This document shows, one piece after another, positions 1-54,973 of a stretch of DNA of 54,973 nucleotides (its first letter is position 1; every line of letters begins with the position of its first letter). Where the stretch lies: positions 1-54,973 of the IMG/VR virus record IMGVR_UViG_3300046752_000076. The stretch is one strand, 5' to 3'. The stretch is from a virus. Taxonomy: Duplodnaviria > Caudoviricetes. Both the position numbers and the translations under genes were made by a program. The notes beneath the pieces were generated by a model. The model was not told where the DNA came from, made no database searches, and was given only the letters and a program-made list of their open reading frames with translations.

Positions 1-724
1 TTTCTGACAGAGGAGTTCCAGGTCGCCAGTCTAATGCTCGTTGAGCAGGCGCTCTAGATGCTAACGCACCAATAGGCGCACCAATTCCAGCAGATAAAAC
101 ACCCTCTAATGCACCTACTTTAGCTATATCGGCTGCATCGTATTCGTCTCGGATGCCTTGTTGTATCTGACGTGTTTGCTGTAATGCTTCGAAGCCAGTA
201 CCGATACCCGTACCCACGGTGCCTTCGATTGCTGCACCTCTTGCTGCACCAGACCTTACTGCTTTCTTTACTGCGTCACCCTTCGTAGCGCCTGCTGCTC
301 GTGCAGTTTTAGCTACGCGTGCTGCTTTTGATGCAGCTCCTGCGTACGGTACAAAGTTTATAGGGTCTGCAACAGTTGCCAGTCCATAATCTTTTACACG
401 TTCGAATACAGTTCCACGCGTAGGAGCGCTTCTCCATGCCTTTGATAATCGCGTCATCAATGCTTGGTCTGATCCAGCATTGTTATATTCCATCATATCT
501 AGGCCAGCAGATATAAAGTTACTGTCTTTCCAGCGATTGTCGGTATACCAATCGTCAAGCATGTCAGACGTATTGGCAAACGTCTGTCCTTTTGAACTGT
601 AGTATGTACGAAGGTCTTCTAAGAATGAGCCGTTGTTTATCAGCTCGCTGCCAGTTAGGCTTGTATAGTCGGGTGCGCTTTGCGTAGGCGAAAGCCCTGC
701 AAACAGTTCTTCAAATTTTGACAT
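1..724 (-). CDS. Partial CDS running off the left edge; N-terminus of a large internal virion/ejection protein
   Basis: Not in the ORF track. ATG at 724 with GGAG RBS; open frame MSKFEELFAGLSPTQSAPDY...ATVADPINFVPYAGAASKAARVAK...DWRPGTPLSE to base 2 with no stop. Gly/Ala-rich segments and a DPxNxxP motif as in podovirus ejection proteins. Confidence 0.8.
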   Translation of the reverse strand, partial: MSKFEELFAGLSPTQSAPDYTSLTGSELINNGSFLEDLRTYYSSKGQTFANTSDMLDDWYTDNRWKDSNFISAGLDMMEYNNAGSDQALMTRLSKAWRSAPTRGTVFERVKDYGLATVADPINFVPYAGAASKAARVAKTARAAGATKGDAVKKAVRSGAARGAAIEGTVGTGIGTGFEALQQTRQIQQGIRDEYDAADIAKVGALEGVLSAGIGAPIGALASRAPAQRALDWRPGTPLSE

Positions 725-752
725 CAGGTACTCCATTTAACCAGATGAAATC

Positions 753-784
753 AAGTTAAATGATACCCCCCTGTAAAGTCGTCC
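753..784 (-). promoter_or_regulatory. GGACGAC-type putative late promoter
   Basis: GGACGAC (778-784), 19 nt, TAACTT; just after the stop of the 963-aa gene and ahead of the ATG at 724. Confidence 0.65.
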
Positions 785-787
785 TTT

Positions 788-3679
788 TTAGGGTCTAGTG
801 CCGCGACGAGTAGGATTTTGATTTCCCACTCGATTAGGCGAGATTATATTTATAGGGCTGTAGATTTCTTGAAGATACTCTTGTTCTTCTTTTGTATATT
901 GAGGGTTACGTGGGTTTTCTTTTCTTTTTTGTTCAATGCTTTGCTGTAAGGTAATTTCATTAGGCTGCAAACGCTCTACTTCTGCTTTTTGTTCGGCTTC
1001 GTATGCAATCTTACCTCGTGTTATTTTATCTTTTAGTTGCTGACCCGAATTAAAAAGAGAGTTGATAGCATTATCTACTTCTTGTTTTTTAGCATTCAAA
1101 GACTGCAACTCGTTTTGAACAGTAGTGCGATCTTCAGCTAAGTTTTGATTATATAGAGGAGACTTAAGAAGCATAGATAATCTTTGGATTTCACTGTCCA
1201 AGTTATTACTTGCTGTTTCAAGGCCAAAGCCAACCTCTTTAATTTTTTCAATGGCTTCACTAACAGATCCACCGCTACCCAAAGTTGCTATATAAGCGTT
1301 CTGGTCAGACAGGTTTATTGCAGCACTGGCAAGTTGAGTGGCGTCAGGAATTATAGTCATAGCTTGAGTGCCGTTATCAACAGCAGTTTGGGCAGGAGCT
1401 ACATCGTCTGCAACGCTACCTCGATGTATGTCGAATGTGCTCTTGCGTACTTGATCTCTTGCCTTTGCATAATTCTGTTGAAACAATAAACGCTTCTGAT
1501 CGGTTCTAGGTAAATTCAAAAGCTCTGAAATGTCTTTAAGTTTTGTTGCAGCAAGCGCTATATCCATAGCGTCTTTTTCTAACTCTGCGTACTGAGAGCC
1601 TGCAAACGCGCCCTTTAAATGAACATTTTTAAAAGCGTCATTAACCATCGCACGAGTTATCCTGCCGTTGTCTAAGAAAGTAGTGCCATCTTCGGCTTTT
1701 CTAACAGCCATATTAAGAAGCTCATCGACAACACCTTTGGCAGTATCTTGAGACATTGGAATATTTAACTCAGTAGCAATGTCTTGTAGGAAGCCGCTTA
1801 CATTTGCAGAAATAAGACTTCCTACTTCTTCGGGTTTGCTATCTCCAAGCACAGCAGCATTACCGAGCACATCTTCTGAATATTGAGCTAATTCTTGTAG
1901 GTCTACTGTAATACCTCTTGTTGCGCCGAAACCATCTTCCATGGCGTTGGTAGCAGTATTAAGATTTTCAATTTCTTTTACGTCAGCAGCAGCACGTATT
2001 TTATCAAGCGCAACGTTAAACTGAGTTTCAGCCATACTTGCAAATCTATTTTCGGCATCCTCGATACCTTGGGCTGTTAGTGCTTCTACAAAGTTATTAA
2101 TGAAGTTTTCTTTAGTATTGTCGATTATAAAAGCTTTTTCATTGTCACCCATAATTGATTTAGCTATCTGATTAAGTTCTGCGGTTAGTTCTTGTGTCGC
2201 TCCACCGAACTGATCTTCGATAGTTTTTATTTGTGCTGGGTCTAGCTTTACATCTCGTCCACGTCTTTTACTGATGCTTTCTTCAAGCTTTTTGATAACG
2301 TCGGCGGCAGTAAGGTTTTCATCGACTGCATTTTTGATAATGTTGTCTGAATTTTCAACTGCGAGTTGTGCAGCCGAAATGTCTTCTTGCACTTGTGCAG
2401 CCTCTTGTTCTTCCATTCTCTTTTTAAAGAGGTTGTTGGCAGCAAGAAATGTATCAGCCCCAATTTCCACTCCTTCTGGTGGAACTAGCGTAGCTATTAA
2501 TGAGTTGTATTCCTCTTCAGTGCTGGAAAGTTGAGCAAATCTGATTGCTTCATTAGTAAGAGATGCAAGCGCTTTGTCATTTTTCTCTTTTATGTTTCTT
2601 GCTATCTGACTGTCCATGTCACCAAAATCGGGAATGGCACTTGGATCGTATTTTTCTGTTATTGCTTTTTTGCGACGGTCATATTCTTCTTGATTTGTAA
2701 TACCACGAAGTTGCTCTAGCTCTGCTGTCGCAAGATTGTTGCGTGCTTCTGCAACTAACTCTTTAGCGGTTTTTACTTCACCCGTATTTCCACTGACTAC
2801 TCTTTGGTCATATCGTTCGTTGAGTTCTTGAATAGCTCTAGCAGTTTGCTCAACACTCATGTTACGATTTATAATATCATTGAGCTGACTTCTGTATTCT
2901 TCGCCTCTTCTTTCCACAACAGGTTCGTCTGAGTTGTCAAAGTTGACATTTTTATATGCCTCATCTGGGTATTTTAACTTTAAACTTTCTAACTTACTTT
3001 TGTAGTCTTCAACACTCGTAGCAGTACGAGCTAAATCTTCTAACTCGATTGCAAAATTATTTGTATTTGTTTTAATCCAAGTATTGTGTCTACCTTTGTA
3101 AGCGTTAGTCGCGTCATCTTGCCAAAGATTGCCAGCAGCAGTCATAACGGCTTCAAGGTTTTCTTTGGTCGGGTTATCCATGTACGATTGGATAAGAGCG
3201 CTATTGTCCGTTTTCCATTTTGTCCAAGCAGCGTCTTTAGCGTTTGCTGTAGCAGCAGGAATAAGCTCTGGGTTAATGCCAAACTCTTCGAACTGAGTTT
3301 TTAATTGATCGTCGAAATTGTCTTGTCCGTACATAGTGGCAAGGTCAGTACCAATTTCTTTAGCCAATCTTCTGTTCTCTAAAGCAATCTTGCGCTCACG
3401 TTCTTTTTTAAGACGCGCTTCTTCTGCTTCCTTTTTAGCTTGTTCTTTTTTGTACTTGTCGTAGTTACGCTGCATCTGGGCTTTTGATGGTAATCCACCT
3501 AACCCAGCGCCTGTTTCTTTAATCAGATTGTTTGCGTAGTCCATACGTTCTTGAACAGTAGCACCTGGATTGGCGCTCAAGAAATCATTGTATAGTTTTG
3601 CGTTATCAAGGCGATCCGACTTACGGCGCTCTTCTCCCCGTTGGAGAGCCTTGCTAAATTCGTTTAGTCCAAAAAACAT
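788..3679 (-). CDS. Putative internal virion (DNA ejection) protein, coiled-coil rich
   Basis: 963-aa helical, charged ORF; position after tail and acetyltransferase genes matches podovirus core proteins. Confidence 0.6.
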   Translation of the reverse strand: MFFGLNEFSKALQRGEERRKSDRLDNAKLYNDFLSANPGATVQERMDYANNLIKETGAGLGGLPSKAQMQRNYDKYKKEQAKKEAEEARLKKERERKIALENRRLAKEIGTDLATMYGQDNFDDQLKTQFEEFGINPELIPAATANAKDAAWTKWKTDNSALIQSYMDNPTKENLEAVMTAAGNLWQDDATNAYKGRHNTWIKTNTNNFAIELEDLARTATSVEDYKSKLESLKLKYPDEAYKNVNFDNSDEPVVERRGEEYRSQLNDIINRNMSVEQTARAIQELNERYDQRVVSGNTGEVKTAKELVAEARNNLATAELEQLRGITNQEEYDRRKKAITEKYDPSAIPDFGDMDSQIARNIKEKNDKALASLTNEAIRFAQLSSTEEEYNSLIATLVPPEGVEIGADTFLAANNLFKKRMEEQEAAQVQEDISAAQLAVENSDNIIKNAVDENLTAADVIKKLEESISKRRGRDVKLDPAQIKTIEDQFGGATQELTAELNQIAKSIMGDNEKAFIIDNTKENFINNFVEALTAQGIEDAENRFASMAETQFNVALDKIRAAADVKEIENLNTATNAMEDGFGATRGITVDLQELAQYSEDVLGNAAVLGDSKPEEVGSLISANVSGFLQDIATELNIPMSQDTAKGVVDELLNMAVRKAEDGTTFLDNGRITRAMVNDAFKNVHLKGAFAGSQYAELEKDAMDIALAATKLKDISELLNLPRTDQKRLLFQQNYAKARDQVRKSTFDIHRGSVADDVAPAQTAVDNGTQAMTIIPDATQLASAAINLSDQNAYIATLGSGGSVSEAIEKIKEVGFGLETASNNLDSEIQRLSMLLKSPLYNQNLAEDRTTVQNELQSLNAKKQEVDNAINSLFNSGQQLKDKITRGKIAYEAEQKAEVERLQPNEITLQQSIEQKRKENPRNPQYTKEEQEYLQEIYSPINIISPNRVGNQNPTRRGTRP

Positions 3680-3687
3680 TTAAAGCC

Positions 3688-4875
3688 CTACGTTAATGAT
3701 TTACCACGATTTTGGTTTGTTAGTATTTTGTCGATAGCATCCCCAAAAGCAGTTCCTGCACTTTGTGCGTTGCTGATTAATGAGCTAGAAAGATTTGCTG
3801 CTGATGTTAATGCGTTACCGAAACCAGCGCTCGTACCGCCATCTGCTGCAAACTTAAAGGGTGATGCTGCCAGCGTCATTTGGTTTGCGGCATAGTCATT
3901 AAAGATACCAGACTGGGTATTCATAGTACTTAGAGCAGTAAGGTAATCATTAAGAGCCGCGTCGTTGCGTAAATTTTGTATTGAGCCAATATCGCTAATT
4001 GCCTGTGTACGAGCGTTATTGTAATTGTCGTAAACGTCTAGTCCATAATTACCCATAGCTATCTCATTATCGATTTGAGATGTTGCGTAATCAGATGCGT
4101 TGGCAATAAGGTCTTGACCAAACTTACGCTCGGTTAAGTTCATAAGCTGTTCGCCAGCAGTGGTTTCCTGTACGCCTTTCGTATATCGAAGAGCGTCATC
4201 CATGCCTGCAATCATTGCTTCGTTAAGAGCTTTGGCCTCCATGTCTGCTGCGCTTCTTGCAAGCTCAACCTCTAGAGTTGAACCACCGCCCATACCTTGA
4301 CCACCTTGATCGCTTAGTAATCCACGACGCGCTAGGTCTGCTGCACCCTTAGAGTACTGACGGTCTGCTGCGCCTCTCGCGTTTGCCATACGAGCATTGA
4401 TGAATTTGCTTGCGATACTGTCGATGTCTTGTGCAAAGTCGTAAGTGCTTGGTGCATTGTAATCAAAGATAGCGTCCTGATCTGATATACGACCTTCGCC
4501 TTGGCTCATGTATCTTTGAGATTTGTTTCTAAAGTCGCTTTCTACATTAAATAAAAATTTAAGGTCACGAGCTTCTTCTGCGTCTATCTCTCCACGATTT
4601 TCAGCTTCTTCAACTTGTCGGGCTAAAGAAAAGTAATCCTTCATGCCTTTAAAGTTCTCTACGCTTACATCGTCGTAGGTGCCAAAACCGTCGTACAGTT
4701 CTGACATAACGCGCTTCATTTCTTCGGAGCCTTGATCGTACAGCTCCATAATTTTGTTATTGCGATCTATCTCAGCCTGCGTAAGCATCTGCTGTACAGC
4801 AAGTTGATTTTTGGCGTTCTTATTCGAACTGAGCAGATTAAACCCAGAAAGTGCTGCCATAGCCATGTCAAGCAT
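3688..4875 (-). CDS. Putative internal virion/ejection protein
   Basis: 395 aa, Ala/Gly/Gln-rich, hydrophobic N-terminus and an LARRGL-x-GG-S motif of the type seen in phage pilot/ejection proteins; synteny. Confidence 0.6.
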   Translation of the reverse strand: MLDMAMAALSGFNLLSSNKNAKNQLAVQQMLTQAEIDRNNKIMELYDQGSEEMKRVMSELYDGFGTYDDVSVENFKGMKDYFSLARQVEEAENRGEIDAEEARDLKFLFNVESDFRNKSQRYMSQGEGRISDQDAIFDYNAPSTYDFAQDIDSIASKFINARMANARGAADRQYSKGAADLARRGLLSDQGGQGMGGGSTLEVELARSAADMEAKALNEAMIAGMDDALRYTKGVQETTAGEQLMNLTERKFGQDLIANASDYATSQIDNEIAMGNYGLDVYDNYNNARTQAISDIGSIQNLRNDAALNDYLTALSTMNTQSGIFNDYAANQMTLAASPFKFAADGGTSAGFGNALTSAANLSSSLISNAQSAGTAFGDAIDKILTNQNRGKSLT

Positions 4876-4885
4876 AACTTAACTC

Positions 4886-6010
4886 CTATAAGAGATTACC
4901 GAAGCCTACTCTTCTTTCCCTTTGAAACTGGCTTAATCCTTGATTACCACCAGTCGCTCCTGCCCCGATGGGCACATTTACGTATCGTATCTCGCCCGTA
5001 TCTCTATCTTTTACGGCTCGTCTTACGAATAAACCGTTATTGCCTTGCACCGTGGGTATAAGATTACCCATCATTGTTGGATCAAGCGCAAATCCATACG
5101 CATTTAAAAACGCAGCAGGGTCGTACGCATTAGAACCAAGATCGAGATTGTCCAAGTATTTAGCAAGATCAGCTTCTGTAAGATAATCGTCAGGCAAAGA
5201 CGTGTTCGTATCACCAGCCCCTTCGTACACAATTGTGTTGCCACCGCCAGAATTGTTCATGCTGTTAAGCTGATCCTGTAAGGCAGCGATCTGATCGTTC
5301 AGATCGTCTATTAATGAATTGTCGTTAGTGGTTGTAGTATTATTAGTCGTGTCGTCGTTGTTAGTAGTATTATTATTCGTGTCATCGTTGTTGGTAGTAT
5401 TATTATTCGTGTCGTCGTTGTTGGTCGTGCTTGTATCGGCGGTTGCTGTATTTGAGCCACCACCACCACCAGTAGTGATTACGTTATTGTTTGTTAATAC
5501 ATTGTCAGTAGCAGCATTAGCATCATAAAAAGAAGCTGCTGTTTCGTTGTTACTGTCAATACTAGAAGTCACGTTACCAGTATTTGTATTCATACCAGAA
5601 GTACCAGCCTCGAACTCTGCAAAAAATGCATCATCATCTAGATCAGAAAGTATAAGTGCAGTTTCAGCGTCACTACCACTGCTGCCGCCTGTGTTCGTAG
5701 CGCTGCCTGAGCCTGTTCCGTCAAAGCCGCCAGCTAGGTTGGCGCTTCCTGTTCCAGCTACCGCTTCGGAGGAACTAATGTTTCCGTCTCCATCTGTATC
5801 TAAAGCACGGTTATCTTGAGTACTAAAGCTGTCACCAGACATTCCTGGCCCACCACCATCGATCATATCTAAAAAGCCAGTGTAGCCGCTACTGCTGCTA
5901 TTGTTGCTTCCGCCAGAATTATTGTTGCCACTACTTCCGCCGCTATCGTTGCCAAACGCTATCTGAGGTGCGTACGATAATCCTAGTAAATCAAGAAATG
6001 TGTTTTTCAT
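4886..6010 (-). CDS. Low-complexity acidic (Asn/Thr/Gly/Asp) virion-associated protein
   Basis: Track ORF 4886-6040; likely start MKNTF at 6010 (GGAG RBS). Contains a DTDGDGNISSSE loop and TTNNDDTNNN repeats. Confidence 0.6.
   Translation of the reverse strand: MKNTFLDLLGLSYAPQIAFGNDSGGSSGNNNSGGSNNSSSSGYTGFLDMIDGGGPGMSGDSFSTQDNRALDTDGDGNISSSEAVAGTGSANLAGGFDGTGSGSATNTGGSSGSDAETALILSDLDDDAFFAEFEAGTSGMNTNTGNVTSSIDSNNETAASFYDANAATDNVLTNNNVITTGGGGGSNTATADTSTTNNDDTNNNTTNNDDTNNNTTNNDDTTNNTTTTNDNSLIDDLNDQIAALQDQLNSMNNSGGGNTIVYEGAGDTNTSLPDDYLTEADLAKYLDNLDLGSNAYDPAAFLNAYGFALDPTMMGNLIPTVQGNNGLFVRRAVKDRDTGEIRYVNVPIGAGATGGNQGLSQFQRERRVGFGNLL
5334..5423. repeat. Three 30-bp coding tandem repeats (TTNNDDTNNN)
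   Basis: Unit approx. GTAGTATTATTATTCGTGTCRTCGTTGTTG, three copies with a few substitutions. Confidence 0.85.
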
Positions 6011-6476
6011 TTTTTCTCTCCAAGCGGTAGTTTCGTCCAAGAGGATCGTATCCGCGTTTTTGCATTAGGCGGTCAAACGCCTCTGGGTTTATGTCTGTGG
6101 TAAATCCAAGACGAACTTCAGATACACCTTTTCCTAGCGCCCATTCCTCAAACATATCAAGTAAGCGCAATCCAACACGGGTGCCACGAAGAGGTTTTAT
6201 TACGAACCAAGCAACATCATTAGCCACTTTTTCTTGACTAAAATAATACGGGGCTGTGTATCCTGCATATAAACCCACGGGTTTATCACCCTTTCTAGCT
6301 ATGATTGCTGTTTTGTCTTCATCAGCTAAGTACCAGTTGAAGGTTTCCAAAACTCTTCTAGGGCTAAACTTTAAATCAGAGTACGAGCTTTCCTCGTGCA
6401 TTTCTCTTCCTAGTGAAACTAAAGCAGCCGCATCTTCTATTGTTGGCTTAATGTGTGAGTATGTGTATGAAGACAA
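5991..6476 (-). CDS. GNAT-family acetyltransferase (phage morphogenesis-module type)
   Basis: Acetyl-CoA motif A WFVIKPLRGTRVGLRLL...EEWA...G, and FDRLMQKRGY; typical position between tail and core genes. Confidence 0.8.
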   Translation of the reverse strand: MSSYTYSHIKPTIEDAAALVSLGREMHEESSYSDLKFSPRRVLETFNWYLADEDKTAIIARKGDKPVGLYAGYTAPYYFSQEKVANDVAWFVIKPLRGTRVGLRLLDMFEEWALGKGVSEVRLGFTTDINPEAFDRLMQKRGYDPLGRNYRLERKNEKHIS

Positions 6477-6485
6477 TTCAGAACC

Positions 6486-6737
6486 TTATCCGTATCTTTT
6501 CGCAGCCTTACGTACCGCTTCATCTATATTGTAAAACTCAAGCATCCCTGACTTTGGGTTAAATGATCCTGCACCACCAATGTCTTGCAAAAGTTTAATT
6601 GTGAACGGGGATGCACGTACAACCATGCTGTCTCCCTCACGACCCATATCGTCAGCGCCTGCTTCCATTGCAGCTTGCTCTTTACGAGTTCTGATTGACA
6701 TGCCCGTGTTCGGGCCAAAAACGTCACTAAATGCCAT
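6486..6737 (-). CDS. Small putative virion protein
   Basis: 83 aa, GGAGG RBS; GRxGDS...LLQDIGGAGSFNPKSGMLEF resembles a motif in podovirus structural modules. Confidence 0.6.
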   Translation of the reverse strand: MAFSDVFGPNTGMSIRTRKEQAAMEAGADDMGREGDSMVVRASPFTIKLLQDIGGAGSFNPKSGMLEFYNIDEAVRKAAKRYG

Positions 6738-6762
6738 ACTGGCCTCCTATGTTAATCAACAA

Positions 6763-6794
6763 ACTATAGGGTAATAGACATGCTACAGTCGTCC
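6763..6794 (-). promoter_or_regulatory. GGACGAC-type putative late promoter
   Basis: GGACGAC (6788-6794) abuts the upstream TAG; 19 nt; TATAGT. Confidence 0.7.
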
Positions 6795-7964
6795 CTATTC
6801 CATCATAAAACGGGCACGGCGCTTTGCATCTCTACGCATTACCCTAGCTGTGTATCCATGACCGTTAATTTCTGGTCGTAAATTACGCCTTCTCATCTCG
6901 TCACCTATCTCGTCGGCAGCGCTTACAGCCTCTGCTGCCAGCGATTTATCTATAGGCATGTATCTATTTGCCTCTTCGTAATTCATCATCATTTCTTGCT
7001 GTAGTTCGCGATTACTTCGTTTACCGAATAGTTCAGCAGACGCAGCCCGACCAAGAAAGCCAGCGTTTAATCTTGCATCGCCAGTATCGTACATATGCTT
7101 GAATACTTTTTTTACGTCTGAAAGAGCGTCGTAATAACTTTGCTCATCTGAACCATACGAAAGTTCAGAATATCCAGTATCGCTATCTCCAACCAAGACG
7201 CTGTAGATACCATCTCGCCCCTGCTCTACTGCAACTGATCCGCCAATTCTATCTTGTATGTCTCTTGGTAATGATGCCCTGTAACTTTCCATAGCATTTC
7301 TAGCCATCTCGGAAGTCATGTACGAACGTATATCGTCATGCTTTCTCTGAAGATGCTCTGGTGTTTTGTTGCCTCGCATGTCTGTAGACAAGTTCATTTT
7401 ACTATCTACATAAGCCATACCCGAAGTGCCCATTGGTGAGCCTAGATTTAAAGTGGCTTTACTCCCTGCGACTGGGTGCATGTGTCGAATGTCTGCCCAT
7501 CGCCAGTTACCTAGAGAGGGCGAATTTTTGGGAGACATGCCTGCCTCAACCTCATTTACGATCTTGGCTTCTTCGGGAGTTACATGAATAGACTGCTTTC
7601 CGTCGCTTTCCATGTTTTGTTTTATAGTATCACCATCCATATCCATTATCCTGTGCATATCTTGAGATCGTTGGTTAAGTTCAGTACCGCTTTCGTATAA
7701 AGGCCACATGCCTTGGTTTATTTCTTCTTCCCAATGATCGAACGCTTCGCGCTCTGTTAATGGTCTATTTGGGTTTACCTCTGGCACCCATGCTGGAACC
7801 GATACGAACTTGCCTTTGTGTGGGCCACGTTCGATCTTAATCCCCGTTGAGTAAACCGTCATTGGTCTACCGTCTTTGTCCTTACCAACCCTACCAGTGG
7901 AAACAGACTGGTTATGATAGTCCATAATCCTCTGTTCGGGATCAGTAAGATTTAGATCAGACAT
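6795..7964 (-). CDS. Hypothetical structural-module protein
   Basis: 389-aa ORF overlapping the upstream tail gene by 8 nt. Confidence 0.6.
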   Translation of the reverse strand: MSDLNLTDPEQRIMDYHNQSVSTGRVGKDKDGRPMTVYSTGIKIERGPHKGKFVSVPAWVPEVNPNRPLTEREAFDHWEEEINQGMWPLYESGTELNQRSQDMHRIMDMDGDTIKQNMESDGKQSIHVTPEEAKIVNEVEAGMSPKNSPSLGNWRWADIRHMHPVAGSKATLNLGSPMGTSGMAYVDSKMNLSTDMRGNKTPEHLQRKHDDIRSYMTSEMARNAMESYRASLPRDIQDRIGGSVAVEQGRDGIYSVLVGDSDTGYSELSYGSDEQSYYDALSDVKKVFKHMYDTGDARLNAGFLGRAASAELFGKRSNRELQQEMMMNYEEANRYMPIDKSLAAEAVSAADEIGDEMRRRNLRPEINGHGYTARVMRRDAKRRARFMME

Positions 7965-9525
7965 TCGTAATTACAGCCGCCAATGTCACCTCAATGTCTG
8001 TTGCGTTGTTAGCTGATGTAACAGTAAACGCGACTTCGCGAGATGTAGTAGTTGCGTCGATAGCGATTGAGGCAGATAAGTTTTGCTCAGTTAGTGTTGA
8101 GCTAACTGGGATCACATCCCCTGCGTTAATGCCGTTGATCTTTAACTGTATGTTTGCAGTGCCTGATGTAGTCTTTGCGGCGATAGCATCTACCCGTACG
8201 TTTTGTTTGAACGCTCTTGTAACCACGTAATCTTGGTTGTTTATTGTTCCACTTTCTTGGAAGAAGAACGAACGCGTAGCAAACGTATCAGGAAGCTGTG
8301 CAATAGGTAATCGACCAGTTGCGTCTAAGCCAGCAACACCATCAGCAGCTCCAATAAAAGTTTTTGGAACAAGAGCAGTAAAGTCTACGTTAGCAAATTC
8401 TAATCCACCGCCCGTAGAGTTTACACGTAGGAACTGAAGCGCGTTAGTTGTAGTAAACGCAGGGATACCAGTGTCGGGTGATGTAAGCAGCCAACCCGTA
8501 CCATTATAAAATTTAAGTACGTTAGGTGATGCAGCTATATCCACCCACATATCGCCTGCATTTGCTGGTGACGGTTCGGATGGAGAAACGTACACGCGTC
8601 CTCGGTTTGCTAGTAACCCCGAAAGACCATTAATCTTTTGTTGTGGGACTTCATCGTCTGCTACAGATAATTTAGAAAAAGGTATAAATCCGTTTGCATC
8701 TGTAAACTTATCTTCTGTCATTAATCCAGAGACACGTACCTGAGAGGTGTCTTCAACAATGATAAATGTTACGAGATCATTTTGTGTAAGTGCGCTCGTA
8801 AACGTGATCGTACTGTTAGCAGGCTGCTGCGTGTAATCGTTTGTACCGCCTTGACGCTGAAGCACGCCGTTTCGATATACGAGAACTTTTTGATCTTCGT
8901 TATGTACGAACGGGAACACAGCCTGAGATATACCAGCCAAAACATCTTCACGAGTAAAACCACTATCGTTGGCAGACTGTACTTTATAGATAGTAACTAA
9001 ATCATTAGCTTGAGTAGCATCATTTAATGTTACTGTATTAGCTGTTGGATCATTACTATGGTCAGACGTCGCGAGCAAAGCGCCGTTTAAATATATAACA
9101 ATCGCATCTGCTGCTTCATGTATGTAATTAAATGACGTTGTGCCAGTTGGGTGCGCAATAGCACCGCTACTGTCTGCCTCGTTAATTACAATGTCTAGTC
9201 TTGCAGAAAATAGTGGAGCACCGATTGTGCCAACGTCCGATCCAGAAGTACCTCTCAGTTCGGCAGCAGTAGCCAATGATTTCCAGCCTGTTTCAGCATC
9301 GACGTAACTACCGACACGATACTCAAGACCGTTAATATTATCGTTCCGTAATTCTACAGGCGCTATTAATACGCCTGTATCATCGAAGAGAACCTTCAAT
9401 AATTCAGCTACGGTATTATCACCTAATTCTGATGAGTTCAGATAACGCACAATGTTTTCAATGTCTGCGCCAATATTTCCTGAACTCGTATGATTGCCTG
9501 GATATAGGACTTTTAAGCGAGCCAT
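7957..9525 (-). CDS. Tail fibre/tail structural protein
   Basis: Likely start MARLK at 9525 (AAGGAG RBS). Two VYxNGxL...DY...TxT repeat domains, a PSPANAGDMWVD motif and a GAADGVAGLDATGRLPIAQLP fibre motif. Confidence 0.75.
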   Translation of the reverse strand: MARLKVLYPGNHTSSGNIGADIENIVRYLNSSELGDNTVAELLKVLFDDTGVLIAPVELRNDNINGLEYRVGSYVDAETGWKSLATAAELRGTSGSDVGTIGAPLFSARLDIVINEADSSGAIAHPTGTTSFNYIHEAADAIVIYLNGALLATSDHSNDPTANTVTLNDATQANDLVTIYKVQSANDSGFTREDVLAGISQAVFPFVHNEDQKVLVYRNGVLQRQGGTNDYTQQPANSTITFTSALTQNDLVTFIIVEDTSQVRVSGLMTEDKFTDANGFIPFSKLSVADDEVPQQKINGLSGLLANRGRVYVSPSEPSPANAGDMWVDIAASPNVLKFYNGTGWLLTSPDTGIPAFTTTNALQFLRVNSTGGGLEFANVDFTALVPKTFIGAADGVAGLDATGRLPIAQLPDTFATRSFFFQESGTINNQDYVVTRAFKQNVRVDAIAAKTTSGTANIQLKINGINAGDVIPVSSTLTEQNLSASIAIDATTTSREVAFTVTSANNATDIEVTLAAVITNV

Positions 9526-9526
9526 T

Positions 9527-11047
9527 TTATTTCTCCTTGTGTAGCAAAAATGCAAAACTGATGACTGTAACATCAGTATCAACGTCTTTATCCTCAGTAC
9601 GGAAACGTAAACGTATACCGCGAAAGATATGGTTAAATGGAAAAGAGTAGTCTTGAACGAGCGGAGCATCGCCCCACTTTTTATCGCCTTCAATACGGTC
9701 AAGGTTCACCTCCACCGATCCAATGTCGGAGCCATTTTCATCCGTCATATCTATGTAAAACCGACCCGTACCTGTCGCTTGACAGATAAAGGTGTGACAT
9801 CTTTTTGTTCCGAGAAAATCACCAAGCCAAAGCACGGGAGTTTCTGCGTTCATCGGTGATCTACGAAGATCAGATAAACCTGTATCTTGTACGAACGTAC
9901 GGGCGGTTGCTTCGTATACGCCGTCTGCCGTACCAAACATCAATCTGCCGCCTAGAAAAGTACCGCATCTCGGTAACAATGTATCACCAAGCTGATAGTT
10001 TACGAGTTCGTACCCAGCACGAAAGTTCATGCTTAAACGCTGCGTTTGGTTTCCGCCAGCTCTAGGAAAGAATACGTGATACGTCTGCGTATCTGGATCG
10101 TACACAGCAGATATTGTTTCTGGATTAGGAGTTGTTCGTACAAGCTCTTGATATAACGGCTCGACTTCATCAGATAGCGATGCTTCAGCAATAGTAATAC
10201 CGTTTTGCTCAGATCGCATAATCGAGTGGATGCCGCGTCGAGAGCAGAACAATAAGTCTGATCCAGCATTTACGATTGTGTTATGAGCTATACACCCAAT
10301 ACGTAAGTTTGCCCTGCTATCAAGTTGCCATTGTTCAAAGTCTGGATCGATAATGTAAACAAGCGTCTGATCTTTTGTAAACACGGCAAGACGGTTTGCT
10401 TCAAACGTACCCATTCCAACAATTTCATCGGCAGTACCAATAAGATTAGATATGTCAATAAACGCTGCACGCGTTACTTCTTCAGTTGGCGCTTCCTCTT
10501 CGAGAAAGATGTCTGGATTATCAACACGACAAAATTCTACAGTAGTAGGTCTGTCCTTAAATCCAGCTACTGCTAAACGACGCTGAATAGGAACGCCAAA
10601 CTTAGGCTTGATAGAAGCAGTAGATGTCGAGAACTCAAACCCATCATATCGATACATTCTTGTATCTTGGTTGAAGACGTGAACTTTACCTTGGAAGTTT
10701 GTCATCGAGACAACAGCATCTTTTTTAAAAGCATCTCTTAGCTCATGCCCTCGATCAGATGATAAGTGTGTGCCTGCTGCATCTTCTTCTGCAAAGCAAA
10801 CTCCATCTCTATTGTAAAAACGTAGGCACTTAACAGGAAAACGATTAGAACCCTTATGTAGATAAAAGGCTGGGTCGCGAATAAGCTGACCTCGATAATC
10901 GACAAAGCAGTTCTCTAGCTGCCAAAAGTTTTGATCCTTCTCTGTTTCGAGAGCCGTAATATCACGCGATCTATCAATACCACGAAAGCCGAAGTAACTT
11001 CGGCTGTCTGATTTTACGGCTATTGGAGAGTACGATAGTCGTGACAT
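9527..11047 (-). CDS. Tail nozzle/stabilization protein (tail tubular B or P22 gp10-like)
   Basis: 506 aa, beta-rich; N-terminal FRGIDRS...LENCFVD and internal IGCIAHNTIV...LLFCSRRGI motifs; follows the adaptor. Confidence 0.7.
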   Translation of the reverse strand: MSRLSYSPIAVKSDSRSYFGFRGIDRSRDITALETEKDQNFWQLENCFVDYRGQLIRDPAFYLHKGSNRFPVKCLRFYNRDGVCFAEEDAAGTHLSSDRGHELRDAFKKDAVVSMTNFQGKVHVFNQDTRMYRYDGFEFSTSTASIKPKFGVPIQRRLAVAGFKDRPTTVEFCRVDNPDIFLEEEAPTEEVTRAAFIDISNLIGTADEIVGMGTFEANRLAVFTKDQTLVYIIDPDFEQWQLDSRANLRIGCIAHNTIVNAGSDLLFCSRRGIHSIMRSEQNGITIAEASLSDEVEPLYQELVRTTPNPETISAVYDPDTQTYHVFFPRAGGNQTQRLSMNFRAGYELVNYQLGDTLLPRCGTFLGGRLMFGTADGVYEATARTFVQDTGLSDLRRSPMNAETPVLWLGDFLGTKRCHTFICQATGTGRFYIDMTDENGSDIGSVEVNLDRIEGDKKWGDAPLVQDYSFPFNHIFRGIRLRFRTEDKDVDTDVTVISFAFLLHKEK

Positions 11048-11586
11048 TAATAACTGCCTGAGCTAGAAGAAGAACCTGATGAGGCAGAAGATGGATTGCC
11101 ACCCGTAGCCGTAGATGTCTTTGACGTTGTAGTGTCTGTGGTTTTCTTCGTGGATGGTGGGCAGTAAGCTGTATTGCTACCGCCATCGGTAATGCTTCTC
11201 TGGTAAGACTTGTTACCGTACGCACGTTCGTGAAGAATGTTTGCCATGTTTGCTTGATACAACTGTAAGAAAACCATGGCCTTCTCGCTGCCTTGCTGGA
11301 TAAAATAGTGAGCAGTCAAACCATCGATCATAATCATATCAGGGATTGCCCTGATTTCAGTGATGTCGTTGAAGTAATCAATGTCTCCACCTTCCCAATA
11401 AGGGTGTTGGCGTACGTCTTCGATCACTCGGTTAGCAAGCTCAATCATTAGCATCATCACTTCGCCATCAACCCTCGATGGTGAGAAGTTACCAGCACGC
11501 ACCAGAGCAGAGCGTACGAGATTTTCTAAGGGCGAATGATCGCCCCGTCCTGCCGCAAACGGCTTCTGTACGCTCTTCTCTGTCAT
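11047..11586 (-). CDS. Head-tail adaptor (tail tubular A-like)
   Basis: Helical ORF between capsid and nozzle genes; likely start MTEKS at 11586 by TAATG coupling. Confidence 0.55.
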   Translation of the reverse strand: MTEKSVQKPFAAGRGDHSPLENLVRSALVRAGNFSPSRVDGEVMMLMIELANRVIEDVRQHPYWEGGDIDYFNDITEIRAIPDMIMIDGLTAHYFIQQGSEKAMVFLQLYQANMANILHERAYGNKSYQRSITDGGSNTAYCPPSTKKTTDTTTSKTSTATGGNPSSASSGSSSSSGSY

Positions 11587-11945
11587 TAATCTTCCTCTGC
11601 GTTGATAACGCGGCCTGACCATACAAAGTGATGTTTCATCATCATTTCAGCAAGGTCACTTGGAACTCTCCAACTTACGTGTTCTCGTGCGCCATCCCAG
11701 ATACCCGTCACTCTTGTTTCGCCTATGCGTAAGTCGTAAACTGAACTCTCAGGATTAGCTGACACAAACATTGTGAAAGCACTTCCGCTAGGTTTTGGGG
11801 CTGCCTTTTTAGACTTTGCTTTCTTGGAAGCCTTTTCTCTGCTTTCAGATTTATCTTCCTCGACCCATGCCTCGTTTACATCGGGGGTGCTAGGGTCGTC
11901 GCCAATAAGCTGCCCCTTATCGTTTCTTGCACGTTTTTTTGCCAT
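11586..11945 (-). CDS. Hypothetical protein downstream of the capsid gene
   Basis: Likely start MAKKRARNDKGQLIGDDPSTPDVNEAW at 11945 (GAGG RBS); the longer track ORF crosses a terminator. Confidence 0.65.
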   Translation of the reverse strand: MAKKRARNDKGQLIGDDPSTPDVNEAWVEEDKSESREKASKKAKSKKAAPKPSGSAFTMFVSANPESSVYDLRIGETRVTGIWDGAREHVSWRVPSDLAEMMMKHHFVWSGRVINAEED

Positions 11946-11971
11946 AAAGTTTTCCTCGTAAAATTGCTCTT

Positions 11972-12004
11972 TATTTATGAAGTTTATTTGCGGCTCAGTC
12001 GTCC
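11972..12004 (-). promoter_or_regulatory. GGACGAC-type putative late promoter
   Basis: GGACGAC (11998-12004) directly after the capsid terminator; AT-rich CATAAAT 18 nt downstream. Confidence 0.6.
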
Positions 12005-12010
12005 TTATTA

Positions 12011-12042
12011 CAAAAGGGCCACGCGAGAAGCGCAGCCCTTTC
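12011..12042 (-). terminator. Intrinsic terminator after the major capsid gene
   Basis: Minus strand AAAGGGCTGCG-CTTCT-CGCGTGGCCCTTTT imperfect hairpin with U tract. Confidence 0.6.
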
Positions 12043-12064
12043 TTTAAACAGCTTATGGGAGGAG

Positions 12065-13228
12065 TTAAGCTGTTGCGTTCCAACCCTTGATGTACGCATG
12101 GGTTTTGTCCTGCAATAGTTCCAAACCACATTCGGTAAGGTACTCGTGCTTAACAGCATCCATATCGTTTGACTGACGATCACGTAGCAACTGAGTGTCG
12201 CGACCTTCCATGAAACGGTACTTGAGGTGTGGGAAGTCGATGATGACTGCCGCATTTTCCATGCCTGGAACCTGACGGAATTGAGGGTGTAAATGCACCA
12301 TCAAGTCGCCTGCGAACGTAGCATAGCGAGTTAAGTTCACACCGTATGTGCCCTCAACTACAGTTGGCTGCCAGCGATCTTTACCAAACTTCTGCAAGTG
12401 GCCTGCAACTTTTGCACCACAGAACATGATCTTCTGATTGCTTCCGAAAGCGAAAACATCTTCGATCAATGATCGGTCAAACTGATCTTCTGTCATAACG
12501 CCAGAAGCTGTTGCACGGTCATTTACGTTTGTGATGGTACTAATTAATCCACCTGTCATACGTGTTGGTTGAGCAGTAGAGGCATTTGCTTCATTCTTCT
12601 TACCGAAGAACATTGCTCGCTCAATATCCTGCATGTGCAGTTTAAGAGCTTTCGTAGCCATCTCGTCCTCTTTATCGCCTGTACGAAGATTGGTCGCACG
12701 CAAAGTTTCGGTTACGGTAAATGCCGTACGAAAGATTTGTGTGAAGTTCGAAGCCACGCTGGCGTCAAATGAGATGCCAGTCGGTGATGTCGCACCTTCT
12801 TCGTACGCTGTGCCTGCGATGAATAGATTTGCACCATCATCGATTGCAGCAGCGCCTCCGCCAATACCACGCTCAACTGTTAGTGAGGTAGCAGTACTGT
12901 CGGCAGTACAACGCATAACTTCGTTAGTCGCTGAGTTTACAATAAGTGAACCAGCTACAGCAAAAGTTCCTGCATTGTTGTTAGTGATTGTAATAGACGT
13001 AGCACTGTTGTTTACAGCACCATTGACTACTAATGCACGAGCAGGGAGTTCATCTCTGAAGTTCTTAAATTCTGGGTCATCCGTGGCTTCTGATGAAGTC
13101 ATTGATAACAAAGCGTTTAAGGGAGCGTTCCCATTTGGTTCCAAGAGTGTGAATAACTCTCGGTAATTTTTCGGGCGGAAGTCCGTTGTAAACTGACCTG
13201 TTCCCCGAAGTCCTTGAATACCAGCCAT
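12065..13228 (-). CDS. Major capsid protein (SU10/DUF5309-like HK97 fold)
   Basis: 387 aa; NFTQIFRTAFTVTET, KALKLHMQDIERAMFFG, TRMTGGL and terminal EYLTECGLEL motifs; AAGGAG RBS; follows the scaffold gene. Confidence 0.9.
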   Translation of the reverse strand: MAGIQGLRGTGQFTTDFRPKNYRELFTLLEPNGNAPLNALLSMTSSEATDDPEFKNFRDELPARALVVNGAVNNSATSITITNNNAGTFAVAGSLIVNSATNEVMRCTADSTATSLTVERGIGGGAAAIDDGANLFIAGTAYEEGATSPTGISFDASVASNFTQIFRTAFTVTETLRATNLRTGDKEDEMATKALKLHMQDIERAMFFGKKNEANASTAQPTRMTGGLISTITNVNDRATASGVMTEDQFDRSLIEDVFAFGSNQKIMFCGAKVAGHLQKFGKDRWQPTVVEGTYGVNLTRYATFAGDLMVHLHPQFRQVPGMENAAVIIDFPHLKYRFMEGRDTQLLRDRQSNDMDAVKHEYLTECGLELLQDKTHAYIKGWNATA

Positions 13229-13360
13229 TGCTAGTCTCCTTCTAGGTTAAGTTACTATCTTCGAGGTACTAATGACCACGCGGTACAATCACGCGAAAAT
13301 CCTTCGTCCCTATATATAACATCGAAAAAAAGAGCCGTAGCGCAAATCGATATTGATTTG

Positions 13361-13391
13361 ATATTGTCAGAAAAGTTTATTGTGGTCGTCC
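13361..13391 (-). promoter_or_regulatory. GGACGAC-type putative late promoter for the capsid gene
   Basis: GGACGAC (13385-13391), 18 nt, CAATAT; right after a terminator. Confidence 0.65.
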
Positions 13392-13398
13392 CACTTGT

Positions 13399-13422
13399 AA
13401 AAAAAATCGCCCCGAAGGGCGA
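13399..13422 (-). terminator. Intrinsic terminator after the scaffold gene
   Basis: TCGCCC-TTCG-GGGCGA followed by a run of T on the minus strand. Confidence 0.85.
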
Positions 13423-13427
13423 CTTTC

Positions 13428-14441
13428 TTAACCCATACGTTTGCTCATCGCGTTCTGTGCAAGTCGTGCAAGGGTGTCATCTCCGCCTGTTTCTGCTGCT
13501 TGGCTAGTAGGGCCACCTGATTGTGAGCGTAAATATGCCTCACGTCGTTTAGCCATTTCGCGTATGCGTTCGAACTCTGGCGCGTTCATTTGGTTTTTAA
13601 AGTCATTAACGACTTTGTTCGTAAGCCCCATGTCCACAAAGTCTTCGGCAGTATACCCACGCTCTAGTGCGTACGCACGAAAGTCATCGAGAGCTTCATC
13701 AGGCAAGCCAGCTTGCTGCTGGGCTTTATCAAGATTGTTTCGTATCGTGTTGGTTATAGTATCTTCACGAGATTGCATTGCTTCTTCTCGTGATTGATTG
13801 CCTTGCTGACCAGCCGCCATAGCTTGCTGCATGATGTTCTGGTTCATATTAACCATTTGACCCATCATTCTTTTCATTTCAGCTATTTCGATATTCATCT
13901 CACGAAACCCAGGTGGTAACGAGATGGCATTTTCATCTTCGTACTTCTGAAACTCTTCATTTAGTTTGGCAGACAAAGCCTCTGCATCACCCTGTTGGGG
14001 TGCTACTGGTTGGGCTACTCCTTCTTGTTTTGGACGAGCCTGTCCCATCTGAGCATTTTTACTCATAGCCTTTAAGCCTGCTGCCATTAACTTAGCAGCT
14101 TCTTCTGGGCCTTGACCTGTCTTTTCCATAATCATGCTAGCAAGATCATTTACAGGTTTCATCTGCGCTTGTTTGAAGTTGAGGTCACGATACCGTTCGT
14201 ACGTACCAGCAATTTGTGACGGTGAAAGAGGACGTTCTTCATCGCCAATCTTCACGTTATAAATGATTGCCTCTGCTTGAGACTTGTCGCCTTCAGTCTC
14301 AGGAGATGCAGCCGCAACTGCTTTTTCTTGTGCAGTCTCTGGTGCCTCCTTCGTCTCTGGCTTTGGTTGTGCTGGCGCACCCATTTGTGAAGCAGCAATA
14401 CGTGCTACTTGATCTGCGTCTTTTTCTGGTTGTCTAGCCAT
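13428..14441 (-). CDS. Capsid scaffolding protein
   Basis: 337 aa, Gln/Glu/Ala-rich and helical, YNVKIGDEERPLS motif, immediately upstream of the capsid gene. Confidence 0.75.
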   Translation of the reverse strand: MARQPEKDADQVARIAASQMGAPAQPKPETKEAPETAQEKAVAAASPETEGDKSQAEAIIYNVKIGDEERPLSPSQIAGTYERYRDLNFKQAQMKPVNDLASMIMEKTGQGPEEAAKLMAAGLKAMSKNAQMGQARPKQEGVAQPVAPQQGDAEALSAKLNEEFQKYEDENAISLPPGFREMNIEIAEMKRMMGQMVNMNQNIMQQAMAAGQQGNQSREEAMQSREDTITNTIRNNLDKAQQQAGLPDEALDDFRAYALERGYTAEDFVDMGLTNKVVNDFKNQMNAPEFERIREMAKRREAYLRSQSGGPTSQAAETGGDDTLARLAQNAMSKRMG

Positions 14442-14718
14442 TGTCTATCCTTTCTGAGCGGCCTTGGCGGCTCGTGGCTTCTTCAAGTGAAAGCTCACCC
14501 TCTAGTTTGTGGATGAGCCGTTCGGGCATATTAAGCAATTGCTCTGCTGCCCATATTGCACCTCGCTGAAAGTCCATCTGCTGTTGCGTCATTTCTTGGG
14601 TTCGAGCCATTGCAAGTGCGAGAGTTAGTATTTCTTCTCTCATTACTTCGTTTACGTGGTTCCAACCTTTACTTTCTGCGAGTTCAATTATGTCTTTAAC
14701 TTTGCTCTTGACGTTCAT
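14434..14718 (-). CDS. Small head-module protein
   Basis: 94 aa with S-x-GW...FQRGAI pattern typical of small genes between portal and scaffold. Confidence 0.6.
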   Translation of the reverse strand: MNVKSKVKDIIELAESKGWNHVNEVMREEILTLALAMARTQEMTQQQMDFQRGAIWAAEQLLNMPERLIHKLEGELSLEEATSRQGRSERIDNG

Positions 14719-14733
14719 GTTGAGTTTGTTTCT

Positions 14734-14841
14734 TTACTTTTTCACCTTCAGTCCTGAAGGTTTCTTTTTGACTGGTGCTTTACCAGCGCGTACAGGCGAG
14801 CACCCCTTTTTCTTCATCCCATTTTTCTTTCCGTGTGGCAT
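14734..14841 (-). CDS. Lys-rich micro-protein (35 aa)
   Basis: Hand translation MPHGKKNGMKKKGCSPVRAGKAPVKKKPSGLKVKK; TAATG coupling with the upstream ORF. Confidence 0.65.
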   Translation of the reverse strand: MPHGKKNGMKKKGCSPVRAGKAPVKKKPSGLKVKK

Positions 14842-15047
14842 TACTTCTTACCTTTCTTCCAAGAGATCCTCTTGGAGCTTGTTTTCTTTCTGGCTGCGCT
14901 TGTGCATTGCGCTTTCGTAGGCCGACAGGCTGGGTAGGACTTACGCTTTTCACCCTTCTTACGACCACAGGGTTTCCCAGTTTTACAGTCTATCCATCCT
15001 TTGCCGCCGTTCTGAGCAAACCATGTACGAAGATCATTTTTTGCCAC
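14841..15047 (-). CDS. Lys/Arg/Cys-rich small protein (68 aa)
   Basis: LRTWF...KGWIDCKTGKPCGR...YPACRP; GTG start overlapping the previous ORF. Confidence 0.7.
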   Translation of the reverse strand: MAKNDLRTWFAQNGGKGWIDCKTGKPCGRKKGEKRKSYPACRPTKAQCTSAARKKTSSKRISWKKGKK

Positions 15048-15156
15048 GAGGTTTTTTCTTTTTCTTTGCAGCAGCTATCACGTCGCCACGAGTAATCTTC
15101 TTCTTGTTACCGTACTGGGCGGCAAGTTTCTTTTGAGCTGGTGTCATACGTTTCAT
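15034..15156 (-). CDS. Lys-rich micro-protein (40 aa)
   Basis: MKRMTPAQKKLAAQYGNKKKITRGDVIAAAKKKKKPRGKK; ATGA coupling. Confidence 0.65.
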   Translation of the reverse strand: MKRMTPAQKKLAAQYGNKKKITRGDVIAAAKKKKKPRGKK

Positions 15157-15317
15157 TTCTTTTTGCCTTTACTTTTGTTTCCCCAGTTTTTAGCGCCAAC
15201 CTTACGGCACTTACTCAACGCCCCACTTGCATACGCAGAAGGCCAAACTTTATATCTGGCTTTCACTTTGCTATAACAGGCGTCTTTCTTAGCCGTTTTT
15301 TTCTTCTTGGCTGGCAT
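15153..15317 (-). CDS. Lys-rich micro-protein (54 aa)
   Basis: MPAKKKKTAKKDACYSKVKARYKVWPSAYASGALSKCRKVGAKNWGNKSKGKKK. Confidence 0.7.
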   Translation of the reverse strand: MPAKKKKTAKKDACYSKVKARYKVWPSAYASGALSKCRKVGAKNWGNKSKGKKK

Positions 15318-15320
15318 GAC

Positions 15321-15413
15321 TTAGCCTTGCGTACACGGGCAGTCTTTGTGCTGCATGTTTCCTGTCTGAGTTTTTAAACCCAGCTTTTTAACTTCTTTGG
15401 ATGTCTTAGCCAT
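15321..15413 (-). CDS. Basic micro-protein (30 aa) with CPC motif
   Basis: MAKTSKEVKKLGLKTQTGNMQHKDCPCTQG; TAATG coupling. Confidence 0.55.
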   Translation of the reverse strand: MAKTSKEVKKLGLKTQTGNMQHKDCPCTQG

Positions 15414-15523
15414 TAGTAACCCTTCTTCTTCTTCATAGGCTTACCAGACTTGGCCGCTGCTTTCTTAGCTGCTGCTTTACCCTTTTTTGTGTAAGGGAAT
15501 TTTTTCTTTCCTACTGTTGGCAT
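15413..15523 (-). CDS. Lys/Ala-rich micro-protein (36 aa)
   Basis: MPTVGKKKFPYTKKGKAAAKKAAAKSGKPMKKKKGY; AAGGAG RBS. Confidence 0.7.
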   Translation of the reverse strand: MPTVGKKKFPYTKKGKAAAKKAAAKSGKPMKKKKGY

Positions 15524-15533
15524 GGTATACTCC

Positions 15534-15797
15534 TTAACAGTTCCAAGCACGACGGCTCCAATAGTTAGCCGACAATTTATTTGATTTACCTTTTATCCCA
15601 CCGCTACGAGCGCAGTACGATTTCTTTCGAGAGGGCGTACCTTTCTTGATTGTCATCTTGGCATCCCCGAAGCGAATTATTTTTTCCTTGCCATTGGCGC
15701 AGGCTTTCACAACAAACTTCTTGCCGCCCGAAACCTGACGCTTCGGTTTGTTACAGGCCATAGATTTCTTGGAAGCTTTCTTTTTTGCTGCTGGCAT
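15534..15797 (-). CDS. Lys-rich small protein (87 aa)
   Basis: KKFVVKAC...KIIRFGD...RKKSYCARS...SANYWSRRAWNC; AAGGAG RBS. Confidence 0.75.
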   Translation of the reverse strand: MPAAKKKASKKSMACNKPKRQVSGGKKFVVKACANGKEKIIRFGDAKMTIKKGTPSRKKSYCARSGGIKGKSNKLSANYWSRRAWNC

Positions 15798-15815
15798 AAC
15801 TAACTCCTTTAGAGC

Positions 15816-15846
15816 ATTATGTTTATTATACAGCTACATGTCGTCC
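15816..15846 (-). promoter_or_regulatory. GGACGAC-type putative late promoter
   Basis: GGACGAC (15840-15846), 18 nt, CATAAT. Confidence 0.7.
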
Positions 15847-15930
15847 TTATTTATCGTCTTTCCAAACCGTCCAAAGCAAAATTAAAACAAAGACAATTAA
15901 TAAAATATCGACTAACATTATCCTCTAAAT

Positions 15931-15937
15931 GTCGTCC
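15931..15937 (-). promoter_or_regulatory. Second GGACGAC motif in the same intergenic gap
   Basis: 4 nt after the oxygenase stop codon; -10 element unclear. Confidence 0.5.
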
Positions 15938-15941
15938 TCTA

Positions 15942-16577
15942 TCAAAACATGCAGTCGTCAAAAACAGCATTGCAGCTAAGAATTATTCTATCTTCATCTG
16001 CCATGTGTGGATTGGTGAAATGTGCCATATGCGCTGGAAAAACAACTAACATGCCCTTCTTAGGGTTAAGGGTGTACTTATCATTCCATAATGCAAAGCC
16101 ATTTCCATAAATCATATTGTAAGAAGATGCCGCTGGATTGCGAAAAACAATCTCACCAGTACCCTCTGAGGTTGCTCCATAAAACACACAAGCTAAATGA
16201 GCAAAGCCGTGAATATGCTCTGGTGCAAAATGACCATGACCATAAATCGAAACCCAAGAATTTGTAAGGTGAAACTTCGGGTCTGTATTTAAAGCGTTTG
16301 TGTACTTTTGACACTGCCTAACGATAGCGTGATGTATTGGATCAAAGCGTTTATCTTCGTCCAGTTTAAATCTACCATGACTTGTGTAACCATGTTTTTT
16401 GTAATCTTCGGGTGACTTCGCTCGTTCAAAGTTATGCCAAGCATGACTTATAAGCTTTCCGTTAGGGTCTTGGTCACGCAAATCATAAGCGTACTCGCAC
16501 AGATCGTCAGCTAATTTTTCCCCATCGTCTATGATTTCATGTAAGATAGGAAAGCTAAAAGGGTTCTCAAACCCCAT
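15942..16577 (-). CDS. 2OG-Fe(II) oxygenase (TIGR02466-like)
   Basis: NSWVSIY...EHIHG (HxH), LACVFY, GEIVF-x-NP, LVVFPAHMAH, RIILSCN. Confidence 0.85.
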   Translation of the reverse strand: MGFENPFSFPILHEIIDDGEKLADDLCEYAYDLRDQDPNGKLISHAWHNFERAKSPEDYKKHGYTSHGRFKLDEDKRFDPIHHAIVRQCQKYTNALNTDPKFHLTNSWVSIYGHGHFAPEHIHGFAHLACVFYGATSEGTGEIVFRNPAASSYNMIYGNGFALWNDKYTLNPKKGMLVVFPAHMAHFTNPHMADEDRIILSCNAVFDDCMF

Positions 16578-16788
16578 TTGCTTCTTTGACCCTTGCTATT
16601 AGAGAAGCTGGTTCTTCTTTAGCGATTATATAAATATGGTCGCCAAGACAAACTTTACATCCCCAACCCTCCGATGGTTTTCCTGCTTCGTCCAAAATAC
16701 CAAGAGGTATGCTCATGGTAAATTTAACAGTAGTCGGATCGAAAAAATGTTTGTGATTTTCAACGTCAGTGTAAGTAATAAATTTCAT
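16567..16788 (-). CDS. Hypothetical protein
   Basis: 73-aa ORF in operon context. Confidence 0.55.
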   Translation of the reverse strand: MKFITYTDVENHKHFFDPTTVKFTMSIPLGILDEAGKPSEGWGCKVCLGDHIYIIAKEEPASLIARVKEANGV

Positions 16789-16796
16789 AGTGTATG

Positions 16797-17087
16797 TTAG
16801 TCTCCGTCTGGAAGATTGTTTACCTCTACTGCTTCAGCAGCAGTCTCAGTTGGTGATAACGGCATAGCTGGAACGTTACTGTAATCGTCTTCTATGTCGT
16901 CTGGAAAACTGGCTGGGTGATCGCGTAACGCTGTACGATACGCAACCCAATCAGTCTTTGCTGTATTGTATGCAGAGTAGCTTGTTGAGTTTTCCAAGAG
17001 CTTGATTATTTCTATGTCACTCTTTGCTAACTTATCATCTCTAGCCGCCCTCATGTTTTTCATAAGAAGTTCTTTATCAACAGCCAT
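16797..17087 (-). CDS. Tail fibre assembly chaperone
   Basis: R-AARDDKLAKSD...WVAYRTALRDHP...P motif; follows the fibre gene. Confidence 0.8.
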   Translation of the reverse strand: MAVDKELLMKNMRAARDDKLAKSDIEIIKLLENSTSYSAYNTAKTDWVAYRTALRDHPASFPDDIEDDYSNVPAMPLSPTETAAEAVEVNNLPDGD

Positions 17088-19231
17088 TAGCTTTCTCCGT
17101 TATATTTCATCGAAGGGTTCTCAGAGCAGTATGTGTACGGAAAGGATCGTGGCGTACCATCTGCGCCCTCACCCCAGATGATACGTACACCCCCAGGAGC
17201 ACCGTTGCCGCCGCCGCTGGAAGTTCCCGAACCACCGCCTCCACCGCCATGCGTACCGCCAACACGGACGCGATTGCCCCCGCTTCGTTCTTCTCGGCCT
17301 GTGAATTGGTTCTCGCCCCATGCACCTCGCGTACCGCCCGAACCACCGCCTCCACCGCCGTAGAAGTTAGCAGAGCTATTGTTATATGAAGTCCAATTAC
17401 CAGACGAACCGCCTAGACCAGAACCAGCATTAATATCTGATCTTGGTTTAACATTACCGTCTACGCCTCTCCAACCCTGACCATCTAGGCCAACGCCACC
17501 GCCGCCTCCTTGACCATAAGTTGAAGAATAGTTGTATCCGCAACCACCGCCGCCTCTAACACCTCGGTCACTGCTACCAGCCCTATCTTGATTACCTCTA
17601 TATCCAGCCGCACCCATTCCAACACGGCTACCGCCAGCATAGTAAGCAGCACCGCCACCATAGTGAAAGCCGTTTACAGAAGAACCGAGACCAGTGTTTA
17701 CTGCATAACCACCACCGTCACGACTGTCGTTTGCACCGTAACCACTTCCTTTGTTCCAATAATCAAGGCCATTTGGAGTGTGGTCCAACCAAGTTTTCTG
17801 ACCATTAGGATTGGAGGTTTGGTAGCCAGTGTAGCCACCACATTCACCGAATATAACAGTTTGACCGCTAGGGTTGACTATGAAACTTGATCCAGCACCA
17901 TAGCTTGAAACGTTGCTTTCACTTTGACGACCCAAGCCAACATAGACGTAATACACATCTCCTGGAGAACAGCTAATACCGTTCATCCAAGCAAGACCAG
18001 CAGCACCGCCTGCGTCGGAGGCCCAATTGTACGCACCCCCAGAACCGCCGCCTACTGCAACAGCACAAAAGGATGTAACTCCACTTGGCACTGTCCAGCG
18101 AAACTTTACTAATTGATAGTTACTGCCAGCACACCACCAAGTACTATTATCGGCATTAAAGCCCATGTAGCCATGTTTTGCGTAACCTGATGCACCTGTC
18201 AAATCGTCATAATAGGATTGGGTGGTGTAATTTATGGCATAGTGTGAACCCCAAGCACAGCCATATCCATCATTATATAAATAGGGAGAAGTGTCATCAT
18301 TTACATCATGAACACGTCTTAATGCACCAGAAGATTTAAGTGGATTGCAAGCGTTATCTGAAGTAGCTTGATCGGCAGATTTATCTTGAGTGTTTTGTGG
18401 ATTAAAGTTAGCATTATTCGGCCCGAAGTATCTTGCGCCGTAAGGGTCGCCGTATGCAATATTTTCAGTATAAGTTTTGGATACTGTTCCGTATGAGCCT
18501 AAATCTATTGTTATCGTTAGGCTGTGTGCAGAACTTGCTGCCACAATGTCACCAACATTTGTAAGATAAACTCGACCAGTAGCCGCGTCTATTTGTGGTG
18601 TTACGGCACTATTAAATCCAGATATGTTTGACATAGTAAAAACAGGAGTTGCATAACTGGTTGTCGTAGCAGCAAGGATATCTTGTTCGCCAGTAGTATT
18701 ACGAATTATTTGATTTCCAAGAGAGGCTGGGAAAGTAGGCGTAGTACCAGTAGGTACAATTTCAAGTTCATAGGTAAATTCGGTTTGTTCATCGGTGCGA
18801 CCATAAGGGTAATCTACCTTTACCTTGAAAGTATATTTACCTTCAGTGCCGCTACTAGGAGTGCCGTAAAAACGAGCCTCACCCATATCTTGATCGGTGC
18901 TGTCGCTATTTTCAGCCCACGAAATACCAGAAGGTAATCCCGTCGTAGGTGCAATAGCTTCATAGGTAACTTGACCAGACGCGGTTTCAAACGCATTATC
19001 TATGTAAAAGTATTGATCTATTGTAGGAATACTTACGCCAACATCGATCATTACTTTTACAGTAGCACCAGGTTCTATAAACCCACCGTGGGAAGCATTG
19101 TTTATGTTAGGGTGGCCTTTAGCTATCTTCACAAAGCCACCAGCCGCAGTAGAAGCCGCAGTAGTAGCCGCACCACCAGCTATATTATAGTCGCCACTGC
19201 TTATCTTATATGAACGTCTTTTCTTAGCCAT
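17087..19231 (-). CDS. Glycine-rich tail fibre/receptor-binding protein with Ig-like domain
   Basis: GLPSGIS...FYGTPS...GKYTFKV Ig-like repeat; WTVPSGVTSFCAVAVGGG ... GAPGGVRIIWG glycine-rich domain. Confidence 0.8.
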   Translation of the reverse strand: MAKKRRSYKISSGDYNIAGGAATTAASTAAGGFVKIAKGHPNINNASHGGFIEPGATVKVMIDVGVSIPTIDQYFYIDNAFETASGQVTYEAIAPTTGLPSGISWAENSDSTDQDMGEARFYGTPSSGTEGKYTFKVKVDYPYGRTDEQTEFTYELEIVPTGTTPTFPASLGNQIIRNTTGEQDILAATTTSYATPVFTMSNISGFNSAVTPQIDAATGRVYLTNVGDIVAASSAHSLTITIDLGSYGTVSKTYTENIAYGDPYGARYFGPNNANFNPQNTQDKSADQATSDNACNPLKSSGALRRVHDVNDDTSPYLYNDGYGCAWGSHYAINYTTQSYYDDLTGASGYAKHGYMGFNADNSTWWCAGSNYQLVKFRWTVPSGVTSFCAVAVGGGSGGAYNWASDAGGAAGLAWMNGISCSPGDVYYVYVGLGRQSESNVSSYGAGSSFIVNPSGQTVIFGECGGYTGYQTSNPNGQKTWLDHTPNGLDYWNKGSGYGANDSRDGGGYAVNTGLGSSVNGFHYGGGAAYYAGGSRVGMGAAGYRGNQDRAGSSDRGVRGGGGCGYNYSSTYGQGGGGGVGLDGQGWRGVDGNVKPRSDINAGSGLGGSSGNWTSYNNSSANFYGGGGGGSGGTRGAWGENQFTGREERSGGNRVRVGGTHGGGGGGSGTSSGGGNGAPGGVRIIWGEGADGTPRSFPYTYCSENPSMKYNGES

Positions 19232-19235
19232 GCTA

Positions 19236-21086
19236 TTATTCCTCTATGCCATACACTCGCACAATGATGTTGTCTTGATCTGTAGTAACCACAAGCTGTT
19301 CACCAGCAGATGCCATGATGCCAGTACGCTCTAAGATTTCATTTGAGGCGATTTCAGCTTTATCGAATTTGTCTCCTTGAGGAAGTTCAAAGAAACGCTT
19401 TTCACGCATGTAGTCTTCGCCGTTGAAGAAAAGATCGTACTTGCGATTTGCGTCACCATTTGTGTCTGTCCAGATGGTGTTCGTAACAAGCAGTGTTTGG
19501 TCATCGTGTGGTGCAGTAGATGGCTCGTCCACGATTGATACGGCTTGGCCCATGCCTGAGTGGTTGGAGCAATATGTGTAAAGTGTGTCTGGTGCGTTTG
19601 ACGGTACTGTCCACTCGATTACTCTTGCTTGACCGTTGTACGTTACGTGGTTGGTGTTCCAATCTGCTACCGTTGATGTGACTAATGTGTAGTCACTGGT
19701 AGATGATGGGCTACCCATTTGCCATATCATGCCGTCTGTGTACGCCGTACCACCAGCATGTGTGCCGTTCGCAGTAGTTGAGAAGTTCAGAGGGTGTCCG
19801 TTGTTGCTAGTGTCCATCTGATAGATACGATATGTGTGACCTCTAACAAAGGTAAGTTCTGCAACTGCACCAGTAACAGCGCCTTCAATAAACCTGTTCT
19901 GATTATCTATGCTGGCAACTTTTATACCGATTGGCTGCTTGGCGTAATGCTTGGATTGTGTCCAACTAACCCCAAGGTTTGATGTGCTGTACTTTTGACC
20001 GCCAGATACTACGAGTACGAAGTTAGTACCTTCGGCTCGAACATCGACAACCATGGCGTTCGTAACTCCTGATGGGAAGTCAAATACTGTGTAACCCGTT
20101 GTGGGCAGAGGTGAAGCTGTTGTGTAATCTGCGTATGCTACCTTGCCACCTGAGTAAGCTATGTAAATCTTACCGTCTGTAGCGTCTGTAGCAATTGCAG
20201 CCGCACCAATCATGTGACCGCTTACACCTGTTGGCGGTGACATAGAGTTTGATGTAAACTCAGCCTGTGCTTCGGGCGTATCGTCGTTCGATATGTAGTT
20301 GAAACCTGTTGAAGTACCAACAATGAAACGTTCTTCATTAGTTTTGACACCAGCAATCTTTGTGATAGCGCCTAGACCCCAAGTAAACGCAGTGTTGTAG
20401 GTAGCTGCTGCTGCTCGCCAGTCTGCAATTGTGTTCACAAGAGAACCAGAACTTCCTGGAACACCTTGTACGTACGCCATTGCGAAGGGGCCGTCTACGT
20501 TCGTAGCCCAAAGAATGTTATCGCCTGCTGTCATGCCGTAGTTGCTTGCTGAATTAGCTGCGCTACCACTGTCATTTACATAGTTGTCTATGTCATAAGT
20601 ACTGCCATTGTCAGGCGATCTTAATATTAATTCTGTCCCACTATGAAACCAGATTGGGTTTCCTAGACGTGTGGTATCTTGAACCATGTAATGATAGTCT
20701 ACACCGCCAACTGTTTGCTTAGTTTGGTACGCTAATATCTCTTTTGCAGCGATTGGCGTGGAAGCCGTGTTAGCTGACGCTGGTTCGACTGGCGTTGTTT
20801 TCATGTCTGTAACAAGAACTTCGGTTCTGTGACCGATCAAATCTAGCGTGTTCCCTGCATCTGCTGTTGTGTAAACCACAGAAGCATCAGAAGGTGTTGC
20901 GTCGTAATTTACGAAGTCACCTGTCTGGTATGTCTTGTCTGAGATATACACGTTTACGTTGGCTGCTACTGCACCATCGTTCAATACGTTTACGTTAAAG
21001 GTAGCCACTTTCGCAGAAGGTACAGTATATACAACTTCTGTGTCGCGGCTTCCGACTAATTTCTTTCCTAATAATCCGTTTGCCAT
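19236..21086 (-). CDS. Tail/virion structural protein with cupredoxin-like insertion
   Basis: 616 aa, beta-rich; LTFVRGHTY...GHPLNFST...PDTLYTYCSNHSGMG. Confidence 0.7.
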   Translation of the reverse strand: MANGLLGKKLVGSRDTEVVYTVPSAKVATFNVNVLNDGAVAANVNVYISDKTYQTGDFVNYDATPSDASVVYTTADAGNTLDLIGHRTEVLVTDMKTTPVEPASANTASTPIAAKEILAYQTKQTVGGVDYHYMVQDTTRLGNPIWFHSGTELILRSPDNGSTYDIDNYVNDSGSAANSASNYGMTAGDNILWATNVDGPFAMAYVQGVPGSSGSLVNTIADWRAAAATYNTAFTWGLGAITKIAGVKTNEERFIVGTSTGFNYISNDDTPEAQAEFTSNSMSPPTGVSGHMIGAAAIATDATDGKIYIAYSGGKVAYADYTTASPLPTTGYTVFDFPSGVTNAMVVDVRAEGTNFVLVVSGGQKYSTSNLGVSWTQSKHYAKQPIGIKVASIDNQNRFIEGAVTGAVAELTFVRGHTYRIYQMDTSNNGHPLNFSTTANGTHAGGTAYTDGMIWQMGSPSSTSDYTLVTSTVADWNTNHVTYNGQARVIEWTVPSNAPDTLYTYCSNHSGMGQAVSIVDEPSTAPHDDQTLLVTNTIWTDTNGDANRKYDLFFNGEDYMREKRFFELPQGDKFDKAEIASNEILERTGIMASAGEQLVVTTDQDNIIVRVYGIEE

Positions 21087-21095
21087 ATTATCCTC

Positions 21096-21464
21096 TTAAC
21101 TTTGTGATAGGAAAAAGACTTTGGACGGAGACATTTGAAAAGCGTTTAACGCTGACGTAATGCTCGTCTGTAGTCCACCGAGAGCCGCTTGCTCTGTTGC
21201 GCTTGCTGCTTGTACGGCAGCAATTTGAGTTGAACCTTCTGTCTGAAGCTCGCTGACTTCAGTATTACCTTGGGCGACAACAGCATTAATTTGTGTTGTA
21301 CCTTCGGAAGAAACGGCACTCAGGTTCGCATTGCCGTTAAAAATTTCTATCATGCGAGTTAGATAAACTAAGTCAGCATTTGGTGTGGATGCGTTCAGAC
21401 CCTGTAGTCGTGTAGATAGCTCGTTGGCTAAAGACTGCTGGTCTGCTACTGATATATTAGGCAT
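21096..21464 (-). CDS. Putative tail-fibre-associated coiled-coil protein
   Basis: 122 aa with repeated (E/Q)G-x-T-(Q/E) units. Confidence 0.55.
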   Translation of the reverse strand: MPNISVADQQSLANELSTRLQGLNASTPNADLVYLTRMIEIFNGNANLSAVSSEGTTQINAVVAQGNTEVSELQTEGSTQIAAVQAASATEQAALGGLQTSITSALNAFQMSPSKVFFLSQS

Positions 21465-21999
21465 CTAGGGTACTCCCGTTGAAAAGGCCACCGTATAGCT
21501 GGGATATAATAATCCCCTGCTGGATTACGGTTGGTGTTGTTTGGAAAGCTTGGTTCGCATAGGTTTGCGAAAGATCACGCGCTGCCTCTGATGCTGCTTG
21601 TGCAGTTTCGGCGGCTGTCTGTGCAGTTTCAGAAGCGTTCTCGGATGATAGTGCTTCAGATGCGCTTTGCTCTGCATCAAGTCTTTTGACTTCCATATCT
21701 GCAAGAGCAGTAGCTTTGAAATTGTTGAGATCAGAAAAGAGTTGGGTAAATGAGGCTATCTCATTCGTAGCCCCGTCAGTACCAATTTTCAGAAACAGTT
21801 TTTCACTACCAGCAGTGTTATCGTAGGTAAATGTAAACGTATCAATGTCACCAGTTGCCTGATTAAATATCTTACTTAAAAGCGTAGCAAGCGATAAGCC
21901 GCCCATCTCCGCGTCTTCAAGATAGGTATCAAGAAGAGTAATGCCCGTATTCTGCGAGCGAAAATTTAGCTGTTCACTGGGTACGCGTGTACGTGCCAT
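21457..21999 (-). CDS. Putative tail fibre attachment protein
   Basis: 180 aa with SASEALSSENASETAQTAAETAQAASEAA fibre-type coiled coil. Confidence 0.6.
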   Translation of the reverse strand: MARTRVPSEQLNFRSQNTGITLLDTYLEDAEMGGLSLATLLSKIFNQATGDIDTFTFTYDNTAGSEKLFLKIGTDGATNEIASFTQLFSDLNNFKATALADMEVKRLDAEQSASEALSSENASETAQTAAETAQAASEAARDLSQTYANQAFQTTPTVIQQGIIISQLYGGLFNGSTLDA

Positions 22000-22283
22000 T
22001 AGTTTTTATCTCCACACTTGCACTCTGGGCAATGAGCCATCTTTGCTAGTTGTGCTAGTCTCGAACCAGACATTCCTATTAAGTCCTCTGCGTTTGTTAC
22101 TCGTCCTGCCACGTCGCCAAGATCACGCTGTAGGCTTTCTCTAGTTTGTGATATTGCCCTAATAAGGTCTGCTATGTCGTCCCTTATAGGTTTCAATTCT
22201 TCTTCTAGTCGGGCGTTAATATATTCACGAGTATCAGTATCTATTTTCGAAGCCCAAGCGCTGCTAGGTACGGGGTTTGTCAT
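21999..22283 (-). CDS. Hypothetical coiled-coil protein
   Basis: 94 aa, coupled to the portal gene; C-terminal CPECKC. Confidence 0.55.
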   Translation of the reverse strand: MTNPVPSSAWASKIDTDTREYINARLEEELKPIRDDIADLIRAISQTRESLQRDLGDVAGRVTNAEDLIGMSGSRLAQLAKMAHCPECKCGDKN

Positions 22284-24196
22284 TGTTTCGGAGCCTCTCT
22301 CATCGGTACTAGGTTGCCTCTTTCCACCTGACGCTCGATATTTTCTTGGGGCTGTACGTTTGCACCACGTAGTTTTTCCATCATCATCATCTGCTGTGAC
22401 GGGGTTGGCCCCTCATTTTGCTGTTCTTTTGATATTTTAAACTGATCGAGGTCTGATACACCCATACTTCGTATGGCTTCTTCGACGATTTTGCCTGAGT
22501 TATATTCCATCGCCATACCTGTTTCGTTAAGAGTACGAAGCATAGTAATCCAAGTTTCGGCGTTACGCGTGGGTTCGAGCGGCAGCGTTCCGTCTACGAC
22601 TAGGTATTCTATCTCTCCTTGTATGTCTTGGAGAGAGAAATCGAGGTATCCATCCTGCACCATATCAGCGACTTCGGATGCGCTATCACTATCAGCAATA
22701 CGGATAGAGCTTTGTGGCGCAAAGAAGTCTTGTATGTTGGCTACCATCATTCGTACCATTGGTCGTATTGAAGTTGCGGAAATCGTACGGGAGAGAACGC
22801 CTAACCTTTGCGAGCCTAACTGCGTAAGGCGCTGTATCTCTGTCGCCGTACGGATGCCGTCACTGGTTGGCATCCCTTGCTGCGCGTCAGAAGCGGCGGA
22901 TAGGCGTTGTTTGAGTTCACCCATTGCTTGAATATCTTGCCAATGCCCACGCGTAACGTCTGGTATTTGAGAAATAAATACGCCCTCACCTGGCTTTACA
23001 CCTGGCAACGTTCGTACGATGCCGTGAGGGTTCCTATCGATAAGATCGCCAATCGCTATTTGTGTGGGATCAACGAACATTAGATTAGTAAGGGCGGCTT
23101 GCACGTTATCGACACGCGAACGTAAGAGCCATGTTGCAACATCGTGTAACGGGAGGAGCAGATCGTACAACGATTGCGAATAGGTCTTATGGGCGTCGTG
23201 GTACAAGCCGCCTATAACGACAGGGAATTGTCTGCCGTATGGATTTAGCTGGCAACGGATAACTACGTTCTCGTCCAGAATTGTGACGCATAGCCACAAC
23301 TGATCTATCTGAGGTATACCTACCTCATAACCAGCTAACCTTACCCAAGTCTCATCGACAACACGGCTGTCACCTAATGCAAAGAAGGTTCCGCCGCTTT
23401 CACGTCGATTGCGTTCTGCTGGGTCTATACTTAGTCCTCGTCCTGCTTCTTTGTGCCATCTATGTCCGTCCCAGCCACCAGCAGGAGGCGTGAGGCGGTT
23501 GCGGAGCGACGGGTACTTCTTGAGTTTGGGATACATTCCCGTTTGGAGGAGGCTGTCGAAAGAAGAGAAATCAGAGAAGATGATGTATTGCATCCGTTCC
23601 CAGTCTCCCCACTGTACTCTGGGGTCGTGGAATACGCGTCTCGGATCGAAGTTTGTGATGTGGTTTGTTCGGCTCGAAGCATCCCACGTAACTTTCGTGG
23701 GTGCGTATCCGTACCGAATACTGTCAAGAAGGTGTTGGGCAAGGCGTGCTTCTCCTGCTGTTCTACGCATTTGCTGGTGTAGCAAACGCTCGATGATTGC
23801 AGATGATTTACGTGACTTGCGGTTTAAACCTTCAAGCTGAAACATTGGGTTACGGCCTGTCAGGGCGCTCATTAAATATGTAAGTACCGTGTCTGATATG
23901 GCACGGGTATCTGCTATAACTGCCTTTTCTCTAAACTGGGTAGCATGGGGATCGACATAAACGTCGTGCGCTCTATCTGCCTGTGTCCAGTGTTCATGCC
24001 TACGAGAAATGCGGTCATAGGACATCTGCATTGCCGAACGGACGTAATCCACTATACGCTGCTCCTGTTCTTCGGATAGCAGCATTGAAATGTCCTCATA
24101 AGCCATGAGGGCATTAGCGTGTTCGGATAAGTCTACGACGATGCCGTCGCCATCAGGAACATAATCCGCACGGTAATTTGTTGTAGTCAGTGCCAT
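22280..24196 (-). CDS. Portal protein (podovirus P22/SU10-like)
   Basis: 638 aa after TerL; DSIRYGYAPTKVTW, NPYGRQFPVV, QQGMP...RTATEIQRL motifs. Confidence 0.85.
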   Translation of the reverse strand: MALTTTNYRADYVPDGDGIVVDLSEHANALMAYEDISMLLSEEQEQRIVDYVRSAMQMSYDRISRRHEHWTQADRAHDVYVDPHATQFREKAVIADTRAISDTVLTYLMSALTGRNPMFQLEGLNRKSRKSSAIIERLLHQQMRRTAGEARLAQHLLDSIRYGYAPTKVTWDASSRTNHITNFDPRRVFHDPRVQWGDWERMQYIIFSDFSSFDSLLQTGMYPKLKKYPSLRNRLTPPAGGWDGHRWHKEAGRGLSIDPAERNRRESGGTFFALGDSRVVDETWVRLAGYEVGIPQIDQLWLCVTILDENVVIRCQLNPYGRQFPVVIGGLYHDAHKTYSQSLYDLLLPLHDVATWLLRSRVDNVQAALTNLMFVDPTQIAIGDLIDRNPHGIVRTLPGVKPGEGVFISQIPDVTRGHWQDIQAMGELKQRLSAASDAQQGMPTSDGIRTATEIQRLTQLGSQRLGVLSRTISATSIRPMVRMMVANIQDFFAPQSSIRIADSDSASEVADMVQDGYLDFSLQDIQGEIEYLVVDGTLPLEPTRNAETWITMLRTLNETGMAMEYNSGKIVEEAIRSMGVSDLDQFKISKEQQNEGPTPSQQMMMMEKLRGANVQPQENIERQVERGNLVPMREAPKQ

Positions 24197-24203
24197 AGAG
24201 AAA

Positions 24204-24235
24204 CATTTACTCCTATAATAACCCTACAGTCGTCC
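24204..24235 (-). promoter_or_regulatory. GGACGAC-type putative late promoter for the portal gene
   Basis: GGACGAC (24229-24235) abuts the TerL TAA; 19 nt; TAAATG. Confidence 0.65.
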
Positions 24236-25900
24236 TTATTCGCCCCAACCGCGCCATGCGCCGTTTTGCTTATTAAGGTCTGATTGTTGGCTCCATAAAC
24301 TGTCGCCTGCTTTGGGAAGTGCAAAGTTAGGCGGTGAATAGTATTCGCCCGTAGCTGGCGTACGAGCGAGAACATCGAGGCCGATTGATAAAGCATCAAC
24401 CATATCGTCGTGCGTACCCGATGGGAACGTCTGCATTTCGTCGTGAAAGTCGTCGAGCCAGTTGGCTGCGCTGGGTATAAATACCCTACCGCCTTCGATA
24501 AGTGGGAGTACAGAAGCTAGTCGAGATACCTTGTCGCTAGATACTTTATAAGGGATGACTGAAACACCGCTCTCACGTTTAAGTTCTTGGATTAAAGATT
24601 GACCCGATGCTTTGTCCTCGATGTAGATGCCTCGTAAGCCTCGACCTCTCCACTGGTTGTTGAGAACAATCATTCTTCGTTTAAGATCGGGGAACTCGAA
24701 GCGCTCTCGTACAACGTCAACGATGTAGATGTCGCCAGTTGCGTCTAACCCCATAGTCATCATTACTGAGAAATCGCTATCCTGTCGGGCTTTGAAGGCT
24801 GTGTCTGCCGCTATTATGAGAGTGTTGAATTTTTCTGGCTTCATATCCTCTGGGTAGGTACGCCACCAGTGAGATCGGATCATGTTACCACCTTGGATGT
24901 AGGGTGTCTGTTGGTACAGTGATGCGAACTCTCTAGGGTTTAGTCTTTGACGACGTTCCAAATCTTCGAGGGTAAACCGTTCGGGCCATAGGGCGCTCTT
25001 TTCAGTCTTACGTATGTATCTTTTACCAGCGCCAAGTTTGCTGGCTTCGCCAGGTGCGAGGTACTCTGGGTGTTCGACTGGTAGATTGGAACGGGAAATT
25101 TTACCAGCGTCTCCTTGAATTGCTTTTTCTTCGATGGCTGGAAAATTGATGTGAAGCCAACGTCCTTCGTTCCAGTCGTCGGTTTGCATGAGCCGTCCTG
25201 CGAGGTCGTCGGGGTGCCAACGGGTGAGTATGATGATTTGTGCTGGGGGTACACCGTCGATGTCGGGTTGGAGACGCGTAGAGAGAGCGGATATATAATA
25301 ATTCCAGACTTTATTTCTCTGCGTGGCACTCTCAGCTTCCTCTCTAGACTTTAATGGGTCATCAAACAGTAAAAGATTTGCGGCTCGACCTGACGTTGTA
25401 CCGCCAACGCCTATGAAATACGCAGCTCCACCGCCTGTCGTACGCCATTGGTCTACAGCTCTGCTGTCTTGTGACATTTCAAACTCTGGAAATGCTTGCG
25501 TAGTTAGCGGTTCGTTGCAGAGATCACGGACTTGTCGCCCAAAGTCGGTAGCAAGTTGGGAGTTGTAGGACGTGGACATGATGAAACGGCTGGGTTTTCG
25601 CGACATGAAGTACGCAGGGAATAGAATAGAGCCGTACGTAGACTTGCCGTGTCGTGGTGGCATGGTGATGAGTAGGTTTCGTACAGGTACTTCCTCTGTC
25701 TTCTCGCGTTCGGCTGCCGACAGGTTGTGATGCGACGTGAGGGTGTTCTTCTCTAGTTTGTCGAGGGCGTCGATCATGTCGAGATGGAACTGAGGTAGCT
25801 TCCAGTTGGGCATTTGTAGACGTACCCACCCAAGAAGGCTCTCTTCTGCTGCTTTTAGCTTGAGTAAATGCTTGGCAGCGTCCTGTGCAGTTACATTCAT
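24236..25900 (-). CDS. terL: Terminase large subunit
   Basis: Walker A PPRHGKS, Walker B LLLFDDP, TRWHPDDLAG, nuclease AADTAF...IEDKASG...HDDMVDA. Confidence 0.95.
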   Translation of the reverse strand: MNVTAQDAAKHLLKLKAAEESLLGWVRLQMPNWKLPQFHLDMIDALDKLEKNTLTSHHNLSAAEREKTEEVPVRNLLITMPPRHGKSTYGSILFPAYFMSRKPSRFIMSTSYNSQLATDFGRQVRDLCNEPLTTQAFPEFEMSQDSRAVDQWRTTGGGAAYFIGVGGTTSGRAANLLLFDDPLKSREEAESATQRNKVWNYYISALSTRLQPDIDGVPPAQIIILTRWHPDDLAGRLMQTDDWNEGRWLHINFPAIEEKAIQGDAGKISRSNLPVEHPEYLAPGEASKLGAGKRYIRKTEKSALWPERFTLEDLERRQRLNPREFASLYQQTPYIQGGNMIRSHWWRTYPEDMKPEKFNTLIIAADTAFKARQDSDFSVMMTMGLDATGDIYIVDVVRERFEFPDLKRRMIVLNNQWRGRGLRGIYIEDKASGQSLIQELKRESGVSVIPYKVSSDKVSRLASVLPLIEGGRVFIPSAANWLDDFHDEMQTFPSGTHDDMVDALSIGLDVLARTPATGEYYSPPNFALPKAGDSLWSQQSDLNKQNGAWRGWGE

Positions 25901-26223
25901 TCTTCTTCCTCCACAGCTTCCCCGTCAATTATCTGGTTCATGCCCGAAGCTATGGCTTCAAGCTGCTCACGAGACATTTTTTCTGGGGCTTCTTGGATTT
26001 GATGCTCGTGCTGTACGAACTGTGCAGTTAGATCGGGCATGACTTTGTTTAGCATCGCCGTGAACACCCGTGCTTGGGTCGGGTTCCAGTCCTGCTTACC
26101 CATAACTACTGCATGAGCTTCATCGATTTGCTTTTCTACACGGCGGTAGAGGCCAGCACGCATGTTAGCGACCTGTAGCGGAGAAAGTTTCGCGCCAGTT
26201 TGTATTAAATTTTTACGTGACAT
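25897..26223 (-). CDS. terS: Probable terminase small subunit
   Basis: 108 aa coupled (ATGA) upstream of TerL; LNKVMPDL...MSREQLEAI. Confidence 0.65.
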   Translation of the reverse strand: MSRKNLIQTGAKLSPLQVANMRAGLYRRVEKQIDEAHAVVMGKQDWNPTQARVFTAMLNKVMPDLTAQFVQHEHQIQEAPEKMSREQLEAIASGMNQIIDGEAVEEEE

Positions 26224-26477
26224 TAAGGTTTCCAGACGTTTTCAATTTTGCTCAGATTTCTCAGAGGGTCGGCAATGGCAATTCGCGAAAACTGATCGGC
26301 GGAATGGGGTGCCGCCCCCCTCCTTTTTTCTTTTTGGCGCATATGTGGCGCAAAAGCCTCGCAAACTGTTGATTTTACACGATTTTCTGTCCCCAACTAG
26401 GGGAAAAACGAGTGGTTTTGGGTGGTCAAAAATTCCCAAATTCGCTCCTTCCGCGTAAAAAAATTAGCCATACGCGT

Positions 26478-26508
26478 ATGTTACGCATCTGCGTTACGCA
26501 TGTCGTCC
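26478..26508 (-). promoter_or_regulatory. GGACGAC-type putative late promoter heading the terminase operon
   Basis: GGACGAC (26502-26508), 18 nt, TAACAT; spacer region holds an ATGCGTAAC direct repeat. Confidence 0.65.
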
Positions 26509-26636
26509 TGCGTGGGCACGACCAAAGATAAATCTTTGAGGAACATCAGAGGGTGCCAGCTCCGATCTGGAGGATGGCCTGTGCCCAAATGGTTGGGCGC
26601 GGTTCTATGTATGCGTAACACAAAAGGAGAAATCGC

Positions 26637-27041
26637 ATGACAAAATCAAACACAGACGTAGCAGTATTCTCAGCAAAAACAGCCGCAGCCGCATGGATCA
26701 ATGCGCGTAACGCAGCCGCGAAGAAAGTCATCCGCGACAAAGTCGCCGCGACAGCGAAGACCAACAAGCGCAAGCGTTGGAGCCGCTTGCTCAAGGACAT
26801 CGACGCCAACGACAAGGTGCGCGTAAAAGCGCGTGCATCTGGCGATTGGAAACCCGTCAACGATGCGCGTCCTGTAACGCCTGCGAAGCCGAAGGCCACG
26901 AAGCCAAAGGCAAAAGCGCCCGTTGCCGCTGAAGGCGTAACGCCTGTTGACGCTGCCAAAGCGTTGGCGGCTCTCGTAGGCGCGGATTTGGGCGGCTCTC
27001 CAGAAGCGCTCGCGTTGGTGGCTTTCATCAACCGTTCGTAA
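26637..27041 (+). CDS. First early gene; basic Ala/Lys-rich protein
   Basis: 134 aa, AAGGAG RBS, followed by a terminator. Confidence 0.75.
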   Translation: MTKSNTDVAVFSAKTAAAAWINARNAAAKKVIRDKVAATAKTNKRKRWSRLLKDIDANDKVRVKARASGDWKPVNDARPVTPAKPKATKPKAKAPVAAEGVTPVDAAKALAALVGADLGGSPEALALVAFINRS

Positions 27042-27064
27042 CACCCACACCTGAAGCACATCTC

Positions 27065-27101
27065 AAAGCTCCGCAACGCGCAAGCGTTGTGGGGCTTTTT
27101 T
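27065..27101 (+). terminator. Intrinsic terminator
   Basis: GCTCCGCAACGC-GCAA-GCGTTGTGGGGC followed by TTTTTT. Confidence 0.85.
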
Positions 27102-27141
27102 GTGCGCTTCTGCACAGCAACGAGGACGAAAGGAGAACTAC

Positions 27142-27345
27142 ATGGCCTCAAAACAACAACACCCGATCACGTCCAAACACGATGATCCACATGATGACGT
27201 AACGCGCTGGCTTCCAATCAGCGAACCAGTCAGCAGCATAGTCGCCAAAACGCGTACCCGATACGAACTGACCCGAGACGCTCGCGAGTTCTGCGAGGCA
27301 GTCGATAACGAGTTCGTCATGGGCTACATGAGGTTCGGCTCGTGA
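27142..27345 (+). CDS. Hypothetical early protein
   Basis: Start MASKQQ with AAGGAG RBS. Confidence 0.6.
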   Translation: MASKQQHPITSKHDDPHDDVTRWLPISEPVSSIVAKTRTRYELTRDAREFCEAVDNEFVMGYMRFGS

Positions 27346-27491
27346 CACGCGTTCAACAAGCCGCGTTGGTGATTGCCTACTCAGGCATCACCGCACTCAT
27401 CGTACTCGAATGGATTTCGGGTTGTGGCACGCCTGATGGTCAGTGCCTCGTTATTCCAAACATCTACACAACCATAACAGGAGGACAATAA
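27342..27491 (+). CDS. Small membrane protein (49 aa)
   Basis: Hand translation MTRVQQAALVIAYSGITALIVLEWISGCGTPDGQCLVIPNIYTTITGGQ; GTGA and TAATG coupling. Confidence 0.6.
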   Translation: MTRVQQAALVIAYSGITALIVLEWISGCGTPDGQCLVIPNIYTTITGGQ

Positions 27492-27790
27492 TGGCAATAA
27501 TCACAAACAACCCGACTGCGTATGATGCTGCATCGTGGATCATAGCCTTATGGGAGCCGCTTCAACACTGGCGTCATGACTTGTGCGAAGAAGGCGACGA
27601 AGAAGACGACAAGGATTGGGATGAAGTCTGCACAGTCATGGCGTGGCTCACCTCAGAACTCGGCTACGAGTACAACAGCAATGGCGATCTCTGCCTGATA
27701 CCAGAGGAACCTGACGACGAACCAGACCCGAAAGTCGAGGAGCAAATACGAACGCTAGTGCGGAGGGTGCTCAATGAAGGATCAAATTGA
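27491..27790 (+). CDS. Acidic hypothetical early protein
   Basis: Start MAIITNNP with GGAGG RBS. Confidence 0.65.
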   Translation: MAIITNNPTAYDAASWIIALWEPLQHWRHDLCEEGDEEDDKDWDEVCTVMAWLTSELGYEYNSNGDLCLIPEEPDDEPDPKVEEQIRTLVRRVLNEGSN

Positions 27791-27977
27791 CGGGTACGTT
27801 CGTACGCTTGAGAACAGAGCGCACGCAGCGTTGTTTCACCACCACTCACGAGAGGATGGTGATGCCACGTCGTATGGCGAGTTCTTAGCTTACGTACGAG
27901 TTATCAGCGACTTCACTGGCGAGCACCGATTAGAGGTGCTTCAGCGCATAGCTGACGAAGCAAAAGTACCAGCGTGA
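27774..27977 (+). CDS. Hypothetical protein
   Basis: 67-aa ORF, GGAGG RBS. Confidence 0.55.
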   Translation: MKDQIDGYVRTLENRAHAALFHHHSREDGDATSYGEFLAYVRVISDFTGEHRLEVLQRIADEAKVPA

Positions 27978-28055
27978 ACATCGGTGAGGGCAAGTTCGCT
28001 TGCCCGATCCCATGTCCACAAGGACATGACAACCAGACATGAAAAGGAGAACCAT

Positions 28056-28793
28056 ATGTCTAACATTAAATCACGAAAAATCAGCATCAAAGCATCCGAA
28101 GCAATCGCAAAAACATTTGTGGAAAGCGGAGAGCTAGGGGAAAAAAATAATGCGCTCGATGCAGCGAGAGACACAACGCAAAGTGCCTTGCAAGAGTGCA
28201 TCAACCAGTTTGCCTTAGCGTCGGAAGCGCGTAAGCATTTCGATAGCTTAGACCCTACGGTTCAATTCGGTTTGCAACCTAGGTACATAGACACGGATTG
28301 CAGTTTCCGAGTGAGTGTAGATACACCTGAGTTGACGTACAACTGTAGTGAAAGCTACGAAACAGGCGTGTCCGAATGGGATTGGCGGCGTGAAGCAGAC
28401 CCACGTACACATACGCCAAATGCTTGGTGGTGGTTCGATAGTCGCGCATTGGAAGTCATACTGGCTACACAGGGAGCAGAGATTGCCAATAAGCTAGACC
28501 TACGCAAAGAGCTTGAGGCAAAAATGTTTAGCCACCCTCTTCTCATAGCGTCAGTCAACGCATCTAGGGCTTACAATGATTGGCGAGATAATATGTATGA
28601 CCTAAAAAGACGTATCGAGAACGACATACAAGGTCGCTCAGTATCGCAAGTCTTAAACGCATGGCCTGAACTTGTGGACGCCATCAACAAATACTATGAC
28701 GTGCCAGTAGTTGTGCAACAGCCTTTAAAGCAGCCACTTTCTGCCGTGATCGCAGAGGTAACAACACCCCTAATTACACAGGCTGCCGAATGA
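28056..28793 (+). CDS. Hypothetical early protein
   Basis: Start MSNIKS with AAGGAG RBS; C-terminal LNAWPEL resembles Nmad5-type phage proteins (tentative). Confidence 0.6.
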   Translation: MSNIKSRKISIKASEAIAKTFVESGELGEKNNALDAARDTTQSALQECINQFALASEARKHFDSLDPTVQFGLQPRYIDTDCSFRVSVDTPELTYNCSESYETGVSEWDWRREADPRTHTPNAWWWFDSRALEVILATQGAEIANKLDLRKELEAKMFSHPLLIASVNASRAYNDWRDNMYDLKRRIENDIQGRSVSQVLNAWPELVDAINKYYDVPVVVQQPLKQPLSAVIAEVTTPLITQAAE

Positions 28794-29458
28794 TACACTC
28801 TCGCTTTACGAAGGTGTTGATTGGTTGCGAGACGTCAGGCATCGTACGCGATGCCTTTCTCTCTCGTGGCTATGACGCATGGAGTTGCGATGTCCTGCCT
28901 GCCGACACGAAAACTAATCGTCACATACAGGATGATATAAGGAACGTGTTAGCGCTCGATGAGTGGCACCTAGTATTCGTAGCTCATCCACCCTGTACAC
29001 GATTGTGTAACAGTGGTGTTCGGTGGCTATCAAAACCACCACCCAACAAAACGAAAGCCCAGATGTGGGATGAACTAGACGAGGGCGCTGAGTTGTTCAG
29101 TGCCCTTTGGAACGCGGATGTGCCCTGCTTGGCTGTCGAAAACCCAGTCATGCACAAGTACGCAAAGGAACGCATCCGTAACTACGAACCATTTGCGCAG
29201 TCGATACAGCCTTGGGAGTTTGCAACCCACGAGGATAGTCCCGACAACGTGAAGAAGCGTACGTGTTTTTGGCTACGTAACCTACCACCACTAGCCAAGA
29301 CAGGTACGTTGGATGGCTCGACGGCAAGAGCCGAGGTGCATAACGCACCACCCAGCAAGGATCGCTGGAAGTTACGATCCAAGTTTTACCCAGGCGTTGC
29401 CGACGCAATGGCTACGCAATGGGGTAAGGCTGCATTGAAATCTTTAATAGGAGTATGA
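28790..29458 (+). CDS. Short phage-type DNA cytosine-5 methyltransferase-like protein
   Basis: SAM-binding VLIGCETSG, catalytic HPPCT, ENPV motif VI, KRTCFWL; no large target-recognition domain. Confidence 0.75.
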   Translation: MIHSRFTKVLIGCETSGIVRDAFLSRGYDAWSCDVLPADTKTNRHIQDDIRNVLALDEWHLVFVAHPPCTRLCNSGVRWLSKPPPNKTKAQMWDELDEGAELFSALWNADVPCLAVENPVMHKYAKERIRNYEPFAQSIQPWEFATHEDSPDNVKKRTCFWLRNLPPLAKTGTLDGSTARAEVHNAPPSKDRWKLRSKFYPGVADAMATQWGKAALKSLIGV

Positions 29459-29937
29459 TTATGAAACATACATATGGGGTCGGTATGGAACATCGAAAAA
29501 CTTTATACTTAATACGTGGGCTTACTGGCAGTGGTAAGACTTCGTTAGCAGCGCTTATTGACGACGGGCTGTGGTGCGAACACCAAATGCAAGCGTGGTC
29601 ATATAGTACCGATGACTACTTTACTAAACCAAATGGTGAGTATCACTTCGATGCTTCGCAACTTAAAAAAGCACACGCTTTCACTCAAGCAGAAGTTCGG
29701 GCGCATATGAAGGGGCTGCATGAACACGCAGATGCACTGATTGTTCACAACACCTTCTCATGTAACTGGGAGATGAAACCCTACAAGGACATGGCGAAGG
29801 AGTATGGTTGGTCAGTGTTCGTGATCGAGTGCCAGAATGATTTTGGTACGACGCACGATGTACCCGATGAGGTACGTGACCGTATGTCAGAGCGGTGGGA
29901 AAGAAACAAGGACGATCAACCCACAGGTAACGGGTAG
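29455..29937 (+). CDS. P-loop kinase (AAA_33/polynucleotide kinase-like)
   Basis: LYLIRGLTGSGKT, STDDYF, IVHNTF, HDVP motifs. Confidence 0.8.
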   Translation: MIMKHTYGVGMEHRKTLYLIRGLTGSGKTSLAALIDDGLWCEHQMQAWSYSTDDYFTKPNGEYHFDASQLKKAHAFTQAEVRAHMKGLHEHADALIVHNTFSCNWEMKPYKDMAKEYGWSVFVIECQNDFGTTHDVPDEVRDRMSERWERNKDDQPTGNG

Positions 29938-29960
29938 TGTAGGTAGGTAAGGAGTTCAAA

Positions 29961-30320
29961 ATGAAGCCTGCATTATTTGTTTTTGCTGACGAGGTTGGGA
30001 GTAGCTGCGTATACGTACACCAGTGCGACCAAGCTACGGCATACCATATGATTACGAACACGGTGACACACGAATGGGCACCGAGTTTGGAGCGGTTCTG
30101 TGCTGAAGAACTTTCCGCATTGTTTATAGCCGCGAACAAGAAGAAACCATTCGACATGATTGTAACTGGTGAATTTGATGAGACGGATAGCTACGAAGAA
30201 GTAGATGCGGTCTACGAAATCTACAAGTCACAAGACGGCAAGGCTATTCACATCATGCCAGTCACTTCAGACGACGGAGTAACGTCGATCTGGGAGTTCA
30301 GGAAAACCCTGCTCCACTAA
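29961..30320 (+). CDS. Hypothetical protein
   Basis: 119 aa, AAGGAG RBS. Confidence 0.6.
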   Translation: MKPALFVFADEVGSSCVYVHQCDQATAYHMITNTVTHEWAPSLERFCAEELSALFIAANKKKPFDMIVTGEFDETDSYEEVDAVYEIYKSQDGKAIHIMPVTSDDGVTSIWEFRKTLLH

Positions 30321-30344
30321 AAATTCTCTACACGTACGGGCGGC

Positions 30345-30430
30345 CAGAAATATCAAAGATATTTCTGAGGTTCCTAGAGCTATAGTCTTCGGCAATTCTG
30401 CCGAGGTCTATCTTATGCTGTACTAGCATA
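30345..30430. repeat. Three adjacent inverted repeats
   Basis: CAGAAATATC-AAA-GATATTTCTG; TCGGCA-ATTC-TGCCGA; TATGCT-GTACT-AGCATA. Confidence 0.75.
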
Positions 30431-30434
30431 GTAT

Positions 30435-30463
30435 TTGACACATCGTACGTTGTGTTATATACG
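30435..30463 (+). promoter_or_regulatory. Sigma70-like promoter for the AAA/VWA operon
   Basis: TTGACA-N17-TATACG. Confidence 0.55.
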
Positions 30464-30487
30464 CTACATATTCAACAAGGAAATCAA

Positions 30488-32101
30488 ATGTCAAACTTAA
30501 CTATCAAACGAATTGCTGAGACACATAACGCTCGTGAAGCACAGAAAGTTCTTCGCGGTGTTATCCAACACAAGCTTCCGTACGATCACGACTGGTGGCA
30601 ACCAGTTGTCAACGCAGCTTGTGCGTCCCCAGCGATCAACAATACTCACCCAAAGTCACGTTCGATGAAGAGTGTCAGCGTCTCGCAGATACTTGATCGT
30701 ATGAACGTGGATGGCCTTACGTTTCTCATCAACTACTTCAATACGGTAGGCACGGAAGAGGCTGCGTTGCTTCTTGCAAATGACTTCGTGCATCTCGATA
30801 GCCACGCGAAGCTCGATGAGATTACGAGTTGGCCTTTCACGCAAGACCTCGCAACCCTCGATGAACTGTACGAGACTGATCTCGAAAACGATCTCATGGA
30901 AATCGGTGGCTGCGCTGTCGAGGCCGAGCCAGAAGCTGAGGCCGAGGCCGAGGTCGAGCCAGAGGTTGAAGCAGATACATCCGATACGTACTCCGTACCT
31001 GATGCCATTGCTTCGGCTGCCAACGTACTGCTTGAGGCTGCCACTGGCGGTGACGAGAAAGACTTGCAAGCACTGCTTGACGAGGTGGTTACGCTTCGCA
31101 AGAAGCCTGACTACGCTGCCGTGCCAGAGGTTGATGCTACAGGCGACATACCGTTCGGCGCACCCATACGAAAGAACGTACAGGATGTGTTCGGTATCAA
31201 GCACAAGATGCTAGACTTCGAGATCAATGCGTACGAGTGGGCTGGCACCAACCCTTTGGTGCCTGTTGTTGATGAGAACTATATCTTCAACGTCGATGCT
31301 CTGCATGACTGCTTGTGGGCGCGTAATAATAAAGAGAACGCGTGGCTATCGGGTCATACTGGTACTGGCAAGTCTACCTTTGTCGAGCAAGTATGTGCCC
31401 GTACTGGCTACATGTTGGTTCGTGTCAACATGGACAGCGGTATCGAGCGTGACACGTTCGTCGGTATCATGGGTCTTGAGGCTGATGAGAACGGCAACAA
31501 CATCAGCAAGTTCGTGGACGGTATACTGCCGAAAGCAATGCAGATGCCGTGTATTCTCCTGCTCGATGAGCTTGATGCTGTACGTCCAGATATTGCGTAC
31601 GTATTGCAGCCTGTCCTTGAGGGCAAGTCGTTACGATTGCTTGAGGATGGTGGCCGTATGGTTCACCCACATATGGACTTCCATATCTGTGCGACTGGTA
31701 ACTCTACTGGTCAAGGCGATAGCTCTGGTATGTACGCGGCTGCTGTCAAAATTCAGTCTCGTGCTCTGGTCAATCGGTTCGCTACTCACATTCGTATCGA
31801 TTACCTATCTCTTGCTGACGAGATGGCGCTGGTTCGCAACGCTGCTCCAACGCTGAGTGCCAAGTCGGAAGAGTACATCCAAGACTTCGTGATGAACTAC
31901 CGACAAGGCTTCCTAGATGGGACGATTGTAACACCCATATCACCTCGTAACACCGCTACGATTGGCAAGTACGTAGCCAGTCTTGAGGATCGCATTGGTT
32001 GCTTGGCTTCTGTCAAGAAAGCACTGCACATGAACGTGATGCTGACCATCGATGAGGCTGATGCCATTGCGGTAACTGGCATCATGGATCGCATATCATA
32101 A
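30488..32101 (+). CDS. MoxR-family (CobS/CbbQ-like) AAA+ ATPase with long N-terminal extension
   Basis: GHTGTGKST, LLLDELD, ATGNSTGQGD, ALVNRF, ISPR; likely start ATG 30488. Confidence 0.9.
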   Translation: MSNLTIKRIAETHNAREAQKVLRGVIQHKLPYDHDWWQPVVNAACASPAINNTHPKSRSMKSVSVSQILDRMNVDGLTFLINYFNTVGTEEAALLLANDFVHLDSHAKLDEITSWPFTQDLATLDELYETDLENDLMEIGGCAVEAEPEAEAEAEVEPEVEADTSDTYSVPDAIASAANVLLEAATGGDEKDLQALLDEVVTLRKKPDYAAVPEVDATGDIPFGAPIRKNVQDVFGIKHKMLDFEINAYEWAGTNPLVPVVDENYIFNVDALHDCLWARNNKENAWLSGHTGTGKSTFVEQVCARTGYMLVRVNMDSGIERDTFVGIMGLEADENGNNISKFVDGILPKAMQMPCILLLDELDAVRPDIAYVLQPVLEGKSLRLLEDGGRMVHPHMDFHICATGNSTGQGDSSGMYAAAVKIQSRALVNRFATHIRIDYLSLADEMALVRNAAPTLSAKSEEYIQDFVMNYRQGFLDGTIVTPISPRNTATIGKYVASLEDRIGCLASVKKALHMNVMLTIDEADAIAVTGIMDRIS

Positions 32102-32125
32102 TCAAATTTCAACAAGGAGTAACAA

Positions 32126-34105
32126 ATGTTTTCGCAAAATTCTGTATCTGCCCTAGCGACTGAGCTAGACAAGCTGTCTCGCATCATGGGTAACAAGAAC
32201 GTACGTACCACTTTCAACGGGAGTGGTGCTTACACCGATGGTCATACTGTCAACGTGCCAGCAATGGACATGGACGCGCAGCTTGACCCAACCCACCAAG
32301 CGATCATGCGTGGCTATCATATACACGAGGTCAGCCACGTTACTGACACTGACTTCAGCGTGTTCAACAAACGTGGCGTCAAGAAGATCAAGGACACATG
32401 GAACTGCTGTGAGGATGTGTTCGTAGAGCGCAAGGCTATGGAGAAATTTCCAGGAGCAAGGCGTTCTCTCCAACAGACAATCAATCACGTACTTGAGAAA
32501 GAGAACGAGCACTGGGCTGACAACCCAGAGAAGGATGAGAAGCGTCGAGAGAAGTGGTGGACAGAGATACCATACGCTGCTCTGCAAGTGGCTCGTAGGA
32601 AGATGGGGTACGACAGCGAGGCACTGGATCAGTACATTGATGACATGCCAAAGGAACTAATGAGAGAAGCGCGGAAGTTCTCCACGAAGATGATCGACGC
32701 TGACAATTCACATGATGCTCTGGCGGTTGCTCGTGCAATCGAGCGCCGCATGAAGAAGCTTGGTGAGGAGTACGTCGAAGAGGAACAGGAGAAGCAACAG
32801 CAAGGGATCGGTCAGCCCAACCCAGAAGGTGACGAGCAAGGGCGTATTGAGAACGGTAGCGATCAAAACTCTGACGACGGCGACAGTGATGGCGACGGAG
32901 ACGACAACGGTGATGGCGATGGCGACGGAACGAACGGTGGCGGCGACGGCGAAGACGGCGACGGCGGTGCTGGCGGTAGCGGCGGTGACGATGAAGACGG
33001 CGACGCTGACACTGGTACGAACGCTCAACCCATTACCATCGATCCCAACGAGGGTGGCTTCAGTACTGCTGATGCTGAAGAGCGTGCAAAGGGTGCGATG
33101 AACGCTGTCTTTGGCAAGTACTCAAGCAAGGATGCCAAACACGTTTGCACTGACAAAGCGGAAGTGTTCGACGATCACAAGCAAGTTTGGTCGTGGCTGT
33201 ATGATGTTGCCAATAGAACGGACAACGGTAAACGCGTCCACGCGCACATCAAAAACAACATTCAGGGACATAGGACTACGCCCCATGGGAGTACGCATCT
33301 TACCACCAGAAACAACACGAAGATTATGAATGAGCGTATGCCTGATGATGTTCGTTTGTATAGCGCTAGACTTGCACGTCTACTGTTGTCGCAAGAGGAC
33401 AGACGTAAAGAAGGTGGTCATCGTTCTGGCAAGATCGATGCGCGTAGGCTTTCACAAATCAAAGCAGGCAACACCAATGTCTTTGCACGTAACAGTGTAA
33501 CCAAGACTGCTGAGACGCGCATCATGGTTGCGGTTGATGGTTCGTCCAGTATGCAATGGGAGCCTACCGTTTCTGCAATACTGGCTCTCAACCAGTGCCT
33601 TGGTCGTGCCAATGTCAAGTTTGATATTGTCGAATGGGGTGGCGTATCATGGGGGCATCAAGACAAAGTGTTTGGAGACAGACCTTGGCTTGTCTATCAC
33701 AAGAAATCTTCCGACAACTGGCGAAAGATCAACACTGGCTTTGAGTTCCAGCCAGTCGGCGGCGACACACCCACGTACTCTAGCATGGTTGGTACTGCTC
33801 GTATTATGAGCGAGTGGCAAGAGCCTCGACGCGTGCTCCTGTTCCTTACTGATGGCAAACCCAATGGTAGGGAACATGAGAGCAAGGTGGTTGGTGATCT
33901 TGTCAAGGATATGTTCGCTGGCGGTATCGAAAGCTACGCCGTTTATATTGGACGGCAGCTCAAAGAAAATTCTGTTACGAGACAATTGTTGGACATGATG
34001 TTCGATGACAAATGGACAGAGTGTACGTTCGAGAAGCTTGGCGAGACATTGCTCGGCGGTATCGAGAGGCTGCTCATCAAAGGGGGTCACGCCCATGCCG
34101 CGTGA
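32126..34105 (+). CDS. CobT-like VWA-domain protein, partner of the MoxR ATPase
   Basis: AYTDG...HEVSH, Asp/Gly-rich linker, SGKIDARRL, MIDAS motif DGSSSM, GDTP, LTDG. Confidence 0.85.
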   Translation: MFSQNSVSALATELDKLSRIMGNKNVRTTFNGSGAYTDGHTVNVPAMDMDAQLDPTHQAIMRGYHIHEVSHVTDTDFSVFNKRGVKKIKDTWNCCEDVFVERKAMEKFPGARRSLQQTINHVLEKENEHWADNPEKDEKRREKWWTEIPYAALQVARRKMGYDSEALDQYIDDMPKELMREARKFSTKMIDADNSHDALAVARAIERRMKKLGEEYVEEEQEKQQQGIGQPNPEGDEQGRIENGSDQNSDDGDSDGDGDDNGDGDGDGTNGGGDGEDGDGGAGGSGGDDEDGDADTGTNAQPITIDPNEGGFSTADAEERAKGAMNAVFGKYSSKDAKHVCTDKAEVFDDHKQVWSWLYDVANRTDNGKRVHAHIKNNIQGHRTTPHGSTHLTTRNNTKIMNERMPDDVRLYSARLARLLLSQEDRRKEGGHRSGKIDARRLSQIKAGNTNVFARNSVTKTAETRIMVAVDGSSSMQWEPTVSAILALNQCLGRANVKFDIVEWGGVSWGHQDKVFGDRPWLVYHKKSSDNWRKINTGFEFQPVGGDTPTYSSMVGTARIMSEWQEPRRVLLFLTDGKPNGREHESKVVGDLVKDMFAGGIESYAVYIGRQLKENSVTRQLLDMMFDDKWTECTFEKLGETLLGGIERLLIKGGHAHAA

Positions 34106-34415
34106 TCTCAAACTACCCAGAAGTTTTGACCCGAAGGTCAATCCCACCATGAAACGAGACTGGTTCAAGCTGGCTGATGGCTGGCGACCACACTCATGGT
34201 GGTGGCATGTGGCGTACGTCATCCGATCAAAGCGCGTACGCCACGCCGATGAAGAAAAGATTAAGCGCGTGATGCGCTTGATCGATAACAAACTTCCCCA
34301 TCTACAGGAGGATTACACCCGTGGAAGTACTAACACAAGCAGTACTCTGCCTAGCATTGAACGTATACTTCGAGGCGAGGTCAGAGGATACGAGGGGACA
34401 ACTCGCCGTGGCTGA
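34095..34415 (+). CDS. Hypothetical protein
   Basis: Likely start MPRDLK at 34095; 3' end overlaps the SleB gene. Confidence 0.45.
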   Translation: MPRDLKLPRSFDPKVNPTMKRDWFKLADGWRPHSWWWHVAYVIRSKRVRHADEEKIKRVMRLIDNKLPHLQEDYTRGSTNTSSTLPSIERILRGEVRGYEGTTRRG

Positions 34416-34707
34416 AGTCACACTCAATCGAGTGAAGAGCGAGAAATATCCCGACAATATTTGTGATGTTGTGTGGCAACGAAAGCAGTTTAGTTGGACG
34501 CACGATGGCAAGAGCGACAACCCAAAGCACGCAAAGGCTTGGGAGAAAGCGCAACGAATAGCGCTGTTCGCAATCACGACAGGCAACAAGATAGTGGGAG
34601 ATGACGTCACCCACTATCACGCAAGTTATACGCAACCGTACTGGACAAACTCTTATGAACGCGTTGCGCAAGTTGGAACACATATTTTCTACAAGAGAAA
34701 GGGTTAG
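34321..34707 (+). CDS. SleB-like cell wall hydrolase (Hydrolase_2)
   Basis: CLALNVYFEARSE...VTLNRV...YPDNICDVVWQRKQFSW...THYHA...HIFY. Confidence 0.9.
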   Translation: MEVLTQAVLCLALNVYFEARSEDTRGQLAVAEVTLNRVKSEKYPDNICDVVWQRKQFSWTHDGKSDNPKHAKAWEKAQRIALFAITTGNKIVGDDVTHYHASYTQPYWTNSYERVAQVGTHIFYKRKG

Positions 34708-34710
34708 AAT

Positions 34711-34887
34711 ATGTTGGTAAGAAATAAAGTTGAGGTAGTGAACGCGCTCAAGCGAATGGAAGTTAAGGTCGGTAACTTACGCCTTGAGTTCAAAGCGACA
34801 GGCAACCCACGAAAGTATGACATGGATGAGATGCTTACGCTCATCGACAAAGTTAAATCTAATTTAGCAGGAGCAGAAAAGACATGA
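34711..34887 (+). CDS. Hypothetical protein (58 aa)
   Basis: Hand translation MLVRNKVEVVNALKRMEVK...; ATGA coupling to the next gene. Confidence 0.55.
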   Translation: MLVRNKVEVVNALKRMEVKVGNLRLEFKATGNPRKYDMDEMLTLIDKVKSNLAGAEKT

Positions 34888-35246
34888 CGGATTTTAATCA
34901 CGAAGATGTATTAAGAGAAAAGATGCTTGCGTTCGAAAGAGCGCAAGTGAAACTCAAACTAAGACCAGTGCTTCCGTGCGATAGGAAAAGCGAAGACCGA
35001 GTTATTAAGACTTCCGAAGAAAAGCGCGAGGCCAGGATCAAACTCTACGAAATCATCTTAGAGAACATGAACGACAGCGAAGTCGTGACCGCGCAGGAGA
35101 TAGCCGTTCGTACGAACATACCAATGCAGTCGGCAGCGAACTACTTACGCTCGATGGAGAAGGAAGAGTATGTGGCTGCGATACCCAGAGTGAGTAAGAA
35201 TAATCGATGCTGGGCGTTCGCAAAAACAGGGAAGATGGTGGCATGA
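34884..35246 (+). CDS. Winged-HTH DNA-binding protein
   Basis: VTAQEIAVRTNIPMQSAANYLRSMEKEEYV. Confidence 0.7.
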   Translation: MTDFNHEDVLREKMLAFERAQVKLKLRPVLPCDRKSEDRVIKTSEEKREARIKLYEIILENMNDSEVVTAQEIAVRTNIPMQSAANYLRSMEKEEYVAAIPRVSKNNRCWAFAKTGKMVA

Positions 35247-35458
35247 CAGAAAAGAAACCAACAGCGATATACAAGTTTACCGAGCATGAGGTTATCACCC
35301 TCATGCTTGCGTTAGAAGATGGGATCAAGACAGGGAGAGAGCGCAAAGAAAAAAAGGCAGTCAAAGATATGATGGCGTTATTCGAGCGCCTCATGCTTGA
35401 CCTTGCGATGGCGAAGATGCTCTGGGATGAGCAGTCGGATGGAAAGTATTTGCAATGA
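35243..35458 (+). CDS. Hypothetical protein
   Basis: Likely start MTEKK by ATGA coupling. Confidence 0.55.
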   Translation: MTEKKPTAIYKFTEHEVITLMLALEDGIKTGRERKEKKAVKDMMALFERLMLDLAMAKMLWDEQSDGKYLQ

Positions 35459-35736
35459 GCGAAGATCGCCAACCAGAAATCAAATACGTACGAAAGAGAT
35501 TGTATGTCACCGACGACCAAACGCCTGCGTTGTCGGTTGACGATGATGGATATGTGCGCTGCGGCCTGACCGTTGATATGCGTACGAACGATATGCTTGT
35601 CTTGGGACTGGTGCTGTCACTCAAAAATAAGAAATGGAAAGCTGACCTGATCGAACGCGTAAAAGAAAAGATGGAAGGTGCAACGACGCCGACATCTCGA
35701 AGCGTTCGCATCATGGAACTTTTAGGCGACGATTAA
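35455..35736 (+). CDS. Hypothetical protein
   Basis: 93 aa, coupled; last gene of the + strand block. Confidence 0.6.
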   Translation: MSEDRQPEIKYVRKRLYVTDDQTPALSVDDDGYVRCGLTVDMRTNDMLVLGLVLSLKNKKWKADLIERVKEKMEGATTPTSRSVRIMELLGDD

Positions 35737-35744
35737 TCATGTAC

Positions 35745-36020
35745 TAGGGGGCACCCGAGAAGGCTTGGCTGAAATGAAAAACCGCCCAGTAGATCAAGCT
35801 GATTAGCAAGCCCACACAAGACCCTACTGAGCGGTTTTATTTTTCCCCACACCGATCATGTAACTCGGCGGTAGCTACTCTGGGGCTACAGTCTCAGGCG
35901 AAAGGAGATATCCTTCTCTGTAGTGACGCGGTTATCGGCTTGTATGAAAACAATATATAGAACCGAAGCGCACTCACGCCTTACGCATTAGGTGAGCCTT
36001 CGTCCATCAAGACCCACCCA
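35745..36020. ncRNA. Possible structured non-coding RNA between convergent operons
   Basis: About 290 nt with no credible ORF and several stems, e.g. AAAACCGCCCAGTAG (35778-35792) / CTACTGAGCGGTTTT (35824-35838). Confidence 0.3.
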
Positions 36021-36024
36021 ATTC

Positions 36025-36726
36025 CTAAACGCACGTTGGGTTCACTTGCTCCATTCGACGTGCATAAACTATTGTTGTATGTGCCTTACCCACACTGTTG
36101 TGAGTTGTGTAACTGGCTTCCACCAATCTCCCACCACGACATAACCTTACACACGCCGATTGTACCTTGGTGTAACAACCGTTCTGTGTGCTATCAAAGT
36201 CTTTACGTTTGACAGGATTGATCGAGAGTATAGACCATAACACGTCCACGAAACCCATAGGCTCAATCGACAACACGTCGAGGATCATATCGTCGAGTTC
36301 ACCGTTAGACATGTGTAGTAAAGTTGTGAACATTTGATCTCTTATTTTGAGCAAACTATCTGCGTCTGTCGCATCAGTCACAACTTCTCTGGGTCTGTCG
36401 TCGGTGACAACTTCAGCCCATTCGGTAAGTATCTCGTCGTCCGTTTTATCTTCAACGTCGATTACTTCTTCGTCGTCGTCTTCTTCGATGAGAACTGTAT
36501 CTTCGTCCTCAGTATCAAGCCTGATTGCTATCCACTTAGCTAAGTGAAGTCGCTCTGGAAAATTAGGCTTGACCGTTGCTTTATATCTGTCGCCAACACG
36601 AACATCACAAGCGTTCGCCATAGCAACTGAGATGTAACACACCTCGTTTTCTGGTGTGGTTGAAAATGCTGCGCCTGTCTTTGCGCAACCTGTTACTTCT
36701 AGAACTGTAGTTGTGTATCTCTGCAT
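36025..36726 (-). CDS. Hypothetical protein with acidic linker
   Basis: Long ORF; likely start MQRYTT at 36726. Confidence 0.65.
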   Translation of the reverse strand: MQRYTTTVLEVTGCAKTGAAFSTTPENEVCYISVAMANACDVRVGDRYKATVKPNFPERLHLAKWIAIRLDTEDEDTVLIEEDDDEEVIDVEDKTDDEILTEWAEVVTDDRPREVVTDATDADSLLKIRDQMFTTLLHMSNGELDDMILDVLSIEPMGFVDVLWSILSINPVKRKDFDSTQNGCYTKVQSACVRLCRGGRLVEASYTTHNSVGKAHTTIVYARRMEQVNPTCV

Positions 36727-36845
36727 CTTAATAACCATTAAATTTGTGTTCATCCCTAACGATGAGTTGATATGTGAACCAAGTTGTGTGACAACTTGGA
36801 CTGCTCAATGAACACCAAAAGTTATATAAGGTATGTAGGATTTCT

Positions 36846-36885
36846 CTTAGCAGGGGAGCGCCTTCGACCACTCGGCCACGTCTCC
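36846..36885 (-). other. attP: attP core: 5' 40 nt of tRNA-Ser(GCT)
   Basis: GGAGACGTGGCCGAGTGGTCGAAGGCGCTCCCCTGCTAAG = acceptor 5' strand, D arm and anticodon loop CT-GCT-AA; no variable arm, T arm or CCA follows; about 100 bp from the integrase stop. Confidence 0.85.
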
Positions 36886-36892
36886 GTGGATG

Positions 36893-36921
36893 GTGATACG
36901 CGTTACGCTTTTGATCTGCAA
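36893..36921 (-). promoter_or_regulatory. Sigma70-type promoter in front of the tRNA 5' fragment
   Basis: TTGCAG-N17-TATCAC ending 7 nt before tRNA position 1. Confidence 0.7.
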
Positions 36922-36981
36922 GAGTTATTTCCATGAGCTTATGTATAACTTTCGATGTCCAAATTAGTTGTGTGGCTGACG

Positions 36982-37992
36982 CTACGTAAGCGACATCACG
37001 GCTGCTTTGTGATCTTCGTATGTTGTGTTCATGTATCGCATGACCATCTTCAAATCACTGTGCCCAAGTAAATCAGCGATCACTTTAGGCGGTACGCCAT
37101 TACGTGCAAGACGTGTAGCGAATGTGTGGCGTAGTGTGTACGGACTTTTATTTATCTTTAGTTTATCCGTCACCTTACGCCAGTGATACCCGATCTGTTT
37201 GTTCGTTTCGAACGGTCTGCCTTCCAGCAAGAACGGATATAAACTTGGCGGTGGATCACTCTTTGGTATTGTTGCGAGTGCCCTGTCGTTAAGGGGCACC
37301 CGACGCTCCCTGAGTTCTCCGTCTGCTCCCTTATACGAGCCGAGGACTACCGTACTGTTGGTAAAGTCTACGGCTGTATAAGTTAAACGCATTGCTTCTA
37401 TTGGTCGTGCGCCAGTATGCAAAAGGAAAGTACACAATCGTCTCACGTCAGGATGCAAATCAGGAAAGATTAATTCTATCTCTTCCACTGACAGCGTATC
37501 GGTTTTGTGTTTTCCCTCTCGCGGCTTCTTTATTTTTATACTGTCACGTAACCCTAAAGATGCAGCAAAATTTAGCAGACCTTGTAATTGGTTTAAGTCA
37601 CGTCTGATCGTAGAGTTCGCATTGCCTTTGTTGACGTGTACCTCTTCAACATATTCCTCAATATCATTAAGGTCTATCTTGTTGACTTGGTAGTCACCAA
37701 AGTAATCCGTCAATCGCATTACGTAATCCACTGTAGACTTTGAGCTGCCTGTGTGCGGCGACTTTAAATATCTACGCGCTACGGATTTGAATTTGTTTTG
37801 TGCTCCATGAGTATTCTTCGCACCTAACTTAATCGCACCCGATAAAACCTTCGCTTCAAACTCAGCGCATAGGTCTTTAGCGTGGACGTAATCATGTGTA
37901 CCCAGAGTATGCCTTACTCGTAATCCTTGGAACGAGCCAATGGCGTGGTACATTTTACGACCAGAAATTTTTTTAACTTTGAATAACGGCAT
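36982..37992 (-). CDS. int: Tyrosine integrase
   Basis: TGARPIE, YTLRHTFATRL, LLGHSDLKMVMRY catalytic motifs. Confidence 0.95.
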   Translation of the reverse strand: MPLFKVKKISGRKMYHAIGSFQGLRVRHTLGTHDYVHAKDLCAEFEAKVLSGAIKLGAKNTHGAQNKFKSVARRYLKSPHTGSSKSTVDYVMRLTDYFGDYQVNKIDLNDIEEYVEEVHVNKGNANSTIRRDLNQLQGLLNFAASLGLRDSIKIKKPREGKHKTDTLSVEEIELIFPDLHPDVRRLCTFLLHTGARPIEAMRLTYTAVDFTNSTVVLGSYKGADGELRERRVPLNDRALATIPKSDPPPSLYPFLLEGRPFETNKQIGYHWRKVTDKLKINKSPYTLRHTFATRLARNGVPPKVIADLLGHSDLKMVMRYMNTTYEDHKAAVMSLT

Positions 37993-37995
37993 CCG

Positions 37996-38190
37996 TTACA
38001 CTCCTACGGGTGGGGCTAGGGGAACAACGGGAATACTCCATGCTCTACCACTGACCCAATCTGACTGAGGTACTCCGCACCTCTGCATCATTTTAAATCT
38101 CTGAATAATTCTTGACGTTGATGTGCATAAGTAGGACCAATTATAGTGTGACCCTTTAGCTATGTTATGTTTCATATAGTTAGGGAACAT
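37996..38190 (-). CDS. Hypothetical protein upstream of the integrase
   Basis: 64 aa, TAATG-coupled to the LuxR-type gene. Confidence 0.45.
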   Translation of the reverse strand: MFPNYMKHNIAKGSHYNWSYLCTSTSRIIQRFKMMQRCGVPQSDWVSGRAWSIPVVPLAPPVGV

Positions 38191-38642
38191 TATTCTGTTT
38201 CCCTTCTGTAAATCGCAGCGTGTGGATCGTTGCCGACTTCAAAAGTCTTGCCCCAATCTACTGGCAAACCACCAGATGCTTTCTGGTAATCTGTCGGGTC
38301 AACCCGTTCCATAATATCGTTTAGAACGAGGGCTGCCTGACCCCTTGTTTTAGTTCCAACCTTCTTGCAGACCGCACGTACATGCAACTTCACAGTATTC
38401 TCTCCGATATTTAGAACTTGGCCTATGTCTTTATTAGACCATCCTTCTATTAAGAGCTGTGATGTAACATGTTGCTTAGATGTCATAGTACGTAGCAAAG
38501 ATAATTCTGCTGCGGATACTTTAACATCTTGAGCAAGTACGTTGCTTTGGTTGGCAGTACTATTACTAAGTAATAAGTTTGTAATAATGTCCAACTTGGC
38601 TTCAATTCTGGCTAAGTCGAACTTCAAAGTTTGTACTGACAT
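38190..38642 (-). CDS. LuxR/GerE-type HTH regulator
   Basis: MTSKQ...GWSNKDIGQVLNIGENTVKLHVRAVCKKVGTKTRGQAA; likely start MSVQT at 38642; no receiver or AHL-binding domain. Confidence 0.85.
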   Translation of the reverse strand: MSVQTLKFDLARIEAKLDIITNLLLSNSTANQSNVLAQDVKVSAAELSLLRTMTSKQHVTSQLLIEGWSNKDIGQVLNIGENTVKLHVRAVCKKVGTKTRGQAALVLNDIMERVDPTDYQKASGGLPVDWGKTFEVGNDPHAAIYRRETE

Positions 38643-38803
38643 GTTAATATCTTGATCCTTAAAAGTTGATAAGTGAGTTGATAGAAGTTTATCTTCTATA
38701 TCTTCTATGTAGTGTTTACGATACACCATTGTCAACAACCTTTTCCTAGTTACGCACAACTTTGTACGTAAAACACTGATAATAAATGAAACTTTTTATA
38801 ACT

Positions 38804-39202
38804 TTAGATGTGTGCTTTTAAAACAAAGCAAGCTTTCATACGTTTAACCAAGTAATCTGTATACCCCGACCAAAACTTTTTAAGTTCTGGTGAGGCCGCT
38901 AGGTTTTGATACTTTGAACGACACGGCTGTTCGGGGCAACGGGTGTGTACTGCCCATCCTTCTGCAACCATCACATCTAAAATATGGTTGCAACCTCGCT
39001 GACTTAATTGCGCACCTTTCGCAATTTTGTTAGCTGAAATACCTTTCTCTCCCCCCTCTAATATAAGGAGAGCGACGTCCCATCTCGACCAAGACGAGAA
39101 AATGTAATTACACAACCTCTTATTATGGTCGAGCTTTAAGTCTTCAAGTCTTTTCGAACTTGTAACACACAGATTAAGGACTTCACGTTCAATAGGTTTC
39201 AT
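38804..39202 (-). CDS. Putative winged-HTH (MarR-like) regulator
   Basis: ISANKIAKGAQLSQRGCNHILDVMVAEGW. Confidence 0.55.
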   Translation of the reverse strand: MKPIEREVLNLCVTSSKRLEDLKLDHNKRLCNYIFSSWSRWDVALLILEGGEKGISANKIAKGAQLSQRGCNHILDVMVAEGWAVHTRCPEQPCRSKYQNLAASPELKKFWSGYTDYLVKRMKACFVLKAHI

Positions 39203-39313
39203 GGTTTGAAAAATTAATAATCAGTTTCATTACCACTACAGTTTCGAAAAAAAATAGTAAAGTAAACTGAACTGAGTTCGCTTAATATACAAGCCTAATG
39301 AACATAATAGTTA

Positions 39314-39523
39314 CTAATCGCACACCCGATGGTGTGTTTCGTTATGAACTATAACGTCTGTGAGCATCTCTTTATCGTTCTTCATTAACCAATCGGCTAC
39401 CTCGTCGTTGTCAAAGTAGATGGGGTAGGCTATATCGCAGTACGTATCACCGCTTATCTTTGCGCACCCAAGTAGAGGCACGATCAGACAACTCAGTATC
39501 ATCCATAGCTTTAATTTCATCAT
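39314..39523 (-). CDS. o-spanin (Rz1-like lipoprotein)
   Basis: Signal peptide with LLGC lipobox, extra Cys residues, overlaps the i-spanin in another frame. Confidence 0.75.
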   Translation of the reverse strand: MMKLKLWMILSCLIVPLLGCAKISGDTYCDIAYPIYFDNDEVADWLMKNDKEMLTDVIVHNETHHRVCD

Positions 39524-39686
39524 CGATTACTTTCTGTATTTTTAAATTTGACAGGCGTTTTTCGTCTATCTTTCTTTTGATTTTGTCCTGACCCCTTGCG
39601 ACACCTGTTGAATAAATTCCAATCAGGCCAAGTACGAACGCTGCGCCAACGAGCGCGTAGAGCTGAAGCTTTTGCATACCAAACAT
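39447..39686 (-). CDS. i-spanin (Rz-like)
   Basis: N-terminal TM helix plus charged helix; follows the endolysin. Confidence 0.7.
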   Translation of the reverse strand: MFGMQKLQLYALVGAAFVLGLIGIYSTGVARGQDKIKRKIDEKRLSNLKIQKVIDDEIKAMDDTELSDRASTWVRKDKR

Positions 39687-40358
39687 TTACTTCCAGCCTT
39701 CTGCCCAAGCCTTAATTCTTTCTCTCATTATATAAACGCCGAAAAGAATAGTGAGGCCAGCAAAACCCAGAATGATATACTGACTTGTTTCGTTCATGCC
39801 TGAGAGTGAAGTGACGGCAGTACCAGCACTGGCTGCAACTGTAGCTGCTGATGCCTTAACTGTTTTACTTTGGGTTGGTTTCGTACGCTCGGGCTTCTTA
39901 GCCGTTGCTTCGGAGAGCGACATGCCAGCCAACCATTTCTGTACGCGAAAGCCAGGACATGCTTTGGACGAGATGCGATTGTGTCCAATCACTCGCTCGC
40001 TCTTTATGTTGTACTGACCCTGTAGCTTTCGTATCAGTTCGTATGCTGCTGCTAGTTGTAGCGGTGTGAAGTGATCGGTTGCTAGGTCGTCTGCATCTGA
40101 ACCGAAGCCACCAAAAAGTGCGATGCCAATACTATCTTTATTATGACCACGCGCATGACTACCGATCATCTCGATAGGTCTGCCCTGTACGACTTCTCCG
40201 TTGCGACCTATGAGGTAATGATATCCAATCGCCTTCCATCCCCGATCTACGACGTGCCACTTTTCCACTTCTTTGACTTGTTCGTTAATTGTTTTCTTAT
40301 CCCACCAATCGGGACGGGTCGCGGTACAGTGGACAATGATCTGTCTAATCTGTCTCAT
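39687..40358 (-). CDS. Endolysin, N-acetylmuramoyl-L-alanine amidase (Amidase_2) with C-terminal hydrophobic segments
   Basis: IIVHCTAT, IGYHY, GSHARGHN, GHN...KACPGF; C-terminal YIILGFAGLTILFGVYIM. Confidence 0.92.
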   Translation of the reverse strand: MRQIRQIIVHCTATRPDWWDKKTINEQVKEVEKWHVVDRGWKAIGYHYLIGRNGEVVQGRPIEMIGSHARGHNKDSIGIALFGGFGSDADDLATDHFTPLQLAAAYELIRKLQGQYNIKSERVIGHNRISSKACPGFRVQKWLAGMSLSEATAKKPERTKPTQSKTVKASAATVAASAGTAVTSLSGMNETSQYIILGFAGLTILFGVYIMRERIKAWAEGWK

Positions 40359-40753
40359 AGTTTAAACTCCCTGTGTAAACTTTCTGTTTGAGCTTCAAGT
40401 GTGAAGTCTATTGGGTTTATTTTAAGAGATATGGGGGGTTTGTCGTCCCATCTGCGAGCTAGGACTAGGCCAGTATCGAGAGCTACGAACAGATACACAC
40501 CGTCGTAAAAATCTTTACGGGCTTCGTTGACTTTAAAACAGTATCGGTAGTTGTCTGAGTACCTATCTTTTCGGTGGTATGGTTTACGTGACGACTTTAC
40601 TTGTACGCGAATAATATCACCGTTTGGATGTGATACCCATAGGTCATCGTGAGGGAGGTCTACGTGAGTGGTGCGTAGTCCCAGCTTTTCTAAAACGTAC
40701 GCCGCATAAAATTCTGCTGCACGTCCAGAGTAAATATTGTTCTGATTGCTCAG
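40355..40753 (-). CDS. PD-(D/E)XK endonuclease-like protein with non-canonical start
   Basis: Absent from the ORF track. 132-codon open frame LSNQNNIYSGRAAEFYAAYVL...PHDDLW...IRVQVKSS...YLFVALD...EFKL; ATGA coupling to the endolysin. Confidence 0.7.
   Translation of the reverse strand: MSNQNNIYSGRAAEFYAAYVLEKLGLRTTHVDLPHDDLWVSHPNGDIIRVQVKSSRKPYHRKDRYSDNYRYCFKVNEARKDFYDGVYLFVALDTGLVLARRWDDKPPISLKINPIDFTLEAQTESLHREFKL
40419..40448 (-). promoter_or_regulatory. GGACGAC-type putative late promoter for endolysin and spanins
   Basis: GGACGAC (40442-40448), 17 nt, TAAAAT about 60 nt before the endolysin ATG; lies inside the nuclease ORF. Confidence 0.5.
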
Positions 40754-41029
40754 TTATCTGTTGCGCAGTAAGTTTTCTAAATGTGTAATGGTCGCTTTTG
40801 CTGTCGCTAAATCTGATCGTAATTCTGCGATCTCTCCCAATAGTTGTTCTATCTGCTCCGTTTTATCGTCAAGTTTTTCAGCCAAACGATCTACTTGGTA
40901 CTTGAGTGTGTTCTGGTACTCAGCGTTAGCATCGCGTCGTGCTTTCTCTCGCATCGATACGAAGCTCCAAAACCCAGCGCTTCCGATTAGTGCTACGGCT
41001 AGTGTGATTATGTGCTCAAGTCCCACCAT
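40754..41029 (-). CDS. TM plus coiled-coil lysis-module protein (holin/antiholin candidate)
   Basis: IITLAVALIGSAGFWSFV followed by heptad coiled coil. Confidence 0.6.
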   Translation of the reverse strand: MVGLEHIITLAVALIGSAGFWSFVSMREKARRDANAEYQNTLKYQVDRLAEKLDDKTEQIEQLLGEIAELRSDLATAKATITHLENLLRNR

Positions 41030-41036
41030 TACTTCC

Positions 41037-41222
41037 CTATGTCTGCGTACCTATGTCTACGCAACGTGAAATATGAAAGCCACCTTCGGGCTTACTAATG
41101 TTTAACATCTGTTCGTTGTTGATACGTTGCAACTCACATGCCTCTTGTGTCGTAAAAATAAATGGCAACGGCTGTATTCTGTACTCGCTTCCAACAAACA
41201 ATAAAAACACAGCCACCCACAT
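41037..41222 (-). CDS. Small two-Cys protein with hydrophobic N-terminus
   Basis: MWVAVFLLF...FTTQEACE...C. Confidence 0.55.
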   Translation of the reverse strand: MWVAVFLLFVGSEYRIQPLPFIFTTQEACELQRINNEQMLNISKPEGGFHISRCVDIGTQT

Positions 41223-41410
41223 CAGCTTAACTTCTTCTTTAAGTATAGTAGAGTAGCGTAGACTGTTATCAGATATACAGTTGCTATGCTGACATCGACT
41301 AGGTGCTCGCGCATATGGTAAATAAACTCTATGCCTGCCTGTACGTCACCTTCAGTATAACCTACGTTTACGTTCTTCGTACCAGTAAAGTTCTCGATGG
41401 TTTGTTCCAT
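41222..41410 (-). CDS. Small protein with C-terminal TM segment
   Basis: 62 aa, packed between neighbours. Confidence 0.55.
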   Translation of the reverse strand: MEQTIENFTGTKNVNVGYTEGDVQAGIEFIYHMREHLVDVSIATVYLITVYATLLYLKKKLS

Positions 41411-41575
41411 TTACTTCTCCGCCCATAGGCAAGCTAGTGTTTCGTTCGACTTAGTTACTATTACTTTTGCTTCGTCCTTTTCCTGCTGGCATATTTCTTC
41501 CGACCCGTGCGTACTGATTTGGTAGTAGTTAATCTCACCAGTCGTTGTGAAATTGATCCACACTAAAAACCACAT
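41411..41575 (-). CDS. Small two-Cys protein (54 aa)
   Basis: Hand translation MWFLVWINFTTTGEINYYQISTHGSEEICQQEKDEAKVIVTKSNETLACLWAEK. Confidence 0.6.
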   Translation of the reverse strand: MWFLVWINFTTTGEINYYQISTHGSEEICQQEKDEAKVIVTKSNETLACLWAEK

Positions 41576-41636
41576 GCCCTATCTTCCCTTCCTAGTTCAG
41601 CTTTCGTGCAGCGCAGCCCTAGCGGAGCTGCCCCAA

Positions 41637-42128
41637 CTAAGCGATCCCCTTGAACCTCAAGACCCCGTAACCCAATAATCCTAGAAGCCCTAAAAATAGT
41701 ACGCCTGCTGCTACGTACCCAAGAAATTCCATACGTTCGTTGTGATCTGCTAGTGCTTGCTTGCGTGCTTTGGCGCGTGCAGCACGCGCTTCGTTTTCAA
41801 AAATTAGGAAGCGATCCCAACTCCCTGGCCTCCCGTACAAGCGGCACATCGATCTTAAATTTTCTCTATTCTCTTTTAATTCTTCTAACTTTTGGAAAGC
41901 TTCGAAGTCGCTGGCTGACTTACCCAAGAACTTATTGTAGATAGAGTTCTTGTCCTTATCTACCATAGCCTTCAGCTTCTCTTCACTATCGAGAACCACA
42001 CCAATTTTGTCGGCAACGGAGGCTAACTCCTTGCCGTTCTGTATCGATTGCTTGATCACCCCGTATGCTGCGTTACACGCGCTTGCCAGTGCGATTACTT
42101 CTGCTACCGCCACGTCGAACTTCTCCAT
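41637..42128 (-). CDS. Membrane-anchored helical protein of the lysis region
   Basis: 163 aa with C-terminal TM helix; exact start uncertain. Confidence 0.65.
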   Translation of the reverse strand: MEKFDVAVAEVIALASACNAAYGVIKQSIQNGKELASVADKIGVVLDSEEKLKAMVDKDKNSIYNKFLGKSASDFEAFQKLEELKENRENLRSMCRLYGRPGSWDRFLIFENEARAARAKARKQALADHNERMEFLGYVAAGVLFLGLLGLLGYGVLRFKGIA

Positions 42129-42225
42129 TGACAGACACGGTTGTCTTTGGTGTTCGTAAGATTTTTTGGTACGCAGTCTTTGCTGCCTTACCCCGTCGTG
42201 AATTTGATTTTGCTTTACGTGCCAT
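42073..42225 (-). CDS. Possible Arg/Lys-rich micro-protein (50 aa)
   Basis: MARKAKSNSRRGKAAKTAYQKILRTPKTTVSVNGEVRRGGSRSNRTGKRV; ATG 7 nt after the -10 box, so possibly leaderless. Confidence 0.45.
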   Translation of the reverse strand: MARKAKSNSRRGKAAKTAYQKILRTPKTTVSVNGEVRRGGSRSNRTGKRV

Positions 42226-42232
42226 GAAGATC

Positions 42233-42264
42233 AACATAACCGATATGAGTTTGCTATGTCGTCC
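42233..42264 (-). promoter_or_regulatory. GGACGAC-type putative late promoter heading the lysis region
   Basis: GGACGAC (42258-42264), 19 nt, TATGTT; 5 nt after the resolvase stop. Confidence 0.7.
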
Positions 42265-42269
42265 TCTAA

Positions 42270-42647
42270 CTAGGAAATAGAACCTGTCTCCAACAAGTAC
42301 GAGAGGTAAAGTTCACGCCAATCATGCAGTCTCATTACTACTAAGCTTTCACCCAGCTTCTCACCATTACGTCGCGTAATAACAACTGGCTTTTCTGGTG
42401 CGTGTGTAAGACGTATGTTTCTTTCTGCTTGCTTCATAGCTTCTCGAACATTTAAACGCTCTACGCGTTTTGCTTCTATAAAAATATCTGGCGTACCGAT
42501 TATGTCGGCACCACCCACTACTCCTATCTTGCCACCGCCAGAAAGCGGTGCTCTTTGGCATCTGTTTTCATTAAAGATATGATCGTTGAACCAATGTGCT
42601 AGGTCTACTTCGTACCTATCACCTTTTCTTTTCTGTGGATTAGCCAT
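42270..42647 (-). CDS. Holliday junction resolvase (Hjc-like PD-(D/E)XK)
   Basis: KRKGDRYE, PLSGGG, ADI...IFIEAKR, KPVVITRRN. Confidence 0.8.
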   Translation of the reverse strand: MANPQKRKGDRYEVDLAHWFNDHIFNENRCQRAPLSGGGKIGVVGGADIIGTPDIFIEAKRVERLNVREAMKQAERNIRLTHAPEKPVVITRRNGEKLGESLVVMRLHDWRELYLSYLLETGSIS

Positions 42648-43003
42648 TAGAACGGCACCTCTGGTTTGTAAGGCTTCTTCCTCGCCTGAGTTTTATGCTC
42701 TTCTTCGTAAGCTATTCGTCTAGCGTCTGCCTCTTTGTCTAGGCATGGGTCGCAACGGTACTGGTTCTTAGCTCTGGGTTTTATACAGCCGCAGTTAAGA
42801 CAAGGCCGCCTCCACATTTTTGGAGACGGCTTGATTTGGTACTTGGCACCTGGAAAGTATTGAAGATTGAGCCTCATTAATATTCGTTTGAGCGTATCGA
42901 TACAAACGTCGTAACGCTCTGCTAATTCTTTGTGAGAGTAAGTATTATGAAATCGTTTTAGCCAAGCCACCTCTTCATCAGGTAGCTTTGTTTTTCTTGA
43001 CAT
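42647..43003 (-). CDS. HTH plus C4 zinc-finger protein (candidate transcription activator)
   Basis: Likely start MSRKTK at 43003 (AGGGGG RBS); DEEVAWLKRF...SHKELAERYDVCIDTLKRIL HTH and CLNC...CDPC. Confidence 0.7.
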   Translation of the reverse strand: MSRKTKLPDEEVAWLKRFHNTYSHKELAERYDVCIDTLKRILMRLNLQYFPGAKYQIKPSPKMWRRPCLNCGCIKPRAKNQYRCDPCLDKEADARRIAYEEEHKTQARKKPYKPEVPF

Positions 43004-43049
43004 GACCCCCTTCAATGCAATTTCTTGAATGAACATGTTTCGTTTTGTA

Positions 43050-43300
43050 ACATATATACAACTATGGGTAAACGTAAGTTGTGTAAAAATATATACTTTG
43101 GTCTTGACAATACGAACGAACACGATAAAATCGCAAGCGATGTAGGCGACTGCAAGCGAATACAAGCTACGCTTAGTAGCTTGTATGAACGCAGCACAAA
43201 GACGTAACGTAGACGCGATTTTATCGGTTTTCAAAAACAAATATTACGAACGATTGTGCGACAATTTTTTTTTGTACGAACGGTTATATTGGTTATATTT
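43050..43300. other. Putative replication origin/regulatory region
   Basis: Non-coding, AT-rich, directly downstream of the primase-helicase gene; nested inverted repeats, TACGAACG x3, GGTTATATT x2. Confidence 0.5.
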
Positions 43301-45226
43301 TTACTGCGAGTTAGACACCCACGATGGTACGACTGTTTCGCGTGTTGATTTCGTCCACTCTTCTACTGTTGAAACGGGACGACCAACCCTGTCTGCAATC
43401 TCTCCATCTGATAGCGGTGGGCGAATAGCACCTGTCGCATCTGTCCACTCTTTTGCAAAACCGATAGCCCTTTGCTTCGCTGTCTTTGGGCTAATGACCT
43501 TTATCGTGTCGTCCATTGATGATGAGGTAAACGCTAGATTATATACTGGCTCATGCGCGTCAGACCACTCACGAACTTTCCCGTACCGTATCTGCATCAT
43601 CACGTCTATCCGACGACCTTCTGCCTCGGCAGCAGCTAAGATGTCAGTAAATGGACTAGCAGGAATGTTACCTTCGTAGAGGCCAGCCTTTACATCAGCA
43701 GTCTCTTGATCCCAGAACACTTGTGTAATCTTCATCTGAGTTTCGAGTACAGTTAATTGATTAGAGCTTCCTGCTTCTCTGCCCGACGCTGTACCCTCGG
43801 ACGGTTTGTTGCTGTGGTGCAGCAACCAAACAACCAGCCCTGCATTACGTAACTTCAAACAAAGTTGGTTGATGTACCCCCACTGTTCGGCAGAGTTTTC
43901 TTGTAGACCTGGAAACGCCGAACGAATGGTATCGATAACCACATGCGTAGGCTTCGTGGCTTTAATCCACTGCTCAAAATTTTTGATGCCAGCTTCGTTC
44001 ATTAAGTTCATATCTCGTTGATCGTGGAACGGTGCCCAAATCATAAAGTCACTGGCTGCCTCTCCGTACGAACGACGTGATCGATCAAGAAACTTAGCGA
44101 TGTTAGCCCTGCTGTTTTCAAAATCGAAATACAAAACTTTTGATCTTTCAGCTATATCGAACGGCCCAAAACGATGTTGCCCAGAACACGCTGCGTACAA
44201 AAGATTACGTACGAACATAGATTTACCATGACCACTATACCCAAACACTTGGACAATCGTGCCTGTCGTTGGGACAATCGGATCGATATAGAACTTCATA
44301 TTATCCACGTACTTCTGTAACTCGTCCAAGCTGTCAGTAGTAATAGGATTAAATACGTTAGGCTCTGGTTGCTTGACCTCTACTATATTGCCTTTCCGTA
44401 TCTCTGCTTGCTCTGCTCTCTCGCACATCTGGCGCACTTTTTTATCGTCAATATGATTTTGGAAAAACTCATTCATAAAAAGTTGAGCACCACTTTCTAA
44501 GTCTGCGCCTCTCTCTCCTTGTCCAGCAAGTGAGGATATATACTTATAAAGCCTATCGTCTCTGCCATTACCGCCACCGTCAGGTAACTTACCTACCTTT
44601 GCAACTAACTCTTCAGTGCGCTGCCAAATAGGTTTGTCTACATAAACGTCGTCAAGGCTCATACCTTCTAAACGAAATTGGCTGATGTCTACTACATTAC
44701 TAGACTTAGAAACTGTAAATCGAGGCGGCTTATAAACAGGCATGTCATCAAAGTCAGTGCCTTCAGATATAACCCATTCGTAGTTTTTGCTTGGCGGTGC
44801 AAGGCAGTAACCTTTAGAACCACGCAAGTCCAACCCATCTATCTGAGGCCATTCGCTACCATCAGTTGTAGAGCCAGCTCTATTTTTTATCCACCCCGAT
44901 CCGCTCGGAAACGAAAAGTAAAAATGACGACCACGTTTTGTCTTTACTTGTATCGGTGTCTTAGTCAGGCCAAACTTCTCTGCTGCTTCGAGAGCCTCAT
45001 TATTATCGCAATCAACAATAACAAGGCCGCTCAGTTCGCATGAAGCAATTGCTACATTAGCATTTGGTGATCTTTTCCACCATGAAATTACCTCTTCTTC
45101 TGAAGGTAATCTCTTCTCGTCAACATAGATACCCCACTTTTCAGTTGGTTGTTTCGTATCTGGTGCGATTGGTATCGGCAACCAGCCCTGATCCAGATAC
45201 TCTAGTGCTGCGTCTAAGGTGTTCAT
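43301..45226 (-). CDS. Bifunctional primase-polymerase fused to AAA_25/RecA-like helicase
   Basis: ALEYLDQGWLPIPI, LVIVDCD, TKRGRHFYF, DLRG...APPS; GYSGHGKS, VLYFDFEN, VVIDT, LHHSNK. Confidence 0.92.
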   Translation of the reverse strand: MNTLDAALEYLDQGWLPIPIAPDTKQPTEKWGIYVDEKRLPSEEEVISWWKRSPNANVAIASCELSGLVIVDCDNNEALEAAEKFGLTKTPIQVKTKRGRHFYFSFPSGSGWIKNRAGSTTDGSEWPQIDGLDLRGSKGYCLAPPSKNYEWVISEGTDFDDMPVYKPPRFTVSKSSNVVDISQFRLEGMSLDDVYVDKPIWQRTEELVAKVGKLPDGGGNGRDDRLYKYISSLAGQGERGADLESGAQLFMNEFFQNHIDDKKVRQMCERAEQAEIRKGNIVEVKQPEPNVFNPITTDSLDELQKYVDNMKFYIDPIVPTTGTIVQVFGYSGHGKSMFVRNLLYAACSGQHRFGPFDIAERSKVLYFDFENSRANIAKFLDRSRRSYGEAASDFMIWAPFHDQRDMNLMNEAGIKNFEQWIKATKPTHVVIDTIRSAFPGLQENSAEQWGYINQLCLKLRNAGLVVWLLHHSNKPSEGTASGREAGSSNQLTVLETQMKITQVFWDQETADVKAGLYEGNIPASPFTDILAAAEAEGRRIDVMMQIRYGKVREWSDAHEPVYNLAFTSSSMDDTIKVISPKTAKQRAIGFAKEWTDATGAIRPPLSDGEIADRVGRPVSTVEEWTKSTRETVVPSWVSNSQ

Positions 45227-45416
45227 TCATTTCCTCCGTGAAGTATTGATCGAGGTCAAGCGTAGGCCAAGCCTCTTTGATGCGTGATAAGTAAGTGGAG
45301 GAAACAAAGTCTCTTCGTACCCACCCGTAAGGGGTAGTGCGGCAAATGCCTAATGACTTAGCTACGTACGGTGCGCCGCCAAGATCATCTATTAGTTTTT
45401 GTATGTCGAAGTGCAT
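45141..45416 (-). CDS. Cro-like HTH protein
   Basis: LIDDLGGAPYVAKSLGICRTTPYGWVRR; divergent from the 45520 operon. Confidence 0.75.
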   Translation of the reverse strand: MHFDIQKLIDDLGGAPYVAKSLGICRTTPYGWVRRDFVSSTYLSRIKEAWPTLDLDQYFTEEMNEHLRRSTRVSGSGLVADTNRTRYETTN

Positions 45417-45519
45417 TTTTTTTGTTTTCCTCTTGCAATAATGTTGGATGTATCATATACGATACTTAAACACAACCTATGATCTGTATAAAGATCGATA
45501 AAATTCAAGGGTCAACTTC

Positions 45520-45939
45520 ATGGAAGAAGAAATAATATTCGGTGACAATCTTCTATCTGTTCCTAAACACCCAAAGGAAGATAGACTTCGCCAACACGCT
45601 ACCCAATACGCAGAAACCCTAGCAAAGCTTGAGCATCTTAAAGATAATATAGACTATCTTAAAGAAATTTTGCTCTCTGATCTACCCCAAGAGGCAGGAG
45701 ATTACCCTGTCGAAATGGACGACGGACGTACTCTGATGATTAAGGTACCAGAGAAATGGACGTGGGATAAGAAGTTGTTAAAAGATACCTACGAAGTATC
45801 TGGACTTCCTGAATGTGTATCACAAAGTTTTCTCGTTGATCGGAAAAAATACGAAGCCGCCCCCGACAACGTGAGAGAGGTGCTCAAGAAAGCACTGACT
45901 ATTCAATGCGGCTCACCAACAATCAAGGTTCAACAATGA
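45520..45939 (+). CDS. Hypothetical recombination-module protein
   Basis: 139 aa, N-terminal coiled coil, upstream of the Sak4-like gene. Confidence 0.6.
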   Translation: MEEEIIFGDNLLSVPKHPKEDRLRQHATQYAETLAKLEHLKDNIDYLKEILLSDLPQEAGDYPVEMDDGRTLMIKVPEKWTWDKKLLKDTYEVSGLPECVSQSFLVDRKKYEAAPDNVREVLKKALTIQCGSPTIKVQQ

Positions 45940-46718
45940 AGATAACACCGCTCAAGACAACGGATGCTACTATTAGTAGCAAATCCAAGACCTTGGTGTA
46001 CGGGCCACACGGATCGGGTAAGACAACCCAGTGTGCGAACTACGCCAAACGATTTGGGAAGGGCATCATTCTATCAGGAGAAGGTGGGCTTTCGTCTATC
46101 TCTGATATGGAAATTGATTACCTTCCCTTTAGTACGTTTAAAGCAGAGCCTAAAAAAGAAGGTTCATATTCTTTTGTTCAGTTGATGCACTACATGGCAT
46201 CGGACGAGTTTAAAAAAGAAAAGTACCAATGGGTTGCGATAGACAGCGTGACAGAGCTTTCGCAAAGATGCTTTGCAGAAGTGGAACAGGCGCAAAAAGA
46301 TAAAGCAAATAGCTATGATCTGTGGACTATCTACGGACGAGAGATAACTGCTGCGCTCAAGTGGATAAGAGACTTGGATATGCACGTCGTAATGATGTCT
46401 CTTGCTACTGCAAAAGAAGACAAAAGTAACGGCACGACGATGTACTGGCCTATGATGAACCAAGCTAAAATATCAGAGCTGTTGCCTGCGTTATTTGATA
46501 ATGTGTTTGCTCTTATACGAAAGACAAACGAGCAGAACGGCAAGATGACCGTTCAAAGGTATTTGGTGACTGACCAAGTAGGTGGTTGGTACGGCAAGGT
46601 TCGTGACCCCAATCGTCGCCTAGCTCCATTCGAGAACGAGCACGATGTCACCAAGTTATTGGATATAATTTACATGAAAGATGATGAGTACAAAAAGAGG
46701 AGTACAGTAAATGAGTGA
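45936..46718 (+). CDS. Sak4-like ssDNA annealing ATPase (AAA_24)
   Basis: LVYGPHGSGKTT, EGGL, VAIDSVTE, ALFDNV, GKVR; likely start MKITP by ATGA coupling. Confidence 0.85.
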   Translation: MKITPLKTTDATISSKSKTLVYGPHGSGKTTQCANYAKRFGKGIILSGEGGLSSISDMEIDYLPFSTFKAEPKKEGSYSFVQLMHYMASDEFKKEKYQWVAIDSVTELSQRCFAEVEQAQKDKANSYDLWTIYGREITAALKWIRDLDMHVVMMSLATAKEDKSNGTTMYWPMMNQAKISELLPALFDNVFALIRKTNEQNGKMTVQRYLVTDQVGGWYGKVRDPNRRLAPFENEHDVTKLLDIIYMKDDEYKKRSTVNE

Positions 46719-47151
46719 TTTCATGGGACTAGAGGGCATGGATTTATCCGATGTCGAAGTAAGCACTAACAGAATATTAAGCGTTGGTAGGCACGTCGTT
46801 AAGATTAACGATGCTACCGTTGAGAAGGATGATGGTAAAGATACTGCTCGCCTTGTTCTTTCTTACGAAAATTCTGACGGTAGTATTCGTCAATGGATTT
46901 ATCTGTATCATGGCGGTTCGCCCAAAGCTACCGAGGTTGGCAAGAAGCAGCTTAAAGAGTTGCTCCTAATGACAGGCCACGACGGTAAAGAAGCACCTAA
47001 CGCCTCTTACTTTAAGGGTAAGTCTGTAGGCATCAACGTAAAGAATGAAGAATATAATGGTAAGACCCAATCGAAGGTGTCTTACTTCTTTACGCCTAAA
47101 GAAAAGGAAGCTTCTAGCGGTGACATTAAAGATGACGAAATTCCTTTTTGA
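46711..47151 (+). CDS. ssDNA-binding protein (DUF669-like)
   Basis: 146 aa with EEYNGK motif and acidic C-terminal DDEIPF. Confidence 0.8.
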   Translation: MSDFMGLEGMDLSDVEVSTNRILSVGRHVVKINDATVEKDDGKDTARLVLSYENSDGSIRQWIYLYHGGSPKATEVGKKQLKELLLMTGHDGKEAPNASYFKGKSVGINVKNEEYNGKTQSKVSYFFTPKEKEASSGDIKDDEIPF

Positions 47152-47978
47152 TGCACCCAATACACCCCCTAGCGCAAAGTGTTCTTGATGCTATAGATCA
47201 GGGCTACGAGCAGGAAGATCGAGGAGAGGCACGATGTTATATCGGTGCTAGTATGGCAGGGACAGATTGCGTAGCGCAAATGTCTCTTTCTCTTCGTGGC
47301 TTCCCTGATGTACCTGTTGATCCACAGTTACAGAGAATATTTTTTGCTGGGCACAAGATCGAGGATTGGGTTGTTTACGACCTTAAAAGAAGAGCCGATC
47401 TTAGGGTGTTTGAGAAAGACGATTTAACAGGTCGTCAGCATAGGAAAGAGTGGCTGAACGGTCATGTGGTTTGTAACTCAGATGGGCTTGTAGACTTTGA
47501 AGATGGTTCGGGTCAGGCAATCCTAGAGATCAAATCGATGAACGATGCAAACTTTAAGAAGTTTATGTCAGTCGGAGTAAAGGCATCGCATCGAAAGTAT
47601 TATCGGCAAATGCAGATGATGATGGCGATGTTTAGGATCGAGCGTAGTTTGTTTGTTTCGTACAATAAAAATAACAGTCAATATCATTGTGAAATAGTTC
47701 TATTCGATCAAGAAGAATGGGACGAAATGTACGTTAAGATACAAGCTGCTCTTGATGGGCAGGCAGGACGTGTCGCTGCGACACCCGAAGATTGGAGATG
47801 CAAGTCGTGCTTCAAGAGGGAAAGCTGTTGGAATATTCCAGATGTTCGTCCTGCCTGTCGTTTCTGTAAACATAGCTTTGCGAATAAAGATGGTGGGTGG
47901 ACATGCAAGCTGAACAATCAAGAGTGTGAAGGCACTTGCGATCAGTACGAAATGTTTAGACCAACCGAGAAAGTATAA
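47148..47978 (+). CDS. Cas4-like/PD-(D/E)XK exonuclease
   Basis: IGAS...C, DG...LEIKS, YYRQMQ, WRCKSC...C and extra CRFC. Confidence 0.85.
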   Translation: MMHPIHPLAQSVLDAIDQGYEQEDRGEARCYIGASMAGTDCVAQMSLSLRGFPDVPVDPQLQRIFFAGHKIEDWVVYDLKRRADLRVFEKDDLTGRQHRKEWLNGHVVCNSDGLVDFEDGSGQAILEIKSMNDANFKKFMSVGVKASHRKYYRQMQMMMAMFRIERSLFVSYNKNNSQYHCEIVLFDQEEWDEMYVKIQAALDGQAGRVAATPEDWRCKSCFKRESCWNIPDVRPACRFCKHSFANKDGGWTCKLNNQECEGTCDQYEMFRPTEKV

Positions 47979-47980
47979 CA

Positions 47981-48211
47981 ATGGACGAAATATTTACTGA
48001 ATTAAGTGATGCACGTCAGGGTATTATCAGGAAAGAAGCTGAGATCGAGAGTATATACGAACGACTTGAGGCTTTAGATACGACAGATGTTGACGATATT
48101 CACCGTGCCAAAACAAAGTTACGGCATGAGAAAGAGCGTCTGGTTGATCTTAAATGTAGAGCAACCGAACTTGAAATTGACCTTATGAGAAGGCAGAAAA
48201 AATATGAGTAA
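47981..48211 (+). CDS. Hypothetical coiled-coil protein
   Basis: 76 aa in operon. Confidence 0.6.
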   Translation: MDEIFTELSDARQGIIRKEAEIESIYERLEALDTTDVDDIHRAKTKLRHEKERLVDLKCRATELEIDLMRRQKKYE

Positions 48212-48512
48212 GCTGCGCGACCTACCTTTGGATGAGGGTAAGAGACTAATTAACACTGACCGTAACAAAGAGTATGGCGAACCATACGATAACTTCTCTG
48301 ACATAGCTGCGATGATAACGGCTATACTGCGAAGCATCCTCAAAGATGGTGAGCGCGTACGTGTCGAGCATGTTGCAATGATAATGATTATCGTCAAGCT
48401 TTCGCGTATGACCACATCACCCGATAAGTTCGATAGTTGGGCAGACATTGCAGGCTACGTAGGAACTGGATGGGAAGCTATTGCTGTTGATCGGGGGATA
48501 AATACCGACTAA
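48204..48512 (+). CDS. DUF6378-like phage protein
   Basis: DRNKEYGEPYDNF...KLSR...DSWADIAGY. Confidence 0.8.
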   Translation: MSKLRDLPLDEGKRLINTDRNKEYGEPYDNFSDIAAMITAILRSILKDGERVRVEHVAMIMIIVKLSRMTTSPDKFDSWADIAGYVGTGWEAIAVDRGINTD

Positions 48513-51500
48513 CCCCAACCATTACCCCAGCCTGATTTACTACCGCCCTTCTTGCTGCGCTCTCCTGCAACACTATCTACGATACCTTCTTTAGCCCAAG
48601 ACACGCCACCGAGAACTGGTACTCGTCCTACTACTTCTCGAACTGCTGCTCTCTTTTCTCCGTTGGTATCGTCTTGATCCCACCATGATCGAGCACCTTG
48701 AAGCACAGTCGTAGCGTCATTGAATAGCCCAACTGTCGGGCCACCAATTGTTTCTAAGTTTCTTTGTGCTCCGTACGCACCGTTATCAGATTGTGAAGCT
48801 ATGTCGTACATCAGCTCGCCAATAAGACCAAGACCACCTAAAGCTATCATACCATCAAAGTACCAACCCATAAGCATATCCATGTCTTCGTTTTCTTCAA
48901 AGGCAGTGGTCAGTGTTTCAGAAAGCTTTCGTTCACGTAAGGTAAACTCCCTGTTATCTTCACCACCACGACCTTGAATAATGTCTTTCGTACCGACAGC
49001 TATACCACCCATGGCAGGGCCAGCTACTAAAAGCGCAGCCAGTGGTGCAAGTCTATTGTCACTTTGTCCTACAAAAGCTTTTGCGAAGTTAGCGCCACGT
49101 TCAGCAGTAGTGTTACCTCTAAATGCTTCGCCAGCCACAGTGTTTATCAGTCTTGTCATCATCAAAGGATATGATTTCAACTGAAACGCAATCGCACCTA
49201 GCGGTGTTTGTGCCCATAACGGTATGTCATTTGGGTTAGGCGTAAAGATCATTTGGTTTGTCAGCTTAATCATAGAAGCCGAAACTTTATCAGCCATTGG
49301 ATGTTCGTTATTTGTAAAACGGCTTTCCATTATCATATCTAAATCAAGTGACTGATCTTGTACTAACTCACCTAAACCCTCTTCGTTAAGTATACGACGA
49401 GCAATACGACCAGCTCTAGAATTCGGACGCTGCTTTAAAATTCTATGCTGGGCTTTAACGTGTTCGTACGATACGGCAGCAGCCACATCTCTCATCATGT
49501 CTGTCCAGGGGGTAAGCAATGTGGCGTTAAAAAAGCCAGTCATAAACTGCGTACTATCTACCCCATGAGCAACCGTAAGTCTTTGATGCACTGCGTTTTC
49601 TGTAGCAGCACCGATATTTCGGATCATATCTCGATACTCTGGATCAACTGCAAACTTACGAAGAGATTTAACATATGCGCCCATATCACCCGTTCGTACT
49701 AACGGCAGCACTAGATCACCAAGAGACGTTAAGGTTGTGAACCCAAGTAGTGTAACTGCGTTGACCCCACGTAACCATTTAGAAGCGTTACGCATAGAAA
49801 ATGTTCCATGTACTCCATCAATAGGTCGTCGCATTGCAGAGTTCATAAAACCTTGTGCGTGCTGTAGGTTTCTGTTTGATGGTACGTCGGTAAGACCTTT
49901 TGTGTCGCCTAGCGCACTAGCTATTGCAGAAGCTCTTTTTTTAAAGTTGTTACGTAAAAGCTCTGCGTCTGGGTTGTCGTCAAGCCTATCACCAAGAAGT
50001 TCCATAATGTTAGCTTCTATCTCAGGTGCTGTTTTACCGTCCCTTGCCATATCAATAAGCTGTTGAGCTTTTTGTTCTGCTTCAAACTTATTTTTTATTG
50101 GCGCATAGAAATAATCATTTCTAAACGTCTGGGTTTTGGTGCCGTGATCTGTCATGCCTGATCGCGTCCAATTAGTTGTAATAATCTTATTGCTTGAAAG
50201 CAGCTTTCCAATAGCCTGACGAGCGTTCATTGGCTGAGACAGGATAGCCATGTAATCATGGTATCCATGTGCGCCTACTCCAAATTTTTCTGATATGTCT
50301 ATACGATGTTCTAAGTTGTCACTGTATTTAGTCATAGCAACGAGCAGATCATTCTCTAAAAACACACCCAAGCTATCAGGTACATCCATGTCAGCAAACT
50401 CTGGGAACTCGTCAAGGCGAATAAGTCTGGTGTAGTCTAAGTGATCTGACTGATCTCCTGCTTTATCGGCGTTACGTTTAAAGTTTTGCGCTGGGTTAGA
50501 GTACACACCATCTTCGTCTGTAAGTCTTTGCATTACGCGTCGAGCTGCCGCTTCTGCTTTAGCCGCTTCGCCTGTTCCGTTTCTTTCTGCCAAGAAATAC
50601 TTTTTAAGTCTGCGAACAAACTCTTCTGGGTCGGCTTGGATCAAGTCCTTGCGCCATACCTGTGGGAAATAGTTTTTCTTTAAGTTGCCAACAAGAGCAC
50701 CAGATGCACGCAATCGACCAGTAGCTTCGTCAAGATAACCACGTACATGGTCATATGTAATCCTTTCTGATGGGTCAAGTTCACCAACTTTATTTGCATC
50801 TCGTAGCGCACTGATAATTCGTAAGTGGCTGGCTGGCTGTGTCATACGGCGTCTTGGGTTGATGCCCATTGCACCCATTGCACTTTCAGCCATCATTTGT
50901 GGCCCTGTTCGAAAGTAGTTTGTAAGTTTATTTTTACTATCAGGTAACTCTTTTAGCATTTTTGTAAGAGGTATAATAAACTTACCCATACGTGCGTTTG
51001 TTCTTTCAAAGTGACCACCACTTCCATCCGTAGGCTCAAAGAAATTAGCAAGATTTCTTATACCCGAACGGTTCATTATTTTTGAGTTAGTACGAAACGG
51101 ATTGTAAATATTAGACTTACGTATTTCGGCTGCTGCATCAGCAGGCATACCTCTTCCCCTGGCAACTGCCACCATTGCTTCTAGCGTACGAGCAGGAACG
51201 CCAGCTTCTTCTAGTTCTCCTGCTGCTTGGTTTATAACTCGTATTGTGTTGTCACCTTCGACGGCTTGGATTATTCTACCGTTTACTGAGTGAAGCTGTG
51301 AACCTTCACCAATAACAGGTGTTGATGCTTCAAACACATCACTTCGTATGTTACGAACGTTTCGGTTAGACAGCATCATTTTAACGTCACCAAGATTTAC
51401 GCTAGTAAAACCAGCCTCTTGCATTGACTTCTTAAACTTACGAACGCCGCCCATAATTCCTACAACCTTACGTGCCATTTCTTCGGCAGTATGCACACCC

Positions 51501-54500
51501 GTAATTGCGTCAAGGTCGTTAGCTTCTCTGTTCTTACCTAGTGATCTCATTTGCCCGATTAGTGTAGTGATAAGATCATCTGATCCTGCCATGTTTTCAA
51601 TAAATACAGCAGGAGTTGTATCTCTTACAAAAACAGGTTCTACAGTTGTAGATACTTCAACACCTAATCCTTGCAATTCTTCGGAAAGAAGATCATCCAT
51701 TGTGTATAGTTTATCTATGTGGGCTGACGAAGAACTGTTGTCTAATCTGGCAGTATTAATCTTTGCCCTTGCTAAACTAATTTGATCGACCAGCTCTGTT
51801 GCATCTTCTTTTTTATCTACTGGTGCAGAAGATATTAAAGCCTCTCTTACGTTCTCCATCGTATTGCTTGGTGCTCTAGTTACATATTGACCAGAACCAA
51901 ACACACCATCTCTTACACCGTCGCGATAAAAAGGAATAACGCTGTCGCCAGTAAACTCTCGCACGGCGGCATACCCAGAAGCTGTGTAGTCGCTAATTAT
52001 TTCGTGAGAAAAGTCTTCAGCAAACTCTGCTGGTACACGGTCAACAAACCTAGTTCGAGGACTTCCTTTTGATGGATTGGCACTACCGATCATGTCTCCA
52101 TAGGCAGTGATGCCAGAAAATCTTTCTCTCGCAACAGGACTTTTAATCATGCCGTTGAGTACATACCCAGCAGCTTCGGAAGCGTCTTGCTCTAGCTCTT
52201 CCAAAAAGTCATCAAACAAGTCAGCATCTTCGCCATCCATTATTCTAGAAATAGATTTTAGCTGTGGCTTACTTGAGTTAATGTCGTTTACTTCAGCAAG
52301 TGTATCGGCAAAAAGTTTCTCTGGCGATATGTTAAGTACTTGAGATGCCTTAGATAATACATTTCGAGAAGCGTGCGTAATAACATTGCTAGAATACAAC
52401 GCTTCTCCTACGAACGTAATAGCTTGCGTAACATCATCGCTTCGTTGCAAATTTGTCGCTGCTGTTCGTACGGCTTTTCTGTACGAAGAGTACGAATTTG
52501 CGTCAATTGATTGTGGCAGGCTTTCTGACCCAAGCCGAGCCATCCTTGCTGTAACTGTTCTAGCAGCAAGTTCGGTGTCGTTGCTTCGGTGTGTAATGCC
52601 TCGGAGATACTCACGCATTTTCATTGTAGCATTTGATGGTATCCCATTCTCGAAAGACGTACCCATATCTTGTGATTGCTCGATTATTATAGCATTACTT
52701 ACAGGTGTGGATTGTCTAGCCTTTCGAGCCTGCTTTCTGGTACGCATTAAGTGTTTTAAAATATTAGTTGCTTGCTCTGGTGATGCGCCAAAACCCTTTA
52801 TAACCTGTCCGTCTGCTGACATAGCAAGGCCAAGAGTTATTTCTGGTTGCTGCACAGATACTGCTATACCCTGATTGCCCCCCGTTTTTTCCTTGGACTG
52901 CATTTTATTAAAGATCGCCTGCTCTTCTTGAGTAAGCACAACATCTTTTGTTTCGGTATTAACAAGATGCTTAACTCTATTAGATAGCTTCTTACCAAAC
53001 TCGGTTGGCTTACCGTCTTTACCTATCTGACGACGATACTCGCTAAGAGCTTCAGCAAGTGAGTAATTGTTTAGATCATTACCCTTAGTGGATTTTGTTA
53101 CCTCTCCTGCAAACTCTCTGGCGTTTACTTTACCCTGATCTTGCATAATAGTTTGCATAGTTTTCTTAAACTTAGCTCTATTAAGATTAGTGACGCGCTT
53201 TACTTTTTGCTCGAAGTTCTTGATCTTTTCTATCTTTGCAGGAGTGAAAGAGTTTGCTTGGCGAAGCGACAACACTACGTCTGAAAGCTTGGCTTCTGGT
53301 ATATCACCGTACTCAATGTCTAGGTATGCCTCATTGATTTCGTCAAGCTTACCCTCTGAATATCTCTCAAGACCTTTATCCCAAAGCTCGATAATGTCTT
53401 TTTCCATATCAGAGTGGAATACAGAACCACCAATAATACTATCATCGCCTGCTTCGCTAACGGTGTAATCTGTAGATGCAGTGATCTCGTTTATTTGTTT
53501 AGCGTAATCACTCATACGCTTATGGCCTTTGATTGCTTTAAAAGCACCAGTATACCTACCGATAAGTACTGTATCTGTTGGCGTAATCTTGCCGTCTACT
53601 GAGCTACGTCTTGCTGCAATACCACGCGCTCTTTGTGTCATCGTTATAGATGAGAAAGCGTTTGCAATAGACCTTGCGGCAAAGGCAAGTTTTGCTGGAT
53701 CATGTAAATCAGGGTATCCTTCACGCGCTGCTTTAAACGCATGGATGCCTTCTCTGATTTCCATATACCTTGCCTGCAATGCTTTACCCAGTTTTGAGCT
53801 TGCATCTTTAGGGTTTGTAAACCTTGTGCGTAACGCTTCGTCTTTGTTTGCAATCATTTTTTCAAAGATTGCTTCGTACTCTTTAGAAACAAAATGCCTG
53901 TTTGTAATGTGGTTCCATAGCTTCTTAATAAGATCAGCAGCTTTATCAAAAAAGCTCATAGGAGCTATAGGAGCATTGTATTTGTGGTGTGCATATGTCG
54001 CGAACTGATTTGCAAAAACTTCAGCCGCATTTTGTTTTGCATTAGCAACCCCTGCGCTTTTGCCATTTATTTGTACGAGGGGAGAATGTGCATCGAGCAA
54101 AGTTCCTTCAACCCTGTCAGAGACAAAGCCTCCGTCAAACTTACCGTTAGCGTAATAGTATTCACCAACCTGTTCCCAAAACTCTCTTTTAAGTTCTGGC
54201 GTCATTAAGTTATCGTAAGCCCAATGACCAAGTTCGTGCATAATTGTAAACGATCCAGTTATGCCAGTCTTTGTACCGTCACGATCCATTTTGTCAGGAT
54301 CAAGAAAGATGCGGTTAAAATCATCACCCATTATAACCGCGCCTTCAGCTTCGGCTTGTAGGTTTTCCATATAGTTCGGAGAATTTATAGTACGGTCTTT
54401 AAACGTTTCTGCCTTTGCAGAATAAAGACCATTTACGTTGTCATCCATCATAACTGATAAATCGTAATTTTTTAGCCGCTCAAATATTGGTGCTCGATCT

Positions 54501-54973
54501 GATGGAGATATTGCTCTTATCATTCTCTCAACGTGAGCAAACTGGGTTTTATTAAGATTAGTTGCTAATTTACGTAACTGATCTACAGACTTTTGAATAC
54601 CCTGTGTTGGCTTACGTATGCCAAAAGGAGCTTCGTTTCCTATTACTTCTAGGTAAGCGTTGATGCTATCTAGCTTACGTTCAAAATCTACTTCTTGCCC
54701 TCCAACAAAAGTTCTCCAATCAGAACCTTCAAGATCATTAAGCACATCATTCAAAGCGCCTATGCTTGGCTGAGAAGCTAAAAAGTCGTCTAATGTTTCT
54801 TCTACCACACCGCTATCAACAAGTCTCGAACCAATCCAAAGTCTATTGGCAAGCTGTTTACCCTCTGGTGTAGAAGCAAGTCTTTTAATATCTACAACCG
54901 TAGCTGCTATATCTTCGTAGTTCATCGGCCCTTTGGGTACATTCGTACGAACTTCTTTTGGAGCAGGCTGCGC
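48509..54973 (-). CDS. Giant internal virion/polyvalent protein, partial (5' end beyond the right edge)
   Basis: Frame stays open upstream of the track ATG (AQPAPKEVRTNVPKGP-M), giving at least 2154 aa; HELGH...EVFA zincin motif; C-terminal NYFPQVW and FQLKSYP region typical of ejection proteins. Confidence 0.8.
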   Translation of the reverse strand, partial: AQPAPKEVRTNVPKGPMNYEDIAATVVDIKRLASTPEGKQLANRLWIGSRLVDSGVVEETLDDFLASQPSIGALNDVLNDLEGSDWRTFVGGQEVDFERKLDSINAYLEVIGNEAPFGIRKPTQGIQKSVDQLRKLATNLNKTQFAHVERMIRAISPSDRAPIFERLKNYDLSVMMDDNVNGLYSAKAETFKDRTINSPNYMENLQAEAEGAVIMGDDFNRIFLDPDKMDRDGTKTGITGSFTIMHELGHWAYDNLMTPELKREFWEQVGEYYYANGKFDGGFVSDRVEGTLLDAHSPLVQINGKSAGVANAKQNAAEVFANQFATYAHHKYNAPIAPMSFFDKAADLIKKLWNHITNRHFVSKEYEAIFEKMIANKDEALRTRFTNPKDASSKLGKALQARYMEIREGIHAFKAAREGYPDLHDPAKLAFAARSIANAFSSITMTQRARGIAARRSSVDGKITPTDTVLIGRYTGAFKAIKGHKRMSDYAKQINEITASTDYTVSEAGDDSIIGGSVFHSDMEKDIIELWDKGLERYSEGKLDEINEAYLDIEYGDIPEAKLSDVVLSLRQANSFTPAKIEKIKNFEQKVKRVTNLNRAKFKKTMQTIMQDQGKVNAREFAGEVTKSTKGNDLNNYSLAEALSEYRRQIGKDGKPTEFGKKLSNRVKHLVNTETKDVVLTQEEQAIFNKMQSKEKTGGNQGIAVSVQQPEITLGLAMSADGQVIKGFGASPEQATNILKHLMRTRKQARKARQSTPVSNAIIIEQSQDMGTSFENGIPSNATMKMREYLRGITHRSNDTELAARTVTARMARLGSESLPQSIDANSYSSYRKAVRTAATNLQRSDDVTQAITFVGEALYSSNVITHASRNVLSKASQVLNISPEKLFADTLAEVNDINSSKPQLKSISRIMDGEDADLFDDFLEELEQDASEAAGYVLNGMIKSPVARERFSGITAYGDMIGSANPSKGSPRTRFVDRVPAEFAEDFSHEIISDYTASGYAAVREFTGDSVIPFYRDGVRDGVFGSGQYVTRAPSNTMENVREALISSAPVDKKEDATELVDQISLARAKINTARLDNSSSSAHIDKLYTMDDLLSEELQGLGVEVSTTVEPVFVRDTTPAVFIENMAGSDDLITTLIGQMRSLGKNREANDLDAITGVHTAEEMARKVVGIMGGVRKFKKSMQEAGFTSVNLGDVKMMLSNRNVRNIRSDVFEASTPVIGEGSQLHSVNGRIIQAVEGDNTIRVINQAAGELEEAGVPARTLEAMVAVARGRGMPADAAAEIRKSNIYNPFRTNSKIMNRSGIRNLANFFEPTDGSGGHFERTNARMGKFIIPLTKMLKELPDSKNKLTNYFRTGPQMMAESAMGAMGINPRRRMTQPASHLRIISALRDANKVGELDPSERITYDHVRGYLDEATGRLRASGALVGNLKKNYFPQVWRKDLIQADPEEFVRRLKKYFLAERNGTGEAAKAEAAARRVMQRLTDEDGVYSNPAQNFKRNADKAGDQSDHLDYTRLIRLDEFPEFADMDVPDSLGVFLENDLLVAMTKYSDNLEHRIDISEKFGVGAHGYHDYMAILSQPMNARQAIGKLLSSNKIITTNWTRSGMTDHGTKTQTFRNDYFYAPIKNKFEAEQKAQQLIDMARDGKTAPEIEANIMELLGDRLDDNPDAELLRNNFKKRASAIASALGDTKGLTDVPSNRNLQHAQGFMNSAMRRPIDGVHGTFSMRNASKWLRGVNAVTLLGFTTLTSLGDLVLPLVRTGDMGAYVKSLRKFAVDPEYRDMIRNIGAATENAVHQRLTVAHGVDSTQFMTGFFNATLLTPWTDMMRDVAAAVSYEHVKAQHRILKQRPNSRAGRIARRILNEEGLGELVQDQSLDLDMIMESRFTNNEHPMADKVSASMIKLTNQMIFTPNPNDIPLWAQTPLGAIAFQLKSYPLMMTRLINTVAGEAFRGNTTAERGANFAKAFVGQSDNRLAPLAALLVAGPAMGGIAVGTKDIIQGRGGEDNREFTLRERKLSETLTTAFEENEDMDMLMGWYFDGMIALGGLGLIGELMYDIASQSDNGAYGAQRNLETIGGPTVGLFNDATTVLQGARSWWDQDDTNGEKRAAVREVVGRVPVLGGVSWAKEGIVDSVAGERSKKGGSKSGWGNGWG

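Follow-up and report, generated by a model that had tools for sequence, protein, structure and literature searches.

In the contig analysed here (the window, 54,973 nt), which is a temperate marine podovirus of the CRP-810 type, the heptamer GGACGAC quite probably serves as the –35-region element in a class of late promoters peculiar to the phage. Such phages form a diverse marine family of worldwide distribution, as set out in the paper describing them (PMC11288001); transcription is not treated there, the word 'promoter' occurring 0 times, and within the searchable literature we found no description of a GGACGAC late-promoter motif. The TerL of CRP-810, a cultured phage, is 59% identical to that of the window. 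Our set of complete relatives comprises seven motif-rich and two motif-poor genomes (the latter G009 and G010), next to two incomplete contigs (G007 and G008).

GGACGAC occurs 15 times in the contig against 4.59 ± 2.07 copies expected from dinucleotide shuffles, none of 100 shuffles reaching 15; the shuffles give about 2.3 copies per strand, close to the figure of about 3 offered by a preliminary description of this DNA. The late-gene (minus) strand holds 13 of the 15, and nine of the minus-strand copies are intergenic where 0.15 would be expected (Poisson P about 7e-14), intergenic DNA making up 6.3% of the contig by our gene list. Motif discovery in the intergenic DNA of the window, which the preliminary description had proposed, ranks GGACGAC first among intergenically concentrated 7-mers once homopolymers are set aside (9/15 copies intergenic, P = 4.8e-8). 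All 11 coordinates that it had listed are exact minus-strand matches, and the four copies that it lacked (36436 and 43508 on the minus strand, 43377 and 45717 on the plus strand) are intragenic. As it had stated, no copy precedes early or replication genes, nor is there one ahead of the plus-strand blocks. The 11 sites, with their putative –10 elements, are as follows.

42258–42264, minus strand: GGACGAC of the putative first late promoter, 5 nt past the RusA stop codon.
40442–40448, minus strand: GGACGAC in a 47-aa ORF 5′ of the amidase gene; –10-like TAAAAT at 40419–40424.
26502–26508, minus strand: GGACGAC heading the packaging operon; –10 TAACAT at 26478–26483.
24229–24235, minus strand: GGACGAC touching the terminase stop codon; –10 TAAATG at 24204–24209.
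22176–22182, minus strand: GGACGAC in the 94-aa ORF that follows the portal gene; –10-like CAATAT at 22151–22156.
15931–15937, minus strand: GGACGAC with a poor –10, at the upstream edge of a window-specific ~91-nt insertion.
15840–15846, minus strand: GGACGAC heading an 87-aa gene (15534–15797, with SD); –10 CATAAT at 15816–15821.
13385–13391, minus strand: GGACGAC 6 nt past an intrinsic terminator; –10 CAATAT at 13361–13366.
11998–12004, minus strand: GGACGAC 7 nt past a terminator hairpin; –10-like CATAAA at 11974–11979.
6788–6794, minus strand: GGACGAC touching the stop codon of ORF 6795–7964; –10 TATAGT at 6763–6768.
778–784, minus strand: GGACGAC after a 963-aa ORF; –10 TAACTT at 753–758.

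The –10-like hexamers begin at +19 or +20 past the heptamer, so that the gap between the two is 18–19 nt; the hexamers reported earlier are thus real, while the reported distance of 17–19 nt is corrected. A strict TAnnnT is present at 4/9 intergenic window sites compared with a background of 5.1% (P = 7e-4; hexamer sought at +19..21), the remaining intergenic sites carry looser AT-rich hexamers ending at +24/+25, and the A/T-rich profile across the window sites has its maximum at +20..24. In each of 7 genomes the strict form GGACGAC-N18/19-TAnnnT is found four times on the late strand and not once on the other. The architecture that we consider probable is therefore (AATAA)GGACGAC, 18–19 nt of free sequence, a TAnnnT-type –10 and a start about 6–7 nt further on; with the hexamer placed at –12..–7, the heptamer is predicted to span about –38..–32.

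Conservation at orthologous positions, on which the preliminary description had made its reading depend, is present in G001 and G002 (both complete), in CRP-810 and at ~60 distinct terminase–portal junctions. In a first set of 24 loci the heptamer lies past the TerL stop in all 23 that bear the junction. A wider set of 95 usable loci yields 60 distinct TerL/portal junctions (TerL 57–94% identical), and the exact heptamer is kept in 59 of them; all 59 have TA at +19..21, and in 55 the portal ATG follows 5–7 nt past the hexamer. The junction spacer is scrambled, with positions +1..+14 almost devoid of information, and a purine-rich tract at +15..18 is conserved 11–13 nt 5′ of the ATG. The tract is a conceivable ribosome-binding site with long spacing, in which case conservation at the portal junction may partly serve translation. 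The earlier promoter reading gains from the heptamer, its spacing, the –10 and the start-codon distance being kept while the spacer varies, and from two sites following terminators. In G009 and G010 GGACGAC counts are at chance level, and the orthologous sites carry the relaxed words GGTAGAC, GGAAGAC and AGACGAC, in which positions 1, 3 and 4 vary and GAC is kept.

The 3′ GAC of the heptamer is in register with the GAC of TTGACA, leaving a 17–18 nt spacer when read as ACGACn, and because these last three bases align the heptamer reads as an extended or variant, non-canonical –35. The earlier proposal that GGACGAC replaces the –35 box consequently holds in modified form: it is not a simple replacement, as GAC fits the TTGACA register and GGAC extends upstream; the TTG of the canonical box is absent and only GAC matches. 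A scan with the sigma-70 consensus matched two of the sites, with ACGACA as a weak –35 and a 16–17 nt spacer (9/12 matches), and canonical sigma-70 promoters are nowhere enriched (28 vs 32.8, 15 vs 25.1 and 16 vs 26.2 expected). Early promoters in this phage look different:

45417–45519, no strand assigned: divergent early control region, heptamer absent; ordinary –35-like boxes (TTGACC/TTGCAA) and an operator-like palindrome.

These observations bear on a model in which the host holoenzyme, with a housekeeping or alternative sigma factor, reads GGACGAC-N18-TAnnnT on its own and the timing is set by other means. The register and spacer of GAC, its retention in G009 and G010 where positions 1, 3 and 4 vary, and the fact that no phage factor is unambiguously tied to the motif all fit such a model. 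We nevertheless regard it as quite unlikely, since the canonical hexamer does not include the invariant GGAC, which is kept in genomes of 41.5–53% GC, the early promoters use TTG-type boxes, and constitutive late and lysis expression would be hard to square with lysogeny, an integrase being encoded in 7/7 complete relatives with the strict motif. To our knowledge GGACGAC is also unlike the alternative-sigma consensus sequences, which counts against host-only recognition. ECF-sigma promoters, whose –35 is GGAAC-type and whose –10 is CGT-type, were considered and rejected, as the –10 here is TA-type and a Sigma70_r2 match is absent among the ORFs scanned. Like the preliminary description, which had seen no phage RNA polymerase or sigma factor, we detected no match to a phage RNA polymerase, a full sigma factor or Sigma70_r2 among the ORFs scanned, and the giant ORF has no sequence match to solved polymerases.

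At the individual sites, the predicted starts would lie near 42225, 26471, 24196, 15809, 13354, 11967, 6756 and 746. Downstream of the RusA gene, the –10 TATGTT (42233–42238) is followed by an ATG (42223–42225) that opens a 50-aa ORF (MARKAKS...) without an SD, and the orthologs (G001, G002 and 13+ loci) keep the order heptamer, N18–19, TAnnTT, 6–7 nt and then ATGGCACGT; this mRNA is probably leaderless. At the terminase stop the portal ATG (24194–24196) lies 7 nt past the hexamer. As the start codon sits at the expected transcription start in both cases, leaderless mRNAs probably arise from at least these two promoters (portal and post-RusA), judging from the sequence. At 26502 an ATG (26469–26471, +31) is likewise kept in position, yet it opens an ORF of only 15–56 codons, and the next gene begins with TTG at 26439, with an SD.

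Two of the 11 listed copies lie inside genes. The one at 40442 may act as an internal promoter of the lysis genes; it is conserved among relatives, and the same bases encode W-D-D, coding constraint being inseparable from promoter function. The tail genes downstream of 22176 probably have an internal promoter in that copy, and a counterpart ~2.05 kb past the junction copy is listed in those related loci that are long enough to reach it; CRP-810 also has a copy within the post-portal ORF, but elsewhere in that ORF. The ~91-nt insertion has a heptamer copy at both bounds and holds a 23-codon hydrophobic micro-ORF, and at the 15931/15840 position just one heptamer site is present in L003, the closest relative. 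For 15931 the heptamer of the earlier entry is exact and a good –10 is absent; the ATG of the micro-protein is found at +13, ahead of every predicted start. Site 6788 heads gene 6486–6737 together with the tail and ejection genes that follow it, and site 778 heads gene 2–736, which is homologous to the 'internal virion protein D' region in CRP-810; at the latter, G001 and G002 keep T/A at +20/+21 and T at +25 while the middle of the hexamer varies.

The two sites around the capsid gene directly follow strong terminators. The hairpins (about 13400–13429, –19.9 kcal/mol, followed by U8, and about 12012–12042, –21.0 kcal/mol), both with z about –5, end 6–8 nt ahead of the heptamers at 13385 and 11998. 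Site 13385 is predicted to drive a long leader that precedes the major capsid gene (12065–13228) and carries an invariant block, CGCTACGGC, and the orthologs of the site read GGACGAC (G001, G002), GGTAGAC (G009, G010) and GGACGAA (CRP-810); downstream of 11998 the gene begins with ATG at 11945, with an SD. Contigs from RNA libraries match only 12222–13311 of the capsid gene, and as assembled contigs they cannot reveal 5′ ends. Copies co-oriented with the genes and placed between cistrons, several of them downstream of others in what may be a single long operon, could also be expected of a signal acting on RNA or elongation, such as an RNase site or an ops- or nut-like recruitment site for antitermination or processivity along one long late transcript. 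This we consider far-fetched: the heptamer-spacer–10 region has no conserved pairing or fold and no Rfam match, a recruitment site just past a terminator comes too late to act on that terminator, and the conserved partner of the heptamer is a DNA-type –10 at fixed distance with an ATG 5–7 nt later, which is the geometry of a promoter.

Under the promoter reading, the host's core RNA polymerase, carrying the housekeeping sigma factor, would read the –10, and a factor made by the phage and missing from lysogens would read the heptamer, so that structural and lysis genes would stay silent until late. The promoters would precede packaging, portal, post-portal tail, a small-gene cluster, capsid, post-capsid, two tail/ejection blocks and the lysis region; transcription would be restarted straight after intrinsic terminators by two of these promoters. 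We infer the dependence on an activator from the poor –35, the temperate lifestyle and the ordinary –35 boxes of the early region. Two genes, neither of them pointed out in the preliminary description, are candidates for encoding the phage factor:

42647–43036, minus strand: candidate reader 1 (~129 aa), its N-terminal part an HTH of sigma4/HTH_23-like type, its C-terminal part a Cys4 zinc ribbon.
38190–38642, minus strand: candidate reader 2, a ~150-aa LuxR/GerE-type protein, its gene adjoining the integrase gene.

The HTH-zinc-ribbon protein is the best candidate, a choice that we make tentatively. Its gene, behind a non-coding region of ~265 nt, lies just upstream of RusA and the putative first late promoter, and the protein is encoded in 7/7 complete motif-rich genomes as well as in the incomplete G007 and G008. 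The heptamer occurs ≤1.5 kb downstream in 46 of the 59 loci that encode the protein and extend at least 1.5 kb beyond it. Even among homologues with only about 35% identity, the second helix of the HTH hardly changes. The protein has no match in Pfam, NCBIfam or PDB, its nearest named clusters are of sigma70-region-4/HTH_23 types (a lead only), and all 77 homologues are unnamed or 'hypothetical'. It does not co-vary with the motif, as G009 and G010 encode it with the recognition region unchanged despite their relaxed words.

The LuxR-like protein is an unlikely reader. A long N-terminal helix, a NarL-like HTH (about 1 Å rmsd to the DNA-binding domains of NarL and LiaR) and a short conserved C-terminal tail make up the protein, of which only the HTH is matched in Pfam and PDB, and a Sigma70_r4_2 match is sub-threshold. 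A single GerE-type HTH of the NarL/GerE family recognises a site of about 7 bp, and the window likewise encodes a stand-alone GerE-type protein; unlike that family, it lacks a receiver or autoinducer-binding domain (none found by Pfam, PDB or structure). A quorum-sensing receptor had been suggested for the CRP-810 protein (PMC11288001) and is not borne out, an N-terminal autoinducer-binding domain being absent from the ~150-aa protein. In 8/9 genomes the occurrence of the LuxR-like protein agrees with that of the strict motif, 6/7 motif-rich and 0/2 motif-poor genomes encoding it; besides G009 and G010, it is missing from G005, which is complete and has the full promoter class. The rest of the probability goes to another phage protein or a host factor.

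The same protein could instead be a prophage repressor that blocks late initiation or elongation in lysogens, with the heptamers as its operator or stoperator sites. Its gene lies beside the integrase gene in both the window and CRP-810, and its distribution among motif-rich and motif-poor genomes would suit this role. The stoperators of Cluster A mycobacteriophages are, as described in PMC6550527, many short asymmetric words in one orientation, mostly in short intergenic spaces, and the heptamers resemble them in being asymmetric, nearly all in one orientation relative to transcription (13/15 copies on the late strand) and mostly intergenic (9). Stoperators as described there differ in being spread genome-wide over both early and late arms, mostly without promoter association, and in diverging with their repressor, whereas the sites here are limited to late and lysis genes and absent from early and replication regions, and the heptamer stays unchanged from 94% to 57% TerL identity at a fixed distance to the –10 and start codon. 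As, in addition, G005 has the full motif class without a GerE-type protein, and blocking elongation would be pointless at the two sites that come right after terminators, we hold this explanation to be very unlikely.

A phage promoter class read by a phage factor has precedents. T4 middle promoters combine a MotA box, centred near –30, with a sigma-70 –10 and AsiA in 'sigma appropriation'. The resemblance lies in a good –10 with a phage-specific –35-region word instead of TTGACA in a later temporal class and, if the candidate factor holds, in host polymerase working with a phage DNA-binding factor; word, reader and position differ, the heptamer here lying near –35, and the window phage is temperate and not T4-like. 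No PHROG or Pfam match to MotA or AsiA was found (67 and 51 ORFs scanned). Mu C/Mor, P2 Ogr and P1 Lpa are small regulators encoded at the end of early or middle genes that switch on several late promoters with a poor –35 and a short common upstream element, their sites being dyad-symmetric or elsewhere, for example near –55 for Ogr. The promoters of the window share the multiplicity, the poor –35 and the common short element, which here is an asymmetric heptamer overlapping the –35. More doubtful is the fuller proposal that the HTH-zinc-ribbon protein represents a new late-factor family, whose sigma-region-4-like HTH would take GGACGAC as its –35 and redirect host polymerase to some ten late promoters, of which several would give leaderless mRNAs.

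The GGACGAC signature makes late transcription in this marine phage family, and its regulator, directly testable, and its conservation yields start-site predictions that are open to testing. With it the late regulon can be annotated in hundreds of uncultured contigs, and it points to probable leaderless late mRNAs. The hunt for the late-switch protein is narrowed to two small conserved genes, one of which belongs to an uncharacterised family and is unannotated in the reference genome. Together, promoter and regulator are a candidate phage-specific inducible pair for marine bacteria.

The heptamer GGACGAC occurs 15 times in the window against an expectation of 4.59 ± 2.07, a count reached in 0 of 100 shuffles, and 13 of the 15 copies lie on the minus (late-gene) strand. 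Intergenic DNA makes up 6.3% of the window by the curated gene list, yet it holds nine of the minus-strand copies where ∼0.15 would be expected (P ∼7e-14), and in an unbiased count GGACGAC ranks top among the non-homopolymer 7-mers concentrated in intergenic DNA. Such an enrichment is informative in the window only, as gene calls elsewhere are crude; whole-locus k-mer counts in the related loci are dominated by coding bias. All 11 sites listed in the preliminary description carry the exact heptamer, while two intragenic minus-strand copies (36436 and 43508) and two intragenic plus-strand copies had been missed. The -10-like hexamers it described are likewise present, at a gap of 18–19 nt rather than the 17–19 nt given there. 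Common to the nine intergenic sites are AATAA upstream, often W-T-G-T-A-G downstream, and an A/T-rich peak at +20 to +24 (counted downstream from the heptamer). A strict TAnnnT beginning at +19 to +21 is found at four of the nine compared with a background of 5.1% (P = 7e-4), and the other sites have looser hexamers, e.g. CATAAT, CAATAT or TAAATG.

Family scans of this whole viral contig (54,973 bp, G+C 45.4%) recognized tail and ejection genes, RusA, a primase-helicase, a Sak4/SSB/exonuclease recombination block and CobS/CobT-like AAA+ and vWA proteins, together with genes at the following positions:
24236–25900, large terminase (TerL)
22280–24196, portal
12065–13228, major capsid protein
39314–40498, lysis cassette
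36982–37992, integrase
30452–34105, plus strand, CobS-like AAA+ and CobT/vWA-like pair
This last pair belongs to the universal core of the nine complete genomes compared (9/9), which is uncommon among genes that tend to be classed as auxiliary metabolic genes. The closest cultured relative is Roseobacter phage CRP-810, with the same gene order and a TerL identity of 59%. A nucleotide search of deposited phages found no near-identical record; its sole match is a 125-nt segment (15411–15535) 81% identical to Pelagibacter phage Lederberg, which overlaps a 45-aa ORF and adjoins the end of an 87-aa gene. No prophage relatives were found in representative bacterial genomes using TerL and the HTH-zinc-ribbon alignment as queries, and the window has no tRNAs and no Rfam families.

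Conservation is the main test of the proposed promoter reading. Among 24 related viral contigs analysed first, with TerL 77–94% identical, the heptamer stands directly after the TerL stop codon in 23 of the 23 that include the TerL/portal junction. A profile search widened the set down to 57% TerL identity, and a clean recount left 95 usable loci with 60 distinct junction sequences, 59 of which contain the exact heptamer (the exception is locus L123); in some of the junctions its first G doubles as the G of the TAG stop. TA is present at +19 to +21 in all 59 heptamer-bearing junctions and the portal ATG follows 5–7 nt past the -10 hexamer in 55 of them, but spacer positions +1 to +14 carry almost no information, meaning that selection acts on the flanking elements and not on the spacer. 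The remaining sites of the window recur at orthologous positions in G001 and G002, both complete relatives, and several also in CRP-810, which has heptamers at 57576, 54978, 52777, 44221, 41242 and 31273. At site 778 and its orthologues the hexamers are TAACTT, TAGTCT and TAATCT, with T, A and the final T constant and the middle varying, as would be expected of a -10 element. Behind RusA many contigs have the heptamer, N18–19, TAnnTT, 6–7 nt and then ATGGCACGT, with no ribosome-binding site. In each of seven genomes (the window, G001, G002, G004, CRP-810, G005 and G006) the late strand has four copies of the strict arrangement GGACGAC-N18/19-TAnnnT and the opposite strand zero. That the heptamer serves as a signal at the RNA level is very improbable, given that there is no Rfam hit and that the geometry is that of a promoter. 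The motif and sites of the preliminary description are confirmed, and the comparative evidence supports GGACGAC well as a putative phage-specific late promoter element.

Individual sites add to this picture. Sites 13385 and 11998 start 6–8 nt past strong hairpins with U-tracts (-19.9 and -21.0 kcal/mol; z ∼-5), an arrangement that also precedes the capsid gene of the related genome G009. A heptamer right after a terminator supports a promoter, because a promoter is what restores expression there. In the 41242 region of CRP-810, a strong terminator-like hairpin and its T-run come immediately after the post-capsid heptamer and its CATAGT hexamer; a transcript from the predicted start would begin within the left arm of the hairpin and might escape termination. 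The heptamer copies at 15931 and 15840 bound a ∼91-nt insertion specific to the window (15847–15930), which the closest relative lacks, showing one site only, with CATAAT; site 15931 has no good -10. The insertion encodes a 23-codon hydrophobic micro-ORF (MLVDILLIVFVLILLWTVWKDDK) whose SD is only ∼2 nt from the ATG. This micro-protein had been taken for a promoter-headed unit, but its ORF begins at +13, upstream of any predicted start. At site 26502 an ATG at +31 keeps its position in four genomes, yet the ORF it opens has only 15–56 codons, and the next real gene begins at +63 with a good SD. The intragenic copies 22176 and 40442 are conserved in relatives despite lying inside ORFs; going by sequence, 22176 is probably an internal promoter, and the conservation of 40442 may stem from coding constraint (W-D-D).

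Two RNA-type runs contained ∼10% of a 10-kb stretch. RNA-type contigs from two seawater libraries of one study (P13), which are assembled and have no readable 5′ ends, match the window at ≥99% identity over the capsid gene (12222–13311), suggesting that this gene is transcribed in the sea, with the proviso that libraries of this type may contain DNA. The 5′ leader of the major capsid gene also contains a 9-nt block, CGCTACGGC (∼13333–13342), that is invariant in the six genomes aligned (the window, G001, G002, G009, G010 and CRP-810), whose G+C ranges from 39% to 53%. The block has no Rfam match and may act as an RNA element of the leader or as a site where a protein binds.

Consensus scans revealed no excess of canonical sigma-70 promoters anywhere in the window (28 versus 32.8 expected, 15 versus 25.1, and 16 versus 26.2). 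At two sites the scan returned a weak match consisting of ACGACA, a 16–17 nt spacer and the hexamer; as ACGACA is read here as the -35 box, the last GAC of the heptamer falls in register with the GAC of TTGACA, with a spacer of 17–18 nt, and the GGAC part reaches further upstream, to about -38. In the early divergent region the boxes are ordinary (TTGACC/TTGCAA) and heptamers are absent. Recognition of the heptamer promoters by the host machinery alone is unlikely, being hard to square with lysogeny, with an invariant GGAC outside the canonical hexamer and with early promoters of the TTG type. The heptamers have asymmetry, a single orientation and intergenic placement in common with stoperators, but that they are stoperator-like repressor sites is quite unlikely: the word is invariant and tied to -10 and ATG geometry, whereas stoperators, as described in PMC6550527, are spread genome-wide, are mostly not promoter-associated and diverge along with the repressor.

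The family scans detected neither a phage RNA polymerase nor a full sigma factor in the window. A 2138-aa ORF, the counterpart of CRP-810 gp35 and adjoining an ‘internal virion protein’, was considered as a virion RNA polymerase and set aside, since it resembles no solved structure in sequence and hits neither PHROG nor Pfam, though a comparison by sequence is not enough to rule out a polymerase. T4 middle promoters combine a MotA box with a -10, and in Mu, P2 and P1 small activators made by the phage turn on the late promoters. These would be the closest functional analogues of the GGACGAC promoters, which by this analogy may work like them while belonging to none of these systems. The heptamer differs from their elements in being asymmetric and overlapping the -35, and no MotA/AsiA, Mor/C or Ogr-type hits were seen in family scans of the window. 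Literature searches for GGACGAC with promoter and phage, or for a roseophage ‘late promoter’, gave nothing relevant among the matches listed.

We infer both that the late promoters depend on an activator and which proteins may read the heptamer. Two phage DNA-binding proteins stand out as candidates:
42647–43036, minus strand, HTH-zinc-ribbon protein (∼129 aa; N-terminal HTH, C-terminal Cys4 zinc ribbon)
38190–38642, minus strand, LuxR-like protein, beside the integrase gene
The HTH-zinc-ribbon gene lies behind ∼265 nt of non-coding DNA, shortly before RusA and the first late promoter, and is found in 9 of 9 complete genomes examined as well as in the incomplete contigs G007 and G008. In CRP-810 (L025, OR671924.1) the ORF (14026–14340, minus strand) is unannotated in the record and lies in the space separating gp22 (RusA-like resolvase) from gp23 (primase). 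The protein has no Pfam, NCBIfam or PDB match and its 77 homologues are all unnamed; its second HTH helix (C-V/I-D-T-L-K-R-I-L) hardly varies down to ∼35% identity. Its predicted structure (pLDDT 68.7) has no significant PDB match, the best (E 0.35) being to GerE/sigma4-type domains, and the closest named atlas clusters are of sigma70-region-4/HTH_23 types (scores 0.90–0.92), which is a lead only. A heptamer lies ≤1.5 kb downstream in 46 of the 59 loci that encode the protein and have at least 1.5 kb of downstream sequence. A Cro-like HTH protein (45141–45416) is likewise universal, but is located at the early switch.

Two other words are over-represented. GTTCGTA occurs 44 times in the window versus 7.0 ± 2.7 expected, three times within the non-coding region 43036–43300 upstream of the HTH-zinc-ribbon gene, and a Markov check ascribes the excess mostly to two shorter words, TTCGTA and CGTA. 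For the palindrome CGTACG the count is 45 versus 11.1 ± 3.5 expected, and its copies in relatives (G001 67, G002 56, CRP-810 79 and G004 16; G005 0, G006 0, G009 1 and G010 0) reveal strong enrichment in one set of related genomes and complete avoidance in another, the latter of which may reflect restriction pressure.

The LuxR-like protein comprises a long N-terminal helix, a NarL/GerE-type HTH (profile E = 5e-10 and ∼1 Å rmsd to NarL-family domains) and a conserved tail. Its domain content includes no autoinducer-binding domain and does not support a ligand-binding receptor. In the window its gene is linked to that of the integrase; in CRP-810 the two genes overlap. The CRP-810 paper (PMC11288001), in which promoters are never mentioned, regards the LuxR gene as a possible quorum-sensing or lysogeny regulator; the protein may belong to the lysogeny module rather than to quorum sensing. 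It is absent from G005, G009 and G010, all rated 100% complete by CheckV, as a profile search, hmmsearch --max on six-frame ORFs and the Pfam GerE and Sigma70_r4_2 models agree. G005, without this protein, has 12 copies of GGACGAC on the late strand versus 1 on the other, with the same promoter geometry. In G009 and G010 GGACGAC is at chance level (7 and 3 copies) with no strand bias, and the orthologous sites read GGTAGAC, GGAAGAC or AGACGAC; the recognition region of the HTH-zinc-ribbon protein is unchanged in these two genomes with relaxed motifs, and co-variation of motif and protein is thus negative. Taken together, the patterns in G009/G010 and in G005 therefore mean that neither candidate fits the phyletic distribution perfectly, and a host factor is a possible reader. 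The putative GGACGAC promoters belong to a known kind, the phage-specific late promoters, and the finding could gain in significance should the late switch turn out to be the HTH-zinc-ribbon family.

What the first reader, a model, noticed from the sequence alone, without database searches (positions are those of the whole stretch)
14734..15937. Array of seven tightly packed, very basic micro-proteins behind a double late promoter
Seen: ORFs of 87, 36, 30, 54, 40, 68 and 35 aa joined by TAATG/ATGA overlaps or gaps of 10 nt or less; most are strongly Lys-rich with few acidic residues, and several carry paired Cys or Trp motifs. Five are missing from the ORF track. Two GGACGAC motifs precede them and they sit directly upstream of the scaffold and capsid genes. 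Inference: a late module of protamine- or histone-tail-like nucleic-acid-binding peptides, for genome condensation/charge neutralisation or ribosome/RNA binding. Similar small genes occur in marine phages, but I know of no assigned function for the module.
Basis: partly seen in the sequence, partly recalled or inferred. Interest (0 to 1): 0.75.

Follow-up and report, generated by a model that had tools for sequence, protein, structure and literature searches.

The report
Array of tiny basic phage proteins
A marine phage carries seven back-to-back genes for very small, strongly positively charged proteins that are real, conserved and swapped like cassettes between phages, and that are probably packed with the DNA inside the virus head, although nobody has measured this.

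Summary
Seven minus-strand ORFs of 87, 36, 30, 54, 40, 68 and 35 aa fill 14734-15797. They have pI 9.5-11.4 and a summed net charge of +107, and two GGACGAC motifs precede them. All seven are genuine genes. Six have orthologues in related uncultured phages, with amino-acid identity above nucleotide identity and dN/dS 0.00-0.28; the seventh (40 aa) has its own 14-member family.

The array is modular: close relatives lack or add single genes. Three modules (54, 68, 87 aa) are widespread in marine phages. In T4-like cyanophages such as Syn9 gp114 they occur as beads in long proteins. One such protein, S-SCSM1 ORF29, is labelled "virion protein" in a record whose paper reports virion mass spectrometry.

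The 87-aa protein is a weak, sub-threshold relative of Tlr6F/DUF5754. No fold or family gives a function.

Best reading (about 0.45): leaderless, stand-alone versions of head-internal, DNA-associated basic peptides, working like the T4 internal-protein locus. This is not shown. Rivals are unpackaged nucleic-acid binders and membrane or lysis helpers.

The "late promoter" label is unproven, but GGACGAC is a striking family-wide, strand-specific signal. This scan earlier noted the same two-cysteine cationic cassettes in tagged polyproteins of other marine phages.

The parts
15931..15937 (-). GGACGAC motif, distal copy, directly after the stop codon of the 2OG-Fe(II) oxygenase gene
   Evidence: The same position is occupied in relative L012.
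15840..15846 (-). GGACGAC motif, proximal copy, 49 nt upstream of the m87 ATG. It lies inside a roughly 91-nt stretch that the closest relative lacks.
   Evidence: In 14 of 19 relatives a single copy lies 48-52 nt upstream of the m87 start.
15534..15797 (-). m87: 87-aa basic protein (pI 10.8, net +24, 4 Cys). Weakly Tlr6F/DUF5754-like. AAGGAG ribosome-binding site.
   Evidence: phrog_7595 at E 5e-13. DUF5754 at E 0.0055, below the Pfam cut-off. 1696 database clusters. Found in 22 related loci. dN/dS 0.03-0.21. AF2 model with pLDDT 69.
15413..15523 (-). m36: 36-aa Lys/Ala-rich protein (39% K), histone-H1-tail-like in composition. AAGGAG ribosome-binding site.
   Evidence: phrog_33179 at E 1.4e-8. 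81% nt match to pelagiphage Lederberg, where the ORF is unannotated. Found in 10 related loci. dN/dS 0.04-0.28.
15321..15413 (-). m30: 30-aa protein with a C-terminal DCPC motif, the least basic of the seven (net +4)
   Evidence: Found in 20 related loci at E 1e-15 to 2e-19. Amino-acid identity 87-100% at nucleotide identity 78-97%, dN/dS 0.00-0.11. No homologue was seen outside this phage family.
15153..15317 (-). m54: 54-aa protein carrying a roughly 43-aa two-Cys (C-x22-C) helical-hairpin domain that is very widespread in marine phages
   Evidence: phrog_727 at E 2.5e-20. 2700 representative clusters, 2178 of them at E <= 1e-10. Present in 365 phage records, mostly cyanomyoviruses. AF2 model with pLDDT 72. 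C-x22-C spacing in 148 of 150 hits.
15034..15156 (-). m40: 40-aa protein with the motif KITRGDVIAAAKKKK. A cassette present in this genome but in none of the 80 related loci.
   Evidence: 14 homologues in the large protein collection. Alignment with an invariant K-I-T..D, including HTVC106P gp29. Flanked by near-repeats of the m54 tail codons.
14841..15047 (-). m68: 68-aa protein with a GTG start, invariant L6, W9, W18, C27, P39 and C41 in its family, and 4 Cys here
   Evidence: tblastn hits in 13 phage records: roseo-, pelagi-, cyano- and Flavobacterium phages. Found in 17 related loci. dN/dS 0.00-0.21. Fused with m54-like domains in 10 of 151 stored proteins.
14734..14841 (-). m35: 35-aa Lys-rich protein (motif CSPVRAGKAPVKKK). 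A member of the small basic gene type that abuts p94 throughout the phage family.
   Evidence: Found in 14 related loci. Alignment A9. In 62 of 73 loci a strongly basic small ORF ends at the p94 start.
14434..14718 (-). p94: conserved acidic 94-aa protein (pI 5.2) between the array and the putative scaffold gene.
   Evidence: Homologues in 77 of 80 related loci. Alignment A8. No family hit.
13428..14441 (-). Putative scaffold protein (337 aa, pI 4.9), used as the anchor for finding relatives
   Evidence: Assigned by position only, just upstream of the capsid gene. 41% identical to CRP-810 gp46. 80 related loci.
13385..13391 (-). GGACGAC motif between the scaffold and capsid genes, at a conserved position in relatives
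12065..13228 (-). Major capsid protein
   Evidence: phrog_1328 at E 3.5e-41. 77% nt match to the capsid gene of Roseobacter phage CRP-810.

Best explanation
The seven ORFs are genuine micro-genes for polycationic mini-proteins. I read them as components loaded into the phage head with the DNA.

Shown:
- They are conserved at the protein level.
- They are transcriptionally embedded in the head-assembly block: motif, array, p94, scaffold, capsid.
- They behave as exchangeable cassettes.
- The m54, m68 and m87 modules are the same modules that T4-like cyanophages string together in long proteins. One of these is labelled a virion protein.

Inferred:
- In myoviruses the modules enter the prohead as tagged polyproteins and are cut apart at hydrophobic-x-Glu sites.
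- In this podovirus-type phage no head protease was recognised, and the same modules are made directly as leaderless peptides.
- The peptides are taken in with the DNA, or via the acidic p94 or scaffold proteins.
- Inside the head they neutralise and condense DNA. The Lys/Ala/Pro-rich m36, m35 and m40 act like histone H1 tails. The two-Cys modules are stapled by disulfides once the virion is in oxic seawater.
- They are probably co-ejected with the DNA, where some may also protect or prime the incoming genome, as T4 internal proteins do.
For: Reality of the genes:
- Orthologues were found in the stretch up to 3.5 kb upstream of the scaffold gene in 80 related loci, many of them truncated. Counts are m87 22, m36 10, m30 20, m54 16, m68 17, m35 14.
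- Amino-acid identity exceeds nucleotide identity, and dN/dS is 0.00-0.28 wherever dS is not saturated.
- m40 has 14 homologues.

Place: the array lies between a family-wide motif and the p94-scaffold-capsid genes.

Fusion (Rosetta-stone) evidence:
- Among 151 stored proteins that contain an m54 domain, 10 also carry an m68-like domain and 4 an m87-like domain. P0137 carries all three.
- Syn9 gp114, S-B68 "structural protein" and S-SCSM1 ORF29 "virion protein" combine m68-like, m54-like and DUF6321 modules.
- The S-SCSM1 paper reports 45 virion proteins by mass spectrometry of CsCl-purified particles, 13 of them of unknown function (PMC9602691, passages read).

Protease-type joints: [LIVMF]-x-E lies within 14 residues upstream of 72 of 94 internal m54 domains, against 25% of random windows in the same proteins.

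Composition and structure:
- Composition fits DNA counter-ions: net +107 over 350 aa and only 11-17% ILVFMW.
- Cys pairs co-vary: CCCC in 130 of 138 m87 relatives, with losses in pairs. C-x22-C spacing holds in 148 of 150 m54 domains.
- The m54 model is a helical hairpin that would bring the two Cys together.

Plasticity like the T4 ip locus (the T4 comparison is recalled): the closest relative lacks m40 and m35 and has an extra gene, and others keep only 2-3 members.

Distribution: the module is essentially viral. Only 15 loci were found among one genome each of 185,579 species, all in metagenome bins.
Against: - No experiment places any stand-alone micro-protein in a virion.
- The "structural/virion" labels are record annotations. 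I could not see the supplementary tables that list which S-SCSM1, Syn9 or S-SM1 ORFs were detected. Sullivan et al. 2010 call the cluster (T4-GC119) only a "hypothetical protein" in a possibly mobile cassette.
- The window's peptides have no targeting leader, so the loading route is undefined.
- In pelagiphages HTVC106P and Lederberg the homologous arrays lie beside an M15 peptidase and small membrane proteins and diverge from an HTH regulator gene, not in an obvious head module.
- m87-like genes often neighbour a TM/coiled-coil protein. Tlr6F genes of polinton-like viruses are reported near pore-forming SLATT genes.
- Identity of 76-93% for the m54 domain across phages of different host phyla is more than unspecific charge neutralisation would require.
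- Neither model matched a known DNA-binding fold. The best Z scores were 2.4 and 2.6.
Confidence: 0.45

Rival explanations
1. The micro-proteins are made in the infected cell and act there without being packaged. They would be small basic binders of host or phage nucleic acid (nucleoid, ribosome/rRNA, mRNA or replicating phage DNA), used for host takeover or genome handling.
For: - The m54 domain is 76-93% identical across phages of cyanobacteria, Roseobacter and unknown hosts. m87 and m68 also occur in phages of SAR11 (both) and of Flavobacterium (m68). This suggests a specific, universal target.
- In HTVC106P and Lederberg the arrays lie among small accessory genes next to a regulator gene rather than among head genes.
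- The composition resembles ribosomal-protein extensions and histone tails.
Against: - In this phage family the array is fixed between the tail-fibre/oxygenase genes and p94-scaffold-capsid, behind the same motif as other structural genes.
- Fused forms carry head-protease-type joints and are labelled virion proteins.
- No similarity to ribosomal or RNA-binding families at E <= 1.
Confidence: 0.2
2. Some or all of the peptides are membrane- or envelope-active cationic helpers of lysis or entry, working with the neighbouring TM/coiled-coil protein and endolysin. The comparison is with the cationic lysis peptide gp28 of phage phiKT, which is recalled and not checked here.
For: - m87-like genes sit next to a small TM/coiled-coil protein in relatives L005/L012 and L015, in CRP-810, CRP-2 and Lederberg, and next to M15 peptidases in HTVC106P.
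- A paper notes Tlr6F (DUF5754) genes often near SLATT pore-protein genes in polinton-like viruses (PMC12220804, passage read).
- Weak fold echoes include a disulfide-stapled helical-hairpin antimicrobial peptide: Z 2.2 with 36 residues aligned, which is not significant.
Against: - The window itself has no homologue of the TM/coiled-coil protein, yet it keeps all the modules.
- Hydrophobic content is only 11-17%, far from amphipathic membrane peptides as I recall them.
- The modules occur as internal beads of long soluble proteins.
Confidence: 0.12
3. The ORFs are not genes. They are chance open frames in a purine-rich strand, or remnants of a decayed larger gene.
For: - Short, low-complexity Lys-rich frames arise easily on an A-rich strand.
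- m68 has a GTG start and a poor ribosome-binding site.
- m40 has no orthologue in the 80 related loci and no phage-record hit.
Against: - Amino-acid identity exceeds nucleotide identity and dN/dS is 0.00-0.28 for six ORFs.
- There are hundreds to thousands of database relatives for m54 and m87.
- m40 has a 14-member family with invariant KIT..D.
- 98.8% coding density with coupled start/stop overlaps.
Confidence: 0.02

Closest known systems
Phage T4 internal proteins IPI, IPII, IPIII and their variable ip locus, with the capsid-targeting sequence and gp21 head protease (recalled knowledge, not fetched here)
   Same: - Small basic proteins encoded in a late, highly plastic locus whose members are swapped between close relatives.
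- Homologous modules in T4-like cyanophages sit in proteins labelled virion or structural and are preceded by hydrophobic-x-Glu joints.
   Different: - The window's proteins are much smaller (30-87 aa) and have no N-terminal targeting leader.
- No head protease was recognised in the window.
- There is no sequence similarity to the T4 internal proteins.
- The modules carry conserved Cys pairs.
- Packaging has not been shown.
Tlr6F / Pfam DUF5754 (PF19058): a small uncharacterised protein of polinton-like viruses, virophages, giant viruses and some phages
   Same: - m87 gives its only Pfam hit to DUF5754 (residues 21-64, E 0.0055). 3 of 17 family members hit at E <= 0.01.
- A neighbouring ESM Atlas cluster has DUF5754 on 16% of its members.
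- It is small, conserved and of unknown function (PMC4642659 and bioRxiv 10.1101/2022.07.28.501842, passages read).
   Different: - The score of 17.2 bits is below the 27.4-bit gathering cut-off.
- The C-terminal half of m87 (..CARSGG..YWSRRAWNC) looks more like DUF6321, which did not hit m87 itself.
Cyanomyovirus gene cluster T4-GC119: Syn9 gp114, S-B68 "structural protein", S-SCSM1 ORF29 "virion protein"
   Same: These proteins contain m68-like and m54-like domains and a DUF6321 domain ending RAWNC like m87. The m54 domain is 76-93% identical at the protein level, and the m54 region is about 71-76% identical at the nucleotide level.
   Different: - There the modules are beads of one 207-517-aa protein with extra modules (CW..GY..NCV). 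Here they are separate micro-genes in another order: m87, m36, m30, m54, m40, m68, m35.
- Sullivan et al. 2010 list the cluster as a hypothetical protein in a possibly mobile cassette.
Small-gene arrays of pelagiphages HTVC106P and Lederberg and of roseophages CRP-2, CRP-902 and CRP-810
   Same: The same families occur side by side. In HTVC106P these are gp30 (m87-like), gp29 (m40-like), gp26 (m54-like) and gp25 (m68-like). Lederberg has m87/DUF6321-like and m36-like genes. CRP-2 has gp71 and gp70. CRP-902 has gp70, an unannotated m68-like ORF and gp67.
   Different: - The genome context differs (next to M15 peptidase, a regulator gene or the small terminase gene).
- The partner genes differ.
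- All are annotated hypothetical, several are unannotated, and one appears misnamed.
Histone H1 tails, protamines and adenovirus core proteins VII and mu (functional analogy only, recalled)
   Same: Lys/Ala/Pro/Ser-rich polycations of low hydrophobicity. m36 is 39% Lys and 44% G/A/P/S/T.
   Different: No homology. DNA binding has not been tested. Four of the seven (m87, m54, m68 and m30) have conserved Cys pairs, and three of them (m87, m54, m68) also conserved Trp residues, rather than being unstructured tails.

Membership tests
T4-type internal proteins (capsid-targeted, protease-processed head cargo) | N-terminal capsid-targeting leader ending in a hydrophobic-x-Glu cleavage site | tested here: not met
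   - All seven begin directly with basic residues (MPAAKKK, MPTVGKKK, MPAKKKK and so on) and have no acidic leader.
- Homologous modules in long proteins do have [LIVMF]xE joints: 72 of 94 against 25% in the control.
T4-type internal proteins (capsid-targeted, protease-processed head cargo) | A phage-encoded prohead protease | tested here: inconclusive
   No protease family in Pfam scans of 10 unassigned structural-module ORFs or in PHROG scans. Absence of a hit does not prove absence.
T4-type internal proteins (capsid-targeted, protease-processed head cargo) | Physical presence inside the head and co-ejection with DNA | not testable with these tools
   There are only indirect record labels for fused homologues and a paper whose per-ORF list is in supplements that I could not open.
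T4-type internal proteins (capsid-targeted, protease-processed head cargo) | Small basic proteins in a hyper-variable late locus | tested here: met
   pI 9.5-11.4. Single genes are gained and lost among relatives whose scaffold proteins are 47-90% identical.
Tlr6F / DUF5754 (PF19058) | Score at or above the Pfam gathering cut-off (27.4 bits) | tested here: not met
   m87 scores 17.2 bits, E 0.0055. 3 of 17 relatives hit at E <= 0.01, with a best E of 6.7e-4.
DUF6321 (PF19846) | Pfam match | tested here: not met
   Only the Lederberg 83-aa relative (1 of 17) matches, at E 4.1e-24. The window's m87 does not match, although it shares the ...RAWNC end.
DUF5872 (PF19197), considered for m68 | Pfam match | tested here: not met
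   0 of 14 m68-family members match at E <= 0.01. The link is only an ESM Atlas lead, with the family on 18-29% of members of neighbouring clusters.
PHROG families phrog_7595 (m87), phrog_33179 (m36) and phrog_727 (m54) | Significant profile match | tested here: met
   E 5e-13, 1.4e-8 and 2.5e-20. All are "unknown function". m54 matches only positions 261-309 of a 450-position profile.
Ribosomal proteins or other known RNA-binding small proteins | Profile match to a ribosomal or RNA-binding family | tested here: not met
   No Pfam or NCBIfam hit at E <= 1 for any of the seven apart from DUF5754.
Cationic lysis peptide (phiKT gp28 type) | Amphipathic, substantially hydrophobic cationic helix encoded in a lysis cassette | tested here: inconclusive
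   ILVFMW content is 11-17%. The window has no lysis gene adjacent and no TM/coiled-coil homologue, but relatives have one beside m87.

The most novel reading that the evidence does not exclude
A shared, cassette-like toolkit of disulfide-stapled polycationic mini-domains (m54, m68, m87/Tlr6F-like, DUF6321 and others) serves as the protein counter-ion and condensing system for packaged dsDNA in marine viruses. It is delivered as leaderless micro-genes in small podoviruses and as protease-cut polyproteins in T4-like phages. Through Tlr6F it may reach polinton-like and giant viruses. It is exchanged freely across phages of unrelated hosts.
Probability: 0.2. Interest if true: 0.8.

Novelty: new variant of a known kind. 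Interest (0 to 1): 0.6.

Why it matters
- These mini-domains are among the most widespread unassigned sequences in marine viromes. m54 has 2700 clusters at 50% identity and m87 has 1696 clusters at 90% identity.
- Annotation often misses them. Unannotated copies occur in SIO1, CRP-902 and Lederberg.
- They would be nearly invisible to tryptic virion proteomics.
- Linking the stand-alone micro-genes to the bead form in cyanophage virion proteins gives a concrete, cheap hypothesis to test in cultured roseophages, pelagiphages and cyanophages.
- If they are head-internal DNA partners, they bear on how small marine phages neutralise packaged DNA, on what enters the cell with the genome, and on the unknown role of Tlr6F-like proteins in eukaryotic viruses.

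Tried and rejected
- NCBIfam: no hit for any micro-protein at E <= 1.
- PDB by sequence with the m87 profile: no hit at E <= 1.
- Fold searches against 48,161 PDB representatives:
  - m87 model (pLDDT 69.3): best Z 2.4.
  - m54 model (pLDDT 72.0): best Z 2.6. No Z >= 5 in either search. Nothing can be read from them.
- Complex prediction, p94 with m35: "no answer", score 0.00, controls not run.
- tblastn of m40 against phage records: no match.
m40 was resolved instead by the large protein search.
- ESM Atlas: only leads (DUF5754 on 16% and DUF5872 on 18-29% of members of neighbouring clusters). The DUF5872 lead was not confirmed by Pfam.
- Alignment A5, mixing fused and single modules, misaligned m68 onto m54 and was not used.
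- RNA evidence:
  - Four RNA-labelled runs hold only 151-221-nt contigs.
  - X17 covers 14979-15129 and 15420-15579; the others lie in the scaffold gene.
  - These are contigs, two of the runs are only guessed to be RNA, and DNA carry-over is possible. This says nothing firm about transcription, and nothing about the uncovered parts.
- Sigma-70-type promoter scan: 7 sites against 5.4 expected, not informative.
- A T4-type late promoter upstream of Syn9 gp114 and S-SCSM1 ORF29 was looked at by eye and left undecided.
- Literature:
  - Searches for pelagiphage + small proteins + lysine-rich, Syn9 + gp114, and cyanophage + internal head protein + capsid targeting sequence found nothing on these genes.
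  - The DUF6321/DUF5754 search gave only two mentions of DUF5754 and none of DUF6321.
  - The CRP-810 paper has no occurrence of "small", "promoter" or "RNA polymerase".
Full report
**What the window is.** It is a roughly 98% complete uncultured virus record. It is a marine tailed phage whose capsid gene is 77% identical at the nucleotide level to that of Roseobacter phage CRP-810. It shares the order small genes, scaffold-like gene, capsid gene with that phage. Around the finding all genes are on the minus strand. In reading order they are:
- large terminase and portal;
- unassigned ORFs and a Gly-rich 714-aa fibre-like protein;
- a tail-fibre-assembly-like 96-aa protein;
- a 2OG-Fe(II) oxygenase (15942-16577);
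- the array;
- an acidic 94-aa protein (p94);
- a 337-aa acidic putative scaffold protein;
- the major capsid protein (phrog_1328, E 3.5e-41).

**Observation.** The seven ORFs exist exactly as described.
- Coordinates: m87 15534-15797, m36 15413-15523, m30 15321-15413, m54 15153-15317, m40 15034-15156, m68 14841-15047 (GTG start), m35 14734-14841.
- The junctions are a 10-nt gap, TAATG, a 3-nt gap, ATGA, a 14-nt overlap and TAATG.
- 1051 of 1064 nt are coding, pI is 9.5-11.4, net charge is +107 over 350 residues, and ILVFMW is only 11-17%.
- Two GGACGAC motifs precede the array, at 15931-15937 and 15840-15846.

**Are they genes?** Yes.
- A profile of the scaffold protein retrieved 80 related loci from IMG/VR, with 35-90% scaffold identity.
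- I searched the stretch up to 3.5 kb upstream of the scaffold gene. Many loci are cut short there.
- Orthologues were found in 22 loci (m87), 10 (m36), 20 (m30), 16 (m54), 17 (m68), 14 (m35) and 0 (m40).
- In nearly every pairwise comparison amino-acid identity exceeds nucleotide identity. Where dS is not saturated, dN/dS is 0.00-0.28. For example, m30 is 100% identical in protein at 90% nucleotide identity, and m68 is 96% identical at 88%.
- m40 has no orthologue in these loci and no tblastn hit in phage records. It does have 14 relatives in the large protein collection, on contigs up to 56 kb, with invariant K-I-T..D. HTVC106P gp29 aligns to it.
- The chance-ORF reading is therefore rejected.

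**Modularity.**
- The gene order is conserved: m87, [TM/coiled-coil gene], [m36], m30, m54, [m40], m68, [m35], p94, scaffold.
- Membership varies.
  - The closest relative (scaffold 90% identical) lacks m40 and m35. It has a 90-aa membrane/coiled-coil gene after m87, a longer m36 variant and only one GGACGAC.
  - Others keep only m87 + m35, m87 + m30 or m87 + m36. One has m36 moved behind m68.
- The m40 cassette sits inside what is the m54 tail in the relative. The last codons of m40 plus the embedded GTG of m68 are identical, over about 21 nt, to the relative's m54 end. A near-repeat of that stretch ends the window's m54. This points to recombination within the Lys-codon tails (inference).
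- Distant family members and CRP-810 keep a minimal set: a TM/coiled-coil gene, one small basic gene, p94 and the scaffold gene.
- p94 is present in 77 of 80 loci.
- In 62 of the 73 loci with enough upstream sequence, an ORF with net charge of at least +8 in its last 45 residues ends at the p94 start.

**Relatives elsewhere.**
- *m54.* It carries a roughly 43-residue domain found in 2700 clusters at 50% identity, 2178 of them at E <= 1e-10. The top 150 hits are 57-968 aa long and 62-93% identical (most 76-93%), and the domain is often C-terminal. It occurs in 365 phage records, almost all cyanomyoviruses, with about 71-76% nucleotide identity to the window.
- *m87.* It has 1696 clusters at 90% identity and hits in 25 phage records: roseophages including SIO1, pelagiphages and a cyanophage.
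- *m68.* It hits 13 phage records, including Flavobacterium phages.
- *Long hits.* They are chains of modules: m68-like, m54-like, a CW..GY..NCV module and DUF6321. Among the 151 stored proteins that contain m54, 10 also carry m68-like domains and 4 carry m87-like domains. P0137 has all three.
- *Named examples.* Syn9 gp114, S-B68 "structural protein, T4-like GC0119" and S-SCSM1 ORF29 "virion protein" have this build.
- *Stand-alone arrays of the same families.* They occur in HTVC106P, Lederberg, CRP-2 and CRP-902.
- *Cellular genomes.* In one genome each of 185,579 prokaryote species the m54 domain was found at only 15 loci. All are metagenome bins of very mixed taxonomy, so it is essentially viral.

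**Hints to function.**
- (a) *Virion labels.*
  - The S-SCSM1 paper reports 45 virion proteins by mass spectrometry of CsCl-purified particles, 13 of them of unknown function (PMC9602691, passages).
  - The GenBank record calls ORF29 a "virion protein".
  - The per-ORF list is in supplements I could not open.
  - Sullivan et al. 2010 mention T4-GC119 only as a hypothetical protein in a possibly mobile cassette (PMC3037559, passages).
- (b) *Joints.* [LIVMF]-x-E lies within 14 residues upstream of 72 of 94 internal m54 domains, against 25% of random windows. The recurring linkers (..TEEQFDEAAGKK..KLDEKK..LAEKK, EELEAVLDEK) resemble T4 head-protease sites (the T4 consensus is recalled). Several long proteins begin with short acidic leaders.
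- (c) *The window's peptides.* They lack such leaders. No protease family was recognised among 10 unassigned structural ORFs.
- (d) *Cysteines.* Cys pairs co-vary in the m87 family: CCCC in 130 of 138, with losses in pairs. The m54 C-x22-C spacing holds in 148 of 150. The m54 model is a helical hairpin (helices 13-21 and 28-40, pLDDT 72), which would place the two Cys side by side. A disulfide staple is my inference.
- (e) *m87 model.* It has a beta-hairpin (26-45) followed by two helices, with pLDDT 69.
- (f) *Known folds.* Neither model matches a known fold; the best Z scores are 2.4 and 2.6.
- (g) *Tlr6F.*
  - The only Pfam hit of m87 is DUF5754 (Tlr6F) at E 0.0055, below threshold. 3 of 17 relatives hit at E <= 0.01.
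  - Tlr6F is described as a small conserved protein of polinton-like viruses, virophages, giant viruses and some phages, with no known function (PMC4642659).
  - A few sub-threshold peptides were seen in purified PgVV particles (bioRxiv 10.1101/2022.07.28.501842).
  - It is often near SLATT genes (PMC12220804). All three were read as passages only.

**Most likely mechanism (confidence about 0.45).**
- The array encodes head-internal, DNA-associated polycations.
- T4-like marine phages would load the same modules as tagged polyproteins and cut them apart.
- This podovirus-type phage makes them directly, next to its head-assembly genes.
- What is shown: the genes are real and conserved, where they lie, their modularity and the fusion links.
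- What is inferred: packaging, DNA binding, disulfide stapling and co-ejection.
- Evidence against:
  - In pelagiphages the arrays lie beside M15 peptidases, small membrane proteins and a regulator gene rather than head genes.
  - m87-like genes recur next to a TM/coiled-coil gene, although the window has none.
  - The extreme conservation of m54 suggests a specific partner rather than plain charge neutralisation.
- The rivals, unpackaged nucleic-acid binders (0.2) and membrane or lysis helpers (0.12), remain open.

**The motif.**
- GGACGAC occurs 15 times in the window against 4.6 +/- 2.1 expected, and 13 of the 15 are on the minus, coding strand. Most are intergenic, often right after a stop codon and about 35-55 nt before the next ATG.
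- In the 80 related loci (583,010 bases) it occurs 229 times on the coding strand and 4 times on the other.
- A single copy lies 48-52 nt upstream of the m87 start in 14 of 19 relatives. None has two copies.
- It is a real family-wide signal and plausibly a promoter element. Only the 7-mer is conserved, which recalls the short T4 late promoter (recalled).
- "Late" is not established. Copies also lie in the replication half of the genome, for example at 42258 and 40442. The CRP-810 paper has no occurrence of "promoter" or "RNA polymerase".

**Earlier notes of this scan.** They describe capsid-targeting-tagged polyproteins built from cationic two-cysteine cassettes in T4-like marine jumbo phages on other DNA. 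That matches what I found independently. They are AI notes and do not count as independent evidence.

**Verdict.**
- The finding is real and well observed.
- It is best filed as a new, leaderless micro-gene variant of the "internal head protein" idea. It is built from widespread but uncharacterised viral mini-domains.
- Function remains untested.

Noticed in passing
window, 15 sites (for example 778-784, 6788-6794, 11998-12004, 13385-13391, 24229-24235, 26502-26508, 42258-42264); loci L004 and L012-L090: GGACGAC is a strand-specific, mostly intergenic signal of the whole CRP-810-like phage family. It occurs 229 times on the coding strand against 4 on the other in 583 kb, often directly after a stop codon and about 50 nt before the next start. 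It is a candidate promoter or regulatory element of unknown recognition factor.
   Followed up: partly
window 14434-14718 (-): p94 is an acidic 94-aa protein conserved in 77 of 80 related loci, always directly upstream of the scaffold-like gene and nearly always preceded by a small basic gene. It has no family hit. It may be a head-assembly factor or a partner of the basic peptides. The complex prediction with m35 gave no answer.
   Followed up: partly
L005 2848-3120; L015 3718-4068; L037 3777-4025; L049 3757-3996; L003 8379-8801; L007 1558-1824; L001 3554-3733: A small N-terminal-TM plus coiled-coil protein sits next to m87-like genes in relatives and in CRP-810 (where it is annotated "lysozyme"), CRP-2 and pelagiphage Lederberg. 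The window has no recognisable copy.
   Followed up: partly
L003 7968-8126 (CRP-810 gp49); L040 492-641; L079 3904-4056: CRP-810 gp49 is annotated "ribonucleotide reductase A subunit". It is a 52-54-aa basic micro-protein of another recurrent family (GLYANIHAKRKR...). The name looks like a misannotation.
   Followed up: no
L001 3003-3113 (Lederberg); Roseobacter phage SIO1 24074-24286 (H46/H47); CRP-902 42418-42618 (H26): Homologues of m36, m87 and m68 lie in stretches of published phage genomes with no annotated gene.
   Followed up: no
window 15034-15156 and flanks; L005 3500-3525: The m40 cassette is flanked by near-repeats of the Lys-codon tail of m54. Its last codons, with the embedded GTG start of m68, equal the relative's m54 end. 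This is a footprint of cassette insertion by recombination in the tails.
   Followed up: partly
proteins P0032, P0055, P0071, P0077, P0079, P0087, P0088, P0096, P0138: In several long proteins a CPECGG knuckle followed by ..(L/I)AE(K/E)K lies directly before the m54 domain. Together with the two Cys of m54 this would give four Cys. The meaning is unknown.
   Followed up: no
window 15942-16577 (-) and 17087-19231 (-): A 2OG-Fe(II) oxygenase (PF13759, E 6.5e-13) sits inside the structural operon just upstream of the array. A 714-aa protein with long Gly-rich runs (phrog_4474) precedes it.
   Followed up: no
window 36982-37992 (-) and 48509-54925 (-): There is a tyrosine integrase (phrog_1, E 2e-51), so the phage may be temperate. 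There is also a 2138-aa ORF with no PHROG hit, possibly a large internal virion protein.
   Followed up: no
loci L091-L105: The m54 domain appears in metagenome bins labelled as Euryarchaeota, Marinimicrobia, Pelagibacter, Woesearchaeota, Dojkabacteria and others. These are most simply viral contigs binned with cells.
   Followed up: no
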